Positions 1-64,000 of a DNA stretch of 64,000 nucleotides are shown piece by piece. Both the position numbers and the translations under genes were made by a program. How positions within the stretch are numbered: the stretch's first letter is position 1; each line of letters opens with the position of its first letter. The DNA comes from an uncultured Bacteroidales bacterium (GTDB lineage: Bacteria > Bacteroidota > Bacteroidia > Bacteroidales > GCA-2748055): the NCBI GenBank assembly GCA_963792395.1, contig CAWBWE010000006.1:14973-78972 (forward strand). The letters are read 5' to 3'. The notes under the pieces were generated by a model. It was not told the origin of the DNA and made no database searches. It was given only the letters and a program-made list of their open reading frames with translations.

Positions 1-487
1 GGTATTCCGGTCACGGAAAAAAAATCAATTTTTGAAGACACCATTAAACTGGCCGACGGATGGGTTATATTTCCATGCGTGAGATAGTTGTTTCAACGGA
101 AGTGCAGCATCTGTTCGAAAGCGAGAATCTGGGGGAAGATTTAAACCAAAACCAAATACACGTGTTGACACCGGAGGAAGAAACATTCATGAATAAGTTC
201 ATGGAATTGATTGAAAAAGAGTGGCAAAACCCGAAGTGAAAGTGGAAGATTTCGAGAAAAACATGGGAATCAGCAAATCAAAACTCTACCGGGAGATGAT
301 TCGCTTAACCGGGAAATCACCACATGTTTTTTTACTCCATTACCGGCTTCGGAAATCACTGCACCTGCTGCAAAAGCAAAAAGGAAATATATCTGAAGTA
401 GCCTTCGATTCAGGATTTAACAGCCCTTCCTATTATGCAAAGTGCTTCCGCAAAAAATATGGAATTATGCCTTCCGCATTGATCTAA
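1..487 (+). CDS. AraC-family transcriptional regulator, 3' part only, with apparent frameshifts near 60-80 and 233
   Basis: C-terminal AraC HTH (ISEVAFDSGFNSPSYYAKCFRKKYG). Coding sequence continues upstream in other frames (GIPVTEKKSIFEDTIKLA; EIVVSTEVQHLFESEN...KEWQNP). Confidence 0.85.
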
Positions 488-537
488 AATTGCCTGCAGA
501 AGAACCAAATGTGCTATTGATTGATATTTGCTTGCCA

Positions 538-545
538 TAGATTTG
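538..545 (+). promoter_or_regulatory. Bacteroidota primary-sigma -7 element (TAGATTTG)
   Basis: Matches TAnnTTTG, 27 nt before the globin ATG. Confidence 0.45.
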
Positions 546-572
546 ACATCTAACATTTAAAAGTCAATTCTT

Positions 573-1022
573 ATGAAAAAGCAATTCACATTCCTATTCG
601 CACTATTATGCATCACGGGCATGATCAGTGCACAGTCGGCCCCACCGGAAACCAGTACACTTTTTGAACGATTGGGGGGAACAGCTGGAATTACCGCCAT
701 TGTGGACGATGTTATTGAAGCGCACATGAATAATCCGGCCATCAATGCACGTTTTATACCCTACCAGGACCAGCCGGAACGATTTGCAAAAATCAGGCAA
801 CATACCATCGATTTTTTCAGCGCCGGAAGCGGTGGTCCGGTGGAATACAAAGGCCGGGATATGCTCACCACCCACCAGGGGATGAATATCAGCGCTGCAG
901 AATACATGCATGTCATGGACGATATCATGGGTGTGCTGGAAAAACATCAGATCGATGAGGAGTCCAAAAAAGATGTGCTGGCCATTCTCTGGTCATTGAA
1001 AGAGACGGTGATGTCTAAATAA
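573..1022 (+). CDS. Group I truncated (2/2) hemoglobin with N-terminal signal peptide
   Basis: TLFERLGG, FF..GSGGP..Y.GRDM...H.GM.I motifs; hydrophobic leader ending ISA-Q. Confidence 0.88.
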   Translation: MKKQFTFLFALLCITGMISAQSAPPETSTLFERLGGTAGITAIVDDVIEAHMNNPAINARFIPYQDQPERFAKIRQHTIDFFSAGSGGPVEYKGRDMLTTHQGMNISAAEYMHVMDDIMGVLEKHQIDEESKKDVLAILWSLKETVMSK

Positions 1023-1040
1023 TTAAAAGGAGGATTAAAC

Positions 1041-1427
1041 ATGAAAATTGCAAAAGAAAACATCGAAGTAAAATTGAATATTCCCGGAGCTGTTATCCGT
1101 CAGAGAACAGATTTTGGGGAGGCCCCCGGAATGGGTAAAATAAGCGGGGAGTATTTCAGCCTTTCAGCAGGAGTAGATACCACCCCACTGTTTATGGGAC
1201 TTGAAGGAAACCTATGCCAGAGTCCGCACTGGGGCTATGTGCTGAGCGGTCAACTTACCACCACCGATGCGGATGGCATTCAGGAGACGGTAAACGCCAA
1301 TGATTTGTTTTACTGGCCGGCCGGGCATAATGTGAAGGTCAATGCTGATGCGGAGATCGTCATGTTCAGTCCCCAGCATGTACACAGTCAGGTAATTAAT
1401 CACATGATTGAGAAGACCAGGACATAG
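1041..1427 (+). CDS. Cupin-fold protein
   Basis: CQSPHWGYVLSG and FYWPAGHN cupin motifs. Confidence 0.8.
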   Translation: MKIAKENIEVKLNIPGAVIRQRTDFGEAPGMGKISGEYFSLSAGVDTTPLFMGLEGNLCQSPHWGYVLSGQLTTTDADGIQETVNANDLFYWPAGHNVKVNADAEIVMFSPQHVHSQVINHMIEKTRT

Positions 1428-1503
1428 CATCCCGGGGATAGCTTATTAACAGAAGATGCCCTGGTTTGCGGAACCAACCCCGCAGAATTCTGAAAAAAGG
1501 TTC

Positions 1504-1908
1504 TCAGCACTCAGAGCCTTTTTCCTCTTTCAGTTCGCCCGCATCACTCAGCACGAGTAAATGCCGTTTCAGTGACTCGTCCCTGAAGATCAGCTCATAC
1601 TCTAACATGTTTCCCAGGTTTTTCAAAACGGCATTCATAATCTCGCCTTTGGAGAGGGCCAGGTGTTTTATGGCCTCGGGAAGGTATTCCGGGGGCAGGT
1701 TTTTCCGGTATTCCATTAAGGTTCCGTTCAGGCTGAACAGGGCAATATGTTCCAGATTGTCTCTGTAAAAAACCGCCTCGTAGTATCCATCTTTCCTGAA
1801 CCATTCCACGTTGAGGGCATCTGTGAAATTCTCTGTAAATGATTGCAGGCAAACCGCCGATGGAGCTACTCCACTCCCTTCGATTACTTTTTTTAAGAAA
1901 TCCTTCAT
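1504..1908 (-). CDS. Hypothetical protein, PepSY/BLIP-like (DUF2874-like) repeats
   Basis: P.AV..SF...F.DA.NVEW...YEA.F and LPEAI patterns; preceded by the ECF motif. Confidence 0.6.
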   Translation of the reverse strand: MKDFLKKVIEGSGVAPSAVCLQSFTENFTDALNVEWFRKDGYYEAVFYRDNLEHIALFSLNGTLMEYRKNLPPEYLPEAIKHLALSKGEIMNAVLKNLGNMLEYELIFRDESLKRHLLVLSDAGELKEEKGSEC

Positions 1909-1925
1909 CTTTTTGGCTTATAACT

Positions 1926-1953
1926 TTTTGACGCAGAACCCGGCATAAGTAAC
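1926..1953 (-). promoter_or_regulatory. ECF-type promoter GTTACT-N15-GTCAAAA
   Basis: Reverse complement of ttttgac...agtaac, directly upstream of the ATG at 1908; one of 11 matching sites. Confidence 0.7.
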
Positions 1954-1957
1954 ACTT

Positions 1958-2524
1958 TTAGTCATGCATATATTTCTGCGTATATAAATACAATACCCTG
2001 GCCCGGGCTCTTTTCAGCCGCATCTTGGCGGCATCTTCGCTGATCCTTAAGGAATCCCCGATCTGCTTCATGGATAACTCTTCCCTGTATTTCATGAACA
2101 ATAAGGCCTTCTCCTCGGGGTGTATGTCTTCCAGGATCGTGAGCAGCTTTTCATAGTTCACCCCTTCAATCAACTCATCGCTTTCATCAATGATTTCCGG
2201 GATCTCATTTTCCCGGTCCCAGCTGGGGTAGTGCATTTTCTTTTTTTCACGCAAATAGTCAATGCAATGATTGTAGGTGACTGAAAATAACCAGGAGGAG
2301 AAGGAAGAAAGCTGCTTGAAGGAGGAAAGCTTCTCAAACACCTTGGAAAATATGTCTTCCGCCAGTTCTTCCGCTTCCTGCCTGTTCTTTACAAAGCTGT
2401 AGCAGTTGTCCAGCACTTTTGAATAATAACGCGCATAGAGAAGCTCAAAATATTTCGAAGAATCCTCGTTCCGGATTTTATAGATGAGTTCTTCATCTTT
2501 CAGGTGTTCCAGACCTTTTGCCAT
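1958..2524 (-). CDS. ECF sigma-70 factor (ECF-1)
   Basis: Region 2 (AEELAEDIFSKVFEKLSSF...FSSWLFSVTYNHCIDYLR) and region 4 (SMKQIG...KMRLKRAR). Confidence 0.93.
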   Translation of the reverse strand: MAKGLEHLKDEELIYKIRNEDSSKYFELLYARYYSKVLDNCYSFVKNRQEAEELAEDIFSKVFEKLSSFKQLSSFSSWLFSVTYNHCIDYLREKKKMHYPSWDRENEIPEIIDESDELIEGVNYEKLLTILEDIHPEEKALLFMKYREELSMKQIGDSLRISEDAAKMRLKRARARVLYLYTQKYMHD

Positions 2525-2590
2525 GGCTCCGCGTGCTTTGGGAATTAAAGGTAGGTGTATCGCCCCGGAAAAAAAAGTTTCAGTTATTTT

Positions 2591-2618
2591 GTTACCTGAA
2601 CAGCAAGTACCGTCCTAA
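2591..2618 (+). promoter_or_regulatory. ECF-type promoter GTTACC-N15-GTCCTAA
   Basis: Upstream of the lipoprotein/L,D-transpeptidase cluster; same spacing as the other sites. Confidence 0.75.
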
Positions 2619-2656
2619 TAGGGAATTAATAAAATAATACACTTATTGTTATTGAA

Positions 2657-3271
2657 ATGAAAAACAGAATTGTTGCAAGTATTGCATTTTTAGGAATGAC
2701 AGCCCTGATTTTAACTAGCTGTTCAAAAGTGCCCCAGGCTGAGATTGATGCTGCCAACGCTGCCATCGAGCAAGCAAGGTCTGCCGGAGCCGAAGTTTAT
2801 GTTCCTGAGGAGTTTGTAAGTCTGCAGGATTCCATGAACAGCGTTTTGGTAAGTATCGAATCGGAAGGTTCAAAATTTATCAAGACCTACGCGACAGCTA
2901 AAGAAGATCTGGCCAGTGTAACACAATTTGCCGGTGAAGTTCAACAGCAGGCAGAAACTCGCAAAGAGGAACTGAAAATGGAAATTCAGACCATGATTGC
3001 CGAGGTAAAAACGCTGATTGAATCCAACAGGCAACTGATCCTTGAAGCCCCCAGGGGCAAAGAGGGTACCTCCGCTCTTATTGCAATAAAAGGTGAGGTT
3101 GATGCAGTGGAAACTTCCATCAACGAAGCCAGCACTTTATTCGAGGCCGGTGATTATATGATCACCCTTGATAAAGCCAAAGCTGCAAAAGAGAAAGCCA
3201 CAGCGATCAATTCAGAATTGTCTGAAGTTATCGCTAAGTATAAGGCTAACGTACAGAGTAGAAGATCATAG
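2657..3271 (+). CDS. All-helical lipoprotein, DUF4398-like
   Basis: Lipobox LTSC; P.AEIDAANAAIEQARSAGAEVYVPE motif; Ala/Glu-rich helices. Confidence 0.75.
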   Translation: MKNRIVASIAFLGMTALILTSCSKVPQAEIDAANAAIEQARSAGAEVYVPEEFVSLQDSMNSVLVSIESEGSKFIKTYATAKEDLASVTQFAGEVQQQAETRKEELKMEIQTMIAEVKTLIESNRQLILEAPRGKEGTSALIAIKGEVDAVETSINEASTLFEAGDYMITLDKAKAAKEKATAINSELSEVIAKYKANVQSRRS

Positions 3272-3296
3272 ACGGGAAGAGAGATCCGTTAGACTT

Positions 3297-3330
3297 GCCC
3301 CGGTTCCGAGTCCTCGGAGCCGGGGTTTTG
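3297..3330 (+). terminator. Stem-loop / intrinsic terminator after the lipoprotein gene
   Basis: gccccggttccgag-tc-ctcggagccggggt hairpin followed by ttt. Confidence 0.7.
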
Positions 3331-3352
3331 TATATAATCATCCTTAAGGTTT

Positions 3353-4456
3353 ATGAGATCCAGAATTTGGCTCCCGGCATCCCTCCTTACGATGCTGCTC
3401 ACAGGCAGCCTGATCAGAATTTTAAGTAACAAAGCACCGGAAACCGAGGTGACGGAGGCTGGGAAAATGCTGGCAGAGGCTCAACTGGAGCGATCTCCGC
3501 GCTATGCCACCAGGACCTTCCTGCAGGCCGGCACGTATTACGATTCTGCCATGGTGGAGTGGAATACCCAGAATGACCGCTTCATCCTCTTCAGGAACTA
3601 CAATAAAGTGACCGAATTAGCCCGAAAGTCAGTAAATAGCAGCGAAGAAGCCATAAGCATTGCCCGCAGAACGATCTCAGAAACGGAAGATGCGCTTGGG
3701 ATCAGGCTTGAAAAATCAGAGGAAAAGATCCGGAATTTCCATGAGAATTTCAGCCGCTTCCCCATGGATAAGGAGCACCGGGACCGTTTTGCCAGGGGCA
3801 GATTGCTCTATTCAGAAAGCCAGCTTGCCTATAAAAACAAACAGTTCACCCTGTGTATGTCCAGGCTTGATTCCGTGGAAGCAATCACCAACGAGCTTTC
3901 ATCATTTTACCGGGACAGGCTGGAACAATATTTCGAGGAGTACCCCAAATGGGAGGCCGTGCTTGAACAAAGCATCACTTTCTCAAGAAAAAATCAAACC
4001 TTTGTCCTGGTGGTCGATAAAATGGCCAGGGAGCTTATCGTCTATAAAAATGGCAGGATCCTGAAGGAGTATCCTGTTGAACTGGGAGCCAACTGGGTGG
4101 GCGATAAAATGGAGCAGGGCGACAAATCCACCCCGGAAGGCCTGTACCGGATCCTGGATAAGAAGCAGAACGGGCAAACCAGGTATTACAAAGCCTTCCT
4201 GCTGGATTACCCCAATGCGGAAGATAAAAAAAGGTTCTCGCTAAATAAACAGAACGGGACCCTGAATCCGGATGCCCGGATCGGGAACCTCATTGAGATC
4301 CATGGAAGCGGAGGGAAGGGAATTGACTGGACCGACGGCTGTATTGCCTTGCAGGACAGGGATATGGATGAATTATTTGCCTTATGCCCGGTGCTTACCA
4401 GGGTCACTATTGTGGGATCAACAAAATCCTTAAACAGTCTAATATTCGATTTATAA
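3353..4456 (+). CDS. L,D-transpeptidase (YkuD) family protein, YafK/DpaA-like, with helical N-terminal domain
   Basis: K.EQGDKSTPEG.Y, YYKAFLLDYPN, IEIHG...WTDGCIAL with catalytic His/Cys. Confidence 0.88.
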   Translation: MRSRIWLPASLLTMLLTGSLIRILSNKAPETEVTEAGKMLAEAQLERSPRYATRTFLQAGTYYDSAMVEWNTQNDRFILFRNYNKVTELARKSVNSSEEAISIARRTISETEDALGIRLEKSEEKIRNFHENFSRFPMDKEHRDRFARGRLLYSESQLAYKNKQFTLCMSRLDSVEAITNELSSFYRDRLEQYFEEYPKWEAVLEQSITFSRKNQTFVLVVDKMARELIVYKNGRILKEYPVELGANWVGDKMEQGDKSTPEGLYRILDKKQNGQTRYYKAFLLDYPNAEDKKRFSLNKQNGTLNPDARIGNLIEIHGSGGKGIDWTDGCIALQDRDMDELFALCPVLTRVTIVGSTKSLNSLIFDL

Positions 4457-5217
4457 TGAGTCCTATTCGAGCAGATTTCCCCGTGGGAATTATCAGGAAA
4501 TCAGTCCTCAGATTGAAAAAATTTATCCCGAAGGCCGGTGAAAAGATCAGCCAGTGGATCCACAGGGTGCCTGAGCTCCTGAGGAAACATGCTGTTCTGC
4601 TGGCGGGAATGGCCCTGGTTGGGATCCTCCCCCTGCTGCTCAGAGCGGTGGTCTGGATGGTTCCGGTTTCATCACCTGCCCCGGTGCAAGTGGAAGAGCA
4701 GGAACTGGCTTCGCTCCGGCGCAAAATCAGCCAGGAAAATATCCTCCTGGACAGAAAGCTGAATGCCAGAAGGCCCGGATCCTATTACCTGGTCATTAAC
4801 AGCGCTTCCAATGAATTTGTGCTGTACCGGGGAACGGAAATCATCAAAAGGGATAAGTGCTCCACCGGAAGCTACATCCTGCTTAAAAACGGCGAGGAGC
4901 AGCAGTGGATGTTCAAAACCCCGAAAGGGGAATTCAGGATTCTGTATAAGACAGCCTCCCCGGTCTGGAAAAAGCCCGACTGGGCTTTTATAGAAGAGGG
5001 CCTGCCCGTTCCTTCTGCAAACCACCATACACGCTTTGAGTACAGTGTGCTGGGCGACTATGCCCTGAGCATCGGGGACGGATACCTGATCCACGGCACG
5101 CTCTACCAGCGTTTCCTCGGACTGCCCGTCACCCATGGCTGCGTCCGGCTGAATGATGAAAACCTGGAACTGGTATACAGGTCGCTTCAGCTCGGCTCGA
5201 AAGTTTATATTTATTAA
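4456..5217 (+). CDS. L,D-transpeptidase (YkuD), ErfK-like, membrane anchored
   Basis: TPKGEF.I..K...PVW..P, YLIHGT, VTHGCVRL; ATG overlaps the upstream stop (TAATG). Confidence 0.9.
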   Translation: MSPIRADFPVGIIRKSVLRLKKFIPKAGEKISQWIHRVPELLRKHAVLLAGMALVGILPLLLRAVVWMVPVSSPAPVQVEEQELASLRRKISQENILLDRKLNARRPGSYYLVINSASNEFVLYRGTEIIKRDKCSTGSYILLKNGEEQQWMFKTPKGEFRILYKTASPVWKKPDWAFIEEGLPVPSANHHTRFEYSVLGDYALSIGDGYLIHGTLYQRFLGLPVTHGCVRLNDENLELVYRSLQLGSKVYIY

Positions 5218-5226
5218 AAATTCGGA

Positions 5227-6030
5227 ATGCAGCTTAAAGACACGCCTGTAAAAACGGGTTCGAAAATAAAGTGGAAGACGGTCTGGACGATCTTTGCCCT
5301 GGCCGTTCTACTGGCCTTCTTCACCACGATCGCCCTGTCCCCGGTCCATAAATCCAGGGAGTTTCAGGAACTGGTCCAGGCTGATTCTGTGTTCATGGAA
5401 CAGTTTGACAGCAGGTACCATCATCCTGACCTGGACAGCCTGCTCCGGGAGCGGGCTTACAAAGAAGCGCTTTTGAAACTGGCAGAATCTGACTCCATCC
5501 AGCTGGTGGTGAACCTGTCAGACAGCACCGTTCTTCTGAATATTAAGGGAGTGCCCATACATGAGACCAGGATCCGTGAGTTCAGCAGGGATAAATTCCT
5601 GGAGAAGCTTCCCCTGATGCAGGAGATCAAACTCTTTTCCCTCCCCCTGACGGTTCTTTCCCAGTATGCCACCATTGTAAAAGAGCCGGTGGTGGTGCGC
5701 CATGCGCCCAGGGACGAAGAGGAAGCCGCAGAGAATGCCTGGCAACCGGACACCCTGGTGCAAAAGCCGGCTTTTGTGGCTTTTTCGGCTGAATATGGCA
5801 TCCAGATCATCTTCGAGCAGGACCGGGTGGAGAGCTTTCGCGAGCGCTGGAAGAAATTCGGTTTTTACAGCCATCTGCGCACCAGAAAGGCAACAAGTGC
5901 TGTTAAAAACTTCCTCCTGTTCTCCGGGCAGGAATACCAGCCTGCCATCACCATTGAGCTGCCTGTGGATGACCTGCGGGCCATCTACCGGGCCCTGCCG
6001 GACAGTACCCTGATCGTCCTGAAATTATAG
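5227..6030 (+). CDS. Membrane-anchored protein, probably a degenerate YkuD-like fold without catalytic His/Cys
   Basis: LVVNLSDSTV.L.IKG start and IEL..DDLRAIYRALP..T.IV end mirror the adjacent LDT, but there is no HG..C motif. Confidence 0.55.
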   Translation: MQLKDTPVKTGSKIKWKTVWTIFALAVLLAFFTTIALSPVHKSREFQELVQADSVFMEQFDSRYHHPDLDSLLRERAYKEALLKLAESDSIQLVVNLSDSTVLLNIKGVPIHETRIREFSRDKFLEKLPLMQEIKLFSLPLTVLSQYATIVKEPVVVRHAPRDEEEAAENAWQPDTLVQKPAFVAFSAEYGIQIIFEQDRVESFRERWKKFGFYSHLRTRKATSAVKNFLLFSGQEYQPAITIELPVDDLRAIYRALPDSTLIVLKL

Positions 6031-6067
6031 ACTGCTCCCTGCCTGGAATAAAAAGGGGACCTGCGCG

Positions 6068-6095
6068 GTTACCCTTTGGGCTTTTACCGTCATAA
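6068..6095 (+). promoter_or_regulatory. ECF-type promoter GTTACC-N15-GTCATAA
   Basis: 22 nt upstream of the ATG at 6118. Confidence 0.7.
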
Positions 6096-6117
6096 TTACA
6101 GATAAAGTACAAATACC

Positions 6118-6363
6118 ATGAAAACACAAACAGGCTACCTCAGGAAAATTGGCGGTTTCATTGCCAGAATGAGCACTGCCATCGTCTCCGGGATACCCCG
6201 GGAAAAGGCCGTGTTGAAACCCAGGAACTATACCATCCAGCACAACGGGAAGCCCTATGTTAAACCCGGAAGCGAAAAGTATTATCACCGGCCACCGGGT
6301 AAACCCGTCGTGGAGAAACAGACCCTGCTGAAAGAAAAGAAAAAAGCAAAGGCTGGGGATTAG
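6118..6363 (+). CDS. Small basic hypothetical protein (81 aa)
   Basis: A-rich leader, its own ECF motif, Lys/Arg-rich sequence. Confidence 0.55.
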   Translation: MKTQTGYLRKIGGFIARMSTAIVSGIPREKAVLKPRNYTIQHNGKPYVKPGSEKYYHRPPGKPVVEKQTLLKEKKKAKAGD

Positions 6364-7310
6364 TAATATTCCAATCTTACGGAGATCCTTTCCCAAAAAT
6401 TTGGTGCGTAAACAAAAATATCATCAGAGGTATATGGAATATTATCCTGACCTGCATAGATTTGTATCAAATCGCTTGTGTTAAAGCTCATGGTGCCATG
6501 TATGGTTTTTGTTTCACCTTCGGCAATGGCAGAAACTGAAACTGGTGTATAATTGTTACTTCTTACTATATATCCAGCCTGCCCCATCGGATCGTCGTTT
6601 GTTCTTTGATCTGGTACATCAGTTTTAAAAATGAAAGTGGTATCGGTATTGCCAAAGACATATGAGTGACTGCTAACAGGATAATTCCCCTCGAAACCTG
6701 TCCAGACCGGATTGAAAATTGGAGCAAGAAAATCTTCATGACTTGCTTTTAAAAACCGACCAATTTTCTCTACACCAATGGTTGGTCCATCGAAATTATC
6801 TCCAATACCACCATCAAAATTTAAATATTGCAGGCTGTTTCCATAAAAATCTTCATATGGTTCGGGTAATTCGAGTTCCTGGTAAAAGAATAAACAAATA
6901 GCAATAAAGTATATTAATTCAGCATTCTCACTTACTTCTACCTCATCAGGCTCAAAAATTACAACACTATTATTACTGAAATCTGCCAGACGTAAGGGAT
7001 TCGCTATATCTAAGTTATTGTCAAAAAAATCAATGTTGAGTTCCTCCCCGGCTGCTTGATTTTCATGCCAGTTGGAGAGTCTTAAATGCAAAAATTTTCC
7101 GATAAACCTGCTTGGAGTAATACTAGTTATATAATCACCAAATTGGGTATATTGAACAGTAGAAGTTTTATAGTCTGACTTTAATCCCTGGGTAGATTTC
7201 AGGTTGTCAGACTCTGTATAATAAGTCATGATTAGATCTAGTTTACCTCCTCTTTTCTCACACCCGGCGAAAAGGGTAATTATGGCGATCATTGCTATTA
7301 ATTTGTTCAT
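6360..7310 (-). CDS. Hypothetical lipoprotein (AT-rich gene)
   Basis: Lipobox FAGC; 316-aa ORF. Confidence 0.75.
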   Translation of the reverse strand: MNKLIAMIAIITLFAGCEKRGGKLDLIMTYYTESDNLKSTQGLKSDYKTSTVQYTQFGDYITSITPSRFIGKFLHLRLSNWHENQAAGEELNIDFFDNNLDIANPLRLADFSNNSVVIFEPDEVEVSENAELIYFIAICLFFYQELELPEPYEDFYGNSLQYLNFDGGIGDNFDGPTIGVEKIGRFLKASHEDFLAPIFNPVWTGFEGNYPVSSHSYVFGNTDTTFIFKTDVPDQRTNDDPMGQAGYIVRSNNYTPVSVSAIAEGETKTIHGTMSFNTSDLIQIYAGQDNIPYTSDDIFVYAPNFWERISVRLEYY

Positions 7311-7566
7311 ATTCGTTTTTTAAAATTATTACTAAGAGTGATATACACTGTCCATATCCGTAACTTCACCGATTACTTTCAAACAGCGGATCGCTTCGGC
7401 TTCACAACTCTCATGATTGCCATGGAATCAGGTTCTGCAAATCTCAGCTATAAAAACGAATCTGCAAAGAACTTGCTTACTATTATTGCTCCCCGGGTAA
7501 AAGAAAATATTTCCAGGATTGTATATTTTAAAGTAGTTTATATTATAAACCATATGAGCAAAAAAA

Positions 7567-7854
7567 TTATTTGGGATGAATGTAATTTTTCAAATTGTTT
7601 ACATAATTCTCAAATGCTTCAACTCCCTTTCTGGTCATGGAAACAGAAGTATTCGGATAGTTGTTTATAAAGGATTTTTTGACCTGGATATATCCGGCTT
7701 CCTGGAGTTTTTTAATTTGAATACTCAGGTTTCCCGATGTAGCCTGGGTTTCATCCTTAATGAAGTTAAAACTGGCTTCATCCACCGACATTAAAATCGA
7801 TACAATGGATAAGCGCAGTTGCGAGTGTAATATGGGATCTAAATCTTTAAACAT
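7567..7854 (-). CDS. Winged-helix transcriptional regulator (HTH_34, MarR/ArsR-like)
   Basis: LDPILHSQLRLSIVSIL...ATSGNLSIQIKKLQEAGYI. Confidence 0.88.
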   Translation of the reverse strand: MFKDLDPILHSQLRLSIVSILMSVDEASFNFIKDETQATSGNLSIQIKKLQEAGYIQVKKSFINNYPNTSVSMTRKGVEAFENYVNNLKNYIHPK

Positions 7855-8434
7855 GATCTTTTCTCCGGGCTATATTAAGTAATAATCCTGGTATAATCAT
7901 ACCTACCACTGCTGCCACCATCAAACTAATTCCATGGTAGTCACTATCCAGCCAGAAAGAACCCAGTCCTATTAAATTTAGTAATGCTCCTCCGATGGTA
8001 AGAGGTCTGAATTTTATAGATAATCCACTAACAATAATCATCAGGGCCAGCATAATTATAAAAACCGGACCCATGGCTTCTCCAAGTTTATCCGAAAAGA
8101 GAAATCCCATGATCAGCAGGTTCATGCCAATGATCCAACCAATGTTTTGCAAAATGCTCCCGATAACTGTTTTCGGCCTGTTTTCCTTTTTATGGTCTCT
8201 CCAGGCCCAAAGAAGGGTAATAATACCTCCTATCGGAAATAAATAAACCGGAACTATGGTAAACTTATATAATTCCAGGAGTGAAAGAATAAGCTGGCTC
8301 CCAAATACAATAACTGTCAGGGTGCCCCAAAAGACAAAGACACTGCCGTATTCCTTGAATCGATCTTTAGCCTCTTCTATTGTCTTCGTAATTAACAATA
8401 GACTTTGTTCTGGTGTTAATTCAGATTTTTCCAT
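7847..8434 (-). CDS. Integral membrane protein, partner of the wHTH regulator
   Basis: About six hydrophobic segments; LTPEQSL.LI..TI N-terminus; overlaps the regulator start. Confidence 0.78.
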   Translation of the reverse strand: MEKSELTPEQSLLLITKTIEEAKDRFKEYGSVFVFWGTLTVIVFGSQLILSLLELYKFTIVPVYLFPIGGIITLLWAWRDHKKENRPKTVIGSILQNIGWIIGMNLLIMGFLFSDKLGEAMGPVFIIMLALMIIVSGLSIKFRPLTIGGALLNLIGLGSFWLDSDYHGISLMVAAVVGMIIPGLLLNIARRKDHV

Positions 8435-8468
8435 TTAGTTCATTTTATGTTATAAATTAAGATGAGTT

Positions 8469-8496
8469 CAAATATAAACTAGTTTACATTATAAAC
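8469..8496 (-). promoter_or_regulatory. Primary-sigma -7 element (TATATTTG) with adjacent palindrome GTTTA-CATTA-TAAAC, a candidate wHTH operator
   Basis: Inverted repeat at 8482-8496 next to TAnnTTTG, upstream of the membrane protein/wHTH pair. Confidence 0.45.
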
Positions 8497-8555
8497 CTAA
8501 TTAAATCAATAAATAATTCTTAAGGTCCATGAAAGAAATATAAACTCCCTCAACC

Positions 8556-9176
8556 TTAAGCAGTAAGCTTCTTTCCGAGGAATCGTTTAAATCTATTTGC
8601 TTTCGGATATACAATGACGTTTGCCACCGGCCTGGAGATGGGTGTATTCTGAGATTCCCTTACCTGTACAGGAACTCTCCAGTCCCAACGGGCGCTTAGC
8701 TGGGTGCTGACCAGCCCGGCCCATTTCTGAGCCAGTTGCAATTCGCCCCTCAGGGTTAAGCAGTCATAATCGTTGTTATAGAATTCCAGAATGAGCTCCG
8801 GTCTGTGATCATGAAAAGAGAAGTTCAGGCTAATTCTTTCAATAAGGCTTACATCTTCCTTATTATAGCGGACATGGCTCTCTGATTTAGAGATTCTGCA
8901 CCCGGAAACTTCCGCCAGGTTTATTTTCTCACGAGTTTCCCCGCCCGGTGTTCTTCGGATGAAGAACAGGGTGTTCGCTTCGTTGCTGCCCATACCGATA
9001 AGGGTATTCTCCCAGGAGTCGTAATCCGCTATTTCAGTGCTGTATTCAGCTGCAAATTCTTTCAGCGGAGCCAGGGTCCTGTTTCGCCTTTTTTTATTCC
9101 TCTGCCACGCATAAACAAGCACTCCGGCCATGGAGGCCAGGATAATTGACCAGTCCATCATACTATTTAAGTTCAT
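8556..9176 (-). CDS. Hypothetical protein with N-terminal transmembrane helix
   Basis: 206-aa ORF; LEFYN...L.GELQLAQKW motif. Confidence 0.7.
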   Translation of the reverse strand: MNLNSMMDWSIILASMAGVLVYAWQRNKKRRNRTLAPLKEFAAEYSTEIADYDSWENTLIGMGSNEANTLFFIRRTPGGETREKINLAEVSGCRISKSESHVRYNKEDVSLIERISLNFSFHDHRPELILEFYNNDYDCLTLRGELQLAQKWAGLVSTQLSARWDWRVPVQVRESQNTPISRPVANVIVYPKANRFKRFLGKKLTA

Positions 9177-9393
9177 AATTCAAGGGTTTAAAAATAATTG
9201 TTCCTTACCGGCTAAAACCGGACACGACAAGTGCAGGGCTTCCGGAAAGAAAAACCGCTTCATACTGTTTTTCAATTTTGACGGGGAATTCCTTAAAAGT
9301 AACTTCTTGCCTTAAGCCCACCCTCACAATTTCATTAAATCACTTGACTGGCAATTCCTCATTGTTGTAACTTACCCTTACTCAATTCCCGGA

Positions 9394-10629
9394 ATGAATG
9401 CTACTTTAAGGATATTAATGCTTGCAGGCCTTTGCCTTGTTCTCTTCAACCGGTGCGACAAAGAGCCAGAACCTGAAATTGAATTTGTTGTCTTCTCTGA
9501 CCATGCCTTCCGGAGTGCACTGATTGAATTGGGAGTGGATAGCAATGCAGATGGGGAGATCAGTACCATCGAAGCGGCCCGGATTCAAACCCTGGATGTC
9601 TCTAATCGTGATATTTCGGATATGAATGGCATTGAGGCCTTTGTTCACTTGGATACCCTGGATTGCAGCGGCAACCTCTTAAGCACGCTGGATCTATCTA
9701 CCAATAGTGAATTAGAACATTTCAATTGCAGCAATAACCAGCTAAGCTCCCTGGATCTTACAAATTGCACGGAATTAGCGTATTTCTATTGCTCCGGGAA
9801 TCAGCTAACTTCCCTGGATCTCTCAGGCTGTACCAAGCTGTATTATTTTGTTTGTCACAGCAACCTCTTAAGCTCCCTCGACCTGTCAGACAACCACCAC
9901 CTGTTTGAGGTGTACTGCGGGGATAACCAGTTGTCCAGTCTGCACCTTTCAAGCAGCACCTACTTTTGGACCATTTCCTGTACCGGCAATCAATTAAACA
10001 CCCTGGATGTATCCAAGGTATCAGTTGTCAACCTCTTGTGCGGAAATAATCCGCTGGCCAGTCTGGACATCTCCCAGAACTCGAACCTGATAACGCTCTC
10101 CTGCGACCATACGCAAATAAGCTCCCTGGATATTTCAAACAATATTTATTTAAGGAGTCTGGCCTGCAACTATCTTCTCTTAAGCAGTCTGGACATCTCA
10201 AATAACAATGACTTATGGCGTTTGAGTTGCGACGGCAACCGTCTAAGCTCCCTGGATGTTTCAGATAAAGCAGAATTGGAAATTCTGTATTGTGGAAACA
10301 ACATGCTGACCGGCCTGGATGTTTCCCATAACCCCTTGTTACGGCATTTTAGCTGCAGAAATAACCAGCTGAGCAGCCTGGATCTCTCAAACAATACGGA
10401 ATTAACAGATATTGACCTTGGGGGAAATCATTTTACCAGCCTGGACATCTCCCGGAATACAAAGCTGGGGACCAATCTTGTTTGGGAATCCATCCCGGAT
10501 ATTATACTCGACAGCATCCCCAGCCTGTTCGAGGTCTGCGTCTGGGAAATGCCCTTCCCTCCGGAAGGAGTTGAAATAGAGACTTCGGGCAGCCCCAACC
10601 TCTATTTCACCACCGAGTGCAGTCGGTAA
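9394..10629 (+). CDS. Leucine-rich-repeat lipoprotein (paralog 1)
   Basis: Lipobox FNRC; D.N.DGEIS..EA cap; about 21-aa L..L.C..N.L..LD repeats; CVWEMPFPP...GSPNLYFTTEC C-cap. Confidence 0.9.
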   Translation: MNATLRILMLAGLCLVLFNRCDKEPEPEIEFVVFSDHAFRSALIELGVDSNADGEISTIEAARIQTLDVSNRDISDMNGIEAFVHLDTLDCSGNLLSTLDLSTNSELEHFNCSNNQLSSLDLTNCTELAYFYCSGNQLTSLDLSGCTKLYYFVCHSNLLSSLDLSDNHHLFEVYCGDNQLSSLHLSSSTYFWTISCTGNQLNTLDVSKVSVVNLLCGNNPLASLDISQNSNLITLSCDHTQISSLDISNNIYLRSLACNYLLLSSLDISNNNDLWRLSCDGNRLSSLDVSDKAELEILYCGNNMLTGLDVSHNPLLRHFSCRNNQLSSLDLSNNTELTDIDLGGNHFTSLDISRNTKLGTNLVWESIPDIILDSIPSLFEVCVWEMPFPPEGVEIETSGSPNLYFTTECSR

Positions 10630-10670
10630 GACCTTTGGTTTATATGCTGCTGGCCATGCCTGGGCCAGGA

Positions 10671-11360
10671 TTATAAATTGGAGAAATACAACACGGCATC
10701 CAGCAGGTCCTCCTCGCGGGAAAGTTTGTACTTGTTGTCCTTCAGGTAGCTCCTGACCACTTTGTCATCGATCTGGAAAATCTCTGCCAGGGACTTGTTT
10801 CCTTTTACAATCCAATGCTCCATGCCCCTGAAGACATAGTATTCGGGTGGCTGGATTTTGTATTCAGCAGGCTTGGCTGTGTGGTAAAGATCGGTGTCCG
10901 TGACGGCTTCCGTTACTGTGATGCTGTATTGTTTATACAGTTCATAGCCATGCTGCTTTCCCAGCAAGGACAAGTATGCCACCACCAAATCTTTACCCAC
11001 TGTAAGATACTTTTTCACAAATACCTCTTCCCCGTATTTTATGGTATCGATGTTGTTCTTGAGGGGATCAATCACGATGGGCCCGCTCTCGAGTCTGGCT
11101 TCGAAACTACCCTGGTTGATGTTGTATCTGAGATCGATTCCTTCGTTCCACATGCCGTTCCAGTGAATCATGCCCGGGCTGAATTCTTCGTTGAGATAAG
11201 GGGATCCTTCGACTTCGCTGAAGCCCGCAGACCATCTGTAATATTCCCCCGAGGCTTTCAGGTTTTTTTCCAGGGCCTGGGTGGAGGTCACCGGGTTTTG
11301 AGCCATAGTTCCCATGGAAAGCAAAGCAAGAAACAGGAATACAGGAAGTGTTTTTCTCAT
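10671..11360 (-). CDS. Secreted hypothetical protein typical of Bacteroidota
   Basis: Signal peptide; VEGSPYLNEEF..G, LRYN, YLKDNK.KLSREEDL; TATCTTTG at 11388-11395 on the minus strand. Confidence 0.75.
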   Translation of the reverse strand: MRKTLPVFLFLALLSMGTMAQNPVTSTQALEKNLKASGEYYRWSAGFSEVEGSPYLNEEFSPGMIHWNGMWNEGIDLRYNINQGSFEARLESGPIVIDPLKNNIDTIKYGEEVFVKKYLTVGKDLVVAYLSLLGKQHGYELYKQYSITVTEAVTDTDLYHTAKPAEYKIQPPEYYVFRGMEHWIVKGNKSLAEIFQIDDKVVRSYLKDNKYKLSREEDLLDAVLYFSNL

Positions 11361-11545
11361 CAGGAAATAGCATTAGTATTTATTTCCCAAAGATACGGTT
11401 CTTTCTGTAATCAGCAGGCGAGGTGCCCTGGTGCAGCAGCTCGCAGGCTTCAAAAGGAGACACTCCGGGCATCTACGCAACCCGGAAAGGGCCCTTTGCA
11501 TCTTCAGGACAAAGAAGTTCTTGTATATTTACCAAGGCCCCTGCC

Positions 11546-12801
11546 ATGAAAACAAAAAAATCACATAAGACCCCGGCCCTCCTTTTGGCCCTGATACTTA
11601 CGGCCCTGTTCCTCCTGCCTTCCTGTGAGAAAGCGGACCCGGTTCAGAAGGAGCCCAAGAAAGTGGTGCTGAACAAGAAGGCCGCCGAGATCCTGCAGGC
11701 GGACCGGCAGTTTGCCTTCGAACTGTTCAGGGAGGTTCAAAGCCTCAGTGATGCGGAGAACCTGATGATCTCCCCCCTCAGCACCTCCTATGCCCTGGGG
11801 ATGACCCTGAACGGGGCCAACGGGGACACTAAAGAGGCCTTCCGCCAGGTGCTCCACTTCGAGGATCTGAGCGATCAGGAGGTGAATGAGAGTTACCAGG
11901 ATCTGATGTCACAGCTGGTGACCCTGGATGAGAAGGTGCAGTTCAGCATCGCCAACAGCATCTGGTACAGGCTGGGGTATCAATGTGCTGGAAGACTTTA
12001 TTAGCCTCAACCGGGAGTATTTCGATGCCGCGGTGGAGGAGCTGGATTTTTCGGATCCGGGAGCAGTGGATATTATCAACGGATGGATCGAGGAGAAGAC
12101 CAACGATAAGATCCAGGACATGCTCGATTACATCCCCGGGGATGCGGTCATGTACCTGATCAATGCCATCTACTTTAATGCCACCTGGAAGTACCAGTTT
12201 GATCCGGAGGATACCTTTGAGGACGATTTCACCCTGGAGGGAGGAGCGATTGCACCGCTGCGATTTCATGCAGGTGGAAGGCAGCTACCACTATACCAGC
12301 CAGGAGAAATTCACGGCCGTGGAACTGCCTTACGGCGACAGTGCCTTCAGCATGGTGGTCCTGTTGCCCAAAGCTGGAGTAAGTACCACGGAGCTCATGG
12401 AGGAGCTGGATGCGGAAAGCTGGGATTCCTGGTTGAACGCTGCCTACCCCGCCAAGGTGCTGATCCAGCTTCCCAGGTTCAAATACGAGTTCAAATCGCT
12501 GCTGAATGATCCGCTGACCAACCTGGGACTGGGGATTGCCTTTACCGAAAGTGCCGATTTCAGCAACATCACCCCCGGGGGCGGCATCTATATCTCGCGG
12601 GTGATCCACCAGACCTTCATCGATGTGAACGAAGAGGGGACCGAAGCGGCGGCAGCCACCATCGTGGAGATGATCGAGACCTCCGCACCCCAGGTCCTCC
12701 AGTTCCGGGCCGATAAGCCCTTCCTCTATGTGATTAAGGAAAACTCCACCGGGGCCTTTCTGTTCATGGGGAAAGTTGGCAAACCGGAGCACGGGGATTA
12801 A
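11546..12801 (+). CDS. Serpin lipoprotein, split by two apparent frameshifts (~11980, ~12245)
   Basis: NLMISPLS, LINAIYFNATW, EEGTEAAAAT hinge and FRADKPF spread over three frames; lipobox LPSC. Confidence 0.9.
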
Positions 12802-12898
12802 ACAGTTATCCGAAGATTTTTACCGGGACGGACTGCGCTTGTTGCTTGTTAGATTAAAGACTACCTTTAACTTACGCTAATCCTTAAAGCAACAATCA

Positions 12899-14909
12899 AT
12901 GAAAACATTAGTCTGGTTTTTTGCGGCTGCCCTGTTTATGACGGCCTGTACCCTTGGTGACTCACCTGAATTTTCCGGCGACCTGGCCGTGGGAGAGGTG
13001 GTGGAAGGAGTGCTGGAGCTGGAGAGTCCCGATACCTTCCATTTCGAGTTCGGTGCCGACACCTACCTCTACGGGGTGTGCCAGCAGCTTAGCGTCGATG
13101 TAGTGGTCTCCCTGTACGATTCTACGGGTAAATCGCTGGGGAGGTTTGACGGCCCGGCACTGGGTCCGGAGCCCTTCAATTTCGTCATTACGGATCCGGG
13201 CAGCTACCTGCTCGAAGTGGCCCCCTTTGAAAAGAAGACAGGGAACTACAGCCTGGAGCTGAAAGTGGTGGAGCCGGTGGCCACGGAGCCAGGTAAACGG
13301 GCCGACCAGCTTTTCTATCCCTATCAGCGAAGAGGGAGTGCCCGGGGGCGTTGTGGGCGTGATTAAAAATGGGGAGCTTGTCTTTTCCAGGGCATACGGG
13401 ATGGCCAACCTGACCCATGGAATTCCTTACGAAGTCAACACTCCGACCAATATAGGATCGGTATCCAAGCAATTTACCGCCATGGCCATCCTGCTCCTGG
13501 AGCAGCAGGGAAAACTGTCGCTGGAGGACGATGTACGAAAACACATTCCCGAACTGCCGGATCTGGGACAGGTGGTCACCCTGAAAAATATGCTGAACCA
13601 TACCAACGGATTCCGGGAGGTATACAACCTGATGCCCATGACCGGCTGGAAAGGGGAAGATGCACTGCGCCGCGAAGAGGTCATTGAGATTGCTGAAACG
13701 CCAGGAGGAACTGCAGGCAGCTCCCGGAGAGGAATACAACTACAATAACTCGGCCTTTATCCTGCTGGCCGAAATTGTGGAGCGGATCAGCGGAAAAAGC
13801 TTCCCGGAGTTTATGAAAGAGAATGTATTTACTCCCCTGGAGATGAACTCCACCCGGGTAAGACCCAATCCGGCGGTGATCATTCCGGGGGCGTCCCAGG
13901 GCTATGCAGCTGATTCCATGGGGTATAACGAAGCAGGCGATCTCTATGCCGCATACGGCGCAGGGGGGATCTATACCACCCTGGAGGACTTCAGTAAATG
14001 GATGGGGAACTTCGGCACTCCGGTCCTGGGCGGAGAAAGAGCTGGTGAAGCGGCTGGTGACCGTGGATACCCTGAATAACGGGGATACCATGAGCTATGC
14101 ACTGGGAATCGGGGTGGATAAGTTCAGGGGCTTGCAAAGTTACAGTCATGGAGGGGCCGATATTGCCCACCGGGCTTTCCTGGTCTACTTTCCCGGAGAT
14201 CAATGGGGGCGTGGTGGCCATGAGCAACAACGCGGGGTTTAATTCCGGGGGGATCGCCTACGAAATGGCCGAACTGTATTTTGGAGAGGAGATGGAACCC
14301 GAAGAGGGGGAAGAAGCGAAGACGGGAGAGGAGGCGGAAGAGGCGGCGGAATCCAGGGAGGTCATGGTACCCGGTGAGCTGCTGGAAGCCTATGCCGGGG
14401 AGTATTTGTTAACGGGGATGGGAGTGGAACTGAGCTATGAAGTGGTGGACGGACGACTGAAAATGAGCATGGAGGGACAACCCGAGGTCTATCTGACCCC
14501 GCTCTCCGAAACGGAATTTAAGTATGAAGATGTGGAAGCCACCATAGAATTTAAAAGCAATGAAGAGGGAGAGGTGACCACCGCGGTGCATTCACAGGGG
14601 GGACAGAAATTCGAACTGCAAAGGGTGGCCCCTTATGCCCCTACGGTGGAGGAGCTCCAGGCCCTTACCGGGAAGTTCTTCTCCAGGGAACTGGAGACTT
14701 TCTATACCCTGGAAGTCCGCGATACCACCCTGGTGCTCCTGATCCGGAACACCAAGGAGATAGAGCTTTCGGCGGTGAAGGAGGACCTCTACAAGGGAGA
14801 TATCTTCTTTATCGGCGAGCTGGAGTTCCAGCGGGATCAGACCGGACAGGTGACCGGGTTTACGGCAGCCAACGGGCGGACCCGGGGCATCGGGTTTGTC
14901 AGGCAATAA
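12899..14909 (+). CDS. Serine hydrolase (beta-lactamase/PBP4*-like) lipoprotein with PPC-like N-domain and C-terminal repeats; about four apparent frameshifts
   Basis: GSVSKQF (SxxK), YNYNN, AYGAGGIY and HGG motifs across consecutive overlapping ORFs. Confidence 0.85.
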
Positions 14910-14971
14910 ATATATCCCTCACGGGGTTTTTCTTGCAATATCTTGATCCATAGGTGATTTAGGGTGCTTAA

Positions 14972-14999
14972 GTGACCAATGCTTCGAAAAGCGTCACAA
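14972..14999 (+). promoter_or_regulatory. ECF-type promoter GTGACC-N15-GTCACAA
   Basis: 24 nt upstream of the ATG at 15024. Confidence 0.75.
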
Positions 15000-15023
15000 T
15001 ACTAAATCACAAAAATTCTATAG

Positions 15024-15827
15024 ATGAAGAAAGCAAGCGCAAGGATCCAAAGAGCATTAATCATAAGCGTCCTGGTTTTTGCATCGCAGGTACTGCACGG
15101 CCAATACAATGAAAGCATACGGACCGGCAGACCGGGTCAGGCGATTGGTGCGTTTACCGTGGGAAAAAATATCCTGCAATTTCAACAGGGGATTGATTTC
15201 GTTTCTTTTACGAACCCCCTGTACACTCCACTGGGAGTAACCAGCAACAATGTTGTACGCTTTGGGATTCTTGAAGCCTTTGAAATAAGTGCTCTTGTAG
15301 ATTATCAGTATGACCGGCAAAGCTATGAGACTGAAACAGAGATTCAGTCCGGGCTGAGTAACCTGCATCTGGGATTCAGGGCCCACATTAACGATCAGAA
15401 TGGATGGATTCCATCCACAGCCGTTCAACTCAGGCTTAAAATGACCTGCCTTTCAGAGGAGTACCAGATCAATCATATGGCTCCCGCAATGGTTCTTGTT
15501 GCAGGGTGGGGGCTCCCTCAAGATCTGAGCATAACGACCAACTGGATCTTAACCTACAGTGGGAATGACCCGGTGCCAACAGGAAAGTATGTGCTTAACT
15601 TTGCATTCCCGGTGTATAAAAAGTTAAGCGGGTTTATCGAAAATTACGGCCAGGTCAGGGGATCTGTCTTTCAAACCAGGTTTGACGGCGGTCTTGCCTA
15701 CCTGGTAAATAACAATTTCCAGCTGGATTTAGCCGCAGGCTTTGGCAGCAACCAGGAGGTTCGGGATTATTTTGTAAGCACCGGTATTTCCTGGAGAATT
15801 GCCAGCTTCAGAAAAACCGGTTCCTAG
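15024..15827 (+). CDS. Outer-membrane beta-barrel 'transporter' (Phenol_MetA_deg/SphA-like family)
   Basis: Signal peptide; IRTGRPG...TVGK..LQ.QQG; amphipathic strands; C-terminal FVSTGISWRI. Confidence 0.72.
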   Translation: MKKASARIQRALIISVLVFASQVLHGQYNESIRTGRPGQAIGAFTVGKNILQFQQGIDFVSFTNPLYTPLGVTSNNVVRFGILEAFEISALVDYQYDRQSYETETEIQSGLSNLHLGFRAHINDQNGWIPSTAVQLRLKMTCLSEEYQINHMAPAMVLVAGWGLPQDLSITTNWILTYSGNDPVPTGKYVLNFAFPVYKKLSGFIENYGQVRGSVFQTRFDGGLAYLVNNNFQLDLAAGFGSNQEVRDYFVSTGISWRIASFRKTGS

Positions 15828-18295
15828 GCTCCTTTCGTGGCATCGGAACGGATATGCAGATCGCGCTGCGGGAAGGGGATCTCAATTCCGGCCTCGGCCA
15901 GTTTCCGGTTGATCAGCACATTGATCTCACTTTCCGTTTCCAGGCGGTACTCCAGGTCGGTCCAGGCCAGCAGGCGGAAGTTCAGGGAGCTGTCGCCAAA
16001 CTCAATAAAAAGGGCCCTGGGAGCGGGGTCCTGATCCACCCGCGGGTGTTCACGCGCGATCTCCAACATAATTGCAAGCACCTTTTCCGGATCGGTTCCG
16101 TAAGCAACCCCCGCCCGGATATCCATCCGGCGGTTGGTATCGGAAAGGGTCCAGTTGATCAGCTCGTTGGAGATCAGGTTGCCATTGGGGACAATGACCT
16201 CGGACCCGTCAAAACTCTTTACCGTACTGGAGCGCAGGCCGATGGACTTCACGGTACCCATCAAGGCTCCCACCTGCACCACATCGCCCACTTTGATGGG
16301 CCGTTCGAAGGACAGGATCAGCCCGGACACCATGTTATTGAAAATGTTCTGCAATCCAAAACCGATGCCTACGGAAAAGGCCCCCAGTACGATGGACAGA
16401 TTGGTCAGCTGCATGCCCGAGGCTGCCGCCGCCAGCAAAAATCCAGCAGAGATCAGCACAATTTTCACCATCAGGGTGATGGTGGCAGGGACCCCCTTGG
16501 CGGCCTGCACCCGGGTAAACACATCCTTTTCCAGGATACGGCTGATGATCCTGGAAATCATAATGGAAAGCCAGATCACAAAAATAAAGATCGCGATGCT
16601 GCCCAGGGTAATTTCAATAGCCCCGATTTTCATTCCGTCCGACAGGACCCTCCTGCCCCATTCATTGAAAGCATCCCCGACATTCAGGATTTTAAGGGCC
16701 AGGCTGACGAACACCAGCAGCAGGAAAAAGTCCACCAGCCAGGTGGCTTTCTGGAGGATAGCCCGGAACTCGTCCCGGATCACATTCAGTTTCTGAAGGT
16801 AATTGCTGGCAAGGACCAGGTACAGTACCGTGTCGGACAACTTGCTGGCCAGCTGGATGGCAATGGCTGTTATGGTGATCTGCAGCGGTACCAGGGCAAA
16901 AAATTCGGCCAGACGGAAGGTCCCCGCCAGGTTGGCAATGATGGAGAGGACCTGCATGGCAAGGAAGACCGCCACCAACACCCGGAAGGAACGGTTGATG
17001 AAGCCGGTCTTGATATAGGGATCGAAAGGTCGCTTCCGGTATATCCAGGCAAAAAGCCAGATGCTGGCAAAGCAAAGGCCCAGCAGCAGTAGCCGGAGCA
17101 AGACCCCCGGATGATAGGCCAGCTCGTAAAACAGGGTCAATGTGGTCAGAATAACCAGCACCAGGATCCAGGTACGGAGGGACGGTCCAAAGAATTTGAT
17201 GATCAGGATGAGCATGGGGATCATCAGCAGGAAAAGGTTGATTGCGAAAAAGGTGGGGGGAAGATCCGGAATCAGGAAGCGGATCATCAGGGTGAGGAAA
17301 AACAGGACTGAAGCCAGCGGGTTGTCAATAAATACCAGGTGCAGCCTGGTTACTTCCAGCTTCTTCTCTGCAATCAGACTGGCATGGTTTTGCTTGAAGC
17401 GGACGGCGAAAAATAGCAGGACCACAAACAGGACCAGCGAAATGATCATGCTTCGCCGGTACCCCGACTTCAAAAGCACCAGGTCGGTTCTGAAGGAGTT
17501 TACTACTTCCTCCAGGTGCGTGGCCAGAAGGGGCCTTTTCTCCAGATTGGACAGGTCCTTGAAAAAACCGGGAACATCTTTCTTAAACAGCGTTTCGCCC
17601 AGAGCGATCTGCTGTTCCCTGACCTTTGCATGTAATTCACTCAGGTCCGTTTTAAATTCACTCAGCTCATCCTGGGCCTCCAGCAAAAAGACCAGGCCTT
17701 CCTGAAGTTCTTTCCGTACTTCGTCGATCCGCTGCATGGCGCTCTCTATCCGCTCGGCCCTGGCTTCCAGGGTCACATCCGTCCTTTCCTGTTCCAGGGT
17801 AAGTTTCCACCGGTTCCGGTTCACCTGGAGCTGCAGCATCTGCTTTTCCAGCCCGCCGGCACTCGCTGACAGGCGTCCGATCAGCTCGTCCAGCTGATCC
17901 CTGTAGAGTTTTTCCTCCAGCTCGATTTGGTCCAGCTCCCTGCTGCTCAAGCTTTTAATCGAATACTGAAGTGTATCCCCCAGGAACTTGTCCAACCGTG
18001 CCACCAGACTGTCTTTTTCCCGTGTAAATTCTTCAAGGGCTCCCTCGCTCAACTCCAGGTCCTCGGATTCTCTGAGCAAGCGTTCGGTGGCGCCAAGTTC
18101 CCGGGTGATGCTTACGAGCGCAAAGGGCTGCCGGGAGATGCTATCCGCTTCCACCCGGGTACCCGGCTCCCGGGAACTCTGCCCCTGGATGGCCTGCGGG
18201 AATACGTTCTGGGCAGTGACCGGGGCGGGAAGAAAACATAGAATAAGGAAAAATAACAGCAATAACAGGGAATAAGACCTCGAATTTATTCTCAT
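15824..18295 (-). CDS. Large MscS/MscK-family mechanosensitive channel
   Basis: GIGFGLQNIFNNMVSG..ERPIKVGD, IVPNG, GVAYG, IPFPQRD; periplasmic coiled coil; TAGTTTTG at 18316-18323 on the minus strand. Confidence 0.92.
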   Translation of the reverse strand: MRINSRSYSLLLLLFFLILCFLPAPVTAQNVFPQAIQGQSSREPGTRVEADSISRQPFALVSITRELGATERLLRESEDLELSEGALEEFTREKDSLVARLDKFLGDTLQYSIKSLSSRELDQIELEEKLYRDQLDELIGRLSASAGGLEKQMLQLQVNRNRWKLTLEQERTDVTLEARAERIESAMQRIDEVRKELQEGLVFLLEAQDELSEFKTDLSELHAKVREQQIALGETLFKKDVPGFFKDLSNLEKRPLLATHLEEVVNSFRTDLVLLKSGYRRSMIISLVLFVVLLFFAVRFKQNHASLIAEKKLEVTRLHLVFIDNPLASVLFFLTLMIRFLIPDLPPTFFAINLFLLMIPMLILIIKFFGPSLRTWILVLVILTTLTLFYELAYHPGVLLRLLLLGLCFASIWLFAWIYRKRPFDPYIKTGFINRSFRVLVAVFLAMQVLSIIANLAGTFRLAEFFALVPLQITITAIAIQLASKLSDTVLYLVLASNYLQKLNVIRDEFRAILQKATWLVDFFLLLVFVSLALKILNVGDAFNEWGRRVLSDGMKIGAIEITLGSIAIFIFVIWLSIMISRIISRILEKDVFTRVQAAKGVPATITLMVKIVLISAGFLLAAAASGMQLTNLSIVLGAFSVGIGFGLQNIFNNMVSGLILSFERPIKVGDVVQVGALMGTVKSIGLRSSTVKSFDGSEVIVPNGNLISNELINWTLSDTNRRMDIRAGVAYGTDPEKVLAIMLEIAREHPRVDQDPAPRALFIEFGDSSLNFRLLAWTDLEYRLETESEINVLINRKLAEAGIEIPFPQRDLHIRSDATKGA

Positions 18296-18435
18296 GGTTT
18301 GGCGGCTTAGAGTACCAAAACTACAAAAATGTATCATTAGGGCTGCGCTTCACCCCGCGAAAGTTTATCTGGCACACCGCCCTTTGAGAAAATGCAAGCT
18401 TTTTTAAGATTTTTTCCTCAGGTACAAATAAGGAT

Positions 18436-18463
18436 GTGACCAAATTATCAGGGCTAGTCAAAA
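18436..18463 (+). promoter_or_regulatory. ECF-type promoter GTGACC-N15-GTCAAAA
   Basis: Upstream of the DUF2934 gene. Confidence 0.78.
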
Positions 18464-18484
18464 GGCATATATAAGCTAAACAAA

Positions 18485-18721
18485 ATGACAAAAAAAATGG
18501 CAAAAAAACCTGCACCTAAAACGGCAACAAAAGCTGCACCTAAAACGGCAACAAAAGCTGCACCAAAAAGCAAAGCCGCAGCCGGCAAAAAAAAGATAAG
18601 TGATACCGCTATCCGGAAACGCGCAGAGGAAATTTATCAGAGGCGGACCGAGAATGGTATTCCCGGAGATGCTGATTCTGACTGGCGTCAGGCAGAACAG
18701 GAGCTGATGAAATCCAAATAA
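18485..18721 (+). CDS. DUF2934-domain protein with Lys/Ala/Pro-rich histone-H1-like N-tail
   Basis: IRKRAEEIYQRR...G.ADSDWRQAEQEL signature; KAAPKTAT repeats. Confidence 0.82.
   Translation: MTKKMAKKPAPKTATKAAPKTATKAAPKSKAAAGKKKISDTAIRKRAEEIYQRRTENGIPGDADSDWRQAEQELMKSK
18510..18564 (+). repeat. 24-bp tandem repeat (ctgcacctaaaacggcaacaaaag x2.3)
   Basis: Exact copies at 18510-18533 and 18534-18557 plus a partial third. Confidence 0.9.
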
Positions 18722-18758
18722 GTCCCATCCTTAAAAGTGGAACCGCGGGAGCCATTGA

Positions 18759-19700
18759 TTAAGAATCAATCTCCTTCCCTGTATACAGCTTTACCTGGGC
18801 CAGCAGATCCTGGAAATCCTCTATGGTACACAGGGCTGGTCCGGGACGCAGGGTGGTGGCTGTGCCTGCCGCAACAGCGCAGGCCAGGGATTCGGAAAGT
18901 GATTTTCCACTTACCTTCCCGAATACAAATCCGCCGATGGCTGAATCCCCGGCACCAATGGTATTCACTACATTTACCTGGGGGGGCACAGCCAGATATT
19001 GTTCCTGCTCACTTACCAGCAGAATTCCCCTGGCACCCATGGAGACCAGTACAATGCCGGTACCCTGCTTACAGATCTCCTGAGCCGCCTCGATGATCTC
19101 CCGGATATTTTTCAGCTCCGTGCCAGTCAGACGACTAAGTTCATGAACATTGGGTTTAATCAGATCCGGGTGATTCTGGATGCCCGCTTTTAGAGCAGCA
19201 CCATCCGTATCAAGGATAATCTTCGCGCCTTTGCTTTTTACAATCTCCATGATTTTGACATAGATTTCGGGATGGACCCCCGGAGGGAGACTGCCACTGA
19301 TAATGACATATTCGGGACGTTCAATTTGCTGGACCTGCTGAATGATTCTCATCAGTTCAATGGGTTTAATTTCCGGACCCCTGGCACTGAAAATGGTCTG
19401 ACTGCTTTCCTCCACGTCATGGATCACGATATTGGTGCGTGTTTCTCCGGCTATTTTGGTGAAGCTGCAGTGGACACCCTCATTGAGCAGCCTGCCTTCC
19501 ATTTCTTCTCCGTCAAAGCCCCCCACAAAACCCAGGGCAGTGTTCGCAATACCCAGGGTTTCCAATACCCGTGAGACATCAATGCCTTTTCCGGCTGCAT
19601 ACCGCTCCTCCCTGCTGATACGGTTGGAATCATCCCTTTTTACTTGCTCTACCCAAAGATTTCGGTCCAGGGCCGGATTTAACGTGATGGTATATATCAT
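18759..19700 (-). CDS. pfkB: 1-phosphofructokinase family hexose kinase
   Basis: TITLNPALD, AGKGIDVS, ETRTN, IKPNVHEL, NTIGAGDS; TAAATTTG at 19734-19741 on the minus strand. Confidence 0.9.
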   Translation of the reverse strand: MIYTITLNPALDRNLWVEQVKRDDSNRISREERYAAGKGIDVSRVLETLGIANTALGFVGGFDGEEMEGRLLNEGVHCSFTKIAGETRTNIVIHDVEESSQTIFSARGPEIKPIELMRIIQQVQQIERPEYVIISGSLPPGVHPEIYVKIMEIVKSKGAKIILDTDGAALKAGIQNHPDLIKPNVHELSRLTGTELKNIREIIEAAQEICKQGTGIVLVSMGARGILLVSEQEQYLAVPPQVNVVNTIGAGDSAIGGFVFGKVSGKSLSESLACAVAAGTATTLRPGPALCTIEDFQDLLAQVKLYTGKEIDS

Positions 19701-19772
19701 GGTATAGAATTATTTCGACTAAATTAAACTTTTCAAATTTATCAAGCTTATATTTACCGGCAATCCGCGCGT

Positions 19773-19800
19773 GTGACCAACTTTGGTTCAGGAGTCCTAA
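19773..19800 (+). promoter_or_regulatory. ECF-type promoter GTGACC-N15-GTCCTAA
   Basis: 18 nt upstream of the DUF502 ATG. Confidence 0.78.
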
Positions 19801-19818
19801 TCTTAATTGTTCTAATCA

Positions 19819-20412
19819 ATGAAGAAACTGTTTAACTATTTCCTGCAGGGCATCCTGTATATAGCCCCCATCGGGGTCACCGTCTACATCCTTTACCTTG
19901 TATTCATCTTTGTGGACAGCCTGCTGAAAGATACCCTGAAGGAGCTCCTGGGTATTTATATCCCGGGACTCGGACTCCTGATCGTCATTGTGGTGCTGAT
20001 CCTGACAGGTATGATCGGTCAAACCATCATCGCACGTCCATTCAAGTTATTATTCAAACGTGTTCTGGCAAGAATCCCCCTGCTAAAAGTTTTGTTTTCT
20101 GCTTTCAGGGATCTTTTCTCTGCCTTTGTGGGAAAGGAACGCAAGTTCAACAGGCCCGTCCTGGTGCTGGTGAATCCCATCTCAAACCTGGAGAAACTGG
20201 GGTTCCTGACGGAGGAGGACCTTTCCATCATCGATGAGAAAGAAAAAGTTTCGGTTTACTTTCCCCACTCCTATAATTTTTCCGGGGAGCTGTTTATTGT
20301 CCCAAAAGAGAACGTCCGGCCCATTGACATGAATCCGGCCGAGGTAATGAAATTTATTGTGTCTGCAGGAGTGGCAGGCTGGGACCAGGAAGGCAATACT
20401 CAGAAAACATGA
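19819..20412 (+). CDS. DUF502 membrane protein
   Basis: RIPLLK....A.RDL, LGFLT, VYFPHSYNFSG, MKFIVSAG. Confidence 0.88.
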   Translation: MKKLFNYFLQGILYIAPIGVTVYILYLVFIFVDSLLKDTLKELLGIYIPGLGLLIVIVVLILTGMIGQTIIARPFKLLFKRVLARIPLLKVLFSAFRDLFSAFVGKERKFNRPVLVLVNPISNLEKLGFLTEEDLSIIDEKEKVSVYFPHSYNFSGELFIVPKENVRPIDMNPAEVMKFIVSAGVAGWDQEGNTQKT

Positions 20413-20437
20413 TTGTTTATCGATTACACTAATCCAT

Positions 20438-21475
20438 ATGGAAGAAAATACACTGATTCTGGTTCTTTTTATTATTGGTATCCTGGGGGTATTGATGTTT
20501 GACCTGCTGGTCGTTGGAAGAAAAAGTCACATCGTATCCCTTAAAGAAGCAGGCCTGTGGACGGGCATTTGGGTATCGCTTGCCCTGGGTTTTGCCCTCT
20601 TTCTGAGGTTTTTTGGAGAACATATTCATGGGATCAGCACCCCGGAGGAGCTGGACCAGGTACTGCTCAGGTATTATCCCTACCTTATAATAGATGCGGA
20701 TAGCTTTGCAGGCAGCCTGGAGATCTTCCGGAAAAGCATAGCCACCAATTATTTAACGGGATACCTGATCGAGGAGTCTCTTTCGGTGGACAATCTTTTT
20801 GTGATGATGGCCATTCTGAGTGCGTTCTCGGTAAATAAACAGGCCTATAAGAAAGTGCTTTTCTGGGGAATCCTGGGAGCTATCGTTTTGCGTTTTGTAT
20901 TTATTTTCGTGGGCGCGGCTCTGATTATCAGGTTTGAATGGTTGCTTTATATCTTTGGCGCCTACCTGATTTATGCAGGGGCCAAAATGTTCCTGAACCG
21001 GAATAAGGAGGTCCGGATCCAACCCCAGGATCATCGCCTGGTGAAATTTCTTTCCAGGAGATTCAAGGTTTTTCCCAGGTATGTTGGCGACCGGTTTTTT
21101 ATCCGGAAAAATGGAATCCTGTATCTGACTCCCCTGTTTATTGTGGTGATGCTCATCGAGGGCTCCGATCTGGTATTCGCGCTGGATTCCATTCCTGCGG
21201 TTTTCGCCATCACCCTGGATCCCTACATCGTCTTCTTCTCCAACGTTTTTGCCATTCTGGGCCTGCGCTCCCTCTTTTTCCTGCTGGTTCATGTGGTGGA
21301 CCGCTTTTACCTTTTGAAGGTGGGAGTGTCCCTCCTGCTCCTGTTTGTGGGGGTGAAACTCATCGCCCATGACTGGTTGCATCACCTGGGATATAAACCG
21401 GTATTCTCCCTCTATATCATCCTGGGGATCCTGGTCCTGAGTATCACGCTATCCATTGTCTTTCCAAAGAAGTGA
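20438..21475 (+). CDS. TerC/Alx family metal-homeostasis membrane protein
   Basis: GYLIEESLSVDNLFV, VLFWGILGAIVLR, DLVFALDSIPA, SNVFAILGLRSL. Confidence 0.92.
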   Translation: MEENTLILVLFIIGILGVLMFDLLVVGRKSHIVSLKEAGLWTGIWVSLALGFALFLRFFGEHIHGISTPEELDQVLLRYYPYLIIDADSFAGSLEIFRKSIATNYLTGYLIEESLSVDNLFVMMAILSAFSVNKQAYKKVLFWGILGAIVLRFVFIFVGAALIIRFEWLLYIFGAYLIYAGAKMFLNRNKEVRIQPQDHRLVKFLSRRFKVFPRYVGDRFFIRKNGILYLTPLFIVVMLIEGSDLVFALDSIPAVFAITLDPYIVFFSNVFAILGLRSLFFLLVHVVDRFYLLKVGVSLLLLFVGVKLIAHDWLHHLGYKPVFSLYIILGILVLSITLSIVFPKK

Positions 21476-21500
21476 CCAAGTCACCGCGCGGCTGTCTAAA
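21472..21500 (+). promoter_or_regulatory. ECF-type promoter GTGACC-N16-GTCTAAA
   Basis: Overlaps the TerC stop, upstream of the USP ATG at 21519; spacer is one base longer than at other sites. Confidence 0.65.
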
Positions 21501-21518
21501 CAAAAAACGCAACTGACC

Positions 21519-22379
21519 ATGAGAAAGATCTTGTTTCCCTTCGAACTGGAAAGTCCGGTGTATAAGGAAGCTTATTTCTATGCGGTAAGAATTGCCCGGC
21601 AGATCTATGCAGAACTGATCGTTCTGAATGTGTATCAAGTGGAAGTTGATAATGATATCACCGAAGAAAGATATGGCAAACTGAAGCGGGATAACTGGTT
21701 CAAAGCTTACAATGAAATTAGCCGCTTCAACCGCTCTTATCTGGAGGAGCATGCCACCGTGGAAACTGACCTGAAGATCCGGTTCAATTACCGTTTTGTG
21801 AACGGGATTCTTCAGGATGAGATAAAAAGCATAGCCAAGGAAGAGGACGTCGATCTGATTATCCTGCCCCTCTCCGATAAGAGAGATTTCAACAGAAGAC
21901 AGTTGAAAATTATCCGGGACAATATTTTTGAGAAAAACAGGGCGTCCCTGCTGGTTTTTCCCCATGAGTGCGAATTCCGGCCCATCAGGAATATTGTATT
22001 TGCCACGGATCTGAAACGGCTGTTTAACTACCAGAGTTACATAAGCGATGTGGTCAGATATGCCCGGTCCTTTGATTCCGCGATTCATTTTATACACGTC
22101 TCCAACAAGAATAAAGCGGAAGAGTGGGAACATTCTGAGATCTATAAACTGATCCGGCAGGTCCTGGAAAAGGATAAAGCACACAGCTTTAAGAGCCTCC
22201 ATGGAAAAAGTATTCTGGAGTCCGTAAATCTATATGTGAAAGAAAGCCAGGCGGATCTCCTGGTGGTGGTGAAGCACCAGCAGAATTTCATGGAATCCAT
22301 CTTTAATGAAAGTGTAAGTAAGGAGATTTCCCTGAACTCCAGAATCCCGGTGCTGGTCATGCGGGAAAAGAGGGGCTAA
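21519..22379 (+). CDS. Universal stress protein (tandem USP domains)
   Basis: MRKILFP, NIVFATD, ADLLVV, SVSKEI...IPVLV. Confidence 0.85.
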   Translation: MRKILFPFELESPVYKEAYFYAVRIARQIYAELIVLNVYQVEVDNDITEERYGKLKRDNWFKAYNEISRFNRSYLEEHATVETDLKIRFNYRFVNGILQDEIKSIAKEEDVDLIILPLSDKRDFNRRQLKIIRDNIFEKNRASLLVFPHECEFRPIRNIVFATDLKRLFNYQSYISDVVRYARSFDSAIHFIHVSNKNKAEEWEHSEIYKLIRQVLEKDKAHSFKSLHGKSILESVNLYVKESQADLLVVVKHQQNFMESIFNESVSKEISLNSRIPVLVMREKRG

Positions 22380-22381
22380 AT

Positions 22382-22409
22382 GTGACCATTGCAGCTAAGA
22401 GGGTCTAAA
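22382..22409 (+). promoter_or_regulatory. ECF-type promoter GTGACC-N15-GTCTAAA
   Basis: Ends only 5 nt before the ATG at 22415. Confidence 0.78.
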
Positions 22410-22414
22410 AAGAA

Positions 22415-23197
22415 ATGAATGAATTTTGCTTTATAGAACTGGACAGTCCGAGTCCCATTGTCACAGCGGCGATACATAACGGGCATAAACTAAGTGAATC
22501 CCTTTCTCGAATCAGTGCCCTGTCTGAAAAAGAGAGGTTCAGAGAAGAAGATCCATACACCGGGATCTGGGGAAATATATCGGAGAATCACATTGTTTCT
22601 CAACGGTCCCGCTTTGAATTTGATCTCAACCGCGCTCCTGAAAAGGCCATTTACCTCCTTCCTTCAGATGCCTGGGGACTGACCCTGTGGAAGCGGGAAC
22701 CCTCCAGGCGTTTGATTGCTCAAAGCCTGAACCGGTATCATAGCATTTACCAGGAGATCCGGGATGGACTGGAAACCCTGATTGGGCGCTATGGAAAGAT
22801 CGTCATCCTGGACCTGCACAGTTATAACCATCGCCGGGGGGGACCGGAAGCTCCACCGGACGATCCGGAATTAAATCCGGAAATCAATATTGGGACCGGG
22901 ACCATGGACCGGGATTACTGGGCTCCGGTGGTGGACCGGTTTTTAGAGGATCTGAGGGCTTTTGAATTTCAGGGGAAGAAATGGGATATCCGGGAAAATA
23001 TCAAGTTCCGGGGCGGATACTTCCCCTCCTGGATCCACAGCACATTCGGGGAATCTGCCTGTTGCATTTCCGTGGAGATGAAAAAATTTTTTATGGATGA
23101 ATGGTCGGGCCAGCCCGACTGGGATATGATTGATGCCGTCACCGGGGCCCTGTTTGATACCTTACCCGGCCTACAGGAGGAGATCACCAAAAAATGA
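22415..23197 (+). CDS. N-formylglutamate amidohydrolase family protein
   Basis: AIHNGH, REEDPYT, SRFEFDLNR, DLHSYN, NIGTG, EN.KF.GG, SVEMKKFFMDE. Confidence 0.88.
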   Translation: MNEFCFIELDSPSPIVTAAIHNGHKLSESLSRISALSEKERFREEDPYTGIWGNISENHIVSQRSRFEFDLNRAPEKAIYLLPSDAWGLTLWKREPSRRLIAQSLNRYHSIYQEIRDGLETLIGRYGKIVILDLHSYNHRRGGPEAPPDDPELNPEINIGTGTMDRDYWAPVVDRFLEDLRAFEFQGKKWDIRENIKFRGGYFPSWIHSTFGESACCISVEMKKFFMDEWSGQPDWDMIDAVTGALFDTLPGLQEEITKK

Positions 23198-25101
23198 GCC
23201 AGGGAATGACAAAGCCGGTAAGTGTACTCACAGAAAGTTTCCTGGAGGATATCAGCAGCAGGCTGGCAGAAAATAAGGTGGTCCGGCGGACCCTGCCGGC
23301 TCATGGCCGGTTGCATATGGACCGGAAACTACCTTTCATATGCATCTACCGTCGCCCGCTTCGGCGCAATGACAATGGAACGGATCAACTGGTCAAAGGG
23401 GAAGCGTCCTACCTGGTCGCCTCTGCAGCACCCAGGTATAAAGCCGGGATCTCTGCCCTGCTTCGATCAGTCCTGGAGATTCGTTCGACGGGTCCCGGTG
23501 CCTTCCTGATGATCGAGCTCTGGTCCAGGAAATCTCCGGAGTACATTATAGATCCTGAGGTGGGCCGGGTAGCTCCCTCCTTTCGCATCCATGTCCCGTC
23601 TTCACGACTCCCGGTAGAAGCCATCGAGTCCATAGAAAAAGCCTTAAAACAAATCACTGTATCCAGAAAACGGAGCAGGGTTTCAACCCTTATTACCAGC
23701 AAGCCCTGGCCTGAACAGCTGCCCCCCTTGCTGAGCTCGGCGGAATTGAAGAAATACAATTGTTACCTGGTGGGCATCGAGGTCTCCCCCATATACCGGA
23801 ACCCCGAAACAGGGGAGCTCTATCCGCTGGTGCTGAAGAAGATCCACCGGGGAGTATCCATAGCCCTGAAAAAAGGGGCCTTCGAATTCTCCCGGAAGCG
23901 CAATTCCACCTCTCCGGTAAGTTATAAATCCCTGGGCAGGCGGGCTGTGGTCAAGTCCGTCTGGGAGGTGGATCAGAAGCTGGCCGAGATCGGCAGCGCC
24001 ATGGATTTCCTCATGCATGTAACTCCGGTGAATATGGAGCAGTCCTGGCGGAAATTCAAGGAAAATGGATTCCGGCGCGACCCGGTATTCTTTTACAGGC
24101 CCGTATCCTTTGATCCCTCCCTGCTTAAAAGAAAACTCTACCAGATCCCCTTTGACCGGATCGAGGACCCGGCACTGGCTTCCCTGTTCCACGACAAGAT
24201 GGTGGAACTGGAGAGGAAGTTCTCCATGGTAAGGGACCGGAACACCAGGAATTTTTTCTTTGGGAGCATGCAGCTTTACGGAGAGATGGACCGGGAACTT
24301 CTGGAACTGGCCAGGTCCATCCTGATACATATTTCACCCCGCAGCCGCGAAAAAAACGGGAAACGGATGATTGGTGCCCAGGGCTTTGCCGCGCGCGCCA
24401 GGGAGGAAATAGAGCTGTATCGCAGGGCCTATCCCGAAATTAAATCCCAGGTCTTTATCCGGGAGGATATCGCCGGTCTGCTGGTCTCACACGGGAACCT
24501 GCTTGTAGGCGCAGGATTGCGTATTCATGAATCGAGGCTGGAAGCTCTGATCCAGCACGAGGTGGGCACCCATGTACTTACCTATGCCAATGGCTTAACC
24601 CAGCCTTTTAAACAACTGTGCTCCGGGCTTTCCGGAAACGATGAACTGCAGGAAGGACTGGCCGTGCTTGCCGAATACCTCGTGGGCGGCCTGAGTCCAC
24701 CCCGGTTCCGCCTGCTGGCCGGACGGGTGGTGGCCGCACAGCTGCTCATTGAGGGCTCAGACTTCCGGAATACCTTCAGGGAGTTGAATCAAACCTATGG
24801 ATTTGCCCAGAGAACCGCCTACATGATAACTGCCAGGATCTACCGGAGCGGGGGCCTGACCAAAGATGCCGTGTATCTGAGGGGTCTGGTTCAACTGTTA
24901 AAACACCTCCGGAACGGAGGGAAGCTGCAGCCCCTTCTGGTAGGCAAATTCTCCCTGGACGACGTATCTATCATCACAGAACTGCAACTGAGAAAAGTAT
25001 TGCATCCTGCCCTGCTCTTACCCCGATATCTCTCCAATCCCCAATCCCTGTTATTGCTGGAAGATTTAAAAAAAGGAAAACTTATTTTTAATTTAATATA
25101 A
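23194..25101 (+). CDS. DUF1704 / QEGLA-motif zinc metallopeptidase (MATCAP-like carboxypeptidase domain)
   Basis: HEVGTH (HExxxH), LQEGLAVLAEY, R.YRSGGLTKDAVYLRG. Confidence 0.88.
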   Translation: MSQGMTKPVSVLTESFLEDISSRLAENKVVRRTLPAHGRLHMDRKLPFICIYRRPLRRNDNGTDQLVKGEASYLVASAAPRYKAGISALLRSVLEIRSTGPGAFLMIELWSRKSPEYIIDPEVGRVAPSFRIHVPSSRLPVEAIESIEKALKQITVSRKRSRVSTLITSKPWPEQLPPLLSSAELKKYNCYLVGIEVSPIYRNPETGELYPLVLKKIHRGVSIALKKGAFEFSRKRNSTSPVSYKSLGRRAVVKSVWEVDQKLAEIGSAMDFLMHVTPVNMEQSWRKFKENGFRRDPVFFYRPVSFDPSLLKRKLYQIPFDRIEDPALASLFHDKMVELERKFSMVRDRNTRNFFFGSMQLYGEMDRELLELARSILIHISPRSREKNGKRMIGAQGFAARAREEIELYRRAYPEIKSQVFIREDIAGLLVSHGNLLVGAGLRIHESRLEALIQHEVGTHVLTYANGLTQPFKQLCSGLSGNDELQEGLAVLAEYLVGGLSPPRFRLLAGRVVAAQLLIEGSDFRNTFRELNQTYGFAQRTAYMITARIYRSGGLTKDAVYLRGLVQLLKHLRNGGKLQPLLVGKFSLDDVSIITELQLRKVLHPALLLPRYLSNPQSLLLLEDLKKGKLIFNLI

Positions 25102-25111
25102 ACTAAAGAAT

Positions 25112-26155
25112 ATGAAAATTGGATTTGTAGTAAATGATATTCAAACAGAACAAGCCGGTTATACCACAACTCGTCTTGGGATGTGGGCCACCAACCGCGG
25201 ACACGAAGTCTGGGTCATCGGTCTCGGTGACTTTGCCTATGATCCGGATGAAAACATCCGGGCCAGGGCATATTCGGTTCCCAAGAAAACCTATAAGAAT
25301 ACGGAAACCTATTTAAAAGTGCTGCAGAGTAAAACCCGGGTCATGAACCGCATTACGGTGGATGACCTGGATATCCTGATGCTCCGCAGTGATCCTGCCA
25401 ATGAAACTAACCGGCCCTGGGCCGTTACGGCAGGCATCAATTTTGGCCGGATTGCCATGCGGCATGGAGTCATCGTGCTGAACGATCCCAATGGCCTGGC
25501 CAAGGCACTGAATAAAAGCTATTTTCAACTATTCCCCGAAGAGGTGCGGCCGCAGACCATGATTACCCGCGACCCGGGAGATATCAAACACTTTGCCAAC
25601 GAGCACGGAGGTCACATAGTCCTGAAACCCCTGCAGGGATCCGGCGGGTCCGGAGTTTTCCTGGTCAGGCCCGAGGATAAATCAAACCTGAACCAGATTG
25701 TGGAAGCGCTGCAGAGAGACGGTTATATCATTGCACAGGAATACCTGCCTGCGGCCATTGAAGGCGACACCCGCCTGTTTATGATGAACGGGGCCCCTTT
25801 GCGGTACAAAGGCAAATACGCGGCTTTCAGAAGAGTCAGATCGGGCGATGATATGAGAAGCAACATCCATGCCGGGGGCAAACTGAGACAGGCCGAGATC
25901 ACCGACCAGCACCTGCAGCTGGCTGAAATAGTCCGTCCAAAACTCGTCCAGGACGGGATGTTCCTGGTGGGACTGGATATCGTGGGAAACAAACTGATGG
26001 AGATCAATGTGTTCAGTCCGGGCGGACTGGGCAGTGCCCAGAATTTTGAAAAGGTGAACTTCAGCAATGCCGTGCTTGATGCCCTGGAACGCAAAGTGGA
26101 ATACATGGGATTCTACCGCCGGAATTTCGACAACGACGAAATGGCCACGCTCTAG
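25112..26155 (+). CDS. Glutathione-synthetase-like ATP-grasp peptide ligase
   Basis: LMLRSDP, NDPNGL, VLKPLQGSGGSGVF, QEYLP...GD.R, RSNIHAGG, GLDIVG..LMEINVFSPGG. Confidence 0.88.
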   Translation: MKIGFVVNDIQTEQAGYTTTRLGMWATNRGHEVWVIGLGDFAYDPDENIRARAYSVPKKTYKNTETYLKVLQSKTRVMNRITVDDLDILMLRSDPANETNRPWAVTAGINFGRIAMRHGVIVLNDPNGLAKALNKSYFQLFPEEVRPQTMITRDPGDIKHFANEHGGHIVLKPLQGSGGSGVFLVRPEDKSNLNQIVEALQRDGYIIAQEYLPAAIEGDTRLFMMNGAPLRYKGKYAAFRRVRSGDDMRSNIHAGGKLRQAEITDQHLQLAEIVRPKLVQDGMFLVGLDIVGNKLMEINVFSPGGLGSAQNFEKVNFSNAVLDALERKVEYMGFYRRNFDNDEMATL

Positions 26156-26160
26156 GTCCG

Positions 26161-26997
26161 CTACTCCTGTTTTGTTTTGATATGCACATCCCTTTGAGGA
26201 AAGGGGATGTGTATGCCGTTGGCCCTGAAGGCAGCATCGATCTTATAGCGGATCTCACTCTTGATATATTCCACCTGGAAAGTCTCGGTGGTCCAGAAAT
26301 ACAGCTGAAAATCCAGGGAGGAATTCCCAAAGTCATTAAAACGCACAAAGGGTTTTGGCATGGAGGAGACCTTTTCATCAACGTTGGCACACTGCAGCAG
26401 TACCCGGGTTACCTTCTCCACATCCGATCCATAAGCGACCCCCACGTCGATATGGAACCTGGTCCGCTTTTCAATATGGCTCCAGTTGATCACGATGTCG
26501 GTGACGAATTTTGAATTGGGCACCACCATCACAATGTTATCCCTGGTTTCCAGCTTGGAGGTCCTCAGTCCGATCTCGATCACCCGGCCCACCAGGTTGT
26601 CCTGAATTTCAACCACATCCCCTACTTTCAGGCTCCCCTCAAACAGAATGGCCACCCCGGACATGATATCCTGGAATATCTGTTGCAATCCCAGACCCAG
26701 TCCCACAAGCAGCGCGGCCGATCCGGCCAGAAGCAGGGTGAGTTTGATCCCTACGATCTCAAAGGAGATCATGAGGATGGCAATGTATACCACATATTTC
26801 AGGATTTGCAGGATGGCGTGGCTGCGGCCCGGATCAAACTCATTGTTTTTTACACGGGCCCGGAACACCCTTTTTACCAGGCGCATGACCAGCAGGGTGG
26901 CAAGGAACAGAATAAGGATGGTCAGGATCTCATAAACAGTGACATCAAAGACCTCTGTTTCAAGAAGCTTATATTCCAGGAATTCACCGAAGTTCAT
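26161..26997 (-). CDS. MscS-family small-conductance mechanosensitive channel
   Basis: GLGLGLQQIF.D..SG, VVPNSKF, GVAYGSD, IPFPQRD. Confidence 0.92.
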   Translation of the reverse strand: MNFGEFLEYKLLETEVFDVTVYEILTILILFLATLLVMRLVKRVFRARVKNNEFDPGRSHAILQILKYVVYIAILMISFEIVGIKLTLLLAGSAALLVGLGLGLQQIFQDIMSGVAILFEGSLKVGDVVEIQDNLVGRVIEIGLRTSKLETRDNIVMVVPNSKFVTDIVINWSHIEKRTRFHIDVGVAYGSDVEKVTRVLLQCANVDEKVSSMPKPFVRFNDFGNSSLDFQLYFWTTETFQVEYIKSEIRYKIDAAFRANGIHIPFPQRDVHIKTKQE

Positions 26998-27021
26998 TAC
27001 TTTTCACTCTTGACGGTTAAC

Positions 27022-27081
27022 AAAAAAAATGCCCGGTAAGTTCATACGGGTAATACTTTCCGCATTTCAAACTACCGGGCA
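27022..27081 (-). terminator. Long imperfect hairpin plus T8 tract (intrinsic terminator)
   Basis: tgcccggta...taccgggca arms, followed on the minus strand by eight T. Confidence 0.65.
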
Positions 27082-27100
27082 AAATACAATCTTAAAGCGA

Positions 27101-27778
27101 TTATTTCGCTTCTTTCTTGGTTTTAATATTCTTCAGGACCTCTGCAGCAGACTCTTTGCCTCCCAGCCCAAAGGCCAGGCCAAAGGCCAGACAGATGGCT
27201 CCAAATACAAGGATAAAGGCATTGGTGATGATATCCTGGGCAATTTTCAGCTGCCCCAACACCAGGAATACCGTAAAGACAAGCACAGCAATATAGGCGA
27301 CCTTTTCGATCACTTCTGCTGTTTGATCATTCATGTTCTTCAACGAGGAGGAAAGTACGTTGGCAATAAACCTGGCAGCGTACAGACCAAACAATAAAAT
27401 GACCAGGGCCACAATAATGTTAGGTATGAACAATATGATGCTGTTAAATAAGTCCTGGGCACTGGTTAGCTCCAGCGAATTAAACACAGCCAGGATAACT
27501 GTCAGCATGATGATCCAGTAAAACAGGCTGCCAACCAGGTCTACGGCTGTACTTTTCATTCCACCCTGTTTCAGGAATTTTTCAATTCCCACCTTCTCGG
27601 AGAGGGTATTCAGCCGTACAAGAAGCAATAACTTGACAATGGCTTTTTTAAGGAGCTTGGCTATAATCCATCCAATCAATAAAATAAGCAGTGCTCCAAT
27701 AATTTTGGGCAGTGCCGTGGCAACTTCATTCAGAAATTGCTGTGAACTTTCAAGGAAAATTCGTACCTGTTCTTTCAT
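27101..27778 (-). CDS. Conserved-TM-helix repeat membrane protein (CmpX/MscS-associated)
   Basis: LPKIIGALLILLIGWIIAK and IPNIIVALVILLFG repeats; LAFGLAFGLGGKE.A. Confidence 0.85.
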   Translation of the reverse strand: MKEQVRIFLESSQQFLNEVATALPKIIGALLILLIGWIIAKLLKKAIVKLLLLVRLNTLSEKVGIEKFLKQGGMKSTAVDLVGSLFYWIIMLTVILAVFNSLELTSAQDLFNSIILFIPNIIVALVILLFGLYAARFIANVLSSSLKNMNDQTAEVIEKVAYIAVLVFTVFLVLGQLKIAQDIITNAFILVFGAICLAFGLAFGLGGKESAAEVLKNIKTKKEAK

Positions 27779-27819
27779 TTTTTCTTGTTTTAGATTCGAT
27801 ATAAAGGTGTTAGTTTCTA

Positions 27820-27847
27820 TTTAGACAGGCGAATAAGAAAAAGTCAC
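27820..27847 (-). promoter_or_regulatory. ECF-type promoter GTGACT-N15-GTCTAAA
   Basis: Reverse complement of tttagac...agtcac, upstream of the ATG at 27778. Confidence 0.72.
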
Positions 27848-27896
27848 ATTTTTTTAGAGTTCCCTGTCCATATTTGTGTTGCCGGTCCGGCTTGCT

Positions 27897-27913
27897 CTAG
27901 GTAAAATACCTAG
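27897..27913. promoter_or_regulatory. Perfect inverted repeat CTAGGTA-AAA-TACCTAG, candidate response-regulator box
   Basis: 7-3-7 palindrome about 105 nt upstream of the ECF-2 gene. Confidence 0.55.
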
Positions 27914-28017
27914 GACCCATTCCTGCTGGAATTACCTTCTTTTCATGGAAATATACCGCTTTGAAAATACGCTTTAAGGCTCTGGATTCATGCGTTTTCT
28001 GTTCCTATTTTTAACTC

Positions 28018-28617
28018 ATGAAACAAAGTATAAGTAACAAGATGGAAAGTGTAATGCACTCCGGATTTAGTGATGACCAGTTGATCAGCCAGTTCCTGAA
28101 AGGGGATATGGACTGCTTCGGAGTTTTATACAGCAGATATTATCCCAAAGTTTATGCCAGGTGCTATTCCTTTTCAAGGAATGGGGACGATGCCTTTGAC
28201 ATGACTCAGGAAATACTGCTGAAGGCCATATCCAACCTGGGTTCATTCGGGGGCAACTCCAAATTCTCCACCTGGTTATATTCCATAGCGACCAACTATT
28301 GTATTACGCAGGCCGGTAAGAAAAGCCGCAAATACCATGAAGATGTAAAAGCAGCTTATGAGCTCCTGGATGAGCGGATGGATGAGGAAGATTATAGAGA
28401 AAGGCTGAAATGGGAGGCCCTGGAATCAAATCTGGATGAATACCTCGATTTGCTGCCCGAAGAGGAACGACAGCTACTGGAACTGAAATACCGGAAAAAC
28501 TTCTCGGTGAAAGACCTGCAGAAAGAATTTGACCTCTCTGCCAGTGCAGTAAAAATGCGTTTACACCGGGCAAGGATGAAGGTGAGCCTGCTGATCAGTA
28601 TCGAGGAAGCTGCTTAA
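28018..28617 (+). CDS. ECF sigma-70 factor (ECF-2), paralog of ECF-1
   Basis: LYSRYYPKVY..CYSF, SF.GNSKFSTWLYSIATNYC, SASAVKMRLHRAR. Confidence 0.93.
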   Translation: MKQSISNKMESVMHSGFSDDQLISQFLKGDMDCFGVLYSRYYPKVYARCYSFSRNGDDAFDMTQEILLKAISNLGSFGGNSKFSTWLYSIATNYCITQAGKKSRKYHEDVKAAYELLDERMDEEDYRERLKWEALESNLDEYLDLLPEEERQLLELKYRKNFSVKDLQKEFDLSASAVKMRLHRARMKVSLLISIEEAA

Positions 28618-28623
28618 CCAGAT

Positions 28624-29277
28624 TCAGGCCTCATCCAGAAACCCTTTCTGGATGGCAAATTTTACCAATCCGGCAGTGTTTTTCACGCCGAGTTTCTCCA
28701 GAAGATTTCTCCGGTGCGTATCCACGGTGCGGATACTGATAAACAGCTTGTCTGCGATCTCGGAATTGGAAAATTCCTGAGCGATCAATTTAAGCACCTC
28801 GATTTCTCTGGAGGATATGGGGATCTCAGCACTCTTTTTTCTCGAAGAGGCCGGTTTGTGCAGCTGCTCAATTAATATCGCGGAGACTTCTCTGCTGAAA
28901 TAACTGTCACCTTTGGACACAGATCGAATTGCCGTGAGCACTTCATCCTTTCCGGTATTTTTCAGCAGGAATCCAATGGCCCCCTTCTCCAGCGCCTGGA
29001 TTACAAAATCGTGCAATCCCATCATGGACAATATCAGAACTTTTGTCCCGGGGTGTTTCTGAGAAACCAGCTCCGTGATCTCAATCCCGTTTGGTTTCCC
29101 GATATCAATGTCCAGAACCAGAACATCTACCTCCAGACGGTCCATTTTTTCAATGACTTCAAGTCCGTTGGCAGCTTCATCCACGACCACCATGTCCTTC
29201 TCTTTTTCCAGAATGGACCGGACCCCTTCCCTGAAGATCTTATGATCATCCGCTAACAGAACTCTGATTTTATCCAT
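28624..29277 (-). CDS. NarL/LuxR-family response regulator
   Basis: LADDH, VLVLDI, GFLLK receiver; ISSREIEVLKLIAQ...TVDTHRRNLLEKLG HTH. Confidence 0.95.
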   Translation of the reverse strand: MDKIRVLLADDHKIFREGVRSILEKEKDMVVVDEAANGLEVIEKMDRLEVDVLVLDIDIGKPNGIEITELVSQKHPGTKVLILSMMGLHDFVIQALEKGAIGFLLKNTGKDEVLTAIRSVSKGDSYFSREVSAILIEQLHKPASSRKKSAEIPISSREIEVLKLIAQEFSNSEIADKLFISIRTVDTHRRNLLEKLGVKNTAGLVKFAIQKGFLDEA

Positions 29278-29302
29278 GACCGTTCATTTGTATGATTAGT
29301 GA

Positions 29303-30313
29303 TTAGAGAGGGATCTCAATACTTGCGGTGGTCCCCATTTTTTCGTGCGAATCGAGGATGAAGGCACCGTTTAAGGTCCTGACTCTGGTCTCAATGTTCG
29401 TTAATCCGATTCCAAAATCCTCCAGCCTGTTTTTATTATGTTGGAAGCCCCTGCCATCATCTTCCACCATCAGTACAATGCTTTTATCATGCTTAATTAA
29501 CTGGACCAGTATTTCTGAGGCTGCGGCGTGTTTCACGGAATTGTTTATCAGTTCCTGCCCGCACCGGTAAAGATTAAGCTCCAGATCGTTCTCAAACCTG
29601 ATCTCAGGTCCAATATTGCTATAAAACTCCACTTTGGTCTTAATGGAATTATTCAGCTTGGTAATCAGGTTATTAAAGGCGGAATACATTCCAAATTCCT
29701 CCAGGAGCCTCGGAATTAAATAGTGAGAGAGGTTACGAAGATCATTGGTGATGGAATCCAGAGTCTGACGGATATTCACCAGTTTTTCTTCGTCCATATG
29801 TTGGCTCCGGTTCATAGGATCATCCATAAATGCATCCAGCTCAAGCTTGGAATAGGAGAGTAAGGGCCCGATACCATCGTGGATTTCCATGGCTATTCTT
29901 CTGCGCTCAATTTCCTGTCCAGCGATGATGGATTGAATGGACTCGGTCTCCATCTCTTTCAGCCTGGTAACCTCGTTAATGATACAAATAAAGCCATCCT
30001 GAATGCTGACCCCCTTGACGACAATAAAGCGGTCCTTAAGGTTAAGCACCTCTGTATTGAATGACTTTCTTTTCTTTTCCTGAAAAATACTCAGTTTGTC
30101 AAGCAGGATGGGGATGTGAGTAATGCACTCTGAAAAATTCCGGCCGGTAATTTTTTTGTTCAGCGGGCTTATCTGCAACAATAACTTTGCCAGATGGTTG
30201 GCACGGGTCACACGGCCCGATCCATCCACCGAGATAATTCCAAGGGGTGCAAACTTCATCAGAGAAGCAAGAAAGTCTTCCGCATCAAACGAATTTGATT
30301 GTTCCAATTCCAA
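29303..30313 (-). CDS. Cytoplasmic PAS + HisKA_3 sensor histidine kinase
   Basis: ERRRIAMEIHDGIG H-box, QELINNSVKHA, EDDGRGF, GIGLTNI; no TM segment; TTG start. Confidence 0.92.
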   Translation of the reverse strand: MELEQSNSFDAEDFLASLMKFAPLGIISVDGSGRVTRANHLAKLLLQISPLNKKITGRNFSECITHIPILLDKLSIFQEKKRKSFNTEVLNLKDRFIVVKGVSIQDGFICIINEVTRLKEMETESIQSIIAGQEIERRRIAMEIHDGIGPLLSYSKLELDAFMDDPMNRSQHMDEEKLVNIRQTLDSITNDLRNLSHYLIPRLLEEFGMYSAFNNLITKLNNSIKTKVEFYSNIGPEIRFENDLELNLYRCGQELINNSVKHAAASEILVQLIKHDKSIVLMVEDDGRGFQHNKNRLEDFGIGLTNIETRVRTLNGAFILDSHEKMGTTASIEIPL

Positions 30314-30397
30314 CTGTTTTTGTTGCCTGCTGTAAAAGTAGGCAGCAAATCATTCTGCGCCAAATAAAAAAAGAGCGGAAAATTTCGATCCCAACAT

Positions 30398-30425
30398 GTG
30401 ACCAAGGCTAACTATCGTGTCCCAA
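30398..30425 (+). promoter_or_regulatory. ECF-type promoter GTGACC-N15-GTCCCAA
   Basis: 17 nt upstream of the ATG at 30443; heads the USP-to-epimerase operon. Confidence 0.78.
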
Positions 30426-30442
30426 CAAAAAACCTTATCCTG

Positions 30443-31387
30443 ATGAGCAGACAAAGAATTCTGGTGCCTGTGGACGTAGATGCTCAATCTGATGCCGCAT
30501 TGGACTTTGCCCGGACCATAGCCACCCGTTTGAATGCAATGATTTCTTGTTTGTATGTGATTGATGAGAAAAAACTTCACACAAGCAAGCAAACAAGCAA
30601 GGAAGCCAGGCTAAAACAAAGACGGGAGGCAGAGAACAAACTTTCCGAAAAAGTGCATTCCGCTCTGAGTGATTCGAAAACACCTTTTGAGCTCATTGTC
30701 ACTTCGGGAAAAGTTCACGAAAAGATCCTGGAAAAGTCTGTAGAGCTGAATGCCCAGCTTATTATACTGAGTAAATCCAACTCCGGAGATCATCGAAAGA
30801 AACGAATAGGACCAGGCACAAAATACATTCTTTCAAACGCTCAGATTCCGGTAATATACCTGGGGAGAAACAGACTGGTGAACAGGGAAAATATTATTGT
30901 CCCGCTGGATCTGTTTAAGCCCATTGGGAGCCAGGTGGTATGTGCCATCGATACCGCCATGCTTCTGGGCGCTGCAGTTACCGTGATCTCCGTGATTGAA
31001 AAAGAGAAACTTAGCCTGCGGCCAGTATATCTGAAAAGACTGAAAGAAATCAGGCTGGTCCTGAGAGATATTAAAATCGACTGCACCTCGCTTCTTCTTA
31101 CTGCACAGGAATCTGTCGCGGACGAAATATTGTCCTTTTCAACAAAACCAGACTCCGCCATACTCCTGTTGCAAACAAATAACAGCATGAAAGCAAAAGA
31201 TCCGGCCATCGGATCTGTAGCCGCCGAGCTGATCCTGAAATCCGGGATCCCTGTTCAATGCATCAATTCGAATTTCGAATGCAGGAAGTTGGTGGATGAG
31301 TCCGGAGATTTTGTAAAAGCCAGTTCCCTGTCCTGGTTCTCCTTAAAGGATCATCTCATTAACAATCAACAAGAATTAGAAGTATGA
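30443..31387 (+). CDS. Universal stress protein (tandem USP domains)
   Basis: RILVPVD...S.AAL, IGPGTKYIL....IPV, IIVPLD, IGSVAAELI...IPV. Confidence 0.85.
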   Translation: MSRQRILVPVDVDAQSDAALDFARTIATRLNAMISCLYVIDEKKLHTSKQTSKEARLKQRREAENKLSEKVHSALSDSKTPFELIVTSGKVHEKILEKSVELNAQLIILSKSNSGDHRKKRIGPGTKYILSNAQIPVIYLGRNRLVNRENIIVPLDLFKPIGSQVVCAIDTAMLLGAAVTVISVIEKEKLSLRPVYLKRLKEIRLVLRDIKIDCTSLLLTAQESVADEILSFSTKPDSAILLLQTNNSMKAKDPAIGSVAAELILKSGIPVQCINSNFECRKLVDESGDFVKASSLSWFSLKDHLINNQQELEV

Positions 31388-32457
31388 ATAACCTCATAAA
31401 TATGCTCGATGGAGCAAACCCTGAAATTCCCGGTGTATCCAAAGAAACGCTTTTGCTCAGCGATGATGTGGGGAATAGAACACTCTCTCTGAGCGACCGG
31501 ATCGTATCCTTCGAAGATATCATGAATCTGGAGGTGGGAGATACCTCCTTCACCCGGGCCAGAAACCTGGAGCGGGAATCCGGGATCAGGCAGTTATTCC
31601 TGAAATTTGAGGGCAATAATCCCACGGGGACCCAGAAGGACCGCATCGCTTTCAGCCAGTGCCACGATGCCCTGAGAAGGGGATTTGACACCATCACTGT
31701 TGCCTCGTGCGGCAATTACGGAGCCGCCATAGCGCTGGCAGCCAAGCTGGCGGGTCTTGAATGCAGGATCTTTATCCCGGAAAATTATCATACCACCAGA
31801 ATTCAGGAAATGGAGGCCTATGGGGCCCGCGTGGAACGATTCCAGGGAAGCTATGAAGAATCGGTTATTCATTCCATTGAGCAGGCCAGCTCTTCGGAAT
31901 GGTATGATGCCAACCCGGGAGGCGCCAATACCCCCCTGCAGATCATGTCCTATGCTGAAATTGCCAATGAAATATACGATGTGCTGCGTGATGCTCCGAA
32001 AATGGTGGCGGTTCCGGTCTCCAACGGAACCCTTCTCACCGGGGTGTACCGGGGATTTGTAAATCTGTATAAGCGGGGAAAAACCTCCAGGATCCCTAAA
32101 ATGATTGCAGCCTCCTCCACGCATAAGAATCCCATTGTTTTCGCCTATAAGAAAAACCTGGATCGCTGCATTGATCTGACTCCGGAAAGCATCAAGGAAA
32201 CAAAGATAAATGAACCCCTGATAAACTGGCATAGTTTCGATGGAAACGAGGCCCTCTATTCCATCAGGGCATCCCATGGAGCCGCCTATGATATCAGTGA
32301 TGATAAAATGCTTCGCCTTACCAGGATTCTGAAGGAAAAGGAGGGCTTACATGTGCTCCCTGCTTCAACGGCCGGACTGGCAGCCCTGTTTGGGGTTCAT
32401 GCCATGGAAGAGCTGGAAGCAGACAGATATGTGGTCTTACTTACAGGAAAAAAATAA
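31384..32457 (+). CDS. Threonine-synthase-like fold-type II PLP enzyme
   Basis: LKFEGNNPTGTQKDR (PLP Lys), ASCGNYGAA, VPVSNGT, PASTAGLA, LLTG. Confidence 0.88.
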   Translation: MNNLINMLDGANPEIPGVSKETLLLSDDVGNRTLSLSDRIVSFEDIMNLEVGDTSFTRARNLERESGIRQLFLKFEGNNPTGTQKDRIAFSQCHDALRRGFDTITVASCGNYGAAIALAAKLAGLECRIFIPENYHTTRIQEMEAYGARVERFQGSYEESVIHSIEQASSSEWYDANPGGANTPLQIMSYAEIANEIYDVLRDAPKMVAVPVSNGTLLTGVYRGFVNLYKRGKTSRIPKMIAASSTHKNPIVFAYKKNLDRCIDLTPESIKETKINEPLINWHSFDGNEALYSIRASHGAAYDISDDKMLRLTRILKEKEGLHVLPASTAGLAALFGVHAMEELEADRYVVLLTGKK

Positions 32458-32465
32458 GATAGAGA

Positions 32466-33539
32466 ATGCTTACGCAAAAAGAAAACGCGGTCGTGTATTG
32501 CGAGGGTGCGTTCAATACCCCCAATGGCAAAACCGCTCATGGGCTGGTCCGTTTTACAGAACGCTACAAGATATGTTCGGTCATCGACTCCAGGTACCAG
32601 GGTTCTGATTCCGGGATGATCCTGGATGGACGGCCCAATGGCATTCCCGTAGTTCAGAACTTTAATGAAGCACTGATTGCCGCTACAAAAAGCAGGGACA
32701 TGATCAGGTACTTCATTATGGGAATTGCGCCGGATGGAGGAAGGATTCCGGAGAATGCCCTTCTGCCCATTGTCTCAGCCATAAAAGCAAGGATCAGCAT
32801 TGTAAGCGGACTCCATGATTTTCTTACAGAGGATGAAACCCTGGTGGAGCTGGCAAACAGTCATAATTGCGAGCTTCTGGATATCCGGAAACCTCCCAGA
32901 CGGAGTGAGTTGCATTTTTTTTCCGGGAAAATTGAAAAAGTAAGCAGTCCGAAAATAGCCATTCTGGGCACCGATTCGGCTATCGGGAAGCGGACCACTG
33001 CCTGGCTTCTGGTCCATGCGTTCCGGGCGGCGGGAAAAAAGGTTGAAATGATCGGGACCGGTCAGACGGCCTGGCTACAGGGGGCCAGATATTCCATTGT
33101 GCTTGATTCACTGGTCAATGATTTTGTTTCGGGCGAAATAGAGCATGTCATACATACAGCCTGGAAACAGGTAAAACCGGAGTTTATCATCCTGGAGGGC
33201 CAGGGCAGCCTGCTGAATCCAGCCTACCCCGGGGGATATGAGTTGATCGCCGCCGGAAGGCCCGACTTCATCGTACTCCAGCATGCCCCCAGAAGAAAGG
33301 AATATGACGGCTTTCCCGGTTACCCCATCCACGATCTGAAACGACAGCTGGAAGCGGTACAGATCATCTCGGGAAAGGAGGTGGTGGCCATCACCGTGAA
33401 TCACGAAGGAATGGCAAAGGAGGAAATCGTCGGGGAGTGTCAGAAGATCACGGAAGAAACGGGATTACCGGCATTTGATGTCCTGGAATATGGTGCAGAT
33501 GGATTAATGGAAGTGATCTTAACAAAAATAAACAGATAA
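32466..33539 (+). CDS. DUF1611 family protein (DgcN-like D-amino-acid N-acetyltransferase family)
   Basis: GKTAHGLVR, GIAPDGG, GLHDFL, GTDSAIGKRTT, TGQT, EGQGSL. Confidence 0.88.
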   Translation: MLTQKENAVVYCEGAFNTPNGKTAHGLVRFTERYKICSVIDSRYQGSDSGMILDGRPNGIPVVQNFNEALIAATKSRDMIRYFIMGIAPDGGRIPENALLPIVSAIKARISIVSGLHDFLTEDETLVELANSHNCELLDIRKPPRRSELHFFSGKIEKVSSPKIAILGTDSAIGKRTTAWLLVHAFRAAGKKVEMIGTGQTAWLQGARYSIVLDSLVNDFVSGEIEHVIHTAWKQVKPEFIILEGQGSLLNPAYPGGYELIAAGRPDFIVLQHAPRRKEYDGFPGYPIHDLKRQLEAVQIISGKEVVAITVNHEGMAKEEIVGECQKITEETGLPAFDVLEYGADGLMEVILTKINR

Positions 33540-35859
33540 TGTCGGAGGGAATTCGCTCTTTAGTATTTTTTGACAGGCTGAGCGTCAGCGAAATCGTCGT
33601 GGAGCCAAAACGGGTAAAAGCCAGAATTAGCCTGGCACTGAAATCCGGCGGGGAGGTTCACAATGAATTGATCTATTCCTATTCCGAACAGGTATTTGAG
33701 CAGAAAGCTTCTTCCTTTAATCTGGCGTCCATGATGGTCAGTCAGCTGGCCATAAACTATGGCCTGTTCTGTGAGGAAATGATCTTTGACGGCTTATTCG
33801 ATGATACGGACAAACGGTTTATCCTGGATGCACTTGAAAACACCTCCAGGGAAATTTATGTGAACAAATTTCTTGCAAAGAACGTGTTTCTGGTGGCTCC
33901 CTATGACCAGCTCTCCCTGGAAAAACAGAAGCGTTATACCGCGGCCAGGGTCAGTTTTCTGAATACCCGCTTTCCGGTGGAGGAAATGCACTGGGAACAC
34001 AGCGATACCCTGAGCAACAGCTACCTGGTTATGAGCAGCGGAGGAAAGGACAGCCTCCTGAGTTACGGATTACTGAAGGAACTGGGCCATGAGGTCCACC
34101 CCGTGTTCATCAATGAATCGGGCCGCCACTGGTACACGGCCACCAACGCCTTTACCTACCTGAGCGAAAACGAAGCAAATACGGCCAAGGTCTGGTCCAA
34201 CAGCGACCGCATTTTTAACTGGGTAATCCGCCAGATGCCCTGTATCCGGAAGGACTATAAATCGGTTCGCGCCGATATTTACCCCATCCGCCTGTGGACC
34301 GTGGCGGTCTTCCTGTTTGGCATTCTTCCCCTGGCTCAAAAAAGAAAGATCCGGAACATTGTCATCGGGAACGAATATGACACCACGATGAAGACCAACT
34401 TCAAGGGCATCACCCATTATGATTCCCTCTTCGATCAGAGCAAGTACTTTGACAATGCCCTGGCCCGCTACTATACAAAAAAAGGCTGGAGCCAGTTCCA
34501 GTTCTCCCTCTTAAGGAGCCTGTCCGAGTTACTGATCCAAAAGATCCTGGTGAAAAGATATCCCCATCTTCAGGCGCACCAGATCTCCTGTCATGCAGCG
34601 CATATAAAGGACAAACGGGCCTATCCCTGCGGGAAATGTGAGAAATGCAGGAGAATCGTAGCCATGCTGAAGGCCCTGGACGAAGATCCCGCGCATTGTG
34701 GTTATACCCAGGAACAGATGGATCATGCCCTTAAAACCATCACAGCCAAGGGAGTGAAGCAAATTGGTTCAGATGCCGCCCATCTCTTTCATCTCTTGCT
34801 TGAAAAGGAGCTTATTCAGAAAGATTCCCTCTCTGCAGGTCAGGCCGCGAATAATCCCGAGATCCTGAAGCTGAGGTTTGACAATGAAAGAAGCAGCCTG
34901 AATGATATGCCCCTGAAGCTTTATAAAGAGCTGCTTGGAATCTATCTCACCTATGCGGATGGTGCCGTTCAGAAACAGAAGAGGAAGTGGATAGAGTTTA
35001 ATGCCCTGGATGAGCTGGATCATTCTACCGCTTATCCCTTCGAACTGGGCAGCGGACATCTCAAGGGATATAACTCCAAATCGGAGTATCACTGGGCGAC
35101 CTTTACCTGGAAAGAAATTGAGAAAAAGCTGGAACAGGTGGATACCGCCATCCTGCCCTGCGGGTCCATTGAGCAGCACGGGCCTCACCTGCCGGTGGAT
35201 GTAGATTATTTCGACAGCGTATACCTGGCCGATAAGGTGGCCGAGGCCTGCAGTACCCCGAAACCCTTCGTTCTCCCCCCCTGCCCTATGGGGTGGCCTA
35301 CCATCACGAAGATTTCAAGGGAACCATCAGCATCTCCAACCATACCCTGTCGGCCCTGGTATTTGATATCGGGAAAAGCCTGGCTCACAATGGAATCAAA
35401 AAACTGATCATCCTGAATGGCCATGGAGACAATGCCCCCACGCTTTTGTATGCTGCCCAGATGATTAACAGGGAAACGGGAATATTTGTCTGTGTCGAAA
35501 CGGGAGAAACCAGTGATATGGATCTGTATGAACTGGTGGATACTCCAAATGATATCCATGCCGGGGAAATAGAAACAAGTACCTGCCTGGCCATACGTCC
35601 GGAGCTGGTTAAAATGGAGCTGGCGGTAAATGAGACCATGAACTTCGGCAGTTCCTATCTGGACTATACCTCTGAAAGAGGGGTGGCCTGGTATGTCCGG
35701 ACCAAGATCATTTCAGAATCCGGGGTGATGGGCAATCCCACCCTGGCTACCAGGGAGAAAGGCAAAAAACTATGGGAGATCATGATTGCGCATCTGGTCC
35801 GCTTTGTGGAAGAGGTCAAGAAAAGCAAACTGGAGGATCTCTACCAGCGCAAATACTAA
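33539..35859 (+). CDS. Fusion of a PP-loop adenine-nucleotide alpha-hydrolase domain (QueC/MurL-like) and a creatininase-family amidohydrolase; one-base frameshift in a C run at 35275-35281
   Basis: SSGGKDS and SC..CGKCEKC, then GSIEQHGPHLP, NGHGDN, HAGEIETS; adding one C gives LPPLPYGVAYHH and a single 773-aa ORF. Confidence 0.82.
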
Positions 35860-35866
35860 GAGAACC

Positions 35867-36949
35867 ATGAAAATAAAAGGAACGCTCTGTCAGGTCCGGA
35901 AGATGAAGCTGACAGAACCCTATTCTATTGCCTATGAATCCATAGATACCTGTGAAGGCGTTTTTATTCGTATCCACACTGAAACGGGTAACACCGGGCT
36001 TGGGTTTGCTGCTCCGGATCCGGAGGTGACGGGGGAGACTGCTGCGGAAGTCCTGGAATGCTTCCATTCCACCATGGAACCCTTGCTGAAAGGAAACGAT
36101 GTGTTTGCCTACGCCAGGATCATGGAATCTCTGAAGGAGAGTCTTCCCAAAAACCCCTCTGCCCGGGCCCTGGTGGACCTGGCCCTGTACGATCTGCTTG
36201 GACAGAAAGCAGGGCTTCCCCTTTACAAACTCCTGGGAGGGTTTCGAACGAAGATGGCCACCAGTATAACCATTGGTATTATGCCGCTGGAAAGGACCCT
36301 GGAACTTGCCGGGGAACATCTCAAAAAGGGGTTCAGAATCCTGAAGATCAAAGGGGGTATAAATTTGGACGAAGACATTGAGCGGATCATCCGGGTAAGA
36401 GAACTGGCCGGGCCTGAGATCAGGATCCGCTTTGATGCCAACCAGGGATATAGCCTGGAGGATTCCGTTCGCTTCGTAAAAGAAACCGAAGATTCTGACG
36501 TGGAATTGCTGGAACAGCCCACCCATAAAAATGACCTGGAGCTTCTTAAGAAAGTGACCCTGAAATCCTCCATTCCGGTGATGGCCGATGAAAGTCTGCT
36601 GTCCCTTTCGGATGTATTTCAGCTCTCGAAACATGGAAGCTCCGATCTGATCAACATTAAACTGATGAAGACCGGAGGCATCATGGAGGCCATGCATATT
36701 AACTCCGTGGCCCGGGCAGCAGGCATCAAGGCCATGGTGGGATGTATGGATGAATCGGCCCTGGGGATTTCTGCCGCCCTGCATTTTGCCCTCAGCAGGC
36801 CCAATGTGGAGTATGCCGACCTGGACGGGCACCTGGATGTGGAGGAAGATCCCTTCGGCGGCTTGCTCCAGATCAGGGATGGATTTATCCTGCCCCCGGA
36901 GGCCCCCGGACTGGGTTGGATTGGCAGGAAAGCGGATCCTTTTGAGTGA
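35867..36949 (+). CDS. Dipeptide epimerase (L-Ala-D/L-Glu epimerase / DgcA-like, enolase superfamily)
   Basis: KIKG, DANQG, EQP, ADES, NIKLMKTGG, GCM.ES, DLD. Confidence 0.9.
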   Translation: MKIKGTLCQVRKMKLTEPYSIAYESIDTCEGVFIRIHTETGNTGLGFAAPDPEVTGETAAEVLECFHSTMEPLLKGNDVFAYARIMESLKESLPKNPSARALVDLALYDLLGQKAGLPLYKLLGGFRTKMATSITIGIMPLERTLELAGEHLKKGFRILKIKGGINLDEDIERIIRVRELAGPEIRIRFDANQGYSLEDSVRFVKETEDSDVELLEQPTHKNDLELLKKVTLKSSIPVMADESLLSLSDVFQLSKHGSSDLINIKLMKTGGIMEAMHINSVARAAGIKAMVGCMDESALGISAALHFALSRPNVEYADLDGHLDVEEDPFGGLLQIRDGFILPPEAPGLGWIGRKADPFE

Positions 36950-36973
36950 CCACTGATGAAAACGCGGTCTAAT
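36946..36973 (+). promoter_or_regulatory. ECF-type promoter GTGACC-N15-GTCTAAT
   Basis: Overlaps the epimerase stop, upstream of the ATG at 37000. Confidence 0.72.
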
Positions 36974-36999
36974 TATTGGGACCTCTTTAAAAAACAGCT

Positions 37000-37821
37000 A
37001 TGAAATACACGCAACTGGTTGAAGAATTGAAACTCATGGTCAGCAATCTCTGGGAGTTTCTCCTTCAATTGCTTCCCAAGCTGATCTTAGGGCTTTTTGT
37101 ACTGTTTATCGGATATCTTGTTGCCAGGCTTGTCCGATACCTGGTAAGCCGCTTCATTGGCTATCTTGACCGGGTCATCAATAAGAATCTGAGCGGACAG
37201 CAGGTGCAGGTGAACCTGAGCAGCTCCAAAACTTTCATCGCCAAAGCATTTTTCTGGATCATTTTCTTTTTTACTATTACCCTGTTTACAGAGATCCTGG
37301 GCCTTCCGGTGATTACCTCCTGGCTGGCCGGGCTGGGTGATTACCTGCCCCGCTTACTGGCAGGACTGGTGGTTGTTTTTTTCGGGATCATATTCGGCCG
37401 GCTGGCTTCCGACCTGGTGAAAAGCAGGACCTTCAAATCAGGCATCTACAGCACGGCGATGCTGGGGAGGATCCTCAATTACACCATTCTGGTGATTTCC
37501 ATTATTATTGCCATTAACCAGGTGGGAATTGATATATCCTTTCTCACTTCCCTGACCTATATCCTGGTGGGGGCCCTCCTGTTTGGGGCTGCCCTGGCAT
37601 TCGGAATAGGGGCTAAAGCCTCTGTAAACAACATCCTGGCCTCCTATTACATTACCCGCAACTATGCCGAAGGGAACCTGATCCGGATCGGAGAACATGA
37701 AGGGAGAATTATTAAAATAAGCTCCACCTCTGTATTCCTGGAGACAGATTCCGGACAGGTCATCATTCCTGCAAAAGAGTTTAGTGAGCAAAAATCCATT
37801 CTAATTAAGAAGAAGCTTTAA
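37000..37821 (+). CDS. Conserved-TM-helix / truncated MscS-family protein
   Basis: LPKLILGL, YLPRLLAGL, ALAFGIGAK..VNNILA and the beta domain G..IRIGEHEGRI. Confidence 0.8.
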   Translation: MKYTQLVEELKLMVSNLWEFLLQLLPKLILGLFVLFIGYLVARLVRYLVSRFIGYLDRVINKNLSGQQVQVNLSSSKTFIAKAFFWIIFFFTITLFTEILGLPVITSWLAGLGDYLPRLLAGLVVVFFGIIFGRLASDLVKSRTFKSGIYSTAMLGRILNYTILVISIIIAINQVGIDISFLTSLTYILVGALLFGAALAFGIGAKASVNNILASYYITRNYAEGNLIRIGEHEGRIIKISSTSVFLETDSGQVIIPAKEFSEQKSILIKKKL

Positions 37822-38630
37822 TGAAATCAGATTTGATCCTTATCAAAGAGTTTATGCTGGAGAATAGCAAAGCGGCAGCCCGGGCGCTGGAGGAAGTGGA
37901 ACCGGAGAAACTGGCAGGCTTTTTTGATGACACTCCCGTTAAATGGCTGCTGGGAGTTTTTCCGCATATGAATCCTCATGTGGTCCTGAAGGTATTTGAA
38001 GGGATGGACCAGCAAAAGCTTGTTCAGCTTCTGGAATCCATGCAGATGAACCATCTGGTGGTCTCCATCCGGATGATGAATGAGGACCTGGCGGAAAAAA
38101 TGCTGAATGCACTTTCAGCTGAGAAGTCAGCCGCCGTCAAAGGATTGCTCCACTACTTCGATGACACCCTGGGTGCCCACATGGATGTTGGGGTGCTGAC
38201 CCTGCAGGAGAATCTGAGCGTGAAAGAGGCGCTGGAGCTCATTAAAAAACAGAAGGATGAGGTGCCGCCAGAGCTCTACATCGTCCGTGAGGACCGCAGA
38301 CTGCTGGGACTTATCTCCCTTTCGGCCCTGATTGTGGCTGATAAGGGCCAGGAGATCAATTCCCTGATGCGGACCGACTATCATACCCTGTCCCCGGAAA
38401 CACCCCTCCAGGCAGTCTTAACTCATCAGGACTGGAAAAAATATTACACCCTGCCTGTGGTCGACAAAAATTCTTTACTGCTGGGGGTGATCAAGCTGGA
38501 AACCATACGTTCCATCCTGCTCCATTCCGGCAGCAGGGCTGAAGAGACGGGGGAGCTGACTATCAATGCCCTGGGGGAACTGTATCGCCTTGGCCTGGCA
38601 GGCCTGTTAAGAACTGCCGCCGATCTGTAG
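37821..38630 (+). CDS. MgtE intracellular N-domain + CBS-pair protein, no membrane domain
   Basis: AARALE helical repeats, Y.DDTLGAHMD, LYIV....RLLG, LPVVD....LLGVI. Confidence 0.8.
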   Translation: MKSDLILIKEFMLENSKAAARALEEVEPEKLAGFFDDTPVKWLLGVFPHMNPHVVLKVFEGMDQQKLVQLLESMQMNHLVVSIRMMNEDLAEKMLNALSAEKSAAVKGLLHYFDDTLGAHMDVGVLTLQENLSVKEALELIKKQKDEVPPELYIVREDRRLLGLISLSALIVADKGQEINSLMRTDYHTLSPETPLQAVLTHQDWKKYYTLPVVDKNSLLLGVIKLETIRSILLHSGSRAEETGELTINALGELYRLGLAGLLRTAADL

Positions 38631-38652
38631 CATAAAATCCAGGTATAAAAAC

Positions 38653-39969
38653 GTGAACATGGACCATCGTGAAGTAGAACAACAGTTGATTAATCAATAT
38701 TTTAAAAGCAGTCCGGCCGAAGCAGCCCGGATCCTGTCTTCCTTTGAAACCGAAGAGGCTCTGGAATATATAAACACTCAGCCGGCCCGGATTGCCAGTG
38801 AGCTTCTTTCCAGAATGAACCCTGAAAATGCAGCTGCTGTTCTGGAGCGTTTGGATGCGCTGAAATTCAAGGAACTCCTGGACCAACAGAATATATTTCT
38901 GTCAGCCCGCCTGATCTCCAGGTTCCGGAAAGAGAGCCTCAACACCCACCTGGAAAATCTGCCGGCCGCAAAAGCCAGGGAGCTACGGGAGCTGATCACT
39001 TACCCGCCCGATTGTGCCGCCTTCATGATGGATACGCAGGTCACCGTATTTACACACCAGACAACAGTAAAAGACGCACTTAAGACCTTTCGCGGCTTAA
39101 AAAACCGGAAGCTGTACCAGGTGTTCCTGATCGATGAGGAAGGTCGCCTGACCCATGCGGTCCCCGTTCAGGACATCGCTGTATCCGCTCCGGGGGTCTT
39201 ATTAAAAGATCTGACAGAAGGTTCGCCCATCTGCATTACTGCCCTGTCGCCCTCCCAGGAAGTGGTGGAATTACTGGATGAAAAGAAGCTGCTCAACCTG
39301 CCCGTGGTCGATATTAATAATCGCTTGCTGGGGGTGATCCGCAACAATGTGCTCATGGATGCTGCCCGGGAGGATGTCTCTCAGGATGTTCAGGCGATCT
39401 TTGGTGCCGGCCGGGAGGAGCGGGCCCTTTCCAAGGTCTCCCTCGCGGTCCGCAAACGCCTTCCCTGGCTGCAAATAAATCTCGTTACCGCATTCCTGGC
39501 AGCCTCCGTGGTAGCAATTTTCGAGGATACCATAGCAAGGATCACGGTACTGGCGGTATTTCTTCCCGTAGTGGCGGGCCAGTCCGGGAATACGGGATCC
39601 CAGGCACTGGCTGTTACCATGAGAGGACTGGCGCTGAGGGAAATCGGCATAAGTCAATGGTTTGTGGTGGCCCGCAAGGAAATACTCGTGGGTGCCATCA
39701 ACGGAGTGGCGGTGGCCATTACCACCGCCCTGATTGTATTCATCTGGGCTTCCTCCCTTGGACTGGCCCTGATTATAGGAGTTTCCATGGTCTTTTCAAT
39801 GGCCATTGCAGGTCTTTCGGGTGCCCTGATCCCGATGATCCTTCAATCCCTGGGACAGGACCCGGCTTCCTCCTCCTCCATTATTTTAACCACGGTCACC
39901 GATATTGTGGGCTTCGTGAGTTTCCTGGGACTGGCCACGGCGCTTGCCTCGGTTCTGGGCCTTGGTTAA
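38653..39969 (+). CDS. mgtE: Magnesium transporter MgtE
   Basis: YPPDCAAFMM, LPVVD, KRLPWLQINL, AGQSGNTGSQ, DPASSS.IILTTVTD. Confidence 0.93.
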   Translation: MNMDHREVEQQLINQYFKSSPAEAARILSSFETEEALEYINTQPARIASELLSRMNPENAAAVLERLDALKFKELLDQQNIFLSARLISRFRKESLNTHLENLPAAKARELRELITYPPDCAAFMMDTQVTVFTHQTTVKDALKTFRGLKNRKLYQVFLIDEEGRLTHAVPVQDIAVSAPGVLLKDLTEGSPICITALSPSQEVVELLDEKKLLNLPVVDINNRLLGVIRNNVLMDAAREDVSQDVQAIFGAGREERALSKVSLAVRKRLPWLQINLVTAFLAASVVAIFEDTIARITVLAVFLPVVAGQSGNTGSQALAVTMRGLALREIGISQWFVVARKEILVGAINGVAVAITTALIVFIWASSLGLALIIGVSMVFSMAIAGLSGALIPMILQSLGQDPASSSSIILTTVTDIVGFVSFLGLATALASVLGLG

Positions 39970-39996
39970 TCTGCGTAAATACTGAGTAAAACAAAC

Positions 39997-40458
39997 TTGA
40001 ACATGATGAAAAAAATAATTGTTATACTGATCCTGTCTCTCGCTTTTATCACTTTAAAAGCGCAGACAAGCCACGAAGAAATTGATTATGTCCAGGCCAT
40101 TTTTGGCATGGAAAAGCGAACTGCAGTAAAAGAGTTTATCGCACTTTCGCCTGGCGAAGCAAGCACTTTCTGGGAGAATTATGATGCCTATGAAGTTGTA
40201 CGTAAGGAAATGGGCAAGGAACGGATAGTGCTGCTGGAAAAGTTTATTTCGGAGTATGCGCTGATGAGTGACCAGGAGAGTATCGACTGGATGAAATCGG
40301 TGACCTCCCTGAGAAAAAGAAATGAGAAGCTGATAGAAAAGTATTACAAGCGTATCCTGAAAGAGTGCTCTCCGGTGGCTGCCATGCAGTTTTACCAGAT
40401 CGAGAGCTATGTGCTGGCCGGAATCCGGTTCCAGATTCTCGAAAATGTGCCATTTTAA
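39997..40458 (+). CDS. Secreted helical hypothetical protein
   Basis: Signal peptide (likely ATG at 40003); FGMEK, FW..YDAYE..RK..GKER, FYQIE. Confidence 0.75.
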   Translation: MNMMKKIIVILILSLAFITLKAQTSHEEIDYVQAIFGMEKRTAVKEFIALSPGEASTFWENYDAYEVVRKEMGKERIVLLEKFISEYALMSDQESIDWMKSVTSLRKRNEKLIEKYYKRILKECSPVAAMQFYQIESYVLAGIRFQILENVPF

Positions 40459-40460
40459 GG

Positions 40461-41468
40461 ATGAATGAAATTTTTGTATGGATCGGGATCGGCTTCTGCC
40501 TGACTCAGTCTGCCATGTTTTCGGGCCTCAACCTGGCCTTTTTCAGCCTCACCAGGCTGCGGCTTGAGATTGAAGCAGAGAGCGCTCCTTCCAATGGAGC
40601 CAAAAGAGTTCTGGCCATGAGGGAAGATTCCAATTTTCTCCTGACAACCATTCTGTGGGGCAATGTGGGGATCAATGTCCTGCTGACCCTTCTCTCCGAT
40701 TCAGTCATGGCCGGGGTCCTTTCTTTTGCATTCTCCACCGGAGTCATCACGCTGTTTGGGGAAATTGTCCCCCAGGCCTACTTTTCCAGGAACGCCCTGC
40801 GCATGGCCTCCATGCTGGCACCGGTATTACAGTTCTACAAGGTCCTTCTCTTCCCGGTGGCCAAACCCAGTGCCCTCCTGCTGGATTCCTGGCTTGGAAA
40901 GGAGTCGGTCCAGTTTTTTGCTGAAAAAAACATCAAGCTGTTTATCAAAAAGCATATGGAAGACTTTGATAGTGAGATTGATCATATCGAGGGAACCGGG
41001 GCCATCAACTTTTTTTCCATGGACGATATGAAAATCACCCAGGAGGGTGAGGAATTGAATGCCGATAGCATCCTGAGCCTGGAAAGTTCGGATGGAAAAC
41101 TCATTTTTCCCGAATTTGAGAAGCACCTGGAGGATCCCTTTATTAAACGGATAAACAAATCGGGAGAAAAGTGGATCCTGCTTTGCGATGAAACGAAGGA
41201 GCCGAAACTGGCCCTGGATGCGGATGGTTTTTTGCGTTCGGAATTAATCTGCGAAAAGGATGCCTGTATCGAAGACTTTTGCCATGTTCCCATCGTGCTG
41301 AAGGATGAAAACACAAATCTGGGCATGCTCATAAAGGAGCTCAGGGGAAGTAATGAGGTAAACTCGGATGCTCCCATCGAAAAAGATGTGGGTTTTGTGT
41401 GGACCGCAGCTCATAAACGCATCATCACCGGGGCCGATATCCTGGGACGATTGTTCAAGGGGATTTAA
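40461..41468 (+). CDS. DUF21/CNNM-domain membrane protein
   Basis: SAMFSGLNLAFFSL, LLTTILWGNVG.N, FGEIVPQA. Confidence 0.85.
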   Translation: MNEIFVWIGIGFCLTQSAMFSGLNLAFFSLTRLRLEIEAESAPSNGAKRVLAMREDSNFLLTTILWGNVGINVLLTLLSDSVMAGVLSFAFSTGVITLFGEIVPQAYFSRNALRMASMLAPVLQFYKVLLFPVAKPSALLLDSWLGKESVQFFAEKNIKLFIKKHMEDFDSEIDHIEGTGAINFFSMDDMKITQEGEELNADSILSLESSDGKLIFPEFEKHLEDPFIKRINKSGEKWILLCDETKEPKLALDADGFLRSELICEKDACIEDFCHVPIVLKDENTNLGMLIKELRGSNEVNSDAPIEKDVGFVWTAAHKRIITGADILGRLFKGI

Positions 41469-41485
41469 GGACCGGTGATTTGGCC

Positions 41486-41857
41486 TCAGCCATTATAGAA
41501 CCACTGGATGGCATCCTCATAATTGCTGAAGGTCCGCAGCTCTGTTCCTTTGATTTCTGCGGAGAGTTCCTGGAACTGGCTTCGGTCAAAATTCACCCCC
41601 GGAAGCACCAGAAGAGCCAGCTTATCCCGGAATGAATCCGGAGCCTGGATAAGGGATAATGCAAAAGCGTAAATCTCCTCCGTACTAAGGATCCACTGGG
41701 TGCGCCTGAAATCCAGGAGGATTTCATAATCGGCCGGGGGACGTTTTGGTTCGGCCAGGGCGGCAAGTTTCGTTTTACTTTCCGCGAAATTTATAGTCCC
41801 CTCATCGGTCACTGAGAGGTAGTCCACAGAGCGAATTATTTTAATCTTGATTGCCAT
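41486..41857 (-). CDS. Hypothetical protein, SpoIIAA/STAS-like fold suspected
   Basis: ILLDFR, KLALLV, RTF.NYEDAIQWF pattern. Confidence 0.6.
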   Translation of the reverse strand: MAIKIKIIRSVDYLSVTDEGTINFAESKTKLAALAEPKRPPADYEILLDFRRTQWILSTEEIYAFALSLIQAPDSFRDKLALLVLPGVNFDRSQFQELSAEIKGTELRTFSNYEDAIQWFYNG

Positions 41858-41890
41858 TTTATTAAGTTTTAAGGATGAATTGAGATTTAT

Positions 41891-42823
41891 TTATATGCTG
41901 CTTTTATTTATGATTCCGAAAGGAATATGCACCAGTGGTATATGATCAATATGATCAAAATTCTGTTGCTGATCATCAAAGTAAATATGCGGTTTCATGA
42001 TTTCAAGGACCCGTTTCTTCTCAATCCCACCCAGGAAGAAGGTTTCATCGATGGCCACTCCCCAGCCTTTTAATGTGCGGATCATTCTTTCGTGCGAAGG
42101 CGCATTTCTGGCCGTGATGATGGATATTTTCAGGAGCTTCTTATAATTCTTATCACCGGCCATCTTCTTCTGTTCCAGCTTTTGAAAAAAAGAAATTCTT
42201 GTGAATAGGTCCTTTAAGGGTCCGGGATTGTGAGGCACCAGGGCTAACTGGGTCTCCGACTCGTAGAACTTATGAAGGTCATCCGTGGATTTATATAAGT
42301 TCCCGGCGGCATCATCAGCCAGAACTCCGTCAAAATCAAAAGCAATTCTCAGTTCCATATCTTCCTCGTCATCCTCCACCCTCGTTTTAAGAACCCTGCC
42401 GGCCGGAATGCCTGACCTTATGGCCTGCTTAACATCCTCCTCATTGGCAGACAGAAAGAGGGAGGTGTTAAAGGCGGGGATATACCGGTAAGGGGATTCT
42501 CCTGAAAAAAAACCTGCCCTGGTAATATTCAGACCATACTCCCGGATCGATCGAAATACCCGCATGCCTGTTTCCGGGCTGTTTCTTGAAAGCAAGATGA
42601 CCTCCACGGGTTGTCTTCTCGGGAAGCTCTGGTTAATATGGAGAATTCTTCGAATAAATGGGAATGCCACCCCTTTGTCCAGAACTTTATCTATATGCTT
42701 CTCCTGAAACTTTTTATAGGCCGCAACTCCCTTTTCCCGAAATATCCTGTCAGATTCAGATAAATCAAATAAAGCACTGGAAGCGATGGCAATAACGAGC
42801 TTTCTGTCAATGGGATATGGCAT
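41891..42823 (-). CDS. 5'-nucleotidase (HAD, cN-I-like family)
   Basis: LVIAIASSALFDL, LRIAFDFDGVLADD, TARNAPSHER, FFLGG, PHIYFDDQ. Confidence 0.9.
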   Translation of the reverse strand: MPYPIDRKLVIAIASSALFDLSESDRIFREKGVAAYKKFQEKHIDKVLDKGVAFPFIRRILHINQSFPRRQPVEVILLSRNSPETGMRVFRSIREYGLNITRAGFFSGESPYRYIPAFNTSLFLSANEEDVKQAIRSGIPAGRVLKTRVEDDEEDMELRIAFDFDGVLADDAAGNLYKSTDDLHKFYESETQLALVPHNPGPLKDLFTRISFFQKLEQKKMAGDKNYKKLLKISIITARNAPSHERMIRTLKGWGVAIDETFFLGGIEKKRVLEIMKPHIYFDDQQQNFDHIDHIPLVHIPFGIINKSSI

Positions 42824-42937
42824 TAAGCGATCTGTTTGGTAGTTTGGAGGATCATGTTAATCTGCTGCAAATTAGCCAAAATAGGGCTTTCAGAGGGCCC
42901 TTCAGTACAAAATTATAAATTTATATATTTACCGCCT

Positions 42938-44110
42938 GTGAAGGCGACACCTACGATACCACTTCTCTCCCTGATTACCTTCCTGTTTTTCTCTCAATGT
43001 GATCAGGGACCGTTTCCGGACGATCCCGTAAACATACCCGACCAAAGCTTCATGGCTGCGCTTCTGGAGCCCGGCCTGGACGAACACGGGGAGCTGCAGA
43101 TCATTGATTCCAATGGAGACGGCCTAATTTCCTACGCCGAGGCGGAAGCCATCACCTACCTGGATGTCAGTGAGCTGGGTATTATTGATATGACCGGGAT
43201 CGCAAAATTCATCCACCTGGAAGTTCTTCTCTGTAACGACAATTTGATCACTAAACTGAATGTCTCCAGGCTCCCGGCCCTGGAAATTCTGAATAGCTCC
43301 AACAACAAACTGATTGCCCTGGATCTTTCCCGGAATCCGGAGCTGAGAAAACTGGAGTGCAGTCACAACCTGTTATTTGGCCTGGATGTAAGTTCGAATG
43401 ACTTTATTAACGATCTGGATGTGAGTTACAACCTGCTATCCTTTCTGGATGTGTCCCGGAATGATTCCCTCCGGGGATTTATCTGCGCGGGAAATCAGCT
43501 GTCGGACCTGGATGTTTCCGCAAACGCAGCATTGAGAAGCCTGGATTGTTCCCAGAACAGGCTCTCCTCTATGGATATTACCGGCAATACGGCCCTGACC
43601 AGCTTCGATTGCAGTTTTAATCCCATCACCTCGCTGGATCTTTCCCAGAATGCTTTCCTGGAGGAGTTTGCCTGCGACAGCTGCCGCTTGAGCGAGCTGG
43701 ATCTTTCCAATAACAGCTCTCTGAGCACCCTGAGTTGCGCACTCAACCAGCTGACAAGTCTGGATCTTACCGACAATACGGCCCTGCGCTACCTCTCTTG
43801 TTTCAGGAACCAGTTAACGAGCCTGGAGATTACCCCCAACAGCCGTTTGGTGGATCTCTATTGCTCCGACAACCAGCTAAGTTCCCTTCACCTGGTAAAT
43901 AAACAATACCTCCGGCATCTTTACTGTGGCTACAACCAGATCAGCAGCCTGAACATTTCCAATAATTTTAACCTCTGGATTGTGGATGTGACCGGGATGC
44001 CCACCCTGGGAGAAATCTGTGTCTGGGAACTGCCCTTCCCCCCGGAATACATCCTGGTTAACACGGGGGGCAGCCTCAACATTTATTTCACTACCACCTG
44101 CAGTCCCTGA
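42938..44110 (+). CDS. Leucine-rich-repeat lipoprotein (paralog 2)
   Basis: Probable GTG start; FSQC lipobox; DSNGDGLISYAEA; LRRs; ICVWELPFPP...NIYFTTTC. Confidence 0.88.
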   Translation: MKATPTIPLLSLITFLFFSQCDQGPFPDDPVNIPDQSFMAALLEPGLDEHGELQIIDSNGDGLISYAEAEAITYLDVSELGIIDMTGIAKFIHLEVLLCNDNLITKLNVSRLPALEILNSSNNKLIALDLSRNPELRKLECSHNLLFGLDVSSNDFINDLDVSYNLLSFLDVSRNDSLRGFICAGNQLSDLDVSANAALRSLDCSQNRLSSMDITGNTALTSFDCSFNPITSLDLSQNAFLEEFACDSCRLSELDLSNNSSLSTLSCALNQLTSLDLTDNTALRYLSCFRNQLTSLEITPNSRLVDLYCSDNQLSSLHLVNKQYLRHLYCGYNQISSLNISNNFNLWIVDVTGMPTLGEICVWELPFPPEYILVNTGGSLNIYFTTTCSP

Positions 44111-44234
44111 AATCCGCCTTACCTATCTTTCCAGGACCTCCAGACAAAGGAAGGGGCCCCACTATCTTAACTTCCGCCTCCTTTTAAGACAAAGCCCTTT
44201 TATTTTCCTTGTGCAATAGGTAACTTGTCTCTTC

Positions 44235-46163
44235 ATGTTCCCATCCCGGCAATTAAGCTCCAGGATCGTCCTGGCTTGTCTTCTGTTTATGAATTCCTGC
44301 TCGGAGGATTTCCTGGAAGTGACTCCCCATGGCGTGCTGGATAATTCGGTGCTGGCCACCTACGAAGGGGTGGATGCCCTGCTTATCGGGGCCTACTCCA
44401 TGCTGGACGGGGTAACGTCCACATTTGGATGGGAAGCGGCCACCTCCGGCTGGGTTTTTTCGACCATCCGGGGAATAGAGTCCAATAAAGGGACCGACTC
44501 GGGGGACGCCCCGACCTTCAATGCCCTCATGACATTTTCTGAAACAGCCGAAGGCTGGTCCGGAACCTACCTCCATGTAAAATGGCGCGCCCTCTATGAA
44601 TCCATCTCCCGCTGCAACTCCACCCTGGTTTCCGCCCATATGGCATTTGAAAAGGGGACTATTACCGGGGATCAGTACCTCTGGTTTACCAGGCAGGCCA
44701 GGGCTCTGCGCGGGTTTTATCACTTTGAGGCCTGGAGGCTCTGGGCCGACCGGACCTACATGCGCTTTGTTCCCTATGTGGATGAATATACCGATTTTGC
44801 CACCCTGACCAATGTGGAGGATATCCGTGACCGGATTGTGGATGACTTTAGTGAAGGGACCCTCCTTCCCCTGAATATGCAACAGGTGGGCCGCTTTAAT
44901 AAAACTGTTTCCCAGGTGTTCCTGGCCAAGGCACTGATGCAGATGTATGGCGATTATGAAACAGCGCTGACCCTGCTCGGCGAAGTGGAAGAGAGCGGTA
45001 CCAACCCCGCCGGACAGAAAGCCGGACTGGAAGCCCGCTACGGGGACGTATTTGATATAGAGTTCCGGAACGGGGTGGAATCCGTTTACACGGTTCAGTA
45101 TTCGGTAAACGATGGTTCCGGGGGGCGCAATGGAGGATATGCCGAGGTGCTGAACTTTCCCTACAAGACGGGAGAGTCTCCCGGGGGGATGCTGTGGATT
45201 TTTTCAGCCCACCCAGGACTTTGTAAATTCCTTCCGGACCGATCCCGACGGTCTGCCGTACCTGGATACCTATAACGAACGAGTTGGTAAGCAGCGACCT
45301 GGGGCTGCCCGCCTTCGAGGCCCTGGGATGCTGACGCGGAATTACCTGCCGAATGAGCTGGTTACTATATATGATCCGGCCGATCCCTATACGGATCGGC
45401 AGTACCACTCGCTCTCAGGCACCCTGGAAGCCCCCAACCGGGGGAATCATCCCCTGACCAGTCCGGCCAACTGGGTCTTTGATTCGCTCGCTTTTACACA
45501 TTATGCAGGTCAGCTGGATCCACGTGTTGACTGGTCGGTGGGACGCCGCGGGATTCCTTACTGGGACTGGGGCCGACATACCGGCCAGGACTGGATCAGG
45601 GACCAGACCTATTCCGGACCTTACAGCCCGAAGAAGCAGGTATATCAGCAATCACAGGAAGGCACCTACACCGAAGTGGGTAACTGGACCTCCGGGTATA
45701 CGGCCAATGGATACCGGATGTCACGTTATTGCCGATGCGCTCCTGCTGTAGGCTGAGTGCAAGGCGATGACCGGCACGGGTGACCTTGGACTGGCAGAAG
45801 TGAACCTGGTTCGTGCCAGGGCAGCCAATCCGGCTGGCTTTGTGAGGAGGAGGACGGAGTCACTCCTGCTGCCAACTATGTGATCGGGCTCTACGACAGT
45901 TTTCCCGATCTGCTTTTTGCCCTGAAGGCCATTAAGTTTGAGCGCAGGCTGGAACTGGGACAGGAGGGGCATCGTTACTACGACCTGCAACGCTGGGGCG
46001 AGGTGGTGTCAGCGAACTCAGCCGGATCCTGGAATATGAAAAAACCATGCCCTGGGGACAGGCCCACTATGGCAATGCAGTGGTGGGACCGGAAGATGTC
46101 AACTATCCCATCCACCACCGCATCCTGGACGAACATCAGGGCAGGTTTATCCAGAATCGCTAG
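44235..46163 (+). CDS. RagB/SusD family lipoprotein, several frameshifts and an in-frame TAG at 45749
   Basis: SCSEDFL, GAYSML, ARALRGFYHF, LDPRVDWSVGRRGIPY, FERRLELGQEGHRYYDLQRW. Confidence 0.88.
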
Positions 46164-46259
46164 ATTTCAACAAATTACACCTTCCATACGTCCTATTTGT
46201 ATCCTCTGAAGATTTTATATCTGCAATTCACGATTAGTTTATTCCAAATTTCAAGTACC

Positions 46260-46692
46260 ATGAGAAAGTTTCTTGCAGCGGCAGCAGCAGCCATGCTCCT
46301 GTTCGCTGGCGTCGTCTTTGGACAAACCCTGAAACAAGGGGAAGTCATTGCTTTACATCGCTATCAGTTTACTCTCAACACCGGTGTCACCATTGATCAG
46401 TATTTTGATTTCATGACTGACAAGCTGTTGCCGGAAATGCAACAAGTCTTTCAGTCAAAAGTCCCGTTCTGAAGATTTTAAAAGGAATTGGCGAGAACAA
46501 TCAACATGAATATGCCGTGCTGAGCTTCTGGGGAACTCTGGAAGCCTTCCGCAGCTTACTGGAACGATGACGGCACCCCGACCGAAAAAGGAGCCGCAGC
46601 CATGGCAAAGGTAAGCGCCGCTCATTGAACAACTGAATGCCATGGGAACCTATACCATGGTACCGGGCGACTGGTTGATTATGGACAGGTAA
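46260..46692 (+). CDS. Secreted hypothetical protein, frameshifted
   Basis: MRKFLAAAAA signal peptide; coding sequence continues in shifted frames to ...GDWLIMDR*. Confidence 0.55.
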
Positions 46693-46732
46693 TCCGGACC
46701 TGGGAATTACAGGCCCAGTTCTGAAGTAAAGG

Positions 46733-46767
46733 AAGAGCCCCCGGCCGAACGACCGGGGGCTCTTTTT
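46733..46767. terminator. Intrinsic terminator between convergent genes
   Basis: aagagcccccgg...ccgggggctctttt 12-bp stem. Confidence 0.85.
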
Positions 46768-46783
46768 CGAATAAGCTGTGCTT

Positions 46784-47141
46784 CTATTCCGTAACAATCA
46801 CTTCGCCTTCATCGTCCTGCTTTCGTTTCCCTTCCACCTTGCCATTCATCTTGGCTTCATACTTCTGCCTCCACTTGCTTTTGGGATAATCCTCCTCGCA
46901 ATCGTATCGTCGGGAGTGGCTTGATTTAGCCCTTTTGCTGCCGCCCCCACCGATCCCTGAAAAGAGGATCTTGGAGAGGACCAGCAGTCCCAAGGGTCTG
47001 CCAGTAGCCCAGTACCGGTCCGTTAAACATTTCCGGCACCAGCCAGTTCCAGAGCCACATCACCACAAAGGTGAATCCGAATACGGCAGCTACTCCCAGC
47101 ACGCCAAATCCTGCATATTTAAATCCTGTTCTTGCTCTCAT
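46784..47141 (-). CDS. Small membrane protein downstream of ECF-3, one frameshift near 46990
   Basis: VMWLWNWLVPEMF..P..GYWQ.LGLLVLSKILF motif across two ORFs. Confidence 0.75.
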
Positions 47142-47159
47142 GATTTCCTGTTTTTATGT

Positions 47160-47728
47160 TTATTTTTCTATTATCTGTGTATATAATTCTCTGAGCTGTT
47201 CCCTCAGGTATGTCACCGCATACCGCTTTCGGGACAGCAGTGTATTGATCCCCTCGCCGGTGAGTCTCCGAGATCTCTTTAAAGCTCATAGTCTTCAAAT
47301 TCGTTCATAACAAATACTTCCCGCTGTGCTTCCGGCAGACGTTCCAGGCAGGCCTCGATGGTCTCCCAGATCACTCCCCGCATATATTCATCTTCCGGGG
47401 ACCCGGGTCAGGGAAGGAAGGATATCTTCCAGCATCAGCGGGCCTTTCTTCCCCACCTTCCTGCACTACCTTGTCGGAAAGACGCTCCGGCTTTGCTCTT
47501 CCTGGAAATAGTCCGTGATCCGGTTGCGAGCCACCGTAAAGAGCCAGGAGGTGAGAGAAGTAACCGATCGTATATCATCAAAACCCGACCGTAAGCTGGA
47601 AGTATACATCCTGGGCGATATCCCGGACATCCTCTTCGTGGTCCACCCGTTTGCGGATAAAGCCCAGCAGCCTTCCCTGCTCCTCGTTTACCAGTTTTTC
47701 AATATGTATTTTATCCTGCGGCGGTCAT
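47160..47728 (-). CDS. ECF sigma-70 factor (ECF-3), multiply frameshifted and absent from the ORF track
   Basis: Manual translation: RLLGFIRKRV..EEDVRDIAQDVYFQL, SWLFTVARNRITDYF, GINTLLSRKRYAV..LR. Confidence 0.8.
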
Positions 47729-47845
47729 CTTTCTGTAACTTGCTTCTATATTCTGTAGACGAATGAGAGGCAACAATATTTTAAATCCTTGTGATTTCGT
47801 GGTAAATTACAGATTCAAATACAGAATCTACATAAATAATCAGAT

Positions 47846-50291
47846 ATGAAACACGCTCGCCACAGCTTTCTTTGTGCATTAGCCTGCCTGCTATGCACGT
47901 CAGCTGCCTATGCGCAGGAAAACAACATTGCCGTCAACACCGGCTGGGACCAGGAACGGTTCTCCTGGGAGGCGCAATGGATCACGCACCCCACGGCATC
48001 TACGCTGGAATACGGGGTCTTTCTTTTCCGCAATGAGTTCCGGCTGGAGCGGGCTCCGGAATCGCTGGTGGTGCACCTCTCGGCCGACAATCGCTATAAG
48101 CTCTGGGTGAACGGAGAGCTGGTCACCACCGGTCCGGCCAAGGGTAGTTTTAACTACTGGCGCTACGAAACCATCGATCTGGGCCCCTGGCTGGCTGGAG
48201 GGCGAGAATGTGCTGGCCGTGCAGGTCTTTAACCTGGGCGAAGAGCGGCCGGCGGCCATGTTCTCCAGGCAGACCGCCTTTATTTTTCAGTCGGATAAAA
48301 AGCTGACAGGGGATCAGGAACTGAACACCCCGGGTACCTGGAGGGTGATGCAGGACGAGGCCTTCTCCCCCATTCCGGTATCCGATGAAGAGGTGGGAGG
48401 CTACTATGTGGCCGGGCCCACGGACCGTTTTGAGGCGGCGGGCCATCCCTGGGGCTGGCTGGAGGCCGGCTTCGATGCCGCGGCCTGGAGTGATCCGCGA
48501 AGCCTGGGCAAAGGGGTGGGAAGGGGCTATATGCACGGGGTCAACTGGATGCTGGTACCGCGTCCTATTCCGCTGATGGAATCGGGAGAGCTCCGCTTCC
48601 AGGGCCTGGCCCGGAGCAGTGGCATGGAAATTCCCGAAGGATTCATCAGGGGCGATAAGGAATTTGTGGTTTCGGCAGGGGATACGGTGAGCCTGCTGCT
48701 GGACCAGGGGGAACTGACGGTGGGTTACCCGGTCCTGGAATTTACCGGGGGACCAGGCAGTCAGATCAAGCTGACCTACGCCGAGTCGCTGCGCCATCCC
48801 GACGGTTCCAAAGGCAACCGCAATCAGACCGAGGGCAAGCAGATCCTGGGCTACTCTGATCTGATCCTCCCGGACGGGGGGGCTCATCGCAGCTTTCAGC
48901 CCCTGTGGCTGCGCACCTGGCGCTATGTGCAAGTGGATATCATCTGCGCGGAGGATCCCCTGGTCATCCACGATATTTACGGCGATTTCTGCGCTTATCC
49001 CTTCCAGGAAAAGGGCTCCTTCTCCAGCAACAATCCCCTGCATGACCGGATCTGGGATGCAGGCTGGCGGACCGCGCGGCTCTGTGCCGGGGAGACCTAC
49101 ATGGACTGTCCCTACTACGAGCAGCTGCAATACCTGGGCGATACCCGTATCCAGGCACTGATCTCGCTTTCCGTGGCAGGCGATGACCGCCTGATGCGGA
49201 ATGCCCTGAAACTGGCCGATGAGTCTCGTATCCCCGAAGGACTTACCTTATCCCGGGGCCCCTCCTTCATCCCCCAGGTGATCCCTGCCTTCTCCCTCTA
49301 CTGGGTGGATATGGTTCACGACTATTACCTCCACCGGCAGGACGATCAGTTCCTCCGGCAATTCCTTCCGGGCATCGAAGGAGTCCTGGGATGGTTTGAA
49401 AAGCGCATTGACTTTACCGGGACGCTGGGACCCCTGGAGTGGTTCAACTTTGCAGACTGGACCGAGGGCTTTCTGGTGGGAGTTCCTCCCGGCGCGGACC
49501 TGGGACACTCGGCCCTGATCAGCCTCAACTATGTCTATGCCCTGGAACGGGCCGCAGAACTGTTCAACTGGTTTGCTCAACTGGAAGCTTCCCCGGAGTT
49601 GGCCGGCAGGGCCCAGGAATACCTTTTGCAGGCGGAACGTACCCGAAAAGCGGTGTACAACCTGTGTTACGATCGGTCACGCGGCTTACTGAGCGATATC
49701 CCGGTGGATGATCCCACCAGGGATAAGCTGTATAATCAGAGGGTCTACTCCCAGCACACCAACATCTGGGGCATTCTCACCGGGGTCTTCCCGGAAGATG
49801 ATGTGCCTGAGGTCATGGAGCGAATCCTGGCCGATACCACGCTGATCCCCACCACCATCTATTTTCGCTTTTACCTTTTCGAGGCCATGAAGAAGGCCGG
49901 AATGGCCGATTTATATCCCGGTATGCTGAATTCGTGGGAGCGGATGCTGGAGAATGGACTCAGCACCTTCCAGGAGGGCGATACCATGGACCGCTCGGAT
50001 TGCCATGCCTGGTCGGCCAGTCCCCTCTACCACTTCCTCTCGCTGGTAAGCGGAATTACCCCGGCCGAACCGGGTTTCCGGTCGGTGCATATCGCTCCGG
50101 CCCTGGGCTCCCTGAAGAATATCGAGGCCAAAATGCCCCACCCCAAAGGAATGATCCTGATACAGCTGGAGAGAAAAGGAAAAGGGGGAATCAAAGGCAG
50201 CGTTACGCTTCCTGAAGGGCTGCATGGAACTTTCACCTGGGGGAAGCAAACCCTTACACTGTCGCCAGGATTCCAGCAGATCAGACTATGA
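47846..50291 (+). CDS. Alpha-L-rhamnosidase (GH78), one frameshift near 48205
   Basis: SADNRYKLWVNG, ETYMDCPYYEQLQYLGD, RSDCHAWSASP; signal peptide. Confidence 0.9.
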
Positions 50292-50938
50292 GACCTGCGG
50301 GCCAGTTGAAATACACCAATCACCAACAATTCGCGATACTTGCGGTTTGTATCACTGCCGTGCTTAAGTTTATTTTTATGGACTGGCTGAACTGGAGTGT
50401 ATTCTATATCACCGGAATTGTCCTGTTCTGGTTAGCTTTTATTCTTTACCGGGTAAAATCAAACAGTGAAATAATAATTCTCTGGGGCTTTAAAAAAGAG
50501 TATTTTAAGCAGAGCATGCTTTACCTGTCACCCCTGATCATTCTTACGGGTATCGTATCCGTTCTTTACAGTGGCATAAATGAAAGTCTGACTTTTTCCT
50601 GGTATTTTATTCTGGTCCTGCTTCTGTATCCATTCTGGGGTCTTATTCAACAATTTATGATGCTGGGTATCATATCGCAGAGCCTGCTCAGTGTAACGAA
50701 GGGTAAAATGAACAGGGTTCTCATTATTTTCCTGGTATCCGCTCTGTTCAGCATGGTTCATTATCCGAGTCCTTTCCTGATGATTTTCACATTTTTCCTG
50801 GAAGTGGTATTTACCATGGTCTATTTGAAATGGAGAAATTTATGGGCTATCGGCTTCGCCCATGGTTGGATTGGCACATTTATCTTATACTATGTGCTGG
50901 ATCGAAATCTTTGGTCTGAACTCTTTAGCATCTTCTAG
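50288..50938 (+). CDS. CPBP/Abi (CAAX protease-like) membrane protein
   Basis: WGLIQQF, LFSMVHYP, RNLWAIGFAHGW; QQ stands in place of the canonical EE. Confidence 0.75.
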   Translation: MRPAGQLKYTNHQQFAILAVCITAVLKFIFMDWLNWSVFYITGIVLFWLAFILYRVKSNSEIIILWGFKKEYFKQSMLYLSPLIILTGIVSVLYSGINESLTFSWYFILVLLLYPFWGLIQQFMMLGIISQSLLSVTKGKMNRVLIIFLVSALFSMVHYPSPFLMIFTFFLEVVFTMVYLKWRNLWAIGFAHGWIGTFILYYVLDRNLWSELFSIF

Positions 50939-51657
50939 ATATGAAAGAATCTGCGCAACTCGATTCCAGACTTGAGCCTGAAGTGTACAAGTAACAAAAA
51001 AGCCGATATGGGGATCATGGATGATGCTGCGATGAGACTCCAGCTAAGCGTAATCTGATGACTAAAATAGAGCGATACAAAAACCTCTATGCAGATAAGG
51101 AACAGGCCCATTGCGATAAAAATCAAAGCTAAAATATTGAATCCATGCCGGTTTGAGATACGAAAATGCCACAGTAATAGAAGAATCAATGCATATAAAG
51201 ATATAAGAATGGGGATCCCCAGCTTGGTGCCCCACCCGATATTTGAACTTAGCAGATCCAGCAGCAAAAGCAAAGCTGCATTTGAAATAAAGCTCCCCAG
51301 AACCATCATAAAGACTCTGTTACGTAGAAGCGTGAAAAAACTTATGCTGGCCAGTACGCACAGAGAAGCAACTAAAATATACTTTGACCAGGATATATTC
51401 TTGCTTACAATTAAATTGATAATGAGGGTTATAAGAATTCCTGAGACCAATATGATCCCTGATATGGCCCAAAATAACTTCCGTTTCTGAACCGCAGTCA
51501 TATTCTCAATTTCGCTTATTATCTCTTCTTTAAACACAGGCTGTTTGAATTTCCATTCTTGTGTTACAACCCGCTTTTCGCCGACAGTTAGCCCACATAA
51601 GGGACAAAAGCTCATCGTCTTGTCCAATTCAACCCCACAGTAATTGCAATAGCTCAT
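50935..51657 (-). CDS. Zinc-ribbon membrane protein (DUF6320-like)
   Basis: YCNYCGVEL....FCPLC, several TM helices, C-terminal ELRRFFHI. Confidence 0.78.
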   Translation of the reverse strand: MSYCNYCGVELDKTMSFCPLCGLTVGEKRVVTQEWKFKQPVFKEEIISEIENMTAVQKRKLFWAISGIILVSGILITLIINLIVSKNISWSKYILVASLCVLASISFFTLLRNRVFMMVLGSFISNAALLLLLDLLSSNIGWGTKLGIPILISLYALILLLLWHFRISNRHGFNILALIFIAMGLFLICIEVFVSLYFSHQITLSWSLIAASSMIPISAFLLLVHFRLKSGIELRRFFHI

Positions 51658-51658
51658 T

Positions 51659-52942
51659 TTAAATCATATTTACCAGGTTCACATGGATTCCTTGCCGGGT
51701 AAGAAAATGGAGGAATTTTTGCTCAAAATCCTTTGACCGGGATATATTACCAAAACTCAAAACAAGTTTGTTGCCATAGCCGATAACTCCACAGTTTAAC
51801 TTAAGTTTTCTATTGGGGGGCGGAGGGGTAAGGGCAAAATACTCGACTCTATCACAAATTGATTCCGGCAAGTCAATTTTTCCAAGGTTCGTTACGACTC
51901 CACTGTATTGATTAGCACCTTCCGAATAGTACTTGAAATAGAGCACCAGGCTTTTTAGCCAGATGGGGATTCCTCTGACAAACCGGTTTTTTTCGCCACC
52001 CACATTTCGAGAGATAATCTTACTGATAAGTTTTTCATCTGTTTCCAGCTGCATCTTGTGGTAGACAATTTTTAGAATTTCATCGAAGGAATACTTGCCC
52101 AGACGAAAATCAATTTCAGGGATAACAAAAAGTGAAAAATTTCGCATTGTTTTGCTTGGGTAAATGTTCCTTAAATTGACTGGAACCTCGATCCGGGCAT
52201 ACTTGTTTGGAGTGGGGATGCCCTTATTTTTGCACTCATAAAATATATCCTGCAGAATCCACAAATAAACAGCGATCAAGTATTCGGTGATACTCACACC
52301 TTTTTCCTTTGCTTTTTGTTTCAATTCAAGTAATGATATAATCGCATATACTACATCAAAACGAGGCTTCTTTCTTAAGGGGTAAGGTAAATGAAATGCC
52401 TTTGGCTGGCTAAGGACCGTGGGAATATTTTCCTTGAAATATCGGTTGTAGGCATCTGTAAACTCTTCTTCGTCAGCATCCCTGATAAAAAAATCATCTA
52501 TTTGATTATTTTGGACGATCCCTTTCTCTTTAAAATAATAGAGGAGAATTGACTTCAGGAAAGTCATTATGCCGTGACCATCGGTCAGAATATGGGATAG
52601 CTCAACGCTCAGCCGGTTTTTATGGACCAGAATTCTTATAAGCAGTCTGTTTTCTTTGTTTATGCCAAAAGCCCTGCAGGGCATCTGGTCATCAGGCCGG
52701 ATCATGATCGGATCCTGAACCTGTTCCAGATAATACCAGAAAAAGCCACGACGTAAGCGCACGATATAATAAGGAAACCTCTTTTCAGCCCGTTCTACCG
52801 CCTTAAAAAGACAGCTTATTGTAAGGGGTTCGCTTAATACTGCTGTTAATCGCATAACGGTTGTATTCTCCTTACTTCGAATAGCAGGGAATATTTTAGC
52901 AGCATTATCTAAAGGACTCCAGAAACTTTCCTTATGTTCCAT
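51659..52942 (-). CDS. Alcohol acetyltransferase / condensation-like CoA-dependent acyltransferase
   Basis: W.PLDNAAKIFPA, LRRGFFWYYLE, HILTDGHG (HxxxDG), PVNLR..PS.TMRNF, TNLG. Confidence 0.85.
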   Translation of the reverse strand: MEHKESFWSPLDNAAKIFPAIRSKENTTVMRLTAVLSEPLTISCLFKAVERAEKRFPYYIVRLRRGFFWYYLEQVQDPIMIRPDDQMPCRAFGINKENRLLIRILVHKNRLSVELSHILTDGHGIMTFLKSILLYYFKEKGIVQNNQIDDFFIRDADEEEFTDAYNRYFKENIPTVLSQPKAFHLPYPLRKKPRFDVVYAIISLLELKQKAKEKGVSITEYLIAVYLWILQDIFYECKNKGIPTPNKYARIEVPVNLRNIYPSKTMRNFSLFVIPEIDFRLGKYSFDEILKIVYHKMQLETDEKLISKIISRNVGGEKNRFVRGIPIWLKSLVLYFKYYSEGANQYSGVVTNLGKIDLPESICDRVEYFALTPPPPNRKLKLNCGVIGYGNKLVLSFGNISRSKDFEQKFLHFLTRQGIHVNLVNMI

Positions 52943-53125
52943 CAAATTAGGTATCTTATAGGAAACCCCAGACCTACCTGTCAAAGTTACCAATAATAAG
53001 ATACATCGGATTGTCCTTACCCTTTTACCTTAAAACCTGACCCAATAGTCAATAAATCTACAGCGATCCCCTAACACCCGGAGAACTATTTGCGATCCCG
53101 GTAGTTAATAGTAGTAAACAAAGCT

Positions 53126-54067
53126 ATGCAAACGATTTTGGGATCAGGAGGCTCCATTGGCACGGAGCTGGCAAAAGCACTCAAACAGTATACCGGCGAT
53201 ATTAAACTGGTCAGCCGTAATCCGCTAAAGGTAAATGACACGGACACTCTTCATGCAGCGGATCTTACGGATGCCATGCAGGTGGAGGAAGCAGTGGAAG
53301 GAAGCGAAATTTGCTATGTAACCCTGGGATTTGAATACAAGACCAGAGTCTGGGAAGAAAGATGGCTCCCATTTATGACCAGTGTGGTGGAAGCCTGCAT
53401 CAGACACAGGTCCAAGCTGGTATTCTTTGACAATGTGTATGCCATCGGGGGCAATCACGTCACTCATATCACCGAGGATTCGCCCATTAGTCCAAGCAGC
53501 AAAAAGGGGGAAGTTCGTGCAGCCGTGGACAGGCTGATCCTGGATCGGATGGAGCATGAGGGCTTGCAGGCCATTATTGCCAGAGCACCCGATTTTTTCG
53601 GCCCCGTAAAAAAGCAGAACAGCCTGCTGCTGAATTTAGTCTATGATAATCTGGCAAAGGGTAAGGCCGCTCAGTGGTTCTGCAATGCAGATGTGCCCCA
53701 TACCATAGGGTTTACCCCCGATCTTGCCAGGGGAACGGCCATGCTTGGGAATGCGGAGGATGCCTACAACCAGGTGTGGAATCTCCCGGTGGATATGAAT
53801 TCCATGACCGGAAGGGAATGGGCCGGACTGTTTGCAGAAGAAATGAACGCTCGTAACAAGCTCCAGGTTCTGCCCCTCTGGGCGCTCAGGCTTCTGGGCC
53901 TGTTTGTTCCTGTTTTAAGTGAAATGCCCGAAATGATGTACCAGTTTGACAGACCCTATCACTTTGACTGTACCAAGTTCAATAGCAAGTTTAATTATGC
54001 AGCAAGCTCCAACCAGAAGGCGGCCAGACAAACCATTAAACTGCTGGCAAATAATAACAATTCCTAA
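53126..54067 (+). CDS. NAD-dependent epimerase/dehydratase (atypical SDR)
   Basis: TILGSGGSIG, FFDNVY, P.SKKG.VRA, ARAPDFFGP. Confidence 0.88.
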   Translation: MQTILGSGGSIGTELAKALKQYTGDIKLVSRNPLKVNDTDTLHAADLTDAMQVEEAVEGSEICYVTLGFEYKTRVWEERWLPFMTSVVEACIRHRSKLVFFDNVYAIGGNHVTHITEDSPISPSSKKGEVRAAVDRLILDRMEHEGLQAIIARAPDFFGPVKKQNSLLLNLVYDNLAKGKAAQWFCNADVPHTIGFTPDLARGTAMLGNAEDAYNQVWNLPVDMNSMTGREWAGLFAEEMNARNKLQVLPLWALRLLGLFVPVLSEMPEMMYQFDRPYHFDCTKFNSKFNYAASSNQKAARQTIKLLANNNNS

Positions 54068-54078
54068 AAACAAACCCT

Positions 54079-54588
54079 ATGAAAAGTATATTGATCGTAG
54101 CCTTTGCAGTTGTATTTACAGTTTCATCCTTCTCCCAATCCAGCGACACAGACTCCCTGTCCAAATCGAAAATAAGCCAGCTGGAATTTATGGTTGGGAA
54201 CTGGGAAGGAAGCGGCTGGATGATGGGCAGAGACGGCTCAAAGTCCGAGTTTGACCAAACGGAGAACATCCAGTTCAAACTGGATTCCACCATGGTCCTG
54301 ATCGAAGGCCTGGGCAAATCCCAGGGAAAGGTAGTTCACAACGCCCTGGCCCTTCTGACCTACAACAAAGCGGAGGATAAACTCTCGTTCAGATCCTATC
54401 TGCAAAATGGACTGGGCGGTGAATTTCCTGCGGAGCTGACGGAGGGCCGCCTGTACTGGTATCCAAACCAGAATGTTCGTTACATCATCTGGATAAATGA
54501 ACAGGGGCAATGGTTTGAAACTGGAGAATTTCTCAGGGGAGAAAACTGGATGCAGTTCTTTGAAATGACGCTGGACAAAGAACAGTAG
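54079..54588 (+). CDS. Secreted beta-barrel hypothetical protein (DUF1579-like)
   Basis: Signal peptide; FMVGNWEGSGW, F.QTE, W.ETGE, FFEMTL. Confidence 0.72.
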   Translation: MKSILIVAFAVVFTVSSFSQSSDTDSLSKSKISQLEFMVGNWEGSGWMMGRDGSKSEFDQTENIQFKLDSTMVLIEGLGKSQGKVVHNALALLTYNKAEDKLSFRSYLQNGLGGEFPAELTEGRLYWYPNQNVRYIIWINEQGQWFETGEFLRGENWMQFFEMTLDKEQ

Positions 54589-54634
54589 GACAAGCCCCTG
54601 TGGAGCCAGGATATGGAAAAGAAAACGCTTCCTT

Positions 54635-55240
54635 TTAGTCACCCAGACAACGGACCGACATGCCCGACTCTTTGGGACCGCTGCCGGTTTTAAACTGATC
54701 GCTGTCAATCTTCAGATATTTGAATTTGGCCTCTGACCTGGATATTTCTGTGGCCGACCAGAAAAAACCCATGTCTCCCATAAAGGGATAGGAAGTATCG
54801 GAGGGATCCTCCAGGTATCCACCGGGCATTCCGGAAAACCCACTGGAATTACTTGGTTCCTCAATCTTTGAACTCCAGTAGGTGCTGATCTTTTTCATGA
54901 TGGTTCCGGCCACCTTGGCCCCGCCCAGCTGATCGGCCAGTTGTTCCAGCTCCTCCTCGGAAGGCAGGTGCCAGCCGTCCGGACAAACCTCCAGAGCTAC
55001 CTCCCAGCAATACAGTCTCCCGAATACCTCCACCATCGGAGAGTCGTTCGGATATATGGCACGGGAACTTTCAGCAGCATACTTTAAGTTCTCAGCCATC
55101 CAGAGCTGCTGGCCGATCCGGACGGTCTGGTATGCCGTACCATCCCGCGGGTCCATAAAAACATCATAATCCTGTGCGGTAAGTGTGACACCCCACAGGA
55201 GGAACAGACAGACGGTCATATAGGGATTCATCGTGGACAC
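54635..55240 (-). CDS. Fibrobacter succinogenes major paralogous (FISUMP) domain protein
   Basis: DPRDG..Y.TV.IG.Q.WMAENL, GRLY.W, CPDGWHLPS, GFS..PGG, FWSAT, SVRC. Confidence 0.9.
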   Translation of the reverse strand: MSTMNPYMTVCLFLLWGVTLTAQDYDVFMDPRDGTAYQTVRIGQQLWMAENLKYAAESSRAIYPNDSPMVEVFGRLYCWEVALEVCPDGWHLPSEEELEQLADQLGGAKVAGTIMKKISTYWSSKIEEPSNSSGFSGMPGGYLEDPSDTSYPFMGDMGFFWSATEISRSEAKFKYLKIDSDQFKTGSGPKESGMSVRCLGD

Positions 55241-55305
55241 AATTAGTCAATCCTTGCGTGTCGCAAAATATGAATAAAATCCAATATAATACCCAGGCCT
55301 CCGGC

Positions 55306-58300
55306 TTACTTCCTCACCCGGATGGGATAGGGGGGCCGCACCGGTTCCCGGGGCGGATTCTGCTTCAGTTGCTCCAGAACCACTTCAATGGCTTTTTCCA
55401 GCTGGGGATCACGCACCGGCGATCACATCGGCCGGAGTTTGTTCCACCTCGATATCCGGGGCAACCCCCACATTCTCCACGATAAACCCGTCCTCGGTCC
55501 AGATGGCCACATTGGGTGCCGTCACATAGCCTCCGTCCACCAGCTCGGGAAATCCAAGCACTCCCACCAGTCCGCCCCAGGTGCGTTTTCCCACCAGGGT
55601 GCCCACATCGAATTTACGGAACATCTAGGGGAGCATATCGCCTCCCGACCCGGCGTTCTCATCGATGATCATCACCTTGGGCCCCTGGATGGAGGCACTG
55701 GGCGATTTAAAATCGCTGGTATAACGCATGTTCCAGTGCGCCTGGTAGGGCCTCATCAGGATGTCGATGTAGTAGTCGGCCAGGGAACCGCCCCCGTTGT
55801 AGCGCTCATCGACGATGATCGCCTTCTTGTTGGCCTGGGGAAAGAAGTAGCGTTTGAAATACTCGTGTCCTGCTCCGGCTGTATTGGGAACATAAACATA
55901 GGCCACCTGTCCGTCGGTGGCTTCGTTCACCTTCTTCAGGTTGCCTTCCACCCAGTCGCGGTTCCGCAGGGCAATACTCACTTTCCACTGGGAACCACCT
56001 GGATCTCCCTGGATACCGCTGCCATCGGGATTCGGCCCCACCGTGAGGTCGACAATTTTTCCTGAGCTGTTTTCAAAGGGCTGGTAGAGATTGGTACCGC
56101 TGGTCAGATCCCTGCCATTTACCTGCAAGCAGGTATTCGCCCGCTTTGACATTCAGTCCCGGTTCGGTAAGGGGGAACGCAGTTTCGGGATTCCAGTTCA
56201 GTCCTTCAAACACCTTGGTTATCCGGTAGCGATTGTTCTCCACGGCGAAATCCGCCCCCAGCAGTCCGCCCGGCACACTTTCGGTTTCACCCAGCCGGTC
56301 GCCTCCTCCCAGGCGGTGATGACCCACGCCCAGTTCGCTGCACATCCACATCATCACCTTGTTCAGGTCGCTCCTGCAGCTCAGGTGTTCCAGGAAGGGG
56401 GCATACTTTTCTTTCATGGCGGGCCAGTCGGCACCGTGCATGCCCGGATCGTAAAAGTAATCCCGGTTGATACGCCAGGCCTCATCAAATATCTGCGGCC
56501 ATTCGGACAGGGGATCTATTTTCACCTCCATACTTCCGGTCTTCAGGTTCCCCTTCTCCGGATCGGGCTTGGCGCCTGCATCGGCAATGCCCCATTGCGG
56601 ACCCTTCAGGTAGAGCATCTTTTTTCCATCGGCACTGAGCAGGATAGTAGTCGATCTCGGCCACCTCTTTGTCTTCACGCTTCTCCAGATCATACACATG
56701 CATGCTCCGCTTGCCGTCACTCCGAAGCAGGTAGATCAGCTGGTTCTCCTTGTCTGATCCCAGATCCGGCCAGATCCCCCCCATCCAGGGGCAGATCAAT
56801 GATCCTGTTCTGGATCCCCTCCAGGTCGATCTTCACCTCCTCTTACCTCCTCCACGGGTTTGTCTTCTTCTGCCTCCTTCTTTTTCTTCTTTCCTTTGCT
56901 ATCTGCAGCTTCTCCTTCCTTCTCTTCCTCAGCCTGCTCCTCGTCACTCTCTTTGGCAAAAGGAGAAAGGGTCTCTTTCTGAAGGGTGGCCAGGTAGATG
57001 TTGCTGGTCATTTGCATATCGGCATTGGATTGATCAAACCAGTTGACCACCGGACCTGCATCGGTGGAGGCAAGGAAATAGAGGTACTTGCCCCCCCGGT
57101 CAAAAACCGGCTCCACCGCATTGCTCAGTCCATCAGATCACCGCAAAGGATTTTTGTTGCTCCACGGAATACAGGTGAATCTGTTCAAAATTAGTCTCGG
57201 TAAGCCTGGTATAGGCGATCCACCTGGAGTCGGCGGACCAGTCACCATGGGCCGGCCGGAACGTACCGGGCCTGTATAACTCATCCGAATCGATTTTAAT
57301 GACCACTCCGGAGGCCAGGTCCATCAGGTAGAAGTTCCTTCCGTTATCCACATAGGTAATCTTTTTGCTATCGGGCGACCAGCGAATATCGCTGTAAAAT
57401 CCGGTCCCTGTGAGGGGAAGGATCCTGGCTGTTCCCCTGCCATCCTGCGGCTTTATATGCAGCTGATATTCACCGGAAGCATCGGAGAAGTAGGCCACTT
57501 CTTTGCCATCGGGCGACCAGGCCGGGTATTTCTCATGGGCATCGGTGGTCCGGGTCAGGTTGCGGGGATCGCCCTTATCGGCCGGAACGGTAATGATCTC
57601 TCCCCTGAAATCGAATACCGCCCGTGCACCGGATGGCGAGATATGGGCCCACCGTATATACCGGTCACCCGATACAAAGCGGGGGCGGAGTTCCAGGAGG
57701 TCGGCAGCAATACCGATGGTCAGTTTTTTTGAACTGGTAGCCTGCGAATCAAAGGTGTGCAGAAATCCCTCCTGCTCGTATATAATCTGATCCTTAAAAA
57801 AGGAAGCGCTGATGATCGGGAAATCCTCGTACTGGGTCAGCTGCTCTATTTCCCCGGTTTCCGTGTGAAAGGTGAACAGGTTGAACTCCCCGTTCCGGTC
57901 GCTGAGGAAGTAGATCAGATCTCCGATCCACATGGGATTTATATCGTTGCTGCCCCCTTCGGGTTTGGGGATTTCCGTCTTGGAATGGTCCTCGAAGGAA
58001 AAGATCCAGAGGGTGGACATGGTGCCCCCCCGGTAGTTCTTCCACTGCCTGAACCGGTCGCCTATCGGGGTGTAGACCATGGAGCTGCCATCCGGAGAGT
58101 AGCAGGCATGGTAGGCATTGGGGATCTCCAGCTTCTCGGGGAACCCACCCTCCAGGGGCACGGTAAACAATTGCATAAACCGTCCTGTGTGAACCGTGCG
58201 CATGGAAAGGAAAAGGACCCTGGAGCCATCGGGAGTGAATCCTGCAACCAGGTCCTCCATGGGATGCCAGGTAAGCCGCCGGGGGATCCCCCCTTCCACC

Positions 58301-58593
58301 GGGAGCAGGAATACATCCGTATTTCCATCATACTCCCCGCTGAAGGCGATATGCCTGCCATCGGGTGAAAATTGGGGCCGTGATTCAACTCCTTCACTCA
58401 CCGTCAGGCGCCTGGCCTGCGTTCCGTCCGGATTGGCCACCCAGAGATCATTGGCGTAGATAAAGGCGATATGATCCTGGCTGATGGCGGGTTGCTCCAT
58501 CAGCCTGGTATCCTTTGGATCGATCCCTGAAAGGACCAATGTAGACATAGCAAGCAGCAGTGAGAGTGCCGCGCTTATTCCTGCTTTCTTCAT
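55306..58593 (-). CDS. Tricorn-like S41 protease (beta-propellers, PDZ, catalytic domain), multiple frameshifts and an in-frame TAG at 55625
   Basis: IAFIYANDLW, PD40 repeats, EWPQIFDEAWR..RDYFYDP, IVDERYNGGG, AGSGGD, GKRTWGGLVG, ENVGVAPDI. Confidence 0.92.
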
Positions 58594-58667
58594 AATAAAT
58601 GATTTGATTTGGATATTTTCCAGAAACGAGGATTCAATTTAGTAATTAGTTTTCACTCTGCAGGTAA

Positions 58668-59132
58668 ATGCGCAACCAATTTGCCGACCGGATCGTCCTG
58701 TTAAAAAAAGCACTGATTGTGAAATACAAAATTCTGCATAAGTCCGCTCTGGCTCTGTGTTTGATTCTCCTTAGCTCCGGCATGATGAATTGTGAGAACC
58801 AGGCAGATGAATTTTTGCCGGACTTATATGATGATTCCCATAAACTTTTGATCCTGCCGGATTATCCGGATAGTCAGGATGAGATTTTAGCCATTGAAAC
58901 CATCTGCGGCAATGAATCTGATGTTATTCTGGAGTTCCGGGATAAACAGATCCTCTACAAGCGGTATTTCAACAGCCTGATGATGATGCCCTGCAGTCCC
59001 AGGGCCGATACCACAGTAATCGGGCAACTGAGTGCGGGTCAATATCAGTTAATACACTGTTTGATTGATAAGAACCATCTCCTTTCGGATAGCATATTTT
59101 TGCTTGATACCATTCCCCTTCTCGTCAAATAA
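58668..59132 (+). CDS. Hypothetical protein, possible lipoprotein
   Basis: Hydrophobic leader ending MMNC; true start may be the GTG near 58719. Confidence 0.55.
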   Translation: MRNQFADRIVLLKKALIVKYKILHKSALALCLILLSSGMMNCENQADEFLPDLYDDSHKLLILPDYPDSQDEILAIETICGNESDVILEFRDKQILYKRYFNSLMMMPCSPRADTTVIGQLSAGQYQLIHCLIDKNHLLSDSIFLLDTIPLLVK

Positions 59133-59158
59133 GAATAGCTATCTTTAGCTATTGGATC

Positions 59159-59605
59159 ATGAAAGTCTATCGTATCAGCAAATGGACCTTTGGGGGAATT
59201 TGCGCCCTGATTCTTCTGCTTCCGGTCTCCCGGCACTGGCAGGTATTAACCATGGGCGAACGGACCACGGGGACGGTGACTCAGATGGTGCGGCGAGTCA
59301 TGGAGAACCGGGCGGGTGAGCGATACCCGGTACAGGCCAGCGAGATTGAGTTTATGGTGAGTGACAGTCTCTACCTTACCTACGGGCCCTCTAACTATGA
59401 ATACAACAAGGGACGCCGGCTTACCATCCTCTATATGCGGAAAGATCCCTCGGAGAACTGTGTTTTCACCTTCACCGGATTCTACCTGAACAACTATGTG
59501 GTCTTACCCATTATCCTGCTCACGGTCTGGTATGCCTTCTACCTTTCTTTTAACCACTACTACAGGCGCTTAAAGATACCGAACAAGCGGATCCCTAAGA
59601 TATGA
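59159..59605 (+). CDS. DUF3592-like membrane protein
   Basis: TM - GERTTGTV...IEF...Y.KG..LTILY...DP - TM architecture. Confidence 0.65.
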   Translation: MKVYRISKWTFGGICALILLLPVSRHWQVLTMGERTTGTVTQMVRRVMENRAGERYPVQASEIEFMVSDSLYLTYGPSNYEYNKGRRLTILYMRKDPSENCVFTFTGFYLNNYVVLPIILLTVWYAFYLSFNHYYRRLKIPNKRIPKI

Positions 59606-59624
59606 TCGGGGTTAAGGATCTGGC

Positions 59625-60038
59625 TCAGGCCTTTCTTTTCAGTATCCATTCCTTGTAATAGGAATAGAACAGCAGCAATAGTCCGGAGAATAGTAAAGGA
59701 CTGTGAAACCATATAATGTTAATAGACTCCTTTGCCCAGATGACACAGATGAGTGTGGTAAAGAAAAGAATCAGGATGGGACCCAGCCTTTTTCTTTTCC
59801 AGGAGATCACAAAGGAATTCACTACCAGGAGTTCCAACAGGAAGATTGCAAAGACCATATAATCTTTCCGGACATCCAGTACCTTTTCTATTAGCTCGCT
59901 CACAATGCTCCCTCCGATAAAAAGTATCAGGAATACAACGGTGGTGATTCCCAAAATCTGTGCAAACCAGAATAAGAATCGGCCCAGGCGATAATGTTCG
60001 TCTAAATTCATCAAGCTGCTTTTTGAGTATACCAACAA
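59625..60038 (-). CDS. Small four-TM hypothetical membrane protein
   Basis: Hydrophobic ORF; likely ATG at 60011. Confidence 0.6.
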   Translation of the reverse strand: MLVYSKSSLMNLDEHYRLGRFLFWFAQILGITTVVFLILFIGGSIVSELIEKVLDVRKDYMVFAIFLLELLVVNSFVISWKRKRLGPILILFFTTLICVIWAKESINIIWFHSPLLFSGLLLLFYSYYKEWILKRKA

Positions 60039-60080
60039 GTTAGCATATTTCCAAATTTAACCAAACAGTTAAAATATATC

Positions 60081-60109
60081 GAAAAGCCCCCTGAATAAGG
60101 AGGCTTTTC
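60081..60109 (-). terminator. Intrinsic terminator
   Basis: gaaaagcc...ggcttttc hairpin downstream of the minus-strand lipoprotein. Confidence 0.7.
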
Positions 60110-60135
60110 TTATCACTGGATCATCTATTAAACGA

Positions 60136-60783
60136 TTAATACTTTATCCTACCGGTTACGGTAACTTCACCTGTACCAAACTCGGTTCCCGGTGGTGGCA
60201 TACCGGGAACCGTTTTAACAAATAACCCATCCCATAGAAAAGTTCCGCTTACTTCCGCGAATCTTCCCGTACCTCCGGTAAATATACCATGAGTTAATAT
60301 TTCTGTTGGAGGATCATCCTGGTGATCAGCTGTCCCATAATAGGTTGCAGTCAATTTATCCCCATTGGCGGCTGTAAAGGTTATTTCACCCTGTCCATAA
60401 CTATCTGGATCAATAAGACCAGGATAAGGATAAAACTTAGTCCACCATTGGAAAATTTCAAATTCCGTCCTGCCAAGATGTGTGGCATTTCCGCTTCCCT
60501 GAATTTCGACCCACATCCCACCAGCCGGCGCTGTTAACATCCAATCAGTCTGGTAGTCCAATTGCATCACCGGACCATAGTGATCTACAACAGCAGCTAA
60601 TTCAAATGTGGCTTTAAAAGGCACATAGTGATCTCCTTTGCACTTCTGTTTACTAGCTTTCGCACTTTTTAGAGAAACGTTGTCAGCAGCGTTTAGAGTT
60701 TCGGGTTTTATTTCCTCCTTGGAACAACCCGCGATGAGCAATAGCACTAGGCCAAACATTAAAACACATTTGAGTTTTCTCAT
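60136..60783 (-). CDS. Hypothetical lipoprotein, dirigent/allene-oxide-cyclase-like beta barrel suspected
   Basis: IAGC lipobox; G.GNATHLG, TFTAANGDKL, FTGGTGRFA..SG. Confidence 0.7.
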   Translation of the reverse strand: MRKLKCVLMFGLVLLLIAGCSKEEIKPETLNAADNVSLKSAKASKQKCKGDHYVPFKATFELAAVVDHYGPVMQLDYQTDWMLTAPAGGMWVEIQGSGNATHLGRTEFEIFQWWTKFYPYPGLIDPDSYGQGEITFTAANGDKLTATYYGTADHQDDPPTEILTHGIFTGGTGRFAEVSGTFLWDGLFVKTVPGMPPPGTEFGTGEVTVTGRIKY

Positions 60784-61126
60784 TACTTAAGTAATTTTTG
60801 GTTAAAACCATATAAGTTATTGATAATTAGAGTTTCTATCAAATAAAACTCATCAGTATTTGAGTGTTTGACAACATCTGCATCTCAAGGATTGAAAATG
60901 CTGCCCTTAGTCCCTTTAACCAGATCTTATGGCGGAACAGGCTGTCAGTTTCTGCGGATCATTTTATTCATCCCTTCCTCCAGAATGTGGTTCTTTTAGA
61001 CCTGCTTCGCAGGGTGATAATAACAGACTCCGGAAAACGATGGTATTGTTCTGCATTCAATATATGGATTTGTTCACCTGCTTTGCTTATCTTCAATGCT
61101 CCTTAACTTTATCTAAACACGCCACT

Positions 61127-62302
61127 ATGAAACGCTCAAGCCTCAGTTTTATAACATGCATCGCCTTAGTCTTCTTTCTTGGTCTCGGCTCTGTTAAGGC
61201 CCAGGAATCCATGCTCTGCGTGGGTGGACACTGGACCGAGGATGAAGCAAATCTGATGATGAAAGAATTCCGCTCCAGCTGGAACGATCTGGAGTCCTGG
61301 GAGGCCCGGGCGGAGACGATCCGGGAAGGGATCATAGATGGAATGCAATTGGAAAAAATGCCGGTGATCGAAGGGCAGTTCCATCCGGTGATCCATCACC
61401 GCCGGGAGATGGACGGCTATGTGGTGGAAAACATAGCCATTGAGAGCTTCCCCGGATTCTGGATCACCGGGAATCTCTATACCCCTCTTCAAGCTCAGGA
61501 TAAAAATCCAGCCGTGCTTTGTCCCCACGGACATGCTGCAGACAAGCGCTTCACCCCAGATGTTCAGATCCGGAGTGCTGCCCTGGCCCGAATGGGCGCC
61601 ATTGTTTTTGCCTACGATATGGTCGGTTACGGGGAGTCGCAGCAGGTCACGCACCGGATGCCCATTGCCCTTTTGCTGCAGACCTACAACAGCAGGCGTG
61701 TGCTGGAGTATCTTTTGTCCAGGCCGGATGTGGACCCGGAACGGATCGGGATGACCGGGGGATCGGGTGGCGGGACCCAGACCTTTATGCTGACGGCCAT
61801 CGATAAGCGGATCACTGTCTCGGCACCCGTGGTACAGGTATCGGCACATTTTTTCGGTGGGTGCGTCTGCGAAAGCGGAATGCCGGTTCACAAGAGCGAC
61901 CACCACCAGACCAATAACGTGGAGATCGCTGCGCTCTGTGCCCCCCGTCCCCTGCTGCTGGTCTCCAACGGAGGCGACTGGACCCGCAATACCCCGCGCA
62001 TTGAGTTCCCCTACATCCAGCAGGTCTATGCCCTGTATGATAAGGAAAACAGGGTGGAGAATGTGCACCTGCCCCTGGAGAAACACGACTACGGACCCTC
62101 TAAACGGGCTGCCGCCTATAACTTCCTGGGGCATCACCTGGGCCTCCGAATGGGAGCCCTCCCCTATGACAAGGGATACCGGGAGGACTTCGTGACTATC
62201 CTGGACCGGAACCAGCTTCAGGTCCTGGATAAGGAACATACCCTGCCCGCAGATGCCCTCCAGGGCGACGAGGCGGTGATGGAATACCTTGGAATCCGCT
62301 AG
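61127..62302 (+). CDS. Acetylxylan-esterase-like alpha/beta hydrolase
   Basis: ESFPG...GNLY.P, LCPHGH, IGMTGGSGGGTQT nucleophile elbow, APRPLL, HDYG. Confidence 0.85.
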   Translation: MKRSSLSFITCIALVFFLGLGSVKAQESMLCVGGHWTEDEANLMMKEFRSSWNDLESWEARAETIREGIIDGMQLEKMPVIEGQFHPVIHHRREMDGYVVENIAIESFPGFWITGNLYTPLQAQDKNPAVLCPHGHAADKRFTPDVQIRSAALARMGAIVFAYDMVGYGESQQVTHRMPIALLLQTYNSRRVLEYLLSRPDVDPERIGMTGGSGGGTQTFMLTAIDKRITVSAPVVQVSAHFFGGCVCESGMPVHKSDHHQTNNVEIAALCAPRPLLLVSNGGDWTRNTPRIEFPYIQQVYALYDKENRVENVHLPLEKHDYGPSKRAAAYNFLGHHLGLRMGALPYDKGYREDFVTILDRNQLQVLDKEHTLPADALQGDEAVMEYLGIR

Positions 62303-62381
62303 TCAGCTCCACAATCCTTGAGTTTTCTTGACTTTCCACCTCCTTTTCGGTAACTTTAATGATTATCTATATCCTCTACTT

Positions 62382-63332
62382 ATGAAACCGATTTGGAAGT
62401 TACCCCTGTTGCTGCTACTGGCGGCATCTTTTCTTACCAGCTGTTTTAAAGAAGACCCGCCGGTGATCATAGACATTCCGGATCAGCTGTTCCTGGACGC
62501 ACTCATTGAACTGGGGCTGGACACGGACGGGGATGGCAAAATCAGCACAGAGGAAGCGGAAGTGGTCACCTATTTAAATGTGGGAGAGCGAGACCTTACC
62601 GATTTAACAGGAATAGAGAAATTTATCAACCTGGAAAGGCTGATCTGCTACGATAACGAGTTAAATAGCCTGGATCTAACAAAAAATACTGCCCTGGAGG
62701 CACTCATTTGCGATCGCAATAATCTTACCAGTTTATATCTGGGCTTTCAAATAGGACTTACGGAGCTTGCCTGCTCGAACAATGAGCTAAGCACCCTGGA
62801 TTTAACAGGAAATCCTGCGTTGGAGGTCCTCAGTTGCAGTAGCAACGAGATTACAAGTCTGAACATCTCCAATTGTTTTTCTCTGGAGAGTTTGCACTGT
62901 GAAAATAATCAATTAAGCAGCCTGGACCTGACTAAGAATGCACGCCTGGTCGAACTGGGTTGCGGAGGGAACCTGCTGACCAGTCTGGATCTTTCCAGTA
63001 ATACATTCCTGGACGAACTGAACTGCATTACGAACCAGCTGGCCACCCTGGATCTGTCCAACAATCCAAATCTGGAAACACTCAATTGTTTCGGAAACCT
63101 TCTGACCACCCTGGATCTCTCGGAGAATCCACTATTGGAAGAAGTGCGCTGTCATGCAAATTATCTGTTTGATCTGGATATTTCCATGAACACCGCTCTG
63201 GAGTATATAAATATGCGATCCATGCCCTCCCTGGTTACCGTATGTGTATGGGTCCTTCCTTTCCCCCCGGAAAGTGTGGAGGTGGATATGCACGGAAGCC
63301 CCAATATTATCTTTACCACCGAGTGTAATTAG
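62382..63332 (+). CDS. Leucine-rich-repeat lipoprotein (paralog 3)
   Basis: LTSC lipobox; DTDGDGKISTEEA; LRRs; VCVWVLPFPP...GSPNIIFTTEC. Confidence 0.9.
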   Translation: MKPIWKLPLLLLLAASFLTSCFKEDPPVIIDIPDQLFLDALIELGLDTDGDGKISTEEAEVVTYLNVGERDLTDLTGIEKFINLERLICYDNELNSLDLTKNTALEALICDRNNLTSLYLGFQIGLTELACSNNELSTLDLTGNPALEVLSCSSNEITSLNISNCFSLESLHCENNQLSSLDLTKNARLVELGCGGNLLTSLDLSSNTFLDELNCITNQLATLDLSNNPNLETLNCFGNLLTTLDLSENPLLEEVRCHANYLFDLDISMNTALEYINMRSMPSLVTVCVWVLPFPPESVEVDMHGSPNIIFTTECN

Positions 63333-63347
63333 CAGTATTTTTTGATC

Positions 63348-64000
63348 CTAGGAATCGATCCGGTAGACCTTTCTGAAGTGATACCCGTAGATGCTGTACG
63401 TAACCGCCAGCGGAAATATATCCGGCCGCCTGCTCAGGCTCCAGAAAAGGAGTCTCCAGTAATACCTCCTGCTGCGGTCCAGAATGCCCAGATAAAAGAC
63501 CGAACGCAGAAAGGCCAGCATATTTTCTCTGTTGACACGTGCGCGGTTCACTGTCCCTGGCTTGAAGTGTTTCAGGAATCCCTTCAGCCGTTCATGGTAA
63601 GCTTTGCTGGAGTAGATACTATCCAGTATTTTCTGGTAGCCAACAAGCAGTACTTCCTTCTTCATTTTTGGAACAAAATTCATGGTGTAGTTGGTATTGT
63701 CACCCTGATGTGTCCAGAGGATCCTCCCTTCGTTCTTCAGACGCTGGTAAAGTTTGGTACGACTGGGTGCATTCAGCAAACCCACCATGGCAGTGATAAT
63801 CCCGCTTCGCTGGATAAAATCGATTTGCCGCTGGAAAATACTGGAGTTATCGTTGTCGAATCCCACAATAAATCCCGCTGAAACTTCGATACCGGCTGCC
63901 TGGATGGCGCTTACGCTCTCCAGTAAATCACGCCCTGTATTCAGTTTTTTGTTGCACTCTTTCAAACTCTCTTCATCGGGAGTTTCAATTCCCACAAAAA
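63348..64000 (-). CDS. B12-binding radical SAM protein with DUF4070 C-terminus, 3' part only
   Basis: FVGIETP.EESL.EC.K..N, GFIVGFDND, AMVGLLNAP..T.LYQRL..EGR, GYHFRK. Confidence 0.85.
   Translation of the reverse strand, partial: FVGIETPDEESLKECNKKLNTGRDLLESVSAIQAAGIEVSAGFIVGFDNDNSSIFQRQIDFIQRSGIITAMVGLLNAPSRTKLYQRLKNEGRILWTHQGDNTNYTMNFVPKMKKEVLLVGYQKILDSIYSSKAYHERLKGFLKHFKPGTVNRARVNRENMLAFLRSVFYLGILDRSRRYYWRLLFWSLSRRPDIFPLAVTYSIYGYHFRKVYRIDS

Follow-up and report, generated by a model that had tools for sequence, protein, structure and literature searches.

Two related ECF sigma factors of the stress-response kind, encoded in the 64,000-nucleotide stretch of uncultured Bacteroidales DNA analysed here (the window), are probably local regulators from a single ECF clade, each with its own promoter dialect. 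The promoters around ECF-1 carry a GTTAC -35 box and those around ECF-2 carry GTGAC. If true, the pair would be a naturally occurring example of alternative sigma factors whose promoters stay separate. The two genes are:

1958..2524, (-) strand: ECF-1, ECF sigma factor of 188 aa (Pfam Sigma70_r2 and Sigma70_r4_2; TIGR02937)
28018..28617, (+) strand: ECF-2, ECF sigma factor of 199 aa (Pfam Sigma70_r2 and Sigma70_r4_2; TIGR02937)

ECF (group IV) sigma-70 factors possess regions 2 and 4 only and are about 200 aa long; ECF-1 and ECF-2 both have this architecture. Their TIGR02937 scores of 89.9 and 95.0 bits (cut-off 42.9) bear out the initial annotation of both genes as ECF sigmas, and the shared sigma motifs and the recognition helices (SEDAAKMRLKRA versus SASAVKMRLHRA) that it described are present. 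The two proteins are 36% identical. Aligned with E. coli RpoE, whose numbering is used throughout, ECF-1 has Asp at the equivalents of both G168 and N84, ECF-2 has Ser at that of G168, His at that of F175 and Thr at that of N84. The genome (assembly of 4.19 Mb, 67.5% complete) contains about 24 sigma70_r2 ORFs, among them a third paralog which uses GTAAC.

ECF promoters are two-part, with an AC-containing -35 box and a CGT-type -10 element at 16–17 bp. The sites in the window have this geometry, GTKACY-N14-(C/D)GTC (D = not C), as judged from sequence alone. The initial annotation placed 'all' three GTTAC(C/T) sites of the window around ECF-1 and all eight GTGAC(C/T) sites around ECF-2; this fails for bare hexamers, which occur at or slightly above chance (34 GTTACY, 29.4 expected; 52 GTGACY, 39.7 expected), and is correct only for the two-part promoter, which is the signal. 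The T class, GTTACY-N14-CGTC, has four members in the window (1953-, 2591+, 6068+ and 9303-, the last overlooked before), all around ECF-1 within 7.4 kb. The G class, GTGACY-N14/15-DGTC, has eight (14972 to 36946), all around ECF-2; the assembly holds about 14 promoter-like G-class sites, and these eight lie inside 22 kb centred on ECF-2. Both classes keep a constant spacing and are aimed at a downstream gene, the -10 element being 9–46 nt from the start codon at the eight G-class sites and about 16–100 nt at the four T-class sites. At the third base of the -35 box, which is -33 in RpoE, the two classes do not overlap at all, either here (T at four sites, G at eight) or in relative G058. It is not the single difference that had been proposed: position 7 of the box is T in one class and A in the other, and the base preceding the -10 GTC on its 5' side is C in the T class and not C in the G class.

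The pattern GTKAC-N15-CGTC has five matches in the window against 0.30 expected, a number reached in none of 100 shuffles. With an extended -10 element, GTTACY-N14-CGTCNHAW matches four times (0.02 expected) and GTGACY-N15-GTCNHAW seven times (0.07 expected); these two patterns were built from the very sites they count, and the figures describe the enrichment rather than test it. Genome-wide, GTTAC-N15-CGTC has 14 matches, but a spacing of 12 already gives 13. The extended -10 form has 15 GTGACY matches at spacing 15 against 1–4 at nine other spacings, and 8 GTTACY matches at spacing 15 against 0–4 at others. Whole-genome counts are unimpressive alone; the signal lies in clustering and promoter-like context. 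The T-class sites and the genes behind them are:

1926..1953, (-) strand: T-class promoter GTTACT-N14-CGTCAAAA of the partner gene, at the same position in orthologous loci
1504..1908, (-) strand: conserved partner gene of 134 aa, just downstream of ECF-1, with its own T-class promoter
2591..2618, (+) strand: T-class promoter GTTACC-N14-CGTCCTAA, divergent from ECF-1 and kept in orthologous loci
2657..6030, (+) strand: T-class operon of a lipoprotein (weak DUF4398 match), two YkuD L,D-transpeptidases and a 267-aa protein (Pfam)
6068..6095, (+) strand: T-class promoter GTTACC-N14-CGTCATAA (motif match)
6118..6363, (+) strand: basic protein of 81 aa, T-class target, with an ortholog in relative G058 (contig C5)
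9276..9303, (-) strand: T-class promoter GTTACT-N14-CGTCAAAA (motif match), absent from the initial annotation
8556..9176, (-) strand: 206-aa protein without known family, encoded by the first ORF of appreciable length behind the 9303 promoter

On contig C5 of G058 the same four operon genes lie downstream of a T-class site, and the ortholog of the 81-aa protein (45% identity over 65 aa) also follows one. The G-class sites, with the region in front of ECF-2, are:

14972..14999, (+) strand: G-class promoter, the sole one with CGTC, before a 267-aa Phenol_MetA_deg protein (15024-15827)
18436..18463, (+) strand: G-class promoter before the gene of a 78-aa protein that matches DUF2934 weakly (18485-18721)
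19773..19800, (+) strand: G-class promoter before DUF502 and TerC genes (19819-21475)
21472..21500, (+) strand: G-class promoter, spacer one base longer, before a Usp-domain protein (21519-22379)
22382..22409, (+) strand: G-class promoter before an FGase, MATCAP/QEGLA and glutathione-synthetase-like operon (22415-26155)
27820..27847, (-) strand: G-class promoter, divergent from ECF-2, before a MscS-type membrane protein and a MscS channel (27778 down to 26161)
27880..28017, (+) strand: conserved upstream region of ECF-2, with the palindrome TAGGTA-N3-TACCTA and more TACC blocks (alignment of ECF-2 loci)
30398..30425, (+) strand: G-class promoter before genes for Usp, PLP enzyme, DUF1611, creatininase-domain and enolase-superfamily proteins (30443-36949)
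36946..36973, (+) strand: G-class promoter before genes for a MscS-like protein, a MgtE_N/CBS protein and MgtE (37000-39969)

A paralog of the 78-aa protein elsewhere in this genome (contig C13, 72443) has the same kind of promoter. The mechanosensitive genes adjoining ECF-2 [27101-27778(-), with PF05552, and 26161-26997(-), MscS] are kept in G058, and the promoter at 27847 has a counterpart at the equivalent place in five of the six other ECF-2 loci. The functional division is roughly as first described, with a lipoprotein and two L,D-transpeptidases in the T class and mechanosensitive channels, Usp, TerC, MgtE and metabolism in the G class. Site 14972 is a hybrid, combining G at -33 with CGTC.

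Positive autoregulation is common among ECF sigmas though not universal. Upstream of ECF-1 and ECF-2 there is no copy of the own motif in the sense direction, as had been observed before; the nearest sites face away, toward divergent genes. The region 27880..28017 in front of ECF-2 contains no sense G-class motif, Rfam match or conserved fold.

Each promoter class is tied to its adjacent sigma, and comparison with other genomes supports this pairing. ECF-1 orthologs (53–78% identity) are found in 21 of 60 family genomes; adding 26 further genomes of the order, 47 of 48 ECF-1-family loci have flanking GTKAC-N15/16-CGTC sites, usually one right after the stop codon and another divergent upstream. 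ECF-2 is rare, its only orthologs in the 60 family genomes being those of G058 (72%) and G051 (49%). A scan of genome contigs gave six ECF-2 loci besides that of the window; all six have GTGACY-N15-GTC no more than 2.5 kb from the sigma gene, and six of the seven, the window's own included, within 450 bp. The ECF-2 contig of G058 has 12 GTGACY matches (11 promoter-like), and the 16 kb around ECF-1 in the same genome have four GTTACY...CGTC and no GTGACY. In three further genomes (G459, G460 and G461) ECF-1 was not found at E ≤ 1e-20; their G-class matches cluster at ECF-2 (5 of 6, 8 of 10 and 2 of 4, respectively) and their T-class matches (7, 5 and 3) are scattered. Whole-genome pattern counts in the relatives do not exceed reversed-pattern controls, and clustering alone is informative there. 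In G058 the FGase operon ortholog still has the motif in front of it. Upstream of the orthologs in G016 and G018, where ECF-2 was not found, no GTNAC-N15-17-GTC is present; the G016 locus has none at all and the G018 locus a single GTCAC match about 1.3 kb inside. Across dozens of orthologous loci the two-part motif is kept while the spacers have diverged.

In these alignments the residue that tracks -33 appears to be that at the G168 equivalent, where the recognition helix begins. All 24 sigmas with sites that carry Asp here are T-only (49 of 49 sites), a link without statistical power because Asp has a single origin and offers only one or two independent contrasts. Gly or Ala goes with T in four of four sigmas, and the 19 Ser-type sigmas comprise 11 G-only, four mixed and four T-only. 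Every sigma having a G site carries Ser. Asp pairs with T exclusively, Ser with either base or with the two together. Use of both -35 variants, named in the initial annotation as an outcome that would refute its proposal, is seen in the four mixed Ser-type ECF-1 orthologs (L085, L091, L102 and L103), each with G and T at its two flanking promoters, and neither in Asp-type ECF-1 nor in ECF-2 (25 of 25 sites G; the set is promoter-like by eye and excludes two intragenic-looking G058 matches and two longer-spacer sites). Because 4 of 19 Ser-type orthologs use both bases and ECF-2 also has Ser, the T/G change at -33 alone would be no barrier in the ECF-1 family. The Lys/His difference visible in the helices that the initial annotation compared does not decide between T and G: ECF-1 orthologs that use GTGACC retain Lys, every ECF-2 ortholog uses G whether it carries Leu or His, and it is Asp versus Ser at the G168 equivalent that covaries instead. 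The C/not-C difference at the -10 element appears to follow the RpoE N84 position, a published -12/-13 determinant. C precedes GTC at 82 of 83 flanking sites of the ECF-1 family (Asp or Glu at the N84 equivalent) and at one of 25 ECF-2 sites (Thr, Ser or Asn).

The statement that neither sigma has an evident anti-sigma gene next to it holds only in part. Pfam detects no known anti-sigma domain among the neighbours of either gene and no candidate was found near ECF-2, but ECF-1 has the conserved downstream gene 1504-1908(-) with its T-class promoter. Of the 48 ECF-1-family loci, 40 have a homolog of this partner adjacent to the sigma gene. The protein has no Pfam family at E ≤ 1 and, by eye, no signal peptide or hydrophobic N-terminus. 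Its AF2 model (pLDDT 90.2) matches BLIP-like/DUF2874 structures in Foldseek [4hbr, 3u1w, 4fr9, 4ipb and 4k61; E 2e-8 to 3e-7, TM 0.77–0.83]; the predicted fold resembles the tandem alpha/beta fold of these Bacteroides proteins. The solved members are described as periplasmic, whereas the partner lacks a hydrophobic N-terminus and is encoded behind a sigma gene. The predicted complex with ECF-1 scores 0.50 (runs 0.50, 0.46 and 0.74) against 0.02 for the best control and was rated as weak support: in calibration the mark was reached by 116 of the 157 complexes with solved structures and by 2 of the 215 pairs that were mismatched, and those that reached it with 0.60 or less were only 18 of the 157, together with both mismatches. 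At least 62% of contacts agree between runs, with partner pLDDT of at least 82. The model tentatively suggests the partner as a candidate anti-sigma factor of ECF-1; we know of no anti-sigma role for the BLIP-like fold.

In the arrangement we favour, ECF-1 would read GTTACYT-N13-CGTC and transcribe two small genes besides the partner gene and the operon of the lipoprotein and L,D-transpeptidases. ECF-2 would read tGTGACCa-N13-DGTC in front of eight operons (mechanosensitive channels, Usp, TerC, MgtE, amino-acid and peptide metabolism) and at about five remote sites. The differences at -33 and at the -10 element are matched by DNA-facing changes between ECF-1 and ECF-2, from Asp to Ser at the 168 equivalent and from Asp to Thr at the N84 equivalent. 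Neither sigma gene is autoregulated through its own motif; ECF-1 would probably be restrained by the downstream partner, itself transcribed by ECF-1, giving negative feedback. That the adjacent sigma reads each class, that ECF-1 and ECF-2 do not cross-activate each other's promoters and that the partner acts as an anti-sigma factor are what we infer from these patterns.

The most serious competitor, itself rather unlikely, accepts the promoters as real but the sigmas as uninsulated, one or both reading both classes, with the T/G split reflecting inherited history or the tuning of promoter strength. The mixed Ser-type orthologs fit this, ECF-2 being of Ser type too, as do the G-with-CGTC hybrid at 14972 and the overlap between ECF paralogs in B. 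subtilis (PMC5758882) and between C. glutamicum SigD and SigH (PMC7826278). It sits poorly with the absence of any exception among Asp-type ECF-1 and ECF-2 sites, even in genomes where ECF-1 was not found, and with the second difference, at the -10 element, which falls at a published specificity position.

We consider it improbable that ECF-2 is a passenger and that the G class is read by a DNA-binding protein or by another ECF sigma, possibly one in the unassembled third of the genome. The number of sigma70_r2 ORFs and the incompleteness of the assembly leave room for such a reader, of either class, ECF-2 has no motif copy in front of itself, and the sites 14972 and C14:49777 form palindromes, GTGAC...GTCAC. 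Yet the motif cluster accompanies ECF-2 in seven genomes and is centred on it, no further sigma of this genome is flanked by GTGACY, and the sites, mostly non-palindromic, all aim at a downstream gene with ECF-like -35/-10 geometry. Short hexamers lying by accident near two sigma genes would explain the bare counts, but this has next to no likelihood; a chance origin of the motif is rejected by the shuffles and by its conservation across orthologous loci. Two local regulators with separate dialects remain our preferred reading.

The division between ECF-1 and ECF-2 is old. ECF-2 forms a rare clade that is sister to the ECF-1 family of Bacteroidales as a whole, and the pair is no recent duplication. 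Both score below the 194-bit cut-off of the SigX model NF007222 (76.8 and 82.1 bits); with one further paralog they are the top three of 19 matches in the genome (76.8–82.3 bits; next 61.1), and ECF-1 and ECF-2 are its most SigX-like sigmas. With TIGR02985 (Sig70_bacteroi1) they reach 79.0 and 76.5 bits, below the cut-off of 126.4. Group ECF102 is reported to be 66% Bacteroidetes, to have a gene for a mechanosensitive channel at position -1 in its subgroups s2 and s5, and to lack any conserved motif for autoregulation (Casas-Pastor et al., 2021, PMC7826278; PMC7641640). ECF-2 resembles Pseudomonas aeruginosa SigX/ECF102 in its divergent upstream MscS-type genes and lack of autoregulation; the mechanosensitive-channel neighbour is a feature of ECF-2 and not of ECF-1, and, unlike SigX, neither gene was seen to have an OprF-like gene beside it. 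Membership of ECF102 would be a lead.

Many ECF sigmas are local regulators whose motif is revealed by the promoters of divergent genes, and single residue or base changes redirect them, the RpoE N84 position setting -12/-13 (Todor et al., 2020, PNAS, PMC7776599). As in that code, individual residues of sigma4 and sigma2 correspond here to individual promoter bases. The reported pairs are R171/-31, S172/-34, F175/-32, N84/-12,-13 and K56/-11; the accessible portion of the paper gives none for -33 and mentions neither the G168 position nor the sigma pair described here, whereas here the 168 equivalent tracks -33. In E. coli sigmaE, F175 contacts the -33 base pair (Lane and Darst, 2006, PMC1540707). 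Region 4 has the same helix-turn-helix in both, R176 and R173 are conserved here and the AC of the -35 element is retained. In sigmaE and the sigmas compared with it, residue 175, Phe or His, contacts an 'absolutely conserved A' at -33 (PMC1540707); here that base is T or G, and at the F175 equivalent the ECF-1 family has Lys and ECF-2 has His or Leu, His with A being retained only in the GTAAC-using paralogs. Overlap between ECF paralogs is recorded for SigD and SigH of C. glutamicum (supplement of PMC7826278), and in Bacillus subtilis the regulons of sigmaM, sigmaW, sigmaX and sigmaV overlap and are dispersed, a few promoter positions setting selectivity (PMC5758882). The present pair is like the B. 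subtilis sigmas in that related ECF sigmas with similar promoters share one cell and that a few promoter positions would set their selectivity; unlike them, it keeps its promoter classes unmixed, each gathered around its own sigma gene.

No family of alternative sigma factors is larger than the ECF sigmas, of which a Bacteroidota genome carries many; how related copies avoid cross-talk matters both for reading regulons from sequence and for orthogonal switches. The two paralogous genes of the window are:

ECF-1: 1958-2524, minus strand, 188 aa, Sigma70_r2 and Sigma70_r4_2 domains
ECF-2: 28018-28617, plus strand, 199 aa, Sigma70_r2 and Sigma70_r4_2 domains

Both proteins score above the cut-off of the general ECF model TIGR02937, and no narrower NCBIfam model is passed by either. 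They are 36% identical and by identity are mutually nearest among the ~24 sigma70_r2 ORFs of the assembly (4.19 Mb, 31 contigs, 67.5% complete), two other ECFs being nearly as near (28-32%). ECF-1 orthologs (53-78% identity) are found in 21 of the 60 genomes of the family, and 32 of 401 sampled genomes of the order, this one included, have a match at E <= 1e-30. ECF-2 is rare, with orthologs in only two of the 60 family genomes [G058 (72%) and G051 (49%)]; a pattern-based scan of one genome per species (185,579 species) confirmed six loci, all in uncultured MAGs. Uncultured Bacteroidales/Bacteroidetes MAGs are likewise the source of the near-identical and related loci. In a quick maximum-likelihood tree of 58 rows, with SH-aLRT as its only support measure, the ECF-2 clade comes out as sister to the entire ECF-1 family. 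The duplication proposed in the initial annotation is thus ruled out as a recent event, and on this tree the split is old. Base composition carries no foreign-island signature (GC 0.45-0.53 in the window, genome 0.485).

The promoter sites had been described as three GTTACY and eight GTGACY hexamers. That wording fails, since the window holds 34 GTTACY (29.4 expected) and 52 GTGACY (39.7 expected); what had been seen is evidently a two-part motif. GTKAC-N15-CGTC has five matches against 0.30 expected, and the four with GTTAC lie at 1953 (minus), 2591 (plus), 6068 (plus) and 9303 (minus), so that the three T-class sites (GTTACY-N14-CGTC) already listed stand and a fourth, at 9303, had been overlooked. 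Printing and inspecting every GTGACY gave eight intergenic G-class sites of the form GTGACY-N14-NGTC(N)(H)A(W), each oriented to a start codon 9-46 nt away; these are the eight originally reported. They lie at 14972, 18436, 19773, 21472 (spacer one base longer), 22382, 30398 and 36946 on the plus strand and at 27847 on the minus strand. The genes behind the two classes are:

T class, 1504-1908, minus strand: partner gene, a conserved gene just downstream of ECF-1
T class, 2657-6030: lipoprotein, two YkuD L,D-transpeptidases and a 267-aa protein
T class, 6118-6363: 81-aa basic protein, gene and promoter conserved in G058
T class, 8556-9176: 206-aa protein
G class: Phenol_MetA_deg-family protein
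G class: small protein with a weak DUF2934 match
G class: DUF502 and TerC
G class: two Usp proteins
G class: operon of FGase, MATCAP/QEGLA and glutathione-synthetase-like genes
G class: MscS-type proteins, on both sides
G class: operon of PLP-enzyme, DUF1611, creatininase-domain and enolase-superfamily genes
G class: MgtE-type transporters

By this gene content the labels 'cell-wall' and 'osmo/metabolic' sub-regulon are fair. With the extended -10 included, the window has seven G-class matches (0.07 expected) and four T-class matches (0.02 expected), figures that are descriptive only, as the patterns were derived from the sites counted. Genome-wide, GTGACY...GTCNHAW gives 15 matches at spacing 15 vs 1-4 at nine other spacings, and GTTACY with the extended -10 gives eight vs 0-4; GTTAC-N15-CGTC shows no genome-wide enrichment (14 matches vs 13 at spacing 12). 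The informative signal is the clustering of sites rather than the genome-wide totals: four T-class sites fall within 7.4 kb round ECF-1, and eight of the ~14 promoter-like G-class sites of the genome fall within 22 kb round ECF-2. The motif finding is real and exceeds chance. Remote G-class sites precede a paralog of the small DUF2934-like protein and divergent membrane transporters.

The small protein at 18485-18721 (78 aa) has a paralog on another contig (G000:C13:72443-72661, 72 aa), both behind G-class promoters and sharing the core GIPGDA.SDW..AE.EL; the DUF2934 match was obtained for the 78-aa copy, the only one scanned, at E 0.003, below the cut-off. The operon at 22415-26155 encodes N-formylglutamate-amidohydrolase-like, MATCAP/QEGLA (321 bits to TIGR02421, whose cut-off is 338.65) and glutathione-synthetase-like ATP-grasp (473.7 bits to PRK12458) proteins. 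A NarL-type response regulator, a HisKA_3 kinase and a Usp gene (28624-31387) stand between ECF-2 and the PLP-enzyme operon, an arrangement found also in a 96% relative (L072). At two other loci (G058 and L073) the PLP-enzyme gene directly follows ECF-2 with its own GTGACC promoter, and the three genes look like an insertion into the island. The site at 14972-14999 is the sole hybrid, combining G at -33 (the third base of the -35 box) with CGTC in a perfect GTGAC...GTCAC palindrome, and could be readable by both sigmas; another palindromic site of this kind (G000:C14:49777/49802) sits between transporter genes that diverge.

Other genomes tie each class to its sigma. GTKAC-N15/16-CGTC sites flank the sigma gene in 47 of 48 ECF-1-family loci examined, usually with one site right past the sigma stop codon, leading to a small conserved gene, and a second, divergent site upstream of the sigma, leading to a lipoprotein gene. 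All six other ECF-2 loci have GTGACY-N15-GTC within 2.5 kb of the sigma gene, five of them with a divergent site at the position equivalent to that in the window. The G058 genome carries 12 GTGACY matches (11 promoter-like by eye) over 40 kb round its ECF-2; on its ECF-1 contig, four GTTACY...CGTC sites and no GTGACY fall in the first 16 kb. Three genomes (G459, G460 and G461) searched with ECF-1 at E <= 1e-20 returned only the ECF-2 ortholog itself. Their G-class matches cluster round ECF-2 (5/6, 8/10 and 2/4, respectively) and their T-class matches (7, 5 and 3) lie dispersed, on other contigs or at distances above 260 kb; total motif counts there do not exceed reversed-pattern controls, so only the clustering counts. 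The GTGACC promoter of the FGase operon is kept in G058 and is absent upstream of the operon's orthologs in two genomes, G016 and G018, in neither of which ECF-2 was found. Within the assembly itself, GTGACY sites flank no sigma other than ECF-2. A third related ECF sigma, the paralog at C13:15404 (G000:C13:15356-16003, outside the window), has GTAAC-N16-GCGTC sites upstream of itself, and thus A at -33, with His at the position of RpoE F175; similar GTAAC-type sigmas occur in G003, G014, G022, G048 and G011. On these comparative data the assignment of each promoter class to its adjacent sigma is well supported.

Three groups of sites were aligned. The ECF-1-family sets comprise CGTC sites at spacer 15 only and the ECF-2 set was chosen by eye, leaving out two intragenic-looking G058 matches and two longer-spacer sites.

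Table. Bases at -35 box positions 3 and 7 in the aligned sites.
Sigma group; sites; position 3; position 7
Asp-type ECF-1 sigmas; 49; T 49; T 38, A 7, C 4
Ser-type ECF-1 sigmas; 31; G 21, T 10; T 30
ECF-2; 25; G 25; A 17, T 4

The base 5' of GTC in the 25 ECF-2 sites is A in 10, G in seven, T in seven and C in one. Against circularity, all 48 ECF-1-family loci were rescanned without requiring C: 82 flanking sites have CGTC and one has another base, this one being a site read in reverse. The alignment and the rescan together indicate that the dialects differ at three positions (box 3, box 7 and the base 5' of GTC) and not at the single -35 base originally proposed.

RpoE numbering was transferred to these sigmas through an alignment of the family that includes the E. 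coli K-12 rpoE product; PDB sequence searches with ECF-1 and with its last 69 residues failed to retrieve RpoE region 4. In SEDAAKMRLKRAR of ECF-1, G168 is matched by the Asp, R171 by the first Lys, S172 by the Met and F175 by the second Lys; the N84 equivalent is the Asp of NHCID. At the equivalents of G168, R171, S172, F175 and N84, the ECF-2 residues are Ser, Lys, Met, His and Thr.

Table. Residue at the G168 equivalent and -33 base at flanking sites in 48 ECF-1-family sigmas.
Residue; sigmas; -33 base
Asp; 25; T only in 24, one without a site
Gly; 3; T only
Ala; 1; T only
Ser; 19; G only in 11, mixed in four, T only in four

All seven ECF-2 sigmas have Ser here, six with only G within 450 bp and one without a site so near; across both families G at -33 thus occurs only with Ser. 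The initial annotation had placed the switch in a Lys vs His difference of the recognition helix, and the F175 equivalent does not follow T/G: G-using ECF-1 orthologs retain Lys, which rules this residue out, and five of the seven ECF-2 loci carry Leu there, leaving His to the window and its 96% relative. For -33 in RpoE, the available part of Lane and Darst (PMC1540707) gives F175 no more than a van der Waals contact, with the T that faces an 'absolutely conserved A'. This clade has abandoned that A, except for the GTAAC-using paralogs, which retain His. At the -10 element, ECF-1-family sigmas have Asp or Glu at the N84 equivalent and always C before GTC; in ECF-2 sigmas the residue is Thr, Ser or Asn, and C hardly ever precedes GTC. 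This pairing fits published mutagenesis, in which the N84 position sets -12/-13 specificity and ECF sigmas are redirected by single residue or base changes (Todor et al., PMC7776599, in the part available).

The Asp-type sigmas form a single clade in the quick tree. At least three changes of -33 state fall among the 23 non-Asp ECF-1 rows and none among the 24 Asp rows; an independent-contrast test of Asp against T found only one or two independent pairs and has no power, so the Asp-T link rests on one origin of Asp. After that origin T is strictly retained across several families, with spacers fully diverged. Separation by the -33 base is not a general rule, since four Ser-type sigmas have one G and one T promoter, a use of both bases that the initial annotation had itself set against the idea; the T/G change would therefore not be a barrier for every family member. 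For the pair in the window, the sequences nevertheless favour separation at the promoters, with Asp at the G168 equivalent, T and a strict C as the key on the ECF-1 side and a strict G and not-C on the ECF-2 side. The ECF-2 dialect stays strict in genomes lacking ECF-1 as well, a point in favour of an intrinsic preference over mere cross-talk avoidance. The mechanism suggested combines two or more matched residue/base changes with a third promoter difference, and is not one base read by Lys vs His.

On the fuller reading, this Bacteroidales clade would have given up the canonical -33 A, and the switch at -33 would be the G168-aligned residue, which lies outside the published specificity pairs: Asp would read T only and Ser the keto bases G or T, perhaps aided by the Lys at the F175 equivalent. 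Chemically, that Lys could donate to the keto group common to G and T, the Asp adding the choice of T. Together with the Asp-to-Thr difference at the N84 position this would form a two-key lock separating the cell-wall module from the osmotic/ion-stress island, with ECF-1 sigmas controlled by a cytoplasmic BLIP-like/DUF2874-fold protein. Switch, lock and anti-sigma taken jointly are a rather unlikely combination to hold in full.

As originally stated, neither sigma gene has its own motif upstream in the sense direction. The region before ECF-2 (27880-28017) has blocks kept in four to five of five loci, among them the palindrome TAGGTA-N3-TACCTA, GGAATTACCT and AAAATACGCTT, and a TAnnTTTA element near the start codon; it is probably an operator with a housekeeping-type promoter. 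Rfam gave no match in window positions 1-40000, and the consensus fold of the region contains only a 5-bp palindrome and no conserved RNA structure. Behind ECF-1 lies the 134-aa partner with its own T-class promoter. Homologs are present at 40 of the 48 loci (ATG-start ORFs of at least 80 aa only), and Pfam gave no match. Its predicted fold (pLDDT 90.2) is that of BLIP-like/DUF2874 Bacteroides structural-genomics proteins (TM 0.77-0.83). The predicted complex with ECF-1 scores 0.50 (runs 0.50, 0.46 and 0.74) vs 0.02 for the best control; the runs share at least 62% of contacts with partner pLDDT of at least 82. This was rated weak support: the mark is reached by 116 of 157 solved complexes and two of 215 mismatched pairs, and at 0.60 or under by only 18 of the 157 and by both mismatches. 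The conserved pairing and the sigma-dependent promoter make the partner a candidate anti-sigma factor, which would act in a negative feedback loop. Outside the window (G000:C2:16157-16641), a T-class-like GTTACC-N14-AGTC precedes the gene of a 143-aa protein that has a hydrophobic segment at its N-terminus and by eye resembles PepSY-like/DUF2874 proteins, perhaps a secreted relative of the partner.

The nearest named group may be ECF102 (SigX). In the available part of its description (PMC7826278) two-thirds of that group are from Bacteroidetes, it has no conserved autoregulatory motif and some subgroups have an adjacent mechanosensitive channel gene. The best three SigX-model matches in the assembly are ECF-2, ECF-1 and the GTAAC paralog (76.8-82.3 bits; next 61.1); these scores are well under the cut-off of 194, which makes membership a lead and not a finding. 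The SigX promoter consensus 'remains not precisely defined', in the accessible text of PMC7641640, and the part searched of the Casas-Pastor supplement makes no mention of DUF2874, PF11396, YkuD or PF03734. Literature searches found neither the ECF-1/ECF-2 pair nor a residue assigned to -33, and searches aimed at other points found no BLIP-like anti-sigma; if the partner is one, it would be a new kind and may extend the known anti-sigma factors by a fold. Earlier work has established that ECF sigmas can be local regulators, that single residues set their specificity and that related ECF promoters are told apart (available parts of PMC7776599 and PMC5758882); none of the present findings overturns current understanding. 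The locus offers a natural matched pair with two clear promoter classes, widened by relatives with one sigma only or with an intermediate Ser-type sigma using both bases, and supplies a candidate residue for -33, a position unassigned in the published code as far as the available part of PMC7776599 gives it, while a second, already known determinant at -10 changes in parallel.

Follow-up and report, generated by a model that had tools for sequence, protein, structure and literature searches.

Described ECF systems and the locus

ECF sigma factors of the SigW/SigX/SigM type in Bacillus subtilis recognise promoters of the form TGnAAC-N16/17-CGTn. In Pseudomonas aeruginosa, SigX with CfrX, CmpX and OprF belongs to group ECF102 (Casas-Pastor et al. 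2021, PMC7826278). Two-component systems control the ECF sigma factor in Streptomyces sigma-E with CseBC (ECF39; PMC7826278) and in Porphyromonas gingivalis SigP with PorXY (ECF228; PMC7826278, PMC4800418); the main text of Casas-Pastor et al. gives ECF15, ECF246, ECF32, ECF234 and ECF39 as two-component-linked groups and names none of them as Bacteroidetes (PMC7826278). In alphaproteobacteria, the ECF sigma factor EcfG runs a multi-gene stress regulon, and paralogous sigmas occur in one genome (PMC7083833).

The stretch of DNA analysed here (the window, 64 kb from an uncultured Bacteroidales bacterium) contains two ECF sigma factor genes, ECF-1 and ECF-2, and a recurrent bipartite motif. Judged from the sequence, this motif is very probably a promoter read by these two alternative sigma factors, which would serve two separable modules. 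It would be the promoter used by group 4 (ECF) sigma factors of one Bacteroidota lineage, and transcription would begin a few nucleotides downstream of the -10 element, giving very short leaders or none.

Both sigmas resemble the SigW/SigX/SigM type in consisting of regions 2 and 4 only; the promoters are likewise bipartite, with AC in the -35 box, a CGTC-like -10 box and fixed spacing, and in both cases they serve genes of the envelope or of stress responses. However, the -35 box is GTGACC or GTTACy here and GAAAC or GGAAC there, and the spacer falls short of that consensus by one to two nucleotides. Neither sigma gene appears autoregulated (we found no ECF motif upstream of ECF-1 on its own strand, and none in front of ECF-2), and no gene for a membrane-bound class I anti-sigma factor adjoins them.

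As in P. aeruginosa SigX, where the sigma gene is physically linked to genes for MscS-type mechanosensitive-channel-like proteins (PMC7826278), an MscS-like gene (MscS225) lies divergent from ECF-2, behind an ECF-2-type promoter. The phylum differs and the likeness is one of gene linkage; moreover, in the ECF-2 clade a two-component system stands in place of the small protein encoded next to the sigma in distant Bacteroidota homologues. The locus shares with EcfG/NepR/PhyR a multi-gene stress regulon under an ECF sigma factor and paralogous sigmas in one genome. In contrast to that system, it has no NepR-like gene and no PhyR-like regulator, the output domain being GerE and not sigma-like; the promoter boxes differ, and the phylum is unrelated.

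The motif and its distribution

The -35 element, tGT(G/T)ACy, and the -10 element, (C)GTCtaAA, are 15 nt apart, and once 16 nt. A sequence-only reading of this DNA had listed 11 such sites; all were recovered in position and strand, including the N16 site at 21472, and nine of its ten N15 sites do end in nnAA, the exception being 36946, which ends in TAAT. GTKACY-N15-GTC matches the window 12 times; the expectation is 0.73 (sd 0.81, maximum 3). The matches are the ten N15 sites already listed, one at 9280-9303 on the minus strand, and one at 59276 that lies inside an ORF and is probably due to chance. Non-coding DNA makes up 9.6% of the first 40 kb and holds 11 of the 12 matches, all oriented toward the adjacent gene. 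The GTC-to-ATG distance at the sites first listed is 9-45 nt.

The excess is specific to the spacer. Over the whole 4.19-Mb genome, N15 gives 82 matches, 13 of them intergenic and at most 150 nt upstream of a gene on the same strand, whereas spacers of N12-14 and N16-18 give 36-68 matches with just 0-2 in such positions; this division into coding and intergenic matches relies on crude in-house gene calls. The motif had been defined post hoc, a concern that is answered by a weight matrix trained solely on 41 sites from other genomes and scored over the whole genome. Eight window sites are within the genome's 15 best matches to this matrix; 13 of the 15 were marked intergenic, and the remaining two (the C14 pair) also proved to be so.

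The housekeeping promoter box TAnnTTTG occurs within 150 nt of none of the 12 member genes, against five non-member genes. Its proposed presence at interleaved non-members was borne out for pfkB (at -41). For the large MscS gene (15824-18337) it was not: an exact box is missing from the 150 nt searched.

ECF-1 and its candidate targets

The features of the first module are as follows:

1504..1908 (-): 134-aa soluble protein, candidate anti-sigma factor of ECF-1 (AlphaFold2 fold and predicted complex)
1930..1953 (-): putative ECF-1-type promoter GTTACT-N14-CGTC, lying between the stop codon of ECF-1 (4 nt away) and the 134-aa gene (21 nt away)
1958..2524 (-): ECF-1 sigma factor gene, 188 aa (Pfam Sigma70_r2 and r4_2)
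2591..2614 (+): putative ECF-1-type promoter GTTACC-N14-CGTC, divergent from ECF-1
2657..6030 (+): operon for a lipoprotein, two transpeptidases (Pfam YkuD in both) and a 267-aa protein
6068..6091 (+): putative ECF-1-type promoter preceding an 81-aa gene (6118-6363)
9280..9303 (-): putative ECF-1-type promoter, overlooked by the sequence-only reading, 103 nt before a 206-aa gene (8556-9176)

ECF-1 scores 89.9 bits on TIGR02937 (cut-off 42.9), and orthologues are present in 24 of the 90 genomes of the family. Upstream of the gene, conservation is limited to two blocks: the divergent site, in reverse complement, and a ATATTTTT box. ECF-1 itself is probably transcribed from a housekeeping-type promoter.

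The four ECF-1-type promoters (GTTACy-N14-CGTC) all lie within 7.4 kb, and through them ECF-1 would drive the envelope operon, the 81-aa gene, the 206-aa gene and the 134-aa gene. The operon encodes, in order, a coiled-coil lipoprotein (204 aa), two YkuD L,D-transpeptidases (367 aa and 277 aa) and a membrane-anchored protein of 267 aa. In all eight extended ECF-1 loci, from five genera, these four genes adjoin ECF-1 in identical order, and the site before the orthologous lipoprotein gene is conserved. Counted over all ECF-1 loci, 24 of 25 have two sites, one preceding the partner gene (134-aa type) and one preceding the lipoprotein gene; at locus L039 flanking sites are missing. The orthologous 81-aa gene in genome G080 is likewise preceded by a GTTACC...CGTC site, and the site at 9280..9303 has a counterpart in G026.

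A candidate anti-sigma factor

The 134-aa gene is single-copy in the genome. Its product matched no Pfam or NCBIfam family, remaining below the Pfam thresholds, and it has no predicted signal peptide or membrane segment and is therefore taken as cytoplasmic. The AlphaFold2 model (mean pLDDT 88.9) has a fold similar to the DUF2874/BLIP-like proteins 3u1w, 4hbr, 4ipb and 4fr9, with query TM-scores of 0.76-0.82, and a profile built on the protein weakly matches 3u1w (E 1.1e-4). DUF2874/PepSY-like/BLIP-like proteins (PF11396; structures 3u1w, 4hbr, 4ipb, 4fr9 and 4k61) are periplasmic proteins of Bacteroides (PMC2954215). The 134-aa protein shares their fold; unlike them, it is cytoplasmic, has an extra N-terminal helix, and is always encoded behind an ECF sigma gene and that sigma's promoter.

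The predicted complex of ECF-1 with the 134-aa protein had a median score of 0.61 over three runs, while the best of three controls scored 0.11. Of 80 solved complexes, 58 attained that mark, as did 2 of 110 mismatched pairs; these counts are rough since in-house alignments were used. The runs share at least 75% of contacts, with a partner pLDDT of at least 82. The contacts map to ECF-1 residues 142-178, which are region 4, and the extra N-terminal helix is predicted to touch the sigma. The 134-aa protein would thus cover region 4 of the sigma, and an anti-sigma factor made under the control of its own sigma would provide negative feedback. Among the structure and profile matches listed, none was a solved complex pairing this fold with a sigma factor, and our literature searches found no such link in print. 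On this one structure-prediction job, the 134-aa protein is a candidate for a new kind of anti-sigma factor.

ECF-2 and its candidate targets

The features of the second module are as follows:

14972..14995 (+): putative ECF-2-type promoter preceding a gene for a 267-aa Phenol_MetA_deg outer-membrane protein (15024-15827)
18436..18459 (+): putative ECF-2-type promoter preceding a 78-aa lysine-rich DUF2934-like gene (18485-18721)
19773..19796 (+): putative ECF-2-type promoter preceding DUF502-TerC (19819-21475)
21472..21496 (+): putative ECF-2-type promoter with a 16-nt spacer, preceding a tandem-USP gene (21519-22379)
22382..22405 (+): putative ECF-2-type promoter, 9 nt before an FGase-MATCAP-GSH-S/ATP-grasp operon (22415-26155)
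27824..27847 (-): putative ECF-2-type promoter preceding MscS225-MscS278 (26161-27778), divergent from ECF-2
28018..28617 (+): ECF-2 sigma factor gene, 199 aa (Sigma70_r2 and r4_2, TIGR02937)
30398..30421 (+): putative ECF-2-type promoter preceding USP-PALP-DUF1611-creatininase-like-MR_MLE genes (30443-36949)
36946..36969 (+): putative ECF-2-type promoter preceding MscS273, an MgtE_N/CBS protein and MgtE (37000-39969)

The presence of two ECF sigma genes in this region, as first proposed, is confirmed by Pfam Sigma70_r2 and r4_2 and by TIGR02937 scores above the cut-off. Among solved structures, ECF-2 comes closest to B. subtilis SigW (5wuq, E 4.9e-21), and its orthologues were found in 10 of the 90 genomes of the family. 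Eight putative GTGACy promoters are spread over 22 kb around ECF-2, and the rest of the genome has about six others; the bin is 67.5% complete, so this census of the regulon is incomplete. ECF-2-type sites precede USP, MscS-like, MgtE, TerC, Na+/H+ exchanger and SLC12-like genes. One, outside the window, is self-complementary and bidirectional, between genes for an SLC12-like permease and a Na+/H+ exchanger. The families originally named (YkuD, Usp, DUF502/TerC, the FGase/MATCAP/GSH-S ATP-grasp triad, PALP/DUF1611/MR_MLE, MscS-like and MgtE) were assigned correctly, except that DUF2934 in the 78-aa protein is a weak match only (17.6 bits against a cut-off of 22). A paralogue of this gene with a site, at G000 C13:72395, scores 22.0 bits.

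Conservation in other genomes

The ECF-2 proteins of G021 and G028 are 73% and 71% identical to that of the window, respectively. In both genomes most orthologous genes retain the boxes in front of them, with diverged spacers, the exceptions being the DUF502 gene of G021, which is present without a strict site, and G028 genes without an orthologue. The distance to the ATG is kept family by family. The tandem-USP site retains its N16 spacing and 21-22 nt to the ATG in G026, G021 and G028; the ATP-grasp operon site is 8-9 nt from the ATG in these three and in loci L054 and L055; and the site of the other USP gene is 20-21 nt from the ATG in the same five and in L057, L058 and L059. The site at 27824..27847, the genome's top match to the independent weight matrix (30.8 bits), is kept in G026, G021, G072, G073 and G080, and that at 36946..36969 in G026, G021, G028 and L055. 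G021 and L054 have a small gene comparable to the DUF2934-like one, also behind a site. Outside this genome, the sites at 19773..19796 and 14972..14995 are kept in G026, the latter seen only there.

Strict matches cluster on the ECF-2 contig in all five ECF-2 genomes examined (4/4, 6/8, 5/6, 7/11 and 6/9), and twenty relatives without an ECF-2 orthologue have no motif excess over a reversed control. A motif directly upstream of its own sigma gene is a classic ECF signature. It is found in only 1 of 12 loci of the ECF-2 clade, and in 37 of 68 loci of distant homologues (33-43% identical; Cytophagales, Saprospiraceae and others) the motif is at most 260 nt upstream of the sigma gene. In the operon of these distant Bacteroidota homologues, the sigma gene is followed by genes for a small protein of 64-71 aa, an MscS-like protein of 275 aa and an outer-membrane barrel; no response regulator is nearby. 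The proposal that the motif is an ECF-type promoter, conserved in front of orthologues, therefore stands, judged by comparative genomics, on the spacer-specific excess, the boxes kept in G026, G021, G028 and others, and the sites upstream of distant sigma genes.

Control of ECF-2

Two further features adjoin ECF-2:

27898..27912 (no strand): perfect palindrome TAGGTAAAATACCTA, candidate operator upstream of ECF-2
28624..30313 (-): two-component system, histidine kinase and response regulator (Pfam HisKA_3; receiver-GerE)

The palindrome is followed by a TTACCT half-site, a AAAATACGCTTTA block and a TAnnTTTA box. The exact palindrome occurs once in the 4.19-Mb genome, and is invariant upstream of ECF-2 in 7/7 orthologous loci. 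L054, L055, L059 and L064 likewise have it ahead of the sigma gene; in four to six loci of the ECF-2 clade the upstream repeat is a different palindrome.

In 12/12 loci whose sigma is at least 41% identical, the genes for the kinase and the regulator (217 aa) are both no more than 3.7 kb from the sigma gene. As in sigma-E/CseBC and SigP/PorXY, ECF-2 has no adjacent anti-sigma gene, a kinase and regulator are conserved nearby, and a conserved operator-like palindrome replaces an autoregulatory promoter. In contrast to those systems, the kinase is a soluble HisKA_3 protein (cytoplasmic, 336 aa, no predicted membrane segment, PAS-like N-terminus), paired with a GerE/NarL-type regulator. This arrangement suggests a cascade from two-component system to sigma, in which the adjacent kinase and regulator probably control ECF-2 transcription; regulator and palindrome are connected here by their adjacency.

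Alternative readings

The sequence-only reading had placed a single regulon under both paralogous sigmas, which would read all of the approximately 12 sites, redundantly or hierarchically like paralogous EcfG, with the 37 kb as a single stress island. We consider this unlikely and do not retain it, although the two motifs differ just at one -35 base and the base before GTC, and the modules adjoin in G000 and G026. ECF-1 and ECF-2 are only 37% identical. The four GTTACy sites with CGTC all lie by ECF-1 (1.9-9.3 kb) and the eight GTGACy sites with nGTC all lie around ECF-2 (15-37 kb), a division with a chance of 2 in 495 by simple arithmetic. In most genomes the modules are separate, each with its own sites only: ECF-2 occurs without ECF-1 in G021, G028, G072 and G073, and ECF-1 without ECF-2 in G010, G025, G027, G029, G075 and others, while in G080 the two are on different contigs. 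In region 4.2 the two sigmas carry similar recognition helices (xSxxAxKMRLxRAR), in line with the resemblance of their -35 boxes; this favours a shared regulon, as does the use of GTGACy with CGTC by more distant ECF-1 orthologues (53-56% identical); T or G at this position is therefore no absolute marker of the sigma, and cross-recognition between ECF-1 and ECF-2 sites may occur in the same cell.

It is very unlikely that the motif is instead the operator of a DNA-binding regulator, such as the adjacent GerE-type protein, at genes transcribed by the housekeeping sigma. A response regulator gene does always adjoin ECF-2, but the motif is asymmetric and strand-specific with a fixed spacer, its position 9-45 nt from the start codons leaves no room for a separate promoter, and no TAnnTTTG box is found beside it. 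It also lies immediately upstream of the sigma gene in the 37 of 68 distant loci, where no response regulator is nearby, and ECF-1 loci have the motif without a two-component system; the separate palindromic element would better suit a dimeric regulator. A chance pattern, dispersed repeat or mobile-element remnant of no regulatory meaning, as the post hoc definition and the approximately 50 background matches inside genes across the genome might suggest, is effectively refuted: none of 100 dinucleotide shuffles of the window reached the observed count, the spacers and flanks are mutually unrelated, so that the sites are not copies of a repeat, and what different species share in front of orthologous genes is the boxes alone.

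Implications

A sigma factor with a regulon defined by -35 and -10 elements is an already well-known kind of system; our literature searches found no prior description of this one, and the sequence-only reading knew of none in this phylum. With two separable modules as the preferred reading, ECF-1 most likely switches on a cell-wall cross-linking cassette. The ECF-2 module comprises USPs, three MscS-like proteins, MgtE, TerC/DUF502, ion transporters and two small-molecule operons. This content suggests a role in ionic or osmotic stress, in keeping with the stress response originally proposed, and ECF-2 would switch on an ion/osmotic stress gene island.

Repeated putative promoter motif

The pattern GTKACY-N15-GTC has 12 matches in the 64-kb window. 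In 100 shuffles of the window that preserve dinucleotides, the mean was 0.73 and the highest count 3; 12 was never reached. The sequence-only reading had listed ten N15 sites and an N16 site at 21472; a pattern search of the window found every one of them in its place, and nine of the ten N15 sites end in nnAA, as it had claimed. It had overlooked a further N15 match, the intergenic site at 9280-9303(-). The match at 59276 lies inside an ORF; together with those at 3608, 23762 and 62354, which are intragenic or have the wrong spacer, it was treated as background. Start codons follow GTC at a distance of 9-45 nt, or 103 nt in the case of the site at 9280-9303(-). Eleven of the 12 N15 matches fall in the non-coding 9.6% of the first 40 kb, each directed at the adjacent gene.

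The N15 pattern has 82 matches in the whole genome bin (4.19 Mb, 31 contigs, 67.5% complete), 13 of them intergenic and no further than 150 nt before a same-strand gene; the control spacers N12-14 and N16-18 gave 36-68 matches with 0-2 such cases, the genome-wide split between intergenic and coding resting on a crude in-house gene caller. When a weight matrix was built from 41 sites in other genomes, eight sites of the window were among the 15 best matches in the genome. Thirteen of these 15 were marked as intergenic, and the remaining two, a pair on contig C14 outside the window, also proved to be intergenic. Since a matrix from other genomes recovers the sites of the window, the concern that the motif had been defined post hoc is answered. 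The sites have the architecture of ECF-type promoters, with bipartite -35 and -10 boxes at fixed spacing, on the coding strand and just upstream of their targets. The repeated motif is real, and the sites are well supported as putative ECF promoters. A search of sequencing runs for this sequence listed no RNA run, only DNA runs with a small share.

Sigma factors and genes of the region

The genes on which the following comparisons centre are:
1504-1908(-): gene of a 134-aa protein, directly after ECF-1
1958-2524(-): ECF-1, sigma factor of 188 aa
2657-6030(+): ECF-1-linked operon (lipoprotein, two L,D-transpeptidases, p267)
28018-28617(+): ECF-2, sigma factor of 199 aa

Both sigma factors contain Sigma70_r2 and Sigma70_r4_2 in the Pfam scan, and in the NCBIfam scan they score 89.9 and 95.0 bits against TIGR02937 (cut-off 42.9). 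No named NCBIfam subfamily exceeded its cut-off for either protein, the matches in NCBIfam and Pfam being generic only. ECF (group 4) factors have only regions 2 and 4 and a length of about 170-220 aa, and both proteins belong to this group of the sigma-70 family. They are 37% identical to each other.

The gene families named by the sequence-only reading were upheld by the Pfam and NCBIfam scans. The identification of the 78-aa lysine-rich protein as a DUF2934 protein stands only as a weak match (17.6 bits against a cut-off of 22).

Gene families of the region in the Pfam/NCBIfam scans
YkuD L,D-transpeptidases: two
Tandem-USP proteins: two
DUF502; TerC
FGase; MATCAP; GSH-S-type ATP-grasp protein
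PALP; DUF1611; creatininase-like protein; MR_MLE
MscS-like proteins: three (225, 278 and 273 aa)
MgtE_N/CBS protein; MgtE

TAnnTTTG is the housekeeping promoter box of Bacteroidota. It is absent within 150 nt of all 12 member genes and present within that distance of the globin, p195, p229, pfkB and p310 genes. The earlier reading had placed this box at two interleaved non-members; it is indeed found at pfkB, while the large MscS gene has none within 150 nt.

Three other places in the region were noted. Just before the ECF-1 module are genes for a bacterial-like globin and a cupin (573-1427); the former has TAnnTTTG at -35 and lacks an ECF site. The serpin gene at 11423-12801 is split into two ORFs (11423-12004, profile positions 2-96, and 12163-12801, positions 189-370), the middle part being absent, and is probably disrupted. 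At 33539-35859, a 622-aa ORF has at its end no more of the creatininase profile than positions 1-66; the similarity of its relatives ends at residue 585, after which an overlapping 188-aa ORF (35293-35859) follows, and this region may contain a frameshift or an assembly error.

Two modules

All the sites it listed had been assigned by the sequence-only reading to one regulon under two paralogous factors. This is to be replaced by two modules, because the two sets of sites differ and the modules occur separately. At 1.9-9.3 kb, all four sites have GTTACy and a C before GTC; at 15-37 kb, all eight have GTGACy, and the base before GTC is variable. ECF-2 is found without ECF-1 in four other genomes of the family (G021, G028, G072 and G073), and ECF-1 without ECF-2 in G010, G025, G027, G029, G075 and others; G080 has both modules, on different contigs. 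Since the modules occur apart in other genomes, their adjacency in the source genome and in G026 is a juxtaposition. ECF-1 orthologues that are 53-56% identical have GTGACy with CGTC, so that some cross-recognition between ECF-1 and ECF-2 is possible in the source cell. A covariation between a residue of region 4.2 (D or S, ECF-1 position 164) and T or G at the third base of the -35 box was considered and dropped, two sigma loci, L045 and L046, breaking it.

Orthologues of ECF-1 are present in 24 of 90 family genomes and 9 of 14 genera. Two N15 or N16 sites accompany ECF-1 in 24 of 25 loci, that of the source genome included (the exception is L039). One site directly follows the stop codon, ahead of a conserved gene encoding some 132 aa; the second is in front of a 200-aa lipoprotein gene. 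The full cassette, in the order p267, L,D-transpeptidase, L,D-transpeptidase, lipoprotein, site, ECF-1, second site, 132-aa gene, is kept in all eight extended loci, which come from five genera.

The genes for a 316-aa protein, an HTH_34 winged-helix regulator and a 195-aa membrane protein (6360-8434) are missing from G026, which is otherwise 86-99% identical across this region. This comparison places an insertion or deletion between the genes of the 81-aa and 206-aa targets, within the ECF-1 module.

Conservation of the ECF-2 island

ECF-2 orthologues were found in 10 of 90 other genomes of the family, nine of them among the 48 genomes of the same genus. A first impression from 20 relatives was that the motif is not conserved. 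The strict pattern shows no excess over a reversed-pattern control in these 20 relatives, and the impression was discounted because these genomes have no ECF-2 orthologue. Only one of them, G010, has ECF-1, and there a site adjoins ECF-1.

Conservation before orthologues is seen where ECF-2 is present. G021 and G028, whose ECF-2 is 73% and 71% identical, have the island in a partly rearranged form, and in them GTGACy-N15-GTCtaAA is kept at most orthologous genes with differing spacers; the DUF502 gene of G021 has no strict site in front. The N16 spacer of the USP gene (site 21472) is kept in all four genomes (the source genome, G026, G021 and G028), and the distance to the ATG is constant within each family (8-9 nt for FGase, 20-21 nt for the second USP). 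In five genomes with ECF-2, most strict matches share a contig with ECF-2 and lie no more than some 20 kb from it (G021, 4 of 4; G028, 6 of 8; G073, 5 of 6; G080, 7 of 11; G072, 6 of 9).

Among public relatives, those named are MAGs of uncultured Bacteroidales or Bacteroidetes and one of Saccharicrinis. Cytophagales, Saprospiraceae and Chitinophagales have homologues with 33-43% identity, including the cultured genera Spirosoma, Runella, Dyadobacter, Fibrisoma, Emticicia and Larkinella. Loci with a sigma factor at least 41% identical have one to nine sites each (one in L057, the shortest locus). Among 68 more distant loci, 37 have the motif no more than 260 nt in front of the sigma gene itself, compared to 1 of 12 loci of the ECF-2 clade. 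Autoregulation through the cognate promoter is a classic ECF signature, and the motif at this place in the distant homologues is therefore independent evidence that this sigma lineage reads it.

Possible control of ECF-1 and its candidate 134-aa partner

ECF-1 is not preceded by an ECF motif on its own strand. Among ten ECF-1 orthologues, conservation upstream is limited to two blocks, the reverse complement of the divergent promoter and a ATATTTTT box, which resembles the housekeeping -7 element.

The 134-aa protein has no family match in NCBIfam or Pfam (matches with E up to 1 included in the latter), and no membrane segment is predicted. It is single-copy in the genome, and no second copy of its family that might serve ECF-2 was found there. 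Its structure model (mean pLDDT 88.9) matches the fold of the DUF2874/BLIP-like 'periplasmic' Bacteroides proteins 3u1w, 4hbr, 4ipb, 4fr9 and 4k61, with query TM-scores of 0.76-0.82. This similarity is at the level of the fold and of a weak profile match, the gathering score of PF11396 (PepSY_like/DUF2874) not being reached. The nearest Atlas clusters are labelled 'hypothetical protein', one of them with PF11396 on 12% of its members.

The predicted complex of ECF-1 and the 134-aa protein scores 0.61 (runs 0.54, 0.73 and 0.61), while the highest of three controls scores 0.11; by rough counts for which own alignments were used, the 0.61 mark is reached by 58 of 80 solved complexes and by 2 of 110 mismatched pairs. 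At least 75% of contacts are shared between the runs, and the pLDDT of the partner is at least 82. The predicted contacts involve the N-terminal helix and the sheet of the partner and residues 142-178 of ECF-1, the region 4 helix-turn-helix that reads the -35 box. The complex prediction thus supports binding, and the 134-aa protein may work like an anti-sigma factor.

Class I anti-sigma factors (ASDI) have a helical domain, often with a zinc-binding HxxxCxxC motif, are usually membrane-anchored and are encoded beside the sigma gene. This class was rejected for the 134-aa protein, given its beta-rich DUF2874-like fold and its lack of a membrane segment and of a family match. From the models we infer instead a soluble anti-sigma factor of a new fold. 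It would clamp region 4 of ECF-1; an ECF-1-dependent promoter would sit between the sigma gene and the 134-aa gene, so that the anti-sigma, made from ECF-1's own promoter, would exert negative feedback, the ECF-1 gene itself being presumably constitutive. To our knowledge, the DUF2874/BLIP-like beta fold is otherwise known only from periplasmic proteins of unknown function, and our literature searches found no paper linking it to a sigma or anti-sigma factor.

Proposed control of ECF-2

No ECF motif precedes ECF-2, and there is no candidate anti-sigma gene beside it; the MscS225-like protein, or a small protein, was considered as a hypothetical anti-sigma factor for it. Its upstream region was compared in seven orthologues (proteins 69-96% identical). 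A perfect palindrome, TAGGTAAAATACCTA (27898-27912), is invariant, and a further TTACCT half-site, a AAAATACGCTTTA block and a TAnnTTTA box near the start codon are also kept. The exact palindrome occurs once in the genome. The sigma genes of L054, L055, L059 and of L064, a locus from Cyclobacteriaceae, are likewise preceded by it; a different palindrome, of the CTACGAGAwTCTCGTAG type, stands at the same place in several other loci.

A HisKA_3 kinase and a receiver-GerE regulator are encoded within 3.7 kb of the sigma gene in all 12 loci with at least 41% identity. The kinase has no membrane segments, and its N-terminus is PAS-like by eye. This gene arrangement suggests a cascade in which the kinase signals to the regulator, the regulator controls transcription of ECF-2, and ECF-2 drives the regulon: a soluble PAS-like kinase and a NarL/GerE-type regulator would act via the once-in-genome palindrome, with ECF-2 as the output.

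The MAG locus L065 ('bacterium', sigma 41% identical) has nine sites in 20 kb, one of which, GTGACT-N15-GTC at L065:7994, lies before a histidine kinase homologue. By its position, this sigma factor would drive its own two-component system in positive feedback.

Kinase, regulator and ECF-2 would together make up a 'general stress' circuit for ionic or osmotic conditions that is specific to the phylum, most of its targets lying in the island around the sigma gene. That a DUF2874/BLIP-fold anti-sigma acting on ECF-1 and a kinase/regulator-palindrome cascade to ECF-2 are jointly two undescribed designs is put forward tentatively, at somewhat less than an even chance.

Comparison with known systems

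The EcfG/NepR/PhyR general stress response was rejected as a model, the output of the regulator being GerE and not the sigma-like domain of PhyR; no NepR-like or PhyR-like gene is among the annotated genes of 1-40 kb. The ECF groups linked to two-component systems in the main text of Casas-Pastor et al. (2021, PMC7826278) are ECF15, 246, 32, 234 and 39, and sigma-E/CseBC (ECF39-like) resembles the proposed ECF-2 cascade in mode. The distant homologues have an operon of motif, sigma, a 64-71-aa protein, a 275-aa MscS273-like protein and an outer-membrane barrel, which recalls the SigX/CfrX/CmpX/OprF locus as group ECF102 is described in PMC7826278. An MscS-like neighbour of the sigma gene is present, and ECF102 (SigX type) is a possible assignment. 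Cytophagales operons of this order are at L098:9280-12664 and L067:9998-12550; L098, from Fibrisoma, has two tandem paralogous sigma genes.

Literature searches found no description of the motif or regulon in Bacteroidota, and the supplements of PMC7826278 may already contain a group-level prediction of this motif. None of the terms looked for toward an ECF group assignment occurs in the main text of Rhodius et al. (2013, PMC3817407). The kind of system is already known; its wiring is new in three respects, in that the sigma factors appear not to be autoregulated, the partner of ECF-1 appears to be DUF2874-like, and ECF-2 appears to be under a two-component system.

Proposed functions of the two sets

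The ECF-1 set comprises the lipoprotein, two L,D-transpeptidases and small envelope proteins, and points to remodelling of peptidoglycan cross-links. The ECF-2 set comprises MscS-like proteins, MgtE, TerC/DUF502, USPs and DUF2934 proteins; outside the window it includes another DUF2934 gene and some genes whose function is not known. Its gene content points to ionic or osmotic stress.

On contig C14 of the source genome, a self-complementary site (49777-49802), also counted in the ECF-2 set, lies between divergent 1700-aa AA_permease/SLC12-like and Na+/H+ exchanger genes, and similar pairs are found at L054:4699/4724 and L062:7941/7966. GTGAC and GTCAC are reverse complements, so a site ending in GTCAC is a site on the other strand too, and the C14 pair may be a bidirectional ECF promoter. 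The site at 16641 on contig C2 (GTTACC), before the gene of a secreted PepSY-like protein, is not clearly that of either sigma factor.

Implications

We know of very few Bacteroidota ECF sigma factors with a known promoter, regulon or signal. In the account of Casas-Pastor et al. (PMC7826278), this phylum leads in the number of ECF sigma factors per genome, with an average of 22.5. Genome comparison alone has yielded a promoter consensus and two nearly complete regulons, the census being incomplete because the genome bin is. The same sigma lineage and the same motif are present in cultured Spirosoma, Fibrisoma, Runella, Emticicia and Larkinella, which opens the predictions to bench tests, and the 134-aa protein is a testable candidate for a new anti-sigma fold. 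For the family, the ECF sigma/L,D-transpeptidase cassette conserved in 24 of 90 genomes is likely an envelope-remodelling response, and the second module offers a candidate two-component-to-sigma cascade over USP, mechanosensitive-channel and ion-transport genes.

Follow-up and report, generated by a model that had tools for sequence, protein, structure and literature searches.

A conserved gene cassette of a helical lipoprotein and YkuD-fold proteins with a possible role in anchoring the outer membrane to the cell wall in Bacteroidota

Organization of the locus

The window analyzed here, a stretch of 64,000 nucleotides from the assembly of an uncultured Bacteroidales bacterium (4.19 Mb, 67.5% complete), contains a cassette in which a lipoprotein gene, a terminator hairpin and the genes ldtA, ldtB and p4 follow each other in this order, next to a divergently encoded sigma factor. 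All six elements named in a preliminary description of this DNA (promoter, lipoprotein, hairpin, ldtA, ldtB and p4) were recovered in place. The features of the region are:

1504..1908, minus strand: orf134, a soluble protein of 134 aa without signal peptide, downstream of the sigma gene
1930..1953, minus strand: ECF-type promoter of orf134 (GTTACTT-N13-CGTC), in the gap that separates orf134 from the stop codon of the sigma gene
1958..2524, minus strand: gene of an ECF-type sigma-70 factor (188 aa), transcribed away from the cassette
2591..2614, plus strand: cassette promoter GTTACCT-N13-CGTC, 43 nt ahead of the ATG at 2657
2657..3271, plus strand: lipoprotein, 204 aa, with lipobox LTSC (Cys22)
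3297..3330, plus strand: G+C-rich hairpin (3297-3326; 13 pairs, 9 of them G-C) with T run
3353..4456, plus strand: ldtA, 367 aa, hydrolase-type YkuD protein (PF03734, 67.7 bits; cut-off 23.4)
4456..5217, plus strand: ldtB, 253 aa from the ATG at 4456, transpeptidase-type YkuD protein (PF03734, 68.0 bits; cut-off 23.4)
5227..6030, plus strand: p4, 267 aa, with N-terminal membrane helix, helical linker and a predicted YkuD-like fold (about 88-267)
6068..6091, plus strand: variant ECF-type promoter GTTACCC-N13-CGTC
6118..6363, plus strand: ORF81, preceded by the variant promoter and encoding a small basic protein that belongs to no known family
8556..9176, minus strand: orf206, preceded by the third promoter copy and encoding a membrane-anchored protein that belongs to no known family
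9280..9303, minus strand: third exact copy of the ECF-type promoter, upstream of orf206

Conservation and co-occurrence of the cassette

The cassette is present in many Bacteroidota. Its order is kept in 30 of the 31 genome loci found via p4 (11/11 and then 19/20 in the component samples), the sole exception being truncated by a contig end, as well as in both loci found in another class of the same phylum. Metagenome loci reached via the lipoprotein show it in 34 of 36 cases. Two loci (L055 and L118) have the lipoprotein without the enzymes, and ldtA is absent from one (L058). Among 201 genomes scored for both p4 and the lipoprotein, p4 occurred in 24 and the lipoprotein in 26; all 24 p4 carriers share the lipoprotein, which was detected in only 2 of the 177 genomes without p4, both times at the end of a contig of 1.5-1.8 kb. 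Conservation of gene order and co-occurrence extends over at least 20 genera, which excludes that unrelated genes became neighbours by chance. Functional coupling of the cassette genes is firmly supported. The preliminary description had made its reading depend on these genes occurring together elsewhere; in this synteny survey they do so far above chance, and the reading thus survives. ldtA and ldtB are the only PF03734 matches in the host genome and in two relatives (99-100% complete). We found no published description of such a cassette in the literature.

An ECF sigma factor and its promoters

The sigma factor belongs to the ECF superfamily: it matches TIGR02937 with 89.9 bits (cut-off 42.9), Sigma70_r2 with 50.3 bits and r4_2 with 32.3 bits, and r2, r4 and r4_2 are the only sigma-region Pfam domains above threshold, i.e., it has regions 2 and 4 only. 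The 4.19 Mb assembly contains three exact copies of GTTACYT-N13-CGTC; all of them fall within a 7.4-kb section of the window, and each precedes a gene on the correct strand. Given that a reversed-pattern control yielded 12 matches in the same assembly, this count alone is not above chance, and it is the clustering and the conservation that carry weight. The cassette promoter was found with identical 14-nt spacing in all of the first 12 loci, in nine further sigma-bearing genome loci (seven exact copies, two variants) and in none of ten sigma-less ones. Among metagenome loci, 47 of the 50 that have an adjacent ECF sigma factor carry the motif ahead of the lipoprotein gene, as against 0 of the 9 that have none, so that the ECF-motif promoter noted earlier indeed tracks the sigma gene. 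That the cassette is inducible, as had also been proposed, applies where the sigma factor adjoins it (18/31 genome loci, 37/47 metagenome loci), but not elsewhere.

The corresponding promoter of orf134 is present in 9/9 sigma-bearing loci among L014-L024, and in nine further loci with 14-nt spacing in five and 15-nt spacing (by eye) in two, while two are ambiguous. The lipoprotein gene and orf134 are both preceded by the predicted promoter of this sigma factor. orf134, which adjoins the sigma gene in all 18 sigma-bearing genome loci, has no Pfam or NCBIfam match and a single lead in the Atlas (PepSY_like, 0.89 and 0.81); it might be a partner of the sigma factor or an anti-sigma factor.

The lipoprotein and the hairpin

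The lipobox cysteine (Cys22), at which acylation is predicted, is conserved in 30/30 and 217/220 homologues. An all-helical structure, as described previously, is suggested by sub-threshold matches to helical families: DUF4398 (PF14346) reached 19.5 bits against a cut-off of 27.9, one relative scored 26.9 bits with DUF4398, and another helical domain, BBH37, was hit by a relative with 26.4 bits. For the relative with 26.9 bits PF14346 is also listed in the precomputed table, and an Atlas cluster is named DUF4398 (score 0.95).

Residues 1-195 of the lipoprotein align with residues 1-193 of ldtA (hhalign 98.4%, E 9e-15), which identifies it as a paralogue, over its full length, of the first 190 residues of ldtA. 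It is a stand-alone copy of the helical domain of that enzyme, with a predicted lipid anchor. This paralogy had been overlooked in the preliminary description.

The C-terminus (VIAKYKANVQSRRS) is basic and includes Lys194 and Lys196. Lys135, located in an AP(K/R)GKEG loop, is invariant in 220/220 homologues, among which the neighbouring position 133 has K 140 times and R 78 times, and Lys194 is kept in 213/220. A terminal lysine like that of Lpp is not conserved: it occurs in 73/220 homologues and is absent from the window protein, which ends in QSRRS. A lysine lies within the last three residues of 157/220 homologues, 61/220 tails have none beyond position 196, and K (296) and R (205) swap freely in the tails of the 220 homologues, a pattern that fits a role of charge better than a role as amine acceptor. 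A search at E up to 0.1 gave no match of the lipoprotein to PF04728 (LPP), nor was any found in the whole host genome (67.5% complete) with a positive E. coli control, in line with the earlier statement that Lpp is not known from Bacteroidota. According to a preprint, Lpp is reported only from four gammaproteobacterial orders (bioRxiv 10.1101/2021.05.31.446380).

A comparable hairpin with T run, differing in stem sequence, follows the lipoprotein stop codon in 26 of 30 genome loci (by script), and in 11 of 12 loci when RNAfold output was inspected by eye. The strong hairpin reported downstream of the lipoprotein is thus both present and conserved, and is predicted to terminate or attenuate transcription ahead of the enzyme genes.

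Three proteins with YkuD-type domains

ldtA consists of an N-terminal hydrophobic anchor, the lipoprotein-like helical domain (about 28-195) and a YkuD domain (218-353) with the motifs QGDKSTPEG, YPN, IHG and WTDGC. His317 and Cys330 are invariant in 31/31 sequences and Ala332 is at least 90% conserved, so that Ala rather than Arg stands two residues past the catalytic cysteine (C330-I-A332). Csd6 and Pgp2 have a C-terminal NTF2-like domain. Profile comparison places ldtA closest, among solved proteins, to Bd1075 of Bdellovibrio (E 4e-9), DpaA (7e-9), Pgp2 of Campylobacter (1e-8) and Csd6 of Helicobacter (5e-6), and it shares with Csd6, Pgp2 and Bd1075 a YkuD site of hydrolytic type that lacks the Arg of transpeptidases. 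The DpaA equivalog NF040599 scored 32.6 bits, below its cut-off of 365. At Cys+2, DpaA-like proteins have Ala or Asn and transpeptidases Arg (PMC8263019), but Ala is common to LD-carboxypeptidases as well and does not separate them from DpaA. Of the earlier assignment to the YafK/DpaA type the hydrolase-type site therefore holds, but ldtA is equally near to the LD-carboxypeptidases Bd1075, Pgp2 and Csd6.

As these three relatives determine cell shape, ldtA might trim stems locally and alter curvature or a shape transition under stress, with the other cassette proteins localizing it. We consider this improbable: ldtA ends 14 residues past its YkuD domain, with no counterpart of the NTF2-like domain found at the C-terminus of Csd6 and Pgp2, and a shape module would leave no role for a transpeptidase-type enzyme or for an abundant lipoprotein. 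ldtA further differs from these relatives in having the lipoprotein paralogue as N-terminal domain and in being co-transcribed with a transpeptidase-type enzyme.

ldtB has a membrane helix and a YkuD domain with IHGT...THGCVRL; His213 and Cys229, with Arg231, are kept in 31/31 sequences. The Arg at Cys+2, as in transpeptidases, agrees with its assignment to the ErfK type, and its ATG overlaps the ldtA stop codon as TAATG, as expected from the translational coupling proposed before.

E. coli outer-membrane lipoproteins control PBPs, and in a comparable way the cassette could serve wall remodelling without covalent protein attachment. ldtB would make 3-3 cross-links and ldtA would act as an LD-carboxypeptidase trimming tetrapeptides, while the lipoprotein, a non-covalent partner of the ldtA stalk or of p4, would act on the enzymes from the outer membrane, activating, inhibiting or positioning them. 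This reading is plausible, if clearly short of an even chance. It is favoured by the equal proximity of ldtA to the LD-carboxypeptidases and DpaA, by the paralogous helical domains of lipoprotein and ldtA as natural pairing partners, by the lysine pattern of the tail, and by the cassette holding the sole YkuD genes of three genomes, in which any 3-3 cross-links must consequently be ldtB products. A parallel is seen in E. coli, where outer-membrane assembly stress turns on LdtD-type 3-3 cross-linking (PMC6428754). Yet such remodelling leaves unexplained why Lys135 is invariant next to a position that swaps K and R, and gives no reason for producing more of the lipoprotein than of the enzyme that it partners, as the hairpin suggests; the contact between lipoprotein and enzymes is predicted.

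The third anchored protein reported after ldtB, p4, does have an N-terminal membrane helix. It belongs to no Pfam family and gave no match to PF03734, and neither did any of 31 diverse relatives at E up to 1; hhalign against ldtB reached 20.7% probability (E 1e-3), covering the first strands only. An AlphaFold2 model (pLDDT 84.3) was compared with 48,161 representative chains, and the best 20 matches all have the YkuD fold (Z 7.8 to 3.0; best match Z 7.8, rmsd 4.6, 103 aligned), unrelated entries beginning at Z 3.0. All 50 entries among the matches listed in a second structural comparison have the same fold, and Foldseek E-values were 0.014-0.3. The model thus makes a YkuD fold of p4 likely; because Z values below 8 are middling, we do not put it higher. 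The window protein and 16 of 50 relatives contain no cysteine at all, and no alignment column of the family reaches 50% Cys (highest 15/50), so that p4 is presumed to be a pseudoenzyme. Its nature as a Cys-less protein of YkuD fold had gone unnoticed in the preliminary description.

LDT-fold toxins exist, and one of them, Tlde1a, appears in the p4 fold list at Z 3.0. An LDT-type toxin with its immunity protein is nevertheless, together with the chance neighbourhood discussed above, a highly improbable explanation: all three YkuD-fold proteins bear membrane anchors of their own, and no secretion genes lie nearby in the window.

A possible mechanism of regulated envelope tethering

The cassette may serve to anchor the outer membrane to the cell wall in a manner not recognized before. 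It would be a dedicated module at the junction of peptidoglycan and outer membrane, turned on in the host genome by its own ECF sigma factor. When the sigma factor fires, the lipoprotein would be overproduced relative to the enzymes because most transcripts would end at the hairpin. Its helical body would form a stalk offering an invariant lysine to the wall, the candidate acceptors being Lys135 in the AP(K/R)GKEG loop or Lys194 with the basic tail. ldtB would cleave a tetrapeptide stem at its mDAP-D-Ala bond and move the stem onto this lysine, whereby the lipoprotein would become covalently fixed to peptidoglycan; ldtA, finding the lipoprotein via the paralogous stalk, would cut the link again or trim stems, and p4 might contribute without catalysis of its own, by binding stems or regulating ldtB.

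Covalent, Lpp-like attachment is what we infer, and we give tethering by attachment and detachment a chance not far below even. Gene order, phyletic match, paralogy, the kept active sites, the hairpin, the lack of other YkuD genes in three genomes and the tracking of promoter and sigma factor speak for it, as do, specifically for the lipoprotein, the apparently exposed Lys135 and Lys194. Known LDT-attached proteins (Lpp, Lpg1810, LimB27) use a terminal, penultimate or internal lysine, according to a review (PMC12729407). Against tethering we count that acceptor specificity of LDTs is not readable from sequence, that terminal lysines are poorly conserved and tail residues interchange, that ldtA stands near LD-carboxypeptidases and scores far below the cut-off of the DpaA equivalog, and that loci L055, L118 and L058 lack enzymes.

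A broader claim, that this is the first covalent tether between outer membrane and peptidoglycan outside Proteobacteria, built of parts unrelated to Lpp, is in our view rather unlikely to hold in full. It would comprise a 180-residue helical stalk lipoprotein linked to mDAP via Lys135 or Lys194, attachment by a dedicated membrane-anchored transpeptidase, release by a hydrolase recognizing the lipoprotein via a fused copy of its stalk, a Cys-less LDT pseudoenzyme tuning the system, and deployment, in most lineages, only on an ECF envelope-stress signal. If true, the tightness of the envelope would be a regulated variable.

Comparison with known systems

In E. coli, LdtA/B/C attach Braun lipoprotein (Lpp) to the wall and DpaA (LdtF/YafK) detaches it, and the genes of this system are unlinked. 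The cassette resembles it in combining a lipid-anchored helical protein that has a basic, lysine-bearing C-terminus with a transpeptidase-type (Arg at Cys+2) and a hydrolase-type (Ala at Cys+2) YkuD protein. In contrast to Lpp, its lipoprotein is 3.5 times longer, lacks any sequence relation and has no conserved terminal lysine; its genes are grouped in a single operon that includes a terminator, both enzymes have membrane anchors, the lipoprotein fold recurs in the hydrolase, and the system further comprises a presumed pseudoenzyme and an ECF sigma factor. The E. coli LdtD, LdtE and LdtF genes are scattered and under Cpx and RpoS. This programme shares with the cassette the stress-controlled joint use of transpeptidase-type and DpaA-type YkuD proteins (PMC6428754), but the cassette has a dedicated ECF sigma factor, lipoprotein and pseudoenzyme.

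LDT attachment of proteins other than Lpp via an internal or penultimate lysine, as Lys135 or Lys194 would need, is described in the review for Coxiella LimB27 (internal Lys21) and Legionella Lpg1810 (C-terminal Lys-Thr), and Dickeya OutB and alphaproteobacterial beta-barrels are further LDT-attached proteins (PMC12729407). As presented there, all of these are proteobacterial and their attaching enzyme is mostly unlinked or unidentified, unlike in the cassette; the word stem 'Bacteroid' is absent from that review.

Additional genes with the promoter motif

orf206, behind the third promoter copy, was found solely in the closest relative, L014. Of 113 other loci, L014 and L015 alone contain ORF81, in both cases with the motif upstream at the same site; this gene is a lineage-specific extra member of the regulon.

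Gene organization and conservation of the cassette

Two divergent units are found within 1504-6363 of the window, and every sequence element quoted in the preliminary description of this region is present. The features are listed here together with a more distant third copy of the ECF motif (GTTACYT-N13-CGTC):

1504-1908, minus: orf134, 134 aa, no signal peptide, located after the sigma gene, no Pfam family
1930-1953, minus: exact ECF motif in the spacer separating the sigma gene from orf134
1958-2524, minus: ECF-type sigma factor (TIGR02937, 89.9 bits versus a cut-off of 42.9)
2591-2614, plus: GTTACCT-N13-CGTC upstream of the lipoprotein gene
2657-3271, plus: lipoprotein, 204 aa, lipobox LTSC
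3297-3330, plus: 13-pair hairpin with T run, between the lipoprotein gene and ldtA
3353-4456, plus: ldtA, YkuD (PF03734)
ATG at 4456, plus: ldtB, start overlapping the ldtA stop as TAATG
5227-6030, plus: p4, start 9 nt past the ldtB stop
6068-6091, plus: one-base variant of the ECF motif upstream of a small 81-codon ORF (6118-6363)
9280-9303, minus: exact ECF motif, third copy, upstream of orf206

The only lead for orf134, which together with the sigma gene forms the sigma pair, was PepSY_like (Atlas, 0.89 and 0.81). As the genes flanking the cassette in the window are common only to its closest relative (L014), the unit is sharply bounded. Between 4500 and 8500, G+C content is 0.53-0.55 across ldtB and p4 versus 0.35-0.37 across 6500-8500, a low-GC block whose genes have no counterpart in relatives.

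The four predicted genes of the cassette are coupled as one conserved unit, a co-occurrence for which the preliminary description had proposed a synteny survey. Starting from p4 in species genomes, all from uncultured Bacteroidales or Marinilabiliales MAGs, we found lipoprotein, ldtA, ldtB and p4 in that order in 11/11 loci, nine of which also carry the sigma gene and orf134. An even sample of the order contained p4 in 24 of 201 genomes (20 of 167 genera); 20 loci were taken, of which 19 have the full array, nine of these with the sigma pair, and one (L032) is cut by the contig end. Pooling the genome loci gives the array in 30/31 and the sigma pair in 18/31. Matches to p4 occurred in 5 of 401 genomes of a phylum-wide sample, three of them from one genus of another class, and both loci taken from that genus have the same four genes in order. 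A metagenome search starting from the lipoprotein gave 594 candidate stretches, 405 of which code for a relative. Among the best 80 of these 405, 34 of the 36 loci that extend at least 3 kb downstream contain the full array, ldtA comes directly after the lipoprotein gene in 62 of the 67 that extend at least 400 nt downstream, and 37 of the 47 that extend at least 1.4 kb upstream have the sigma pair. Within the same 201 genomes the lipoprotein was detected in 26, i.e., all 24 p4 carriers and two others in which the match lies at the end of a contig of 1.5-1.8 kb, and in none of the 201 was p4 or the lipoprotein clearly found without its partner. Set beside these counts, a toxin with its immunity protein, or a chance association of the genes, would be a highly improbable explanation of the cassette. 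Cultured carriers also appear among the source names of the homologues (Marinilabilia sp., Carboxylicivirga caseinilyticus).

The two YkuD enzymes

Both enzymes match Pfam YkuD (67.7 bits for ldtA and 68.0 for ldtB, versus a cut-off of 23.4), and their catalytic His and Cys are kept in 31/31 sequences. In the available text of one study, the residue at Cys+2 is Ala or Asn in DpaA-like proteins and LD-carboxypeptidases, and Arg in transpeptidases (PMC8263019). The corresponding motifs, C-I-A in ldtA and C-V-R in ldtB, identify the former as a predicted hydrolase-type and the latter as a predicted transpeptidase-type enzyme. The initial reading of ldtB as an ErfK-type enzyme translationally coupled to ldtA was correct, its nearest solved relative being an ErfK/YbiS-type enzyme from Klebsiella. 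The YafK/DpaA-type assignment of ldtA stands with regard to its hydrolase-type site, and gives way to a broader one with regard to family: profile searches place it about equally near to Bd1075 (E-value 4e-9), DpaA (7e-9), Pgp2 (1e-8) and Csd6 (5e-6), including LD-carboxypeptidases, and it stays below the DpaA equivalog model (32.6 bits versus 365), so that amidase and carboxypeptidase are indistinguishable within the hydrolase type.

No PF03734 genes other than ldtA and ldtB are present in the window's genome (67.5% complete), and the same is true of the cassette enzymes in two relatives of 99-100% completeness; all L,D-transpeptidase (LDT) chemistry in these three genomes would thus come from this unit. 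A role of the unit in shape control appears improbable to us.

The lipoprotein and its proposed function

The lipoprotein is sub-threshold for DUF4398, a family on whose function no paper was found by title in the literature searched, and a BBH37 helical domain is likewise sub-threshold in relatives; a profile search retrieved no related solved structure below E 0.027. We infer its helicity, its length and the position of Lys135 from the sequence. Its entire length is homologous to residues 1-193 of ldtA (hhalign 98.4%, E 9e-15), with HMM cross-matches down to 6e-20, which establishes it, at the level of sequence profiles, as a paralogue of the ldtA stalk. The lipoprotein thus reproduces the hydrolase-bearing stalk of ldtA as a separate protein with a lipid anchor. 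According to the hhalign alignment, the lipobox, an AP(K/R)GKEG loop and a basic tail are present in the lipoprotein and absent from ldtA. A word-based search starting from the N-terminal domain of ldtA, which did not reach past the phylum, returned 13 close relatives, all annotated YkuD.

An Lpp-like tether with a lysine near its C-terminus had been proposed. Of 230 homologues collected, 220 were unique, and lysines were counted in these. About 80 homologues were found with a GKEG-containing pattern and are biased to the loop; the 150 obtained by other routes all have the loop too.

Lysine and arginine positions in 220 lipoprotein homologues
Lys135: 220/220
Residue 133: K 140, R 78
Lys194: 213/220
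Lys196: 167/220
Lys as last residue: 73/220
At least one Lys among the last three residues: 157/220
No Lys in the tail past position 196: 61/220
Tail residues in total: K 296, R 205

Given these counts and the QSRRS terminus of the window's own lipoprotein, an Lpp-style terminal lysine is not a conserved feature; a lysine near the C-terminus is retained as Lys194. Conserved instead are an internal lysine in a Pro/Gly loop and the lysine of an AK(Y/V)K motif. Internal or penultimate attachment sites have precedents in the available text of a December 2025 review, where known LDT sites include an internal one in LimB27 (Lys21) and the penultimate lysine of Lpg1810 (PMC12729407). The lipoprotein gene of L015 matches in two frames (L015:4306-4918; residues 1-132 and 128-203), through either a frameshift or a misassembly, and this sequence was excluded from alignment A4.

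Our tentatively preferred reading is that the lipoprotein might be the protein substrate of both ldtB, via Lys135 or Lys194, and ldtA. The main rival, which we regard as only slightly less probable, is remodelling of stem peptides, in which the enzymes would form 3-3 cross-links and trim, while the lipoprotein would pair non-covalently with the homologous stalk of ldtA. Complex prediction for the four periplasmic parts, in which the lipoprotein served as the partner, gave a score of 0.29, the mark being 0.32, and favours neither reading. If the lipoprotein is indeed the substrate, ldtA would be a hydrolase that itself bears the fold of the protein on which it acts.

The fastening of the outer membrane to the cell wall in Bacteroidota is poorly understood. 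In its predicted working, the cassette most resembles the Lpp/LdtABC/DpaA system of E. coli, but its lipoprotein has no PF04728 match and falls outside the Lpp family. Lpp itself is reported from four gammaproteobacterial orders only in the accessible part of a preprint (bioRxiv 10.1101/2021.05.31.446380); likewise, the LDT-attached proteins in the available text of the 2025 review are all proteobacterial, and the word stem "Bacteroid" occurs nowhere in it (PMC12729407). The open literature searched yielded, by title or abstract, no description of a cassette of this kind, nor of its operon organization, its membrane-anchored enzymes, the fusion of a hydrolase to the lipoprotein fold, the pseudoenzyme or ECF control, and no paper combining YkuD, lipoprotein and peptidoglycan in Bacteroidota. 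As the cassette ties a particular lipoprotein, at the genetic level, to one enzyme of the attaching type and one of the detaching type, it provides a precise and testable hypothesis.

A putative pseudoenzyme encoded by p4

No Pfam or NCBIfam family matches p4; all of the 206 relatives obtained at 90% clustering are annotated as hypothetical, a full HMMER scan gave 531 clusters at 50% identity, and none of 31 relatives matched Pfam YkuD. An AlphaFold2 model from 50 sequences reached a pLDDT of 84.3 (47.5 with 6 sequences). Compared with 48,161 representative chains, its top 20 matches all have the YkuD fold (Z 7.8 to 3.0), unrelated chains beginning at Z 3.0; a second fold comparison found the LDT family in 50/50 among the matches listed, and in Foldseek LDTs rank first (E 0.014-0.3). 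The sequence link to ldtB is weak (hhalign 20.7%). The window's p4 contains no cysteine, and Cys reaches 50% in no alignment column. The model points to p4 being probably a YkuD-fold pseudoenzyme, a reading that we hold with good rather than full confidence because the Z values are middling. It would define a Pfam-less family of LDT-fold pseudoenzymes, of which no examples were found in the literature searched. An anti-sigma function of p4 was considered and rejected, as its cytoplasmic part comprises only ~15 residues and p4 is retained in sigma-less loci.

Promoter motif, sigma factor and hairpin

The exact ECF motif has three matches in the 4.19 Mb assembly, all within the window; as the reversed pattern gives 12 matches genome-wide, this count is not above chance, and the argument lies in clustering and conservation. 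The motif precedes the lipoprotein gene in 12/12 loci with identical spacing in otherwise unalignable spacers, and orf134 in 9/9 sigma-bearing loci among L014-L024. A second set of genome loci has it before the lipoprotein gene in 9/9 sigma-bearing loci (seven exact, two one-base variants) and 0/10 sigma-less ones, and in metagenomes the figures are 47/50 with versus 0/9 without the sigma gene (excluding loci with <250 nt upstream and those too short to judge sigma presence). Such covariation establishes the predicted promoter at 2591-2614, already recognized in the preliminary description, as real and linked to the adjacent sigma factor, whose regulon would be small and whose promoter would be well defined and easy to predict. 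Sigma-less loci have, by eye, TAnnTTTG-like boxes in place of the motif, which we take to be the housekeeping promoter form of Bacteroidota.

A conserved TACCTTTAAT / TAccTTTG box precedes the sigma start by ~20 nt (2540-2555, minus) and occurs at the corresponding place in L014, L016, L017, L021 and L015. It resembles what we assume to be the housekeeping Bacteroidota -7 box, and suggests that the sigma gene may be transcribed constitutively from it, with control after translation.

The stable hairpin noted after the lipoprotein gene likewise recurs: a predicted structure of -15.7 kcal/mol or lower, bearing a T run and located 20-110 nt past the lipoprotein stop, is conserved in 26/30 genome loci, whether or not these have the sigma gene, and its stem sequences differ (missing in L024, L026, L033 and L043). 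This count comes from an RNAfold-based script; a stem-extension script, in which A-T/G-T pairing swallowed the T run, gave 12/30. No ECF motif lies between the hairpin and ldtA, so expression of the enzymes would require read-through of the hairpin, in keeping with the lipoprotein being made in excess of them.

Additional motif-bearing genes and variant loci

The 81-codon ORF (6118-6363), with its own variant ECF promoter at 6068-6091, encodes a small, basic protein of no family and is kept with its motif in two of 113 other loci, L014 and L015. The product of orf206 (8556-9176, minus) has an N-terminal membrane helix, belongs to no known family and is common only to the closest relative. In L024, the spacer that separates the sigma gene from the lipoprotein gene is unusually long (500 nt) and carries a ~40-nt direct repeat in two and a half copies containing GCTATGTTACTCC (L024:3900-4000).

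Single loci depart from the usual arrangement. At L055:3716-5615, orf134, the sigma gene and the lipoprotein gene are followed by transporter genes instead of the enzymes, and at L058:558-2726 the lipoprotein gene is followed directly by ldtB and p4, without ldtA. A 196-aa lipoprotein homologue, which has the lipobox, an APRGKEG loop and AKVRR at the end of its tail, stands alone in a phage-like metagenome contig (L118:5001-5591), where neighbouring genes match phage families of DNA polymerase, MazG, GTP cyclohydrolase, phosphoesterase, Nudix and UvsX; perhaps the phage makes use of its host's tether or partner protein.
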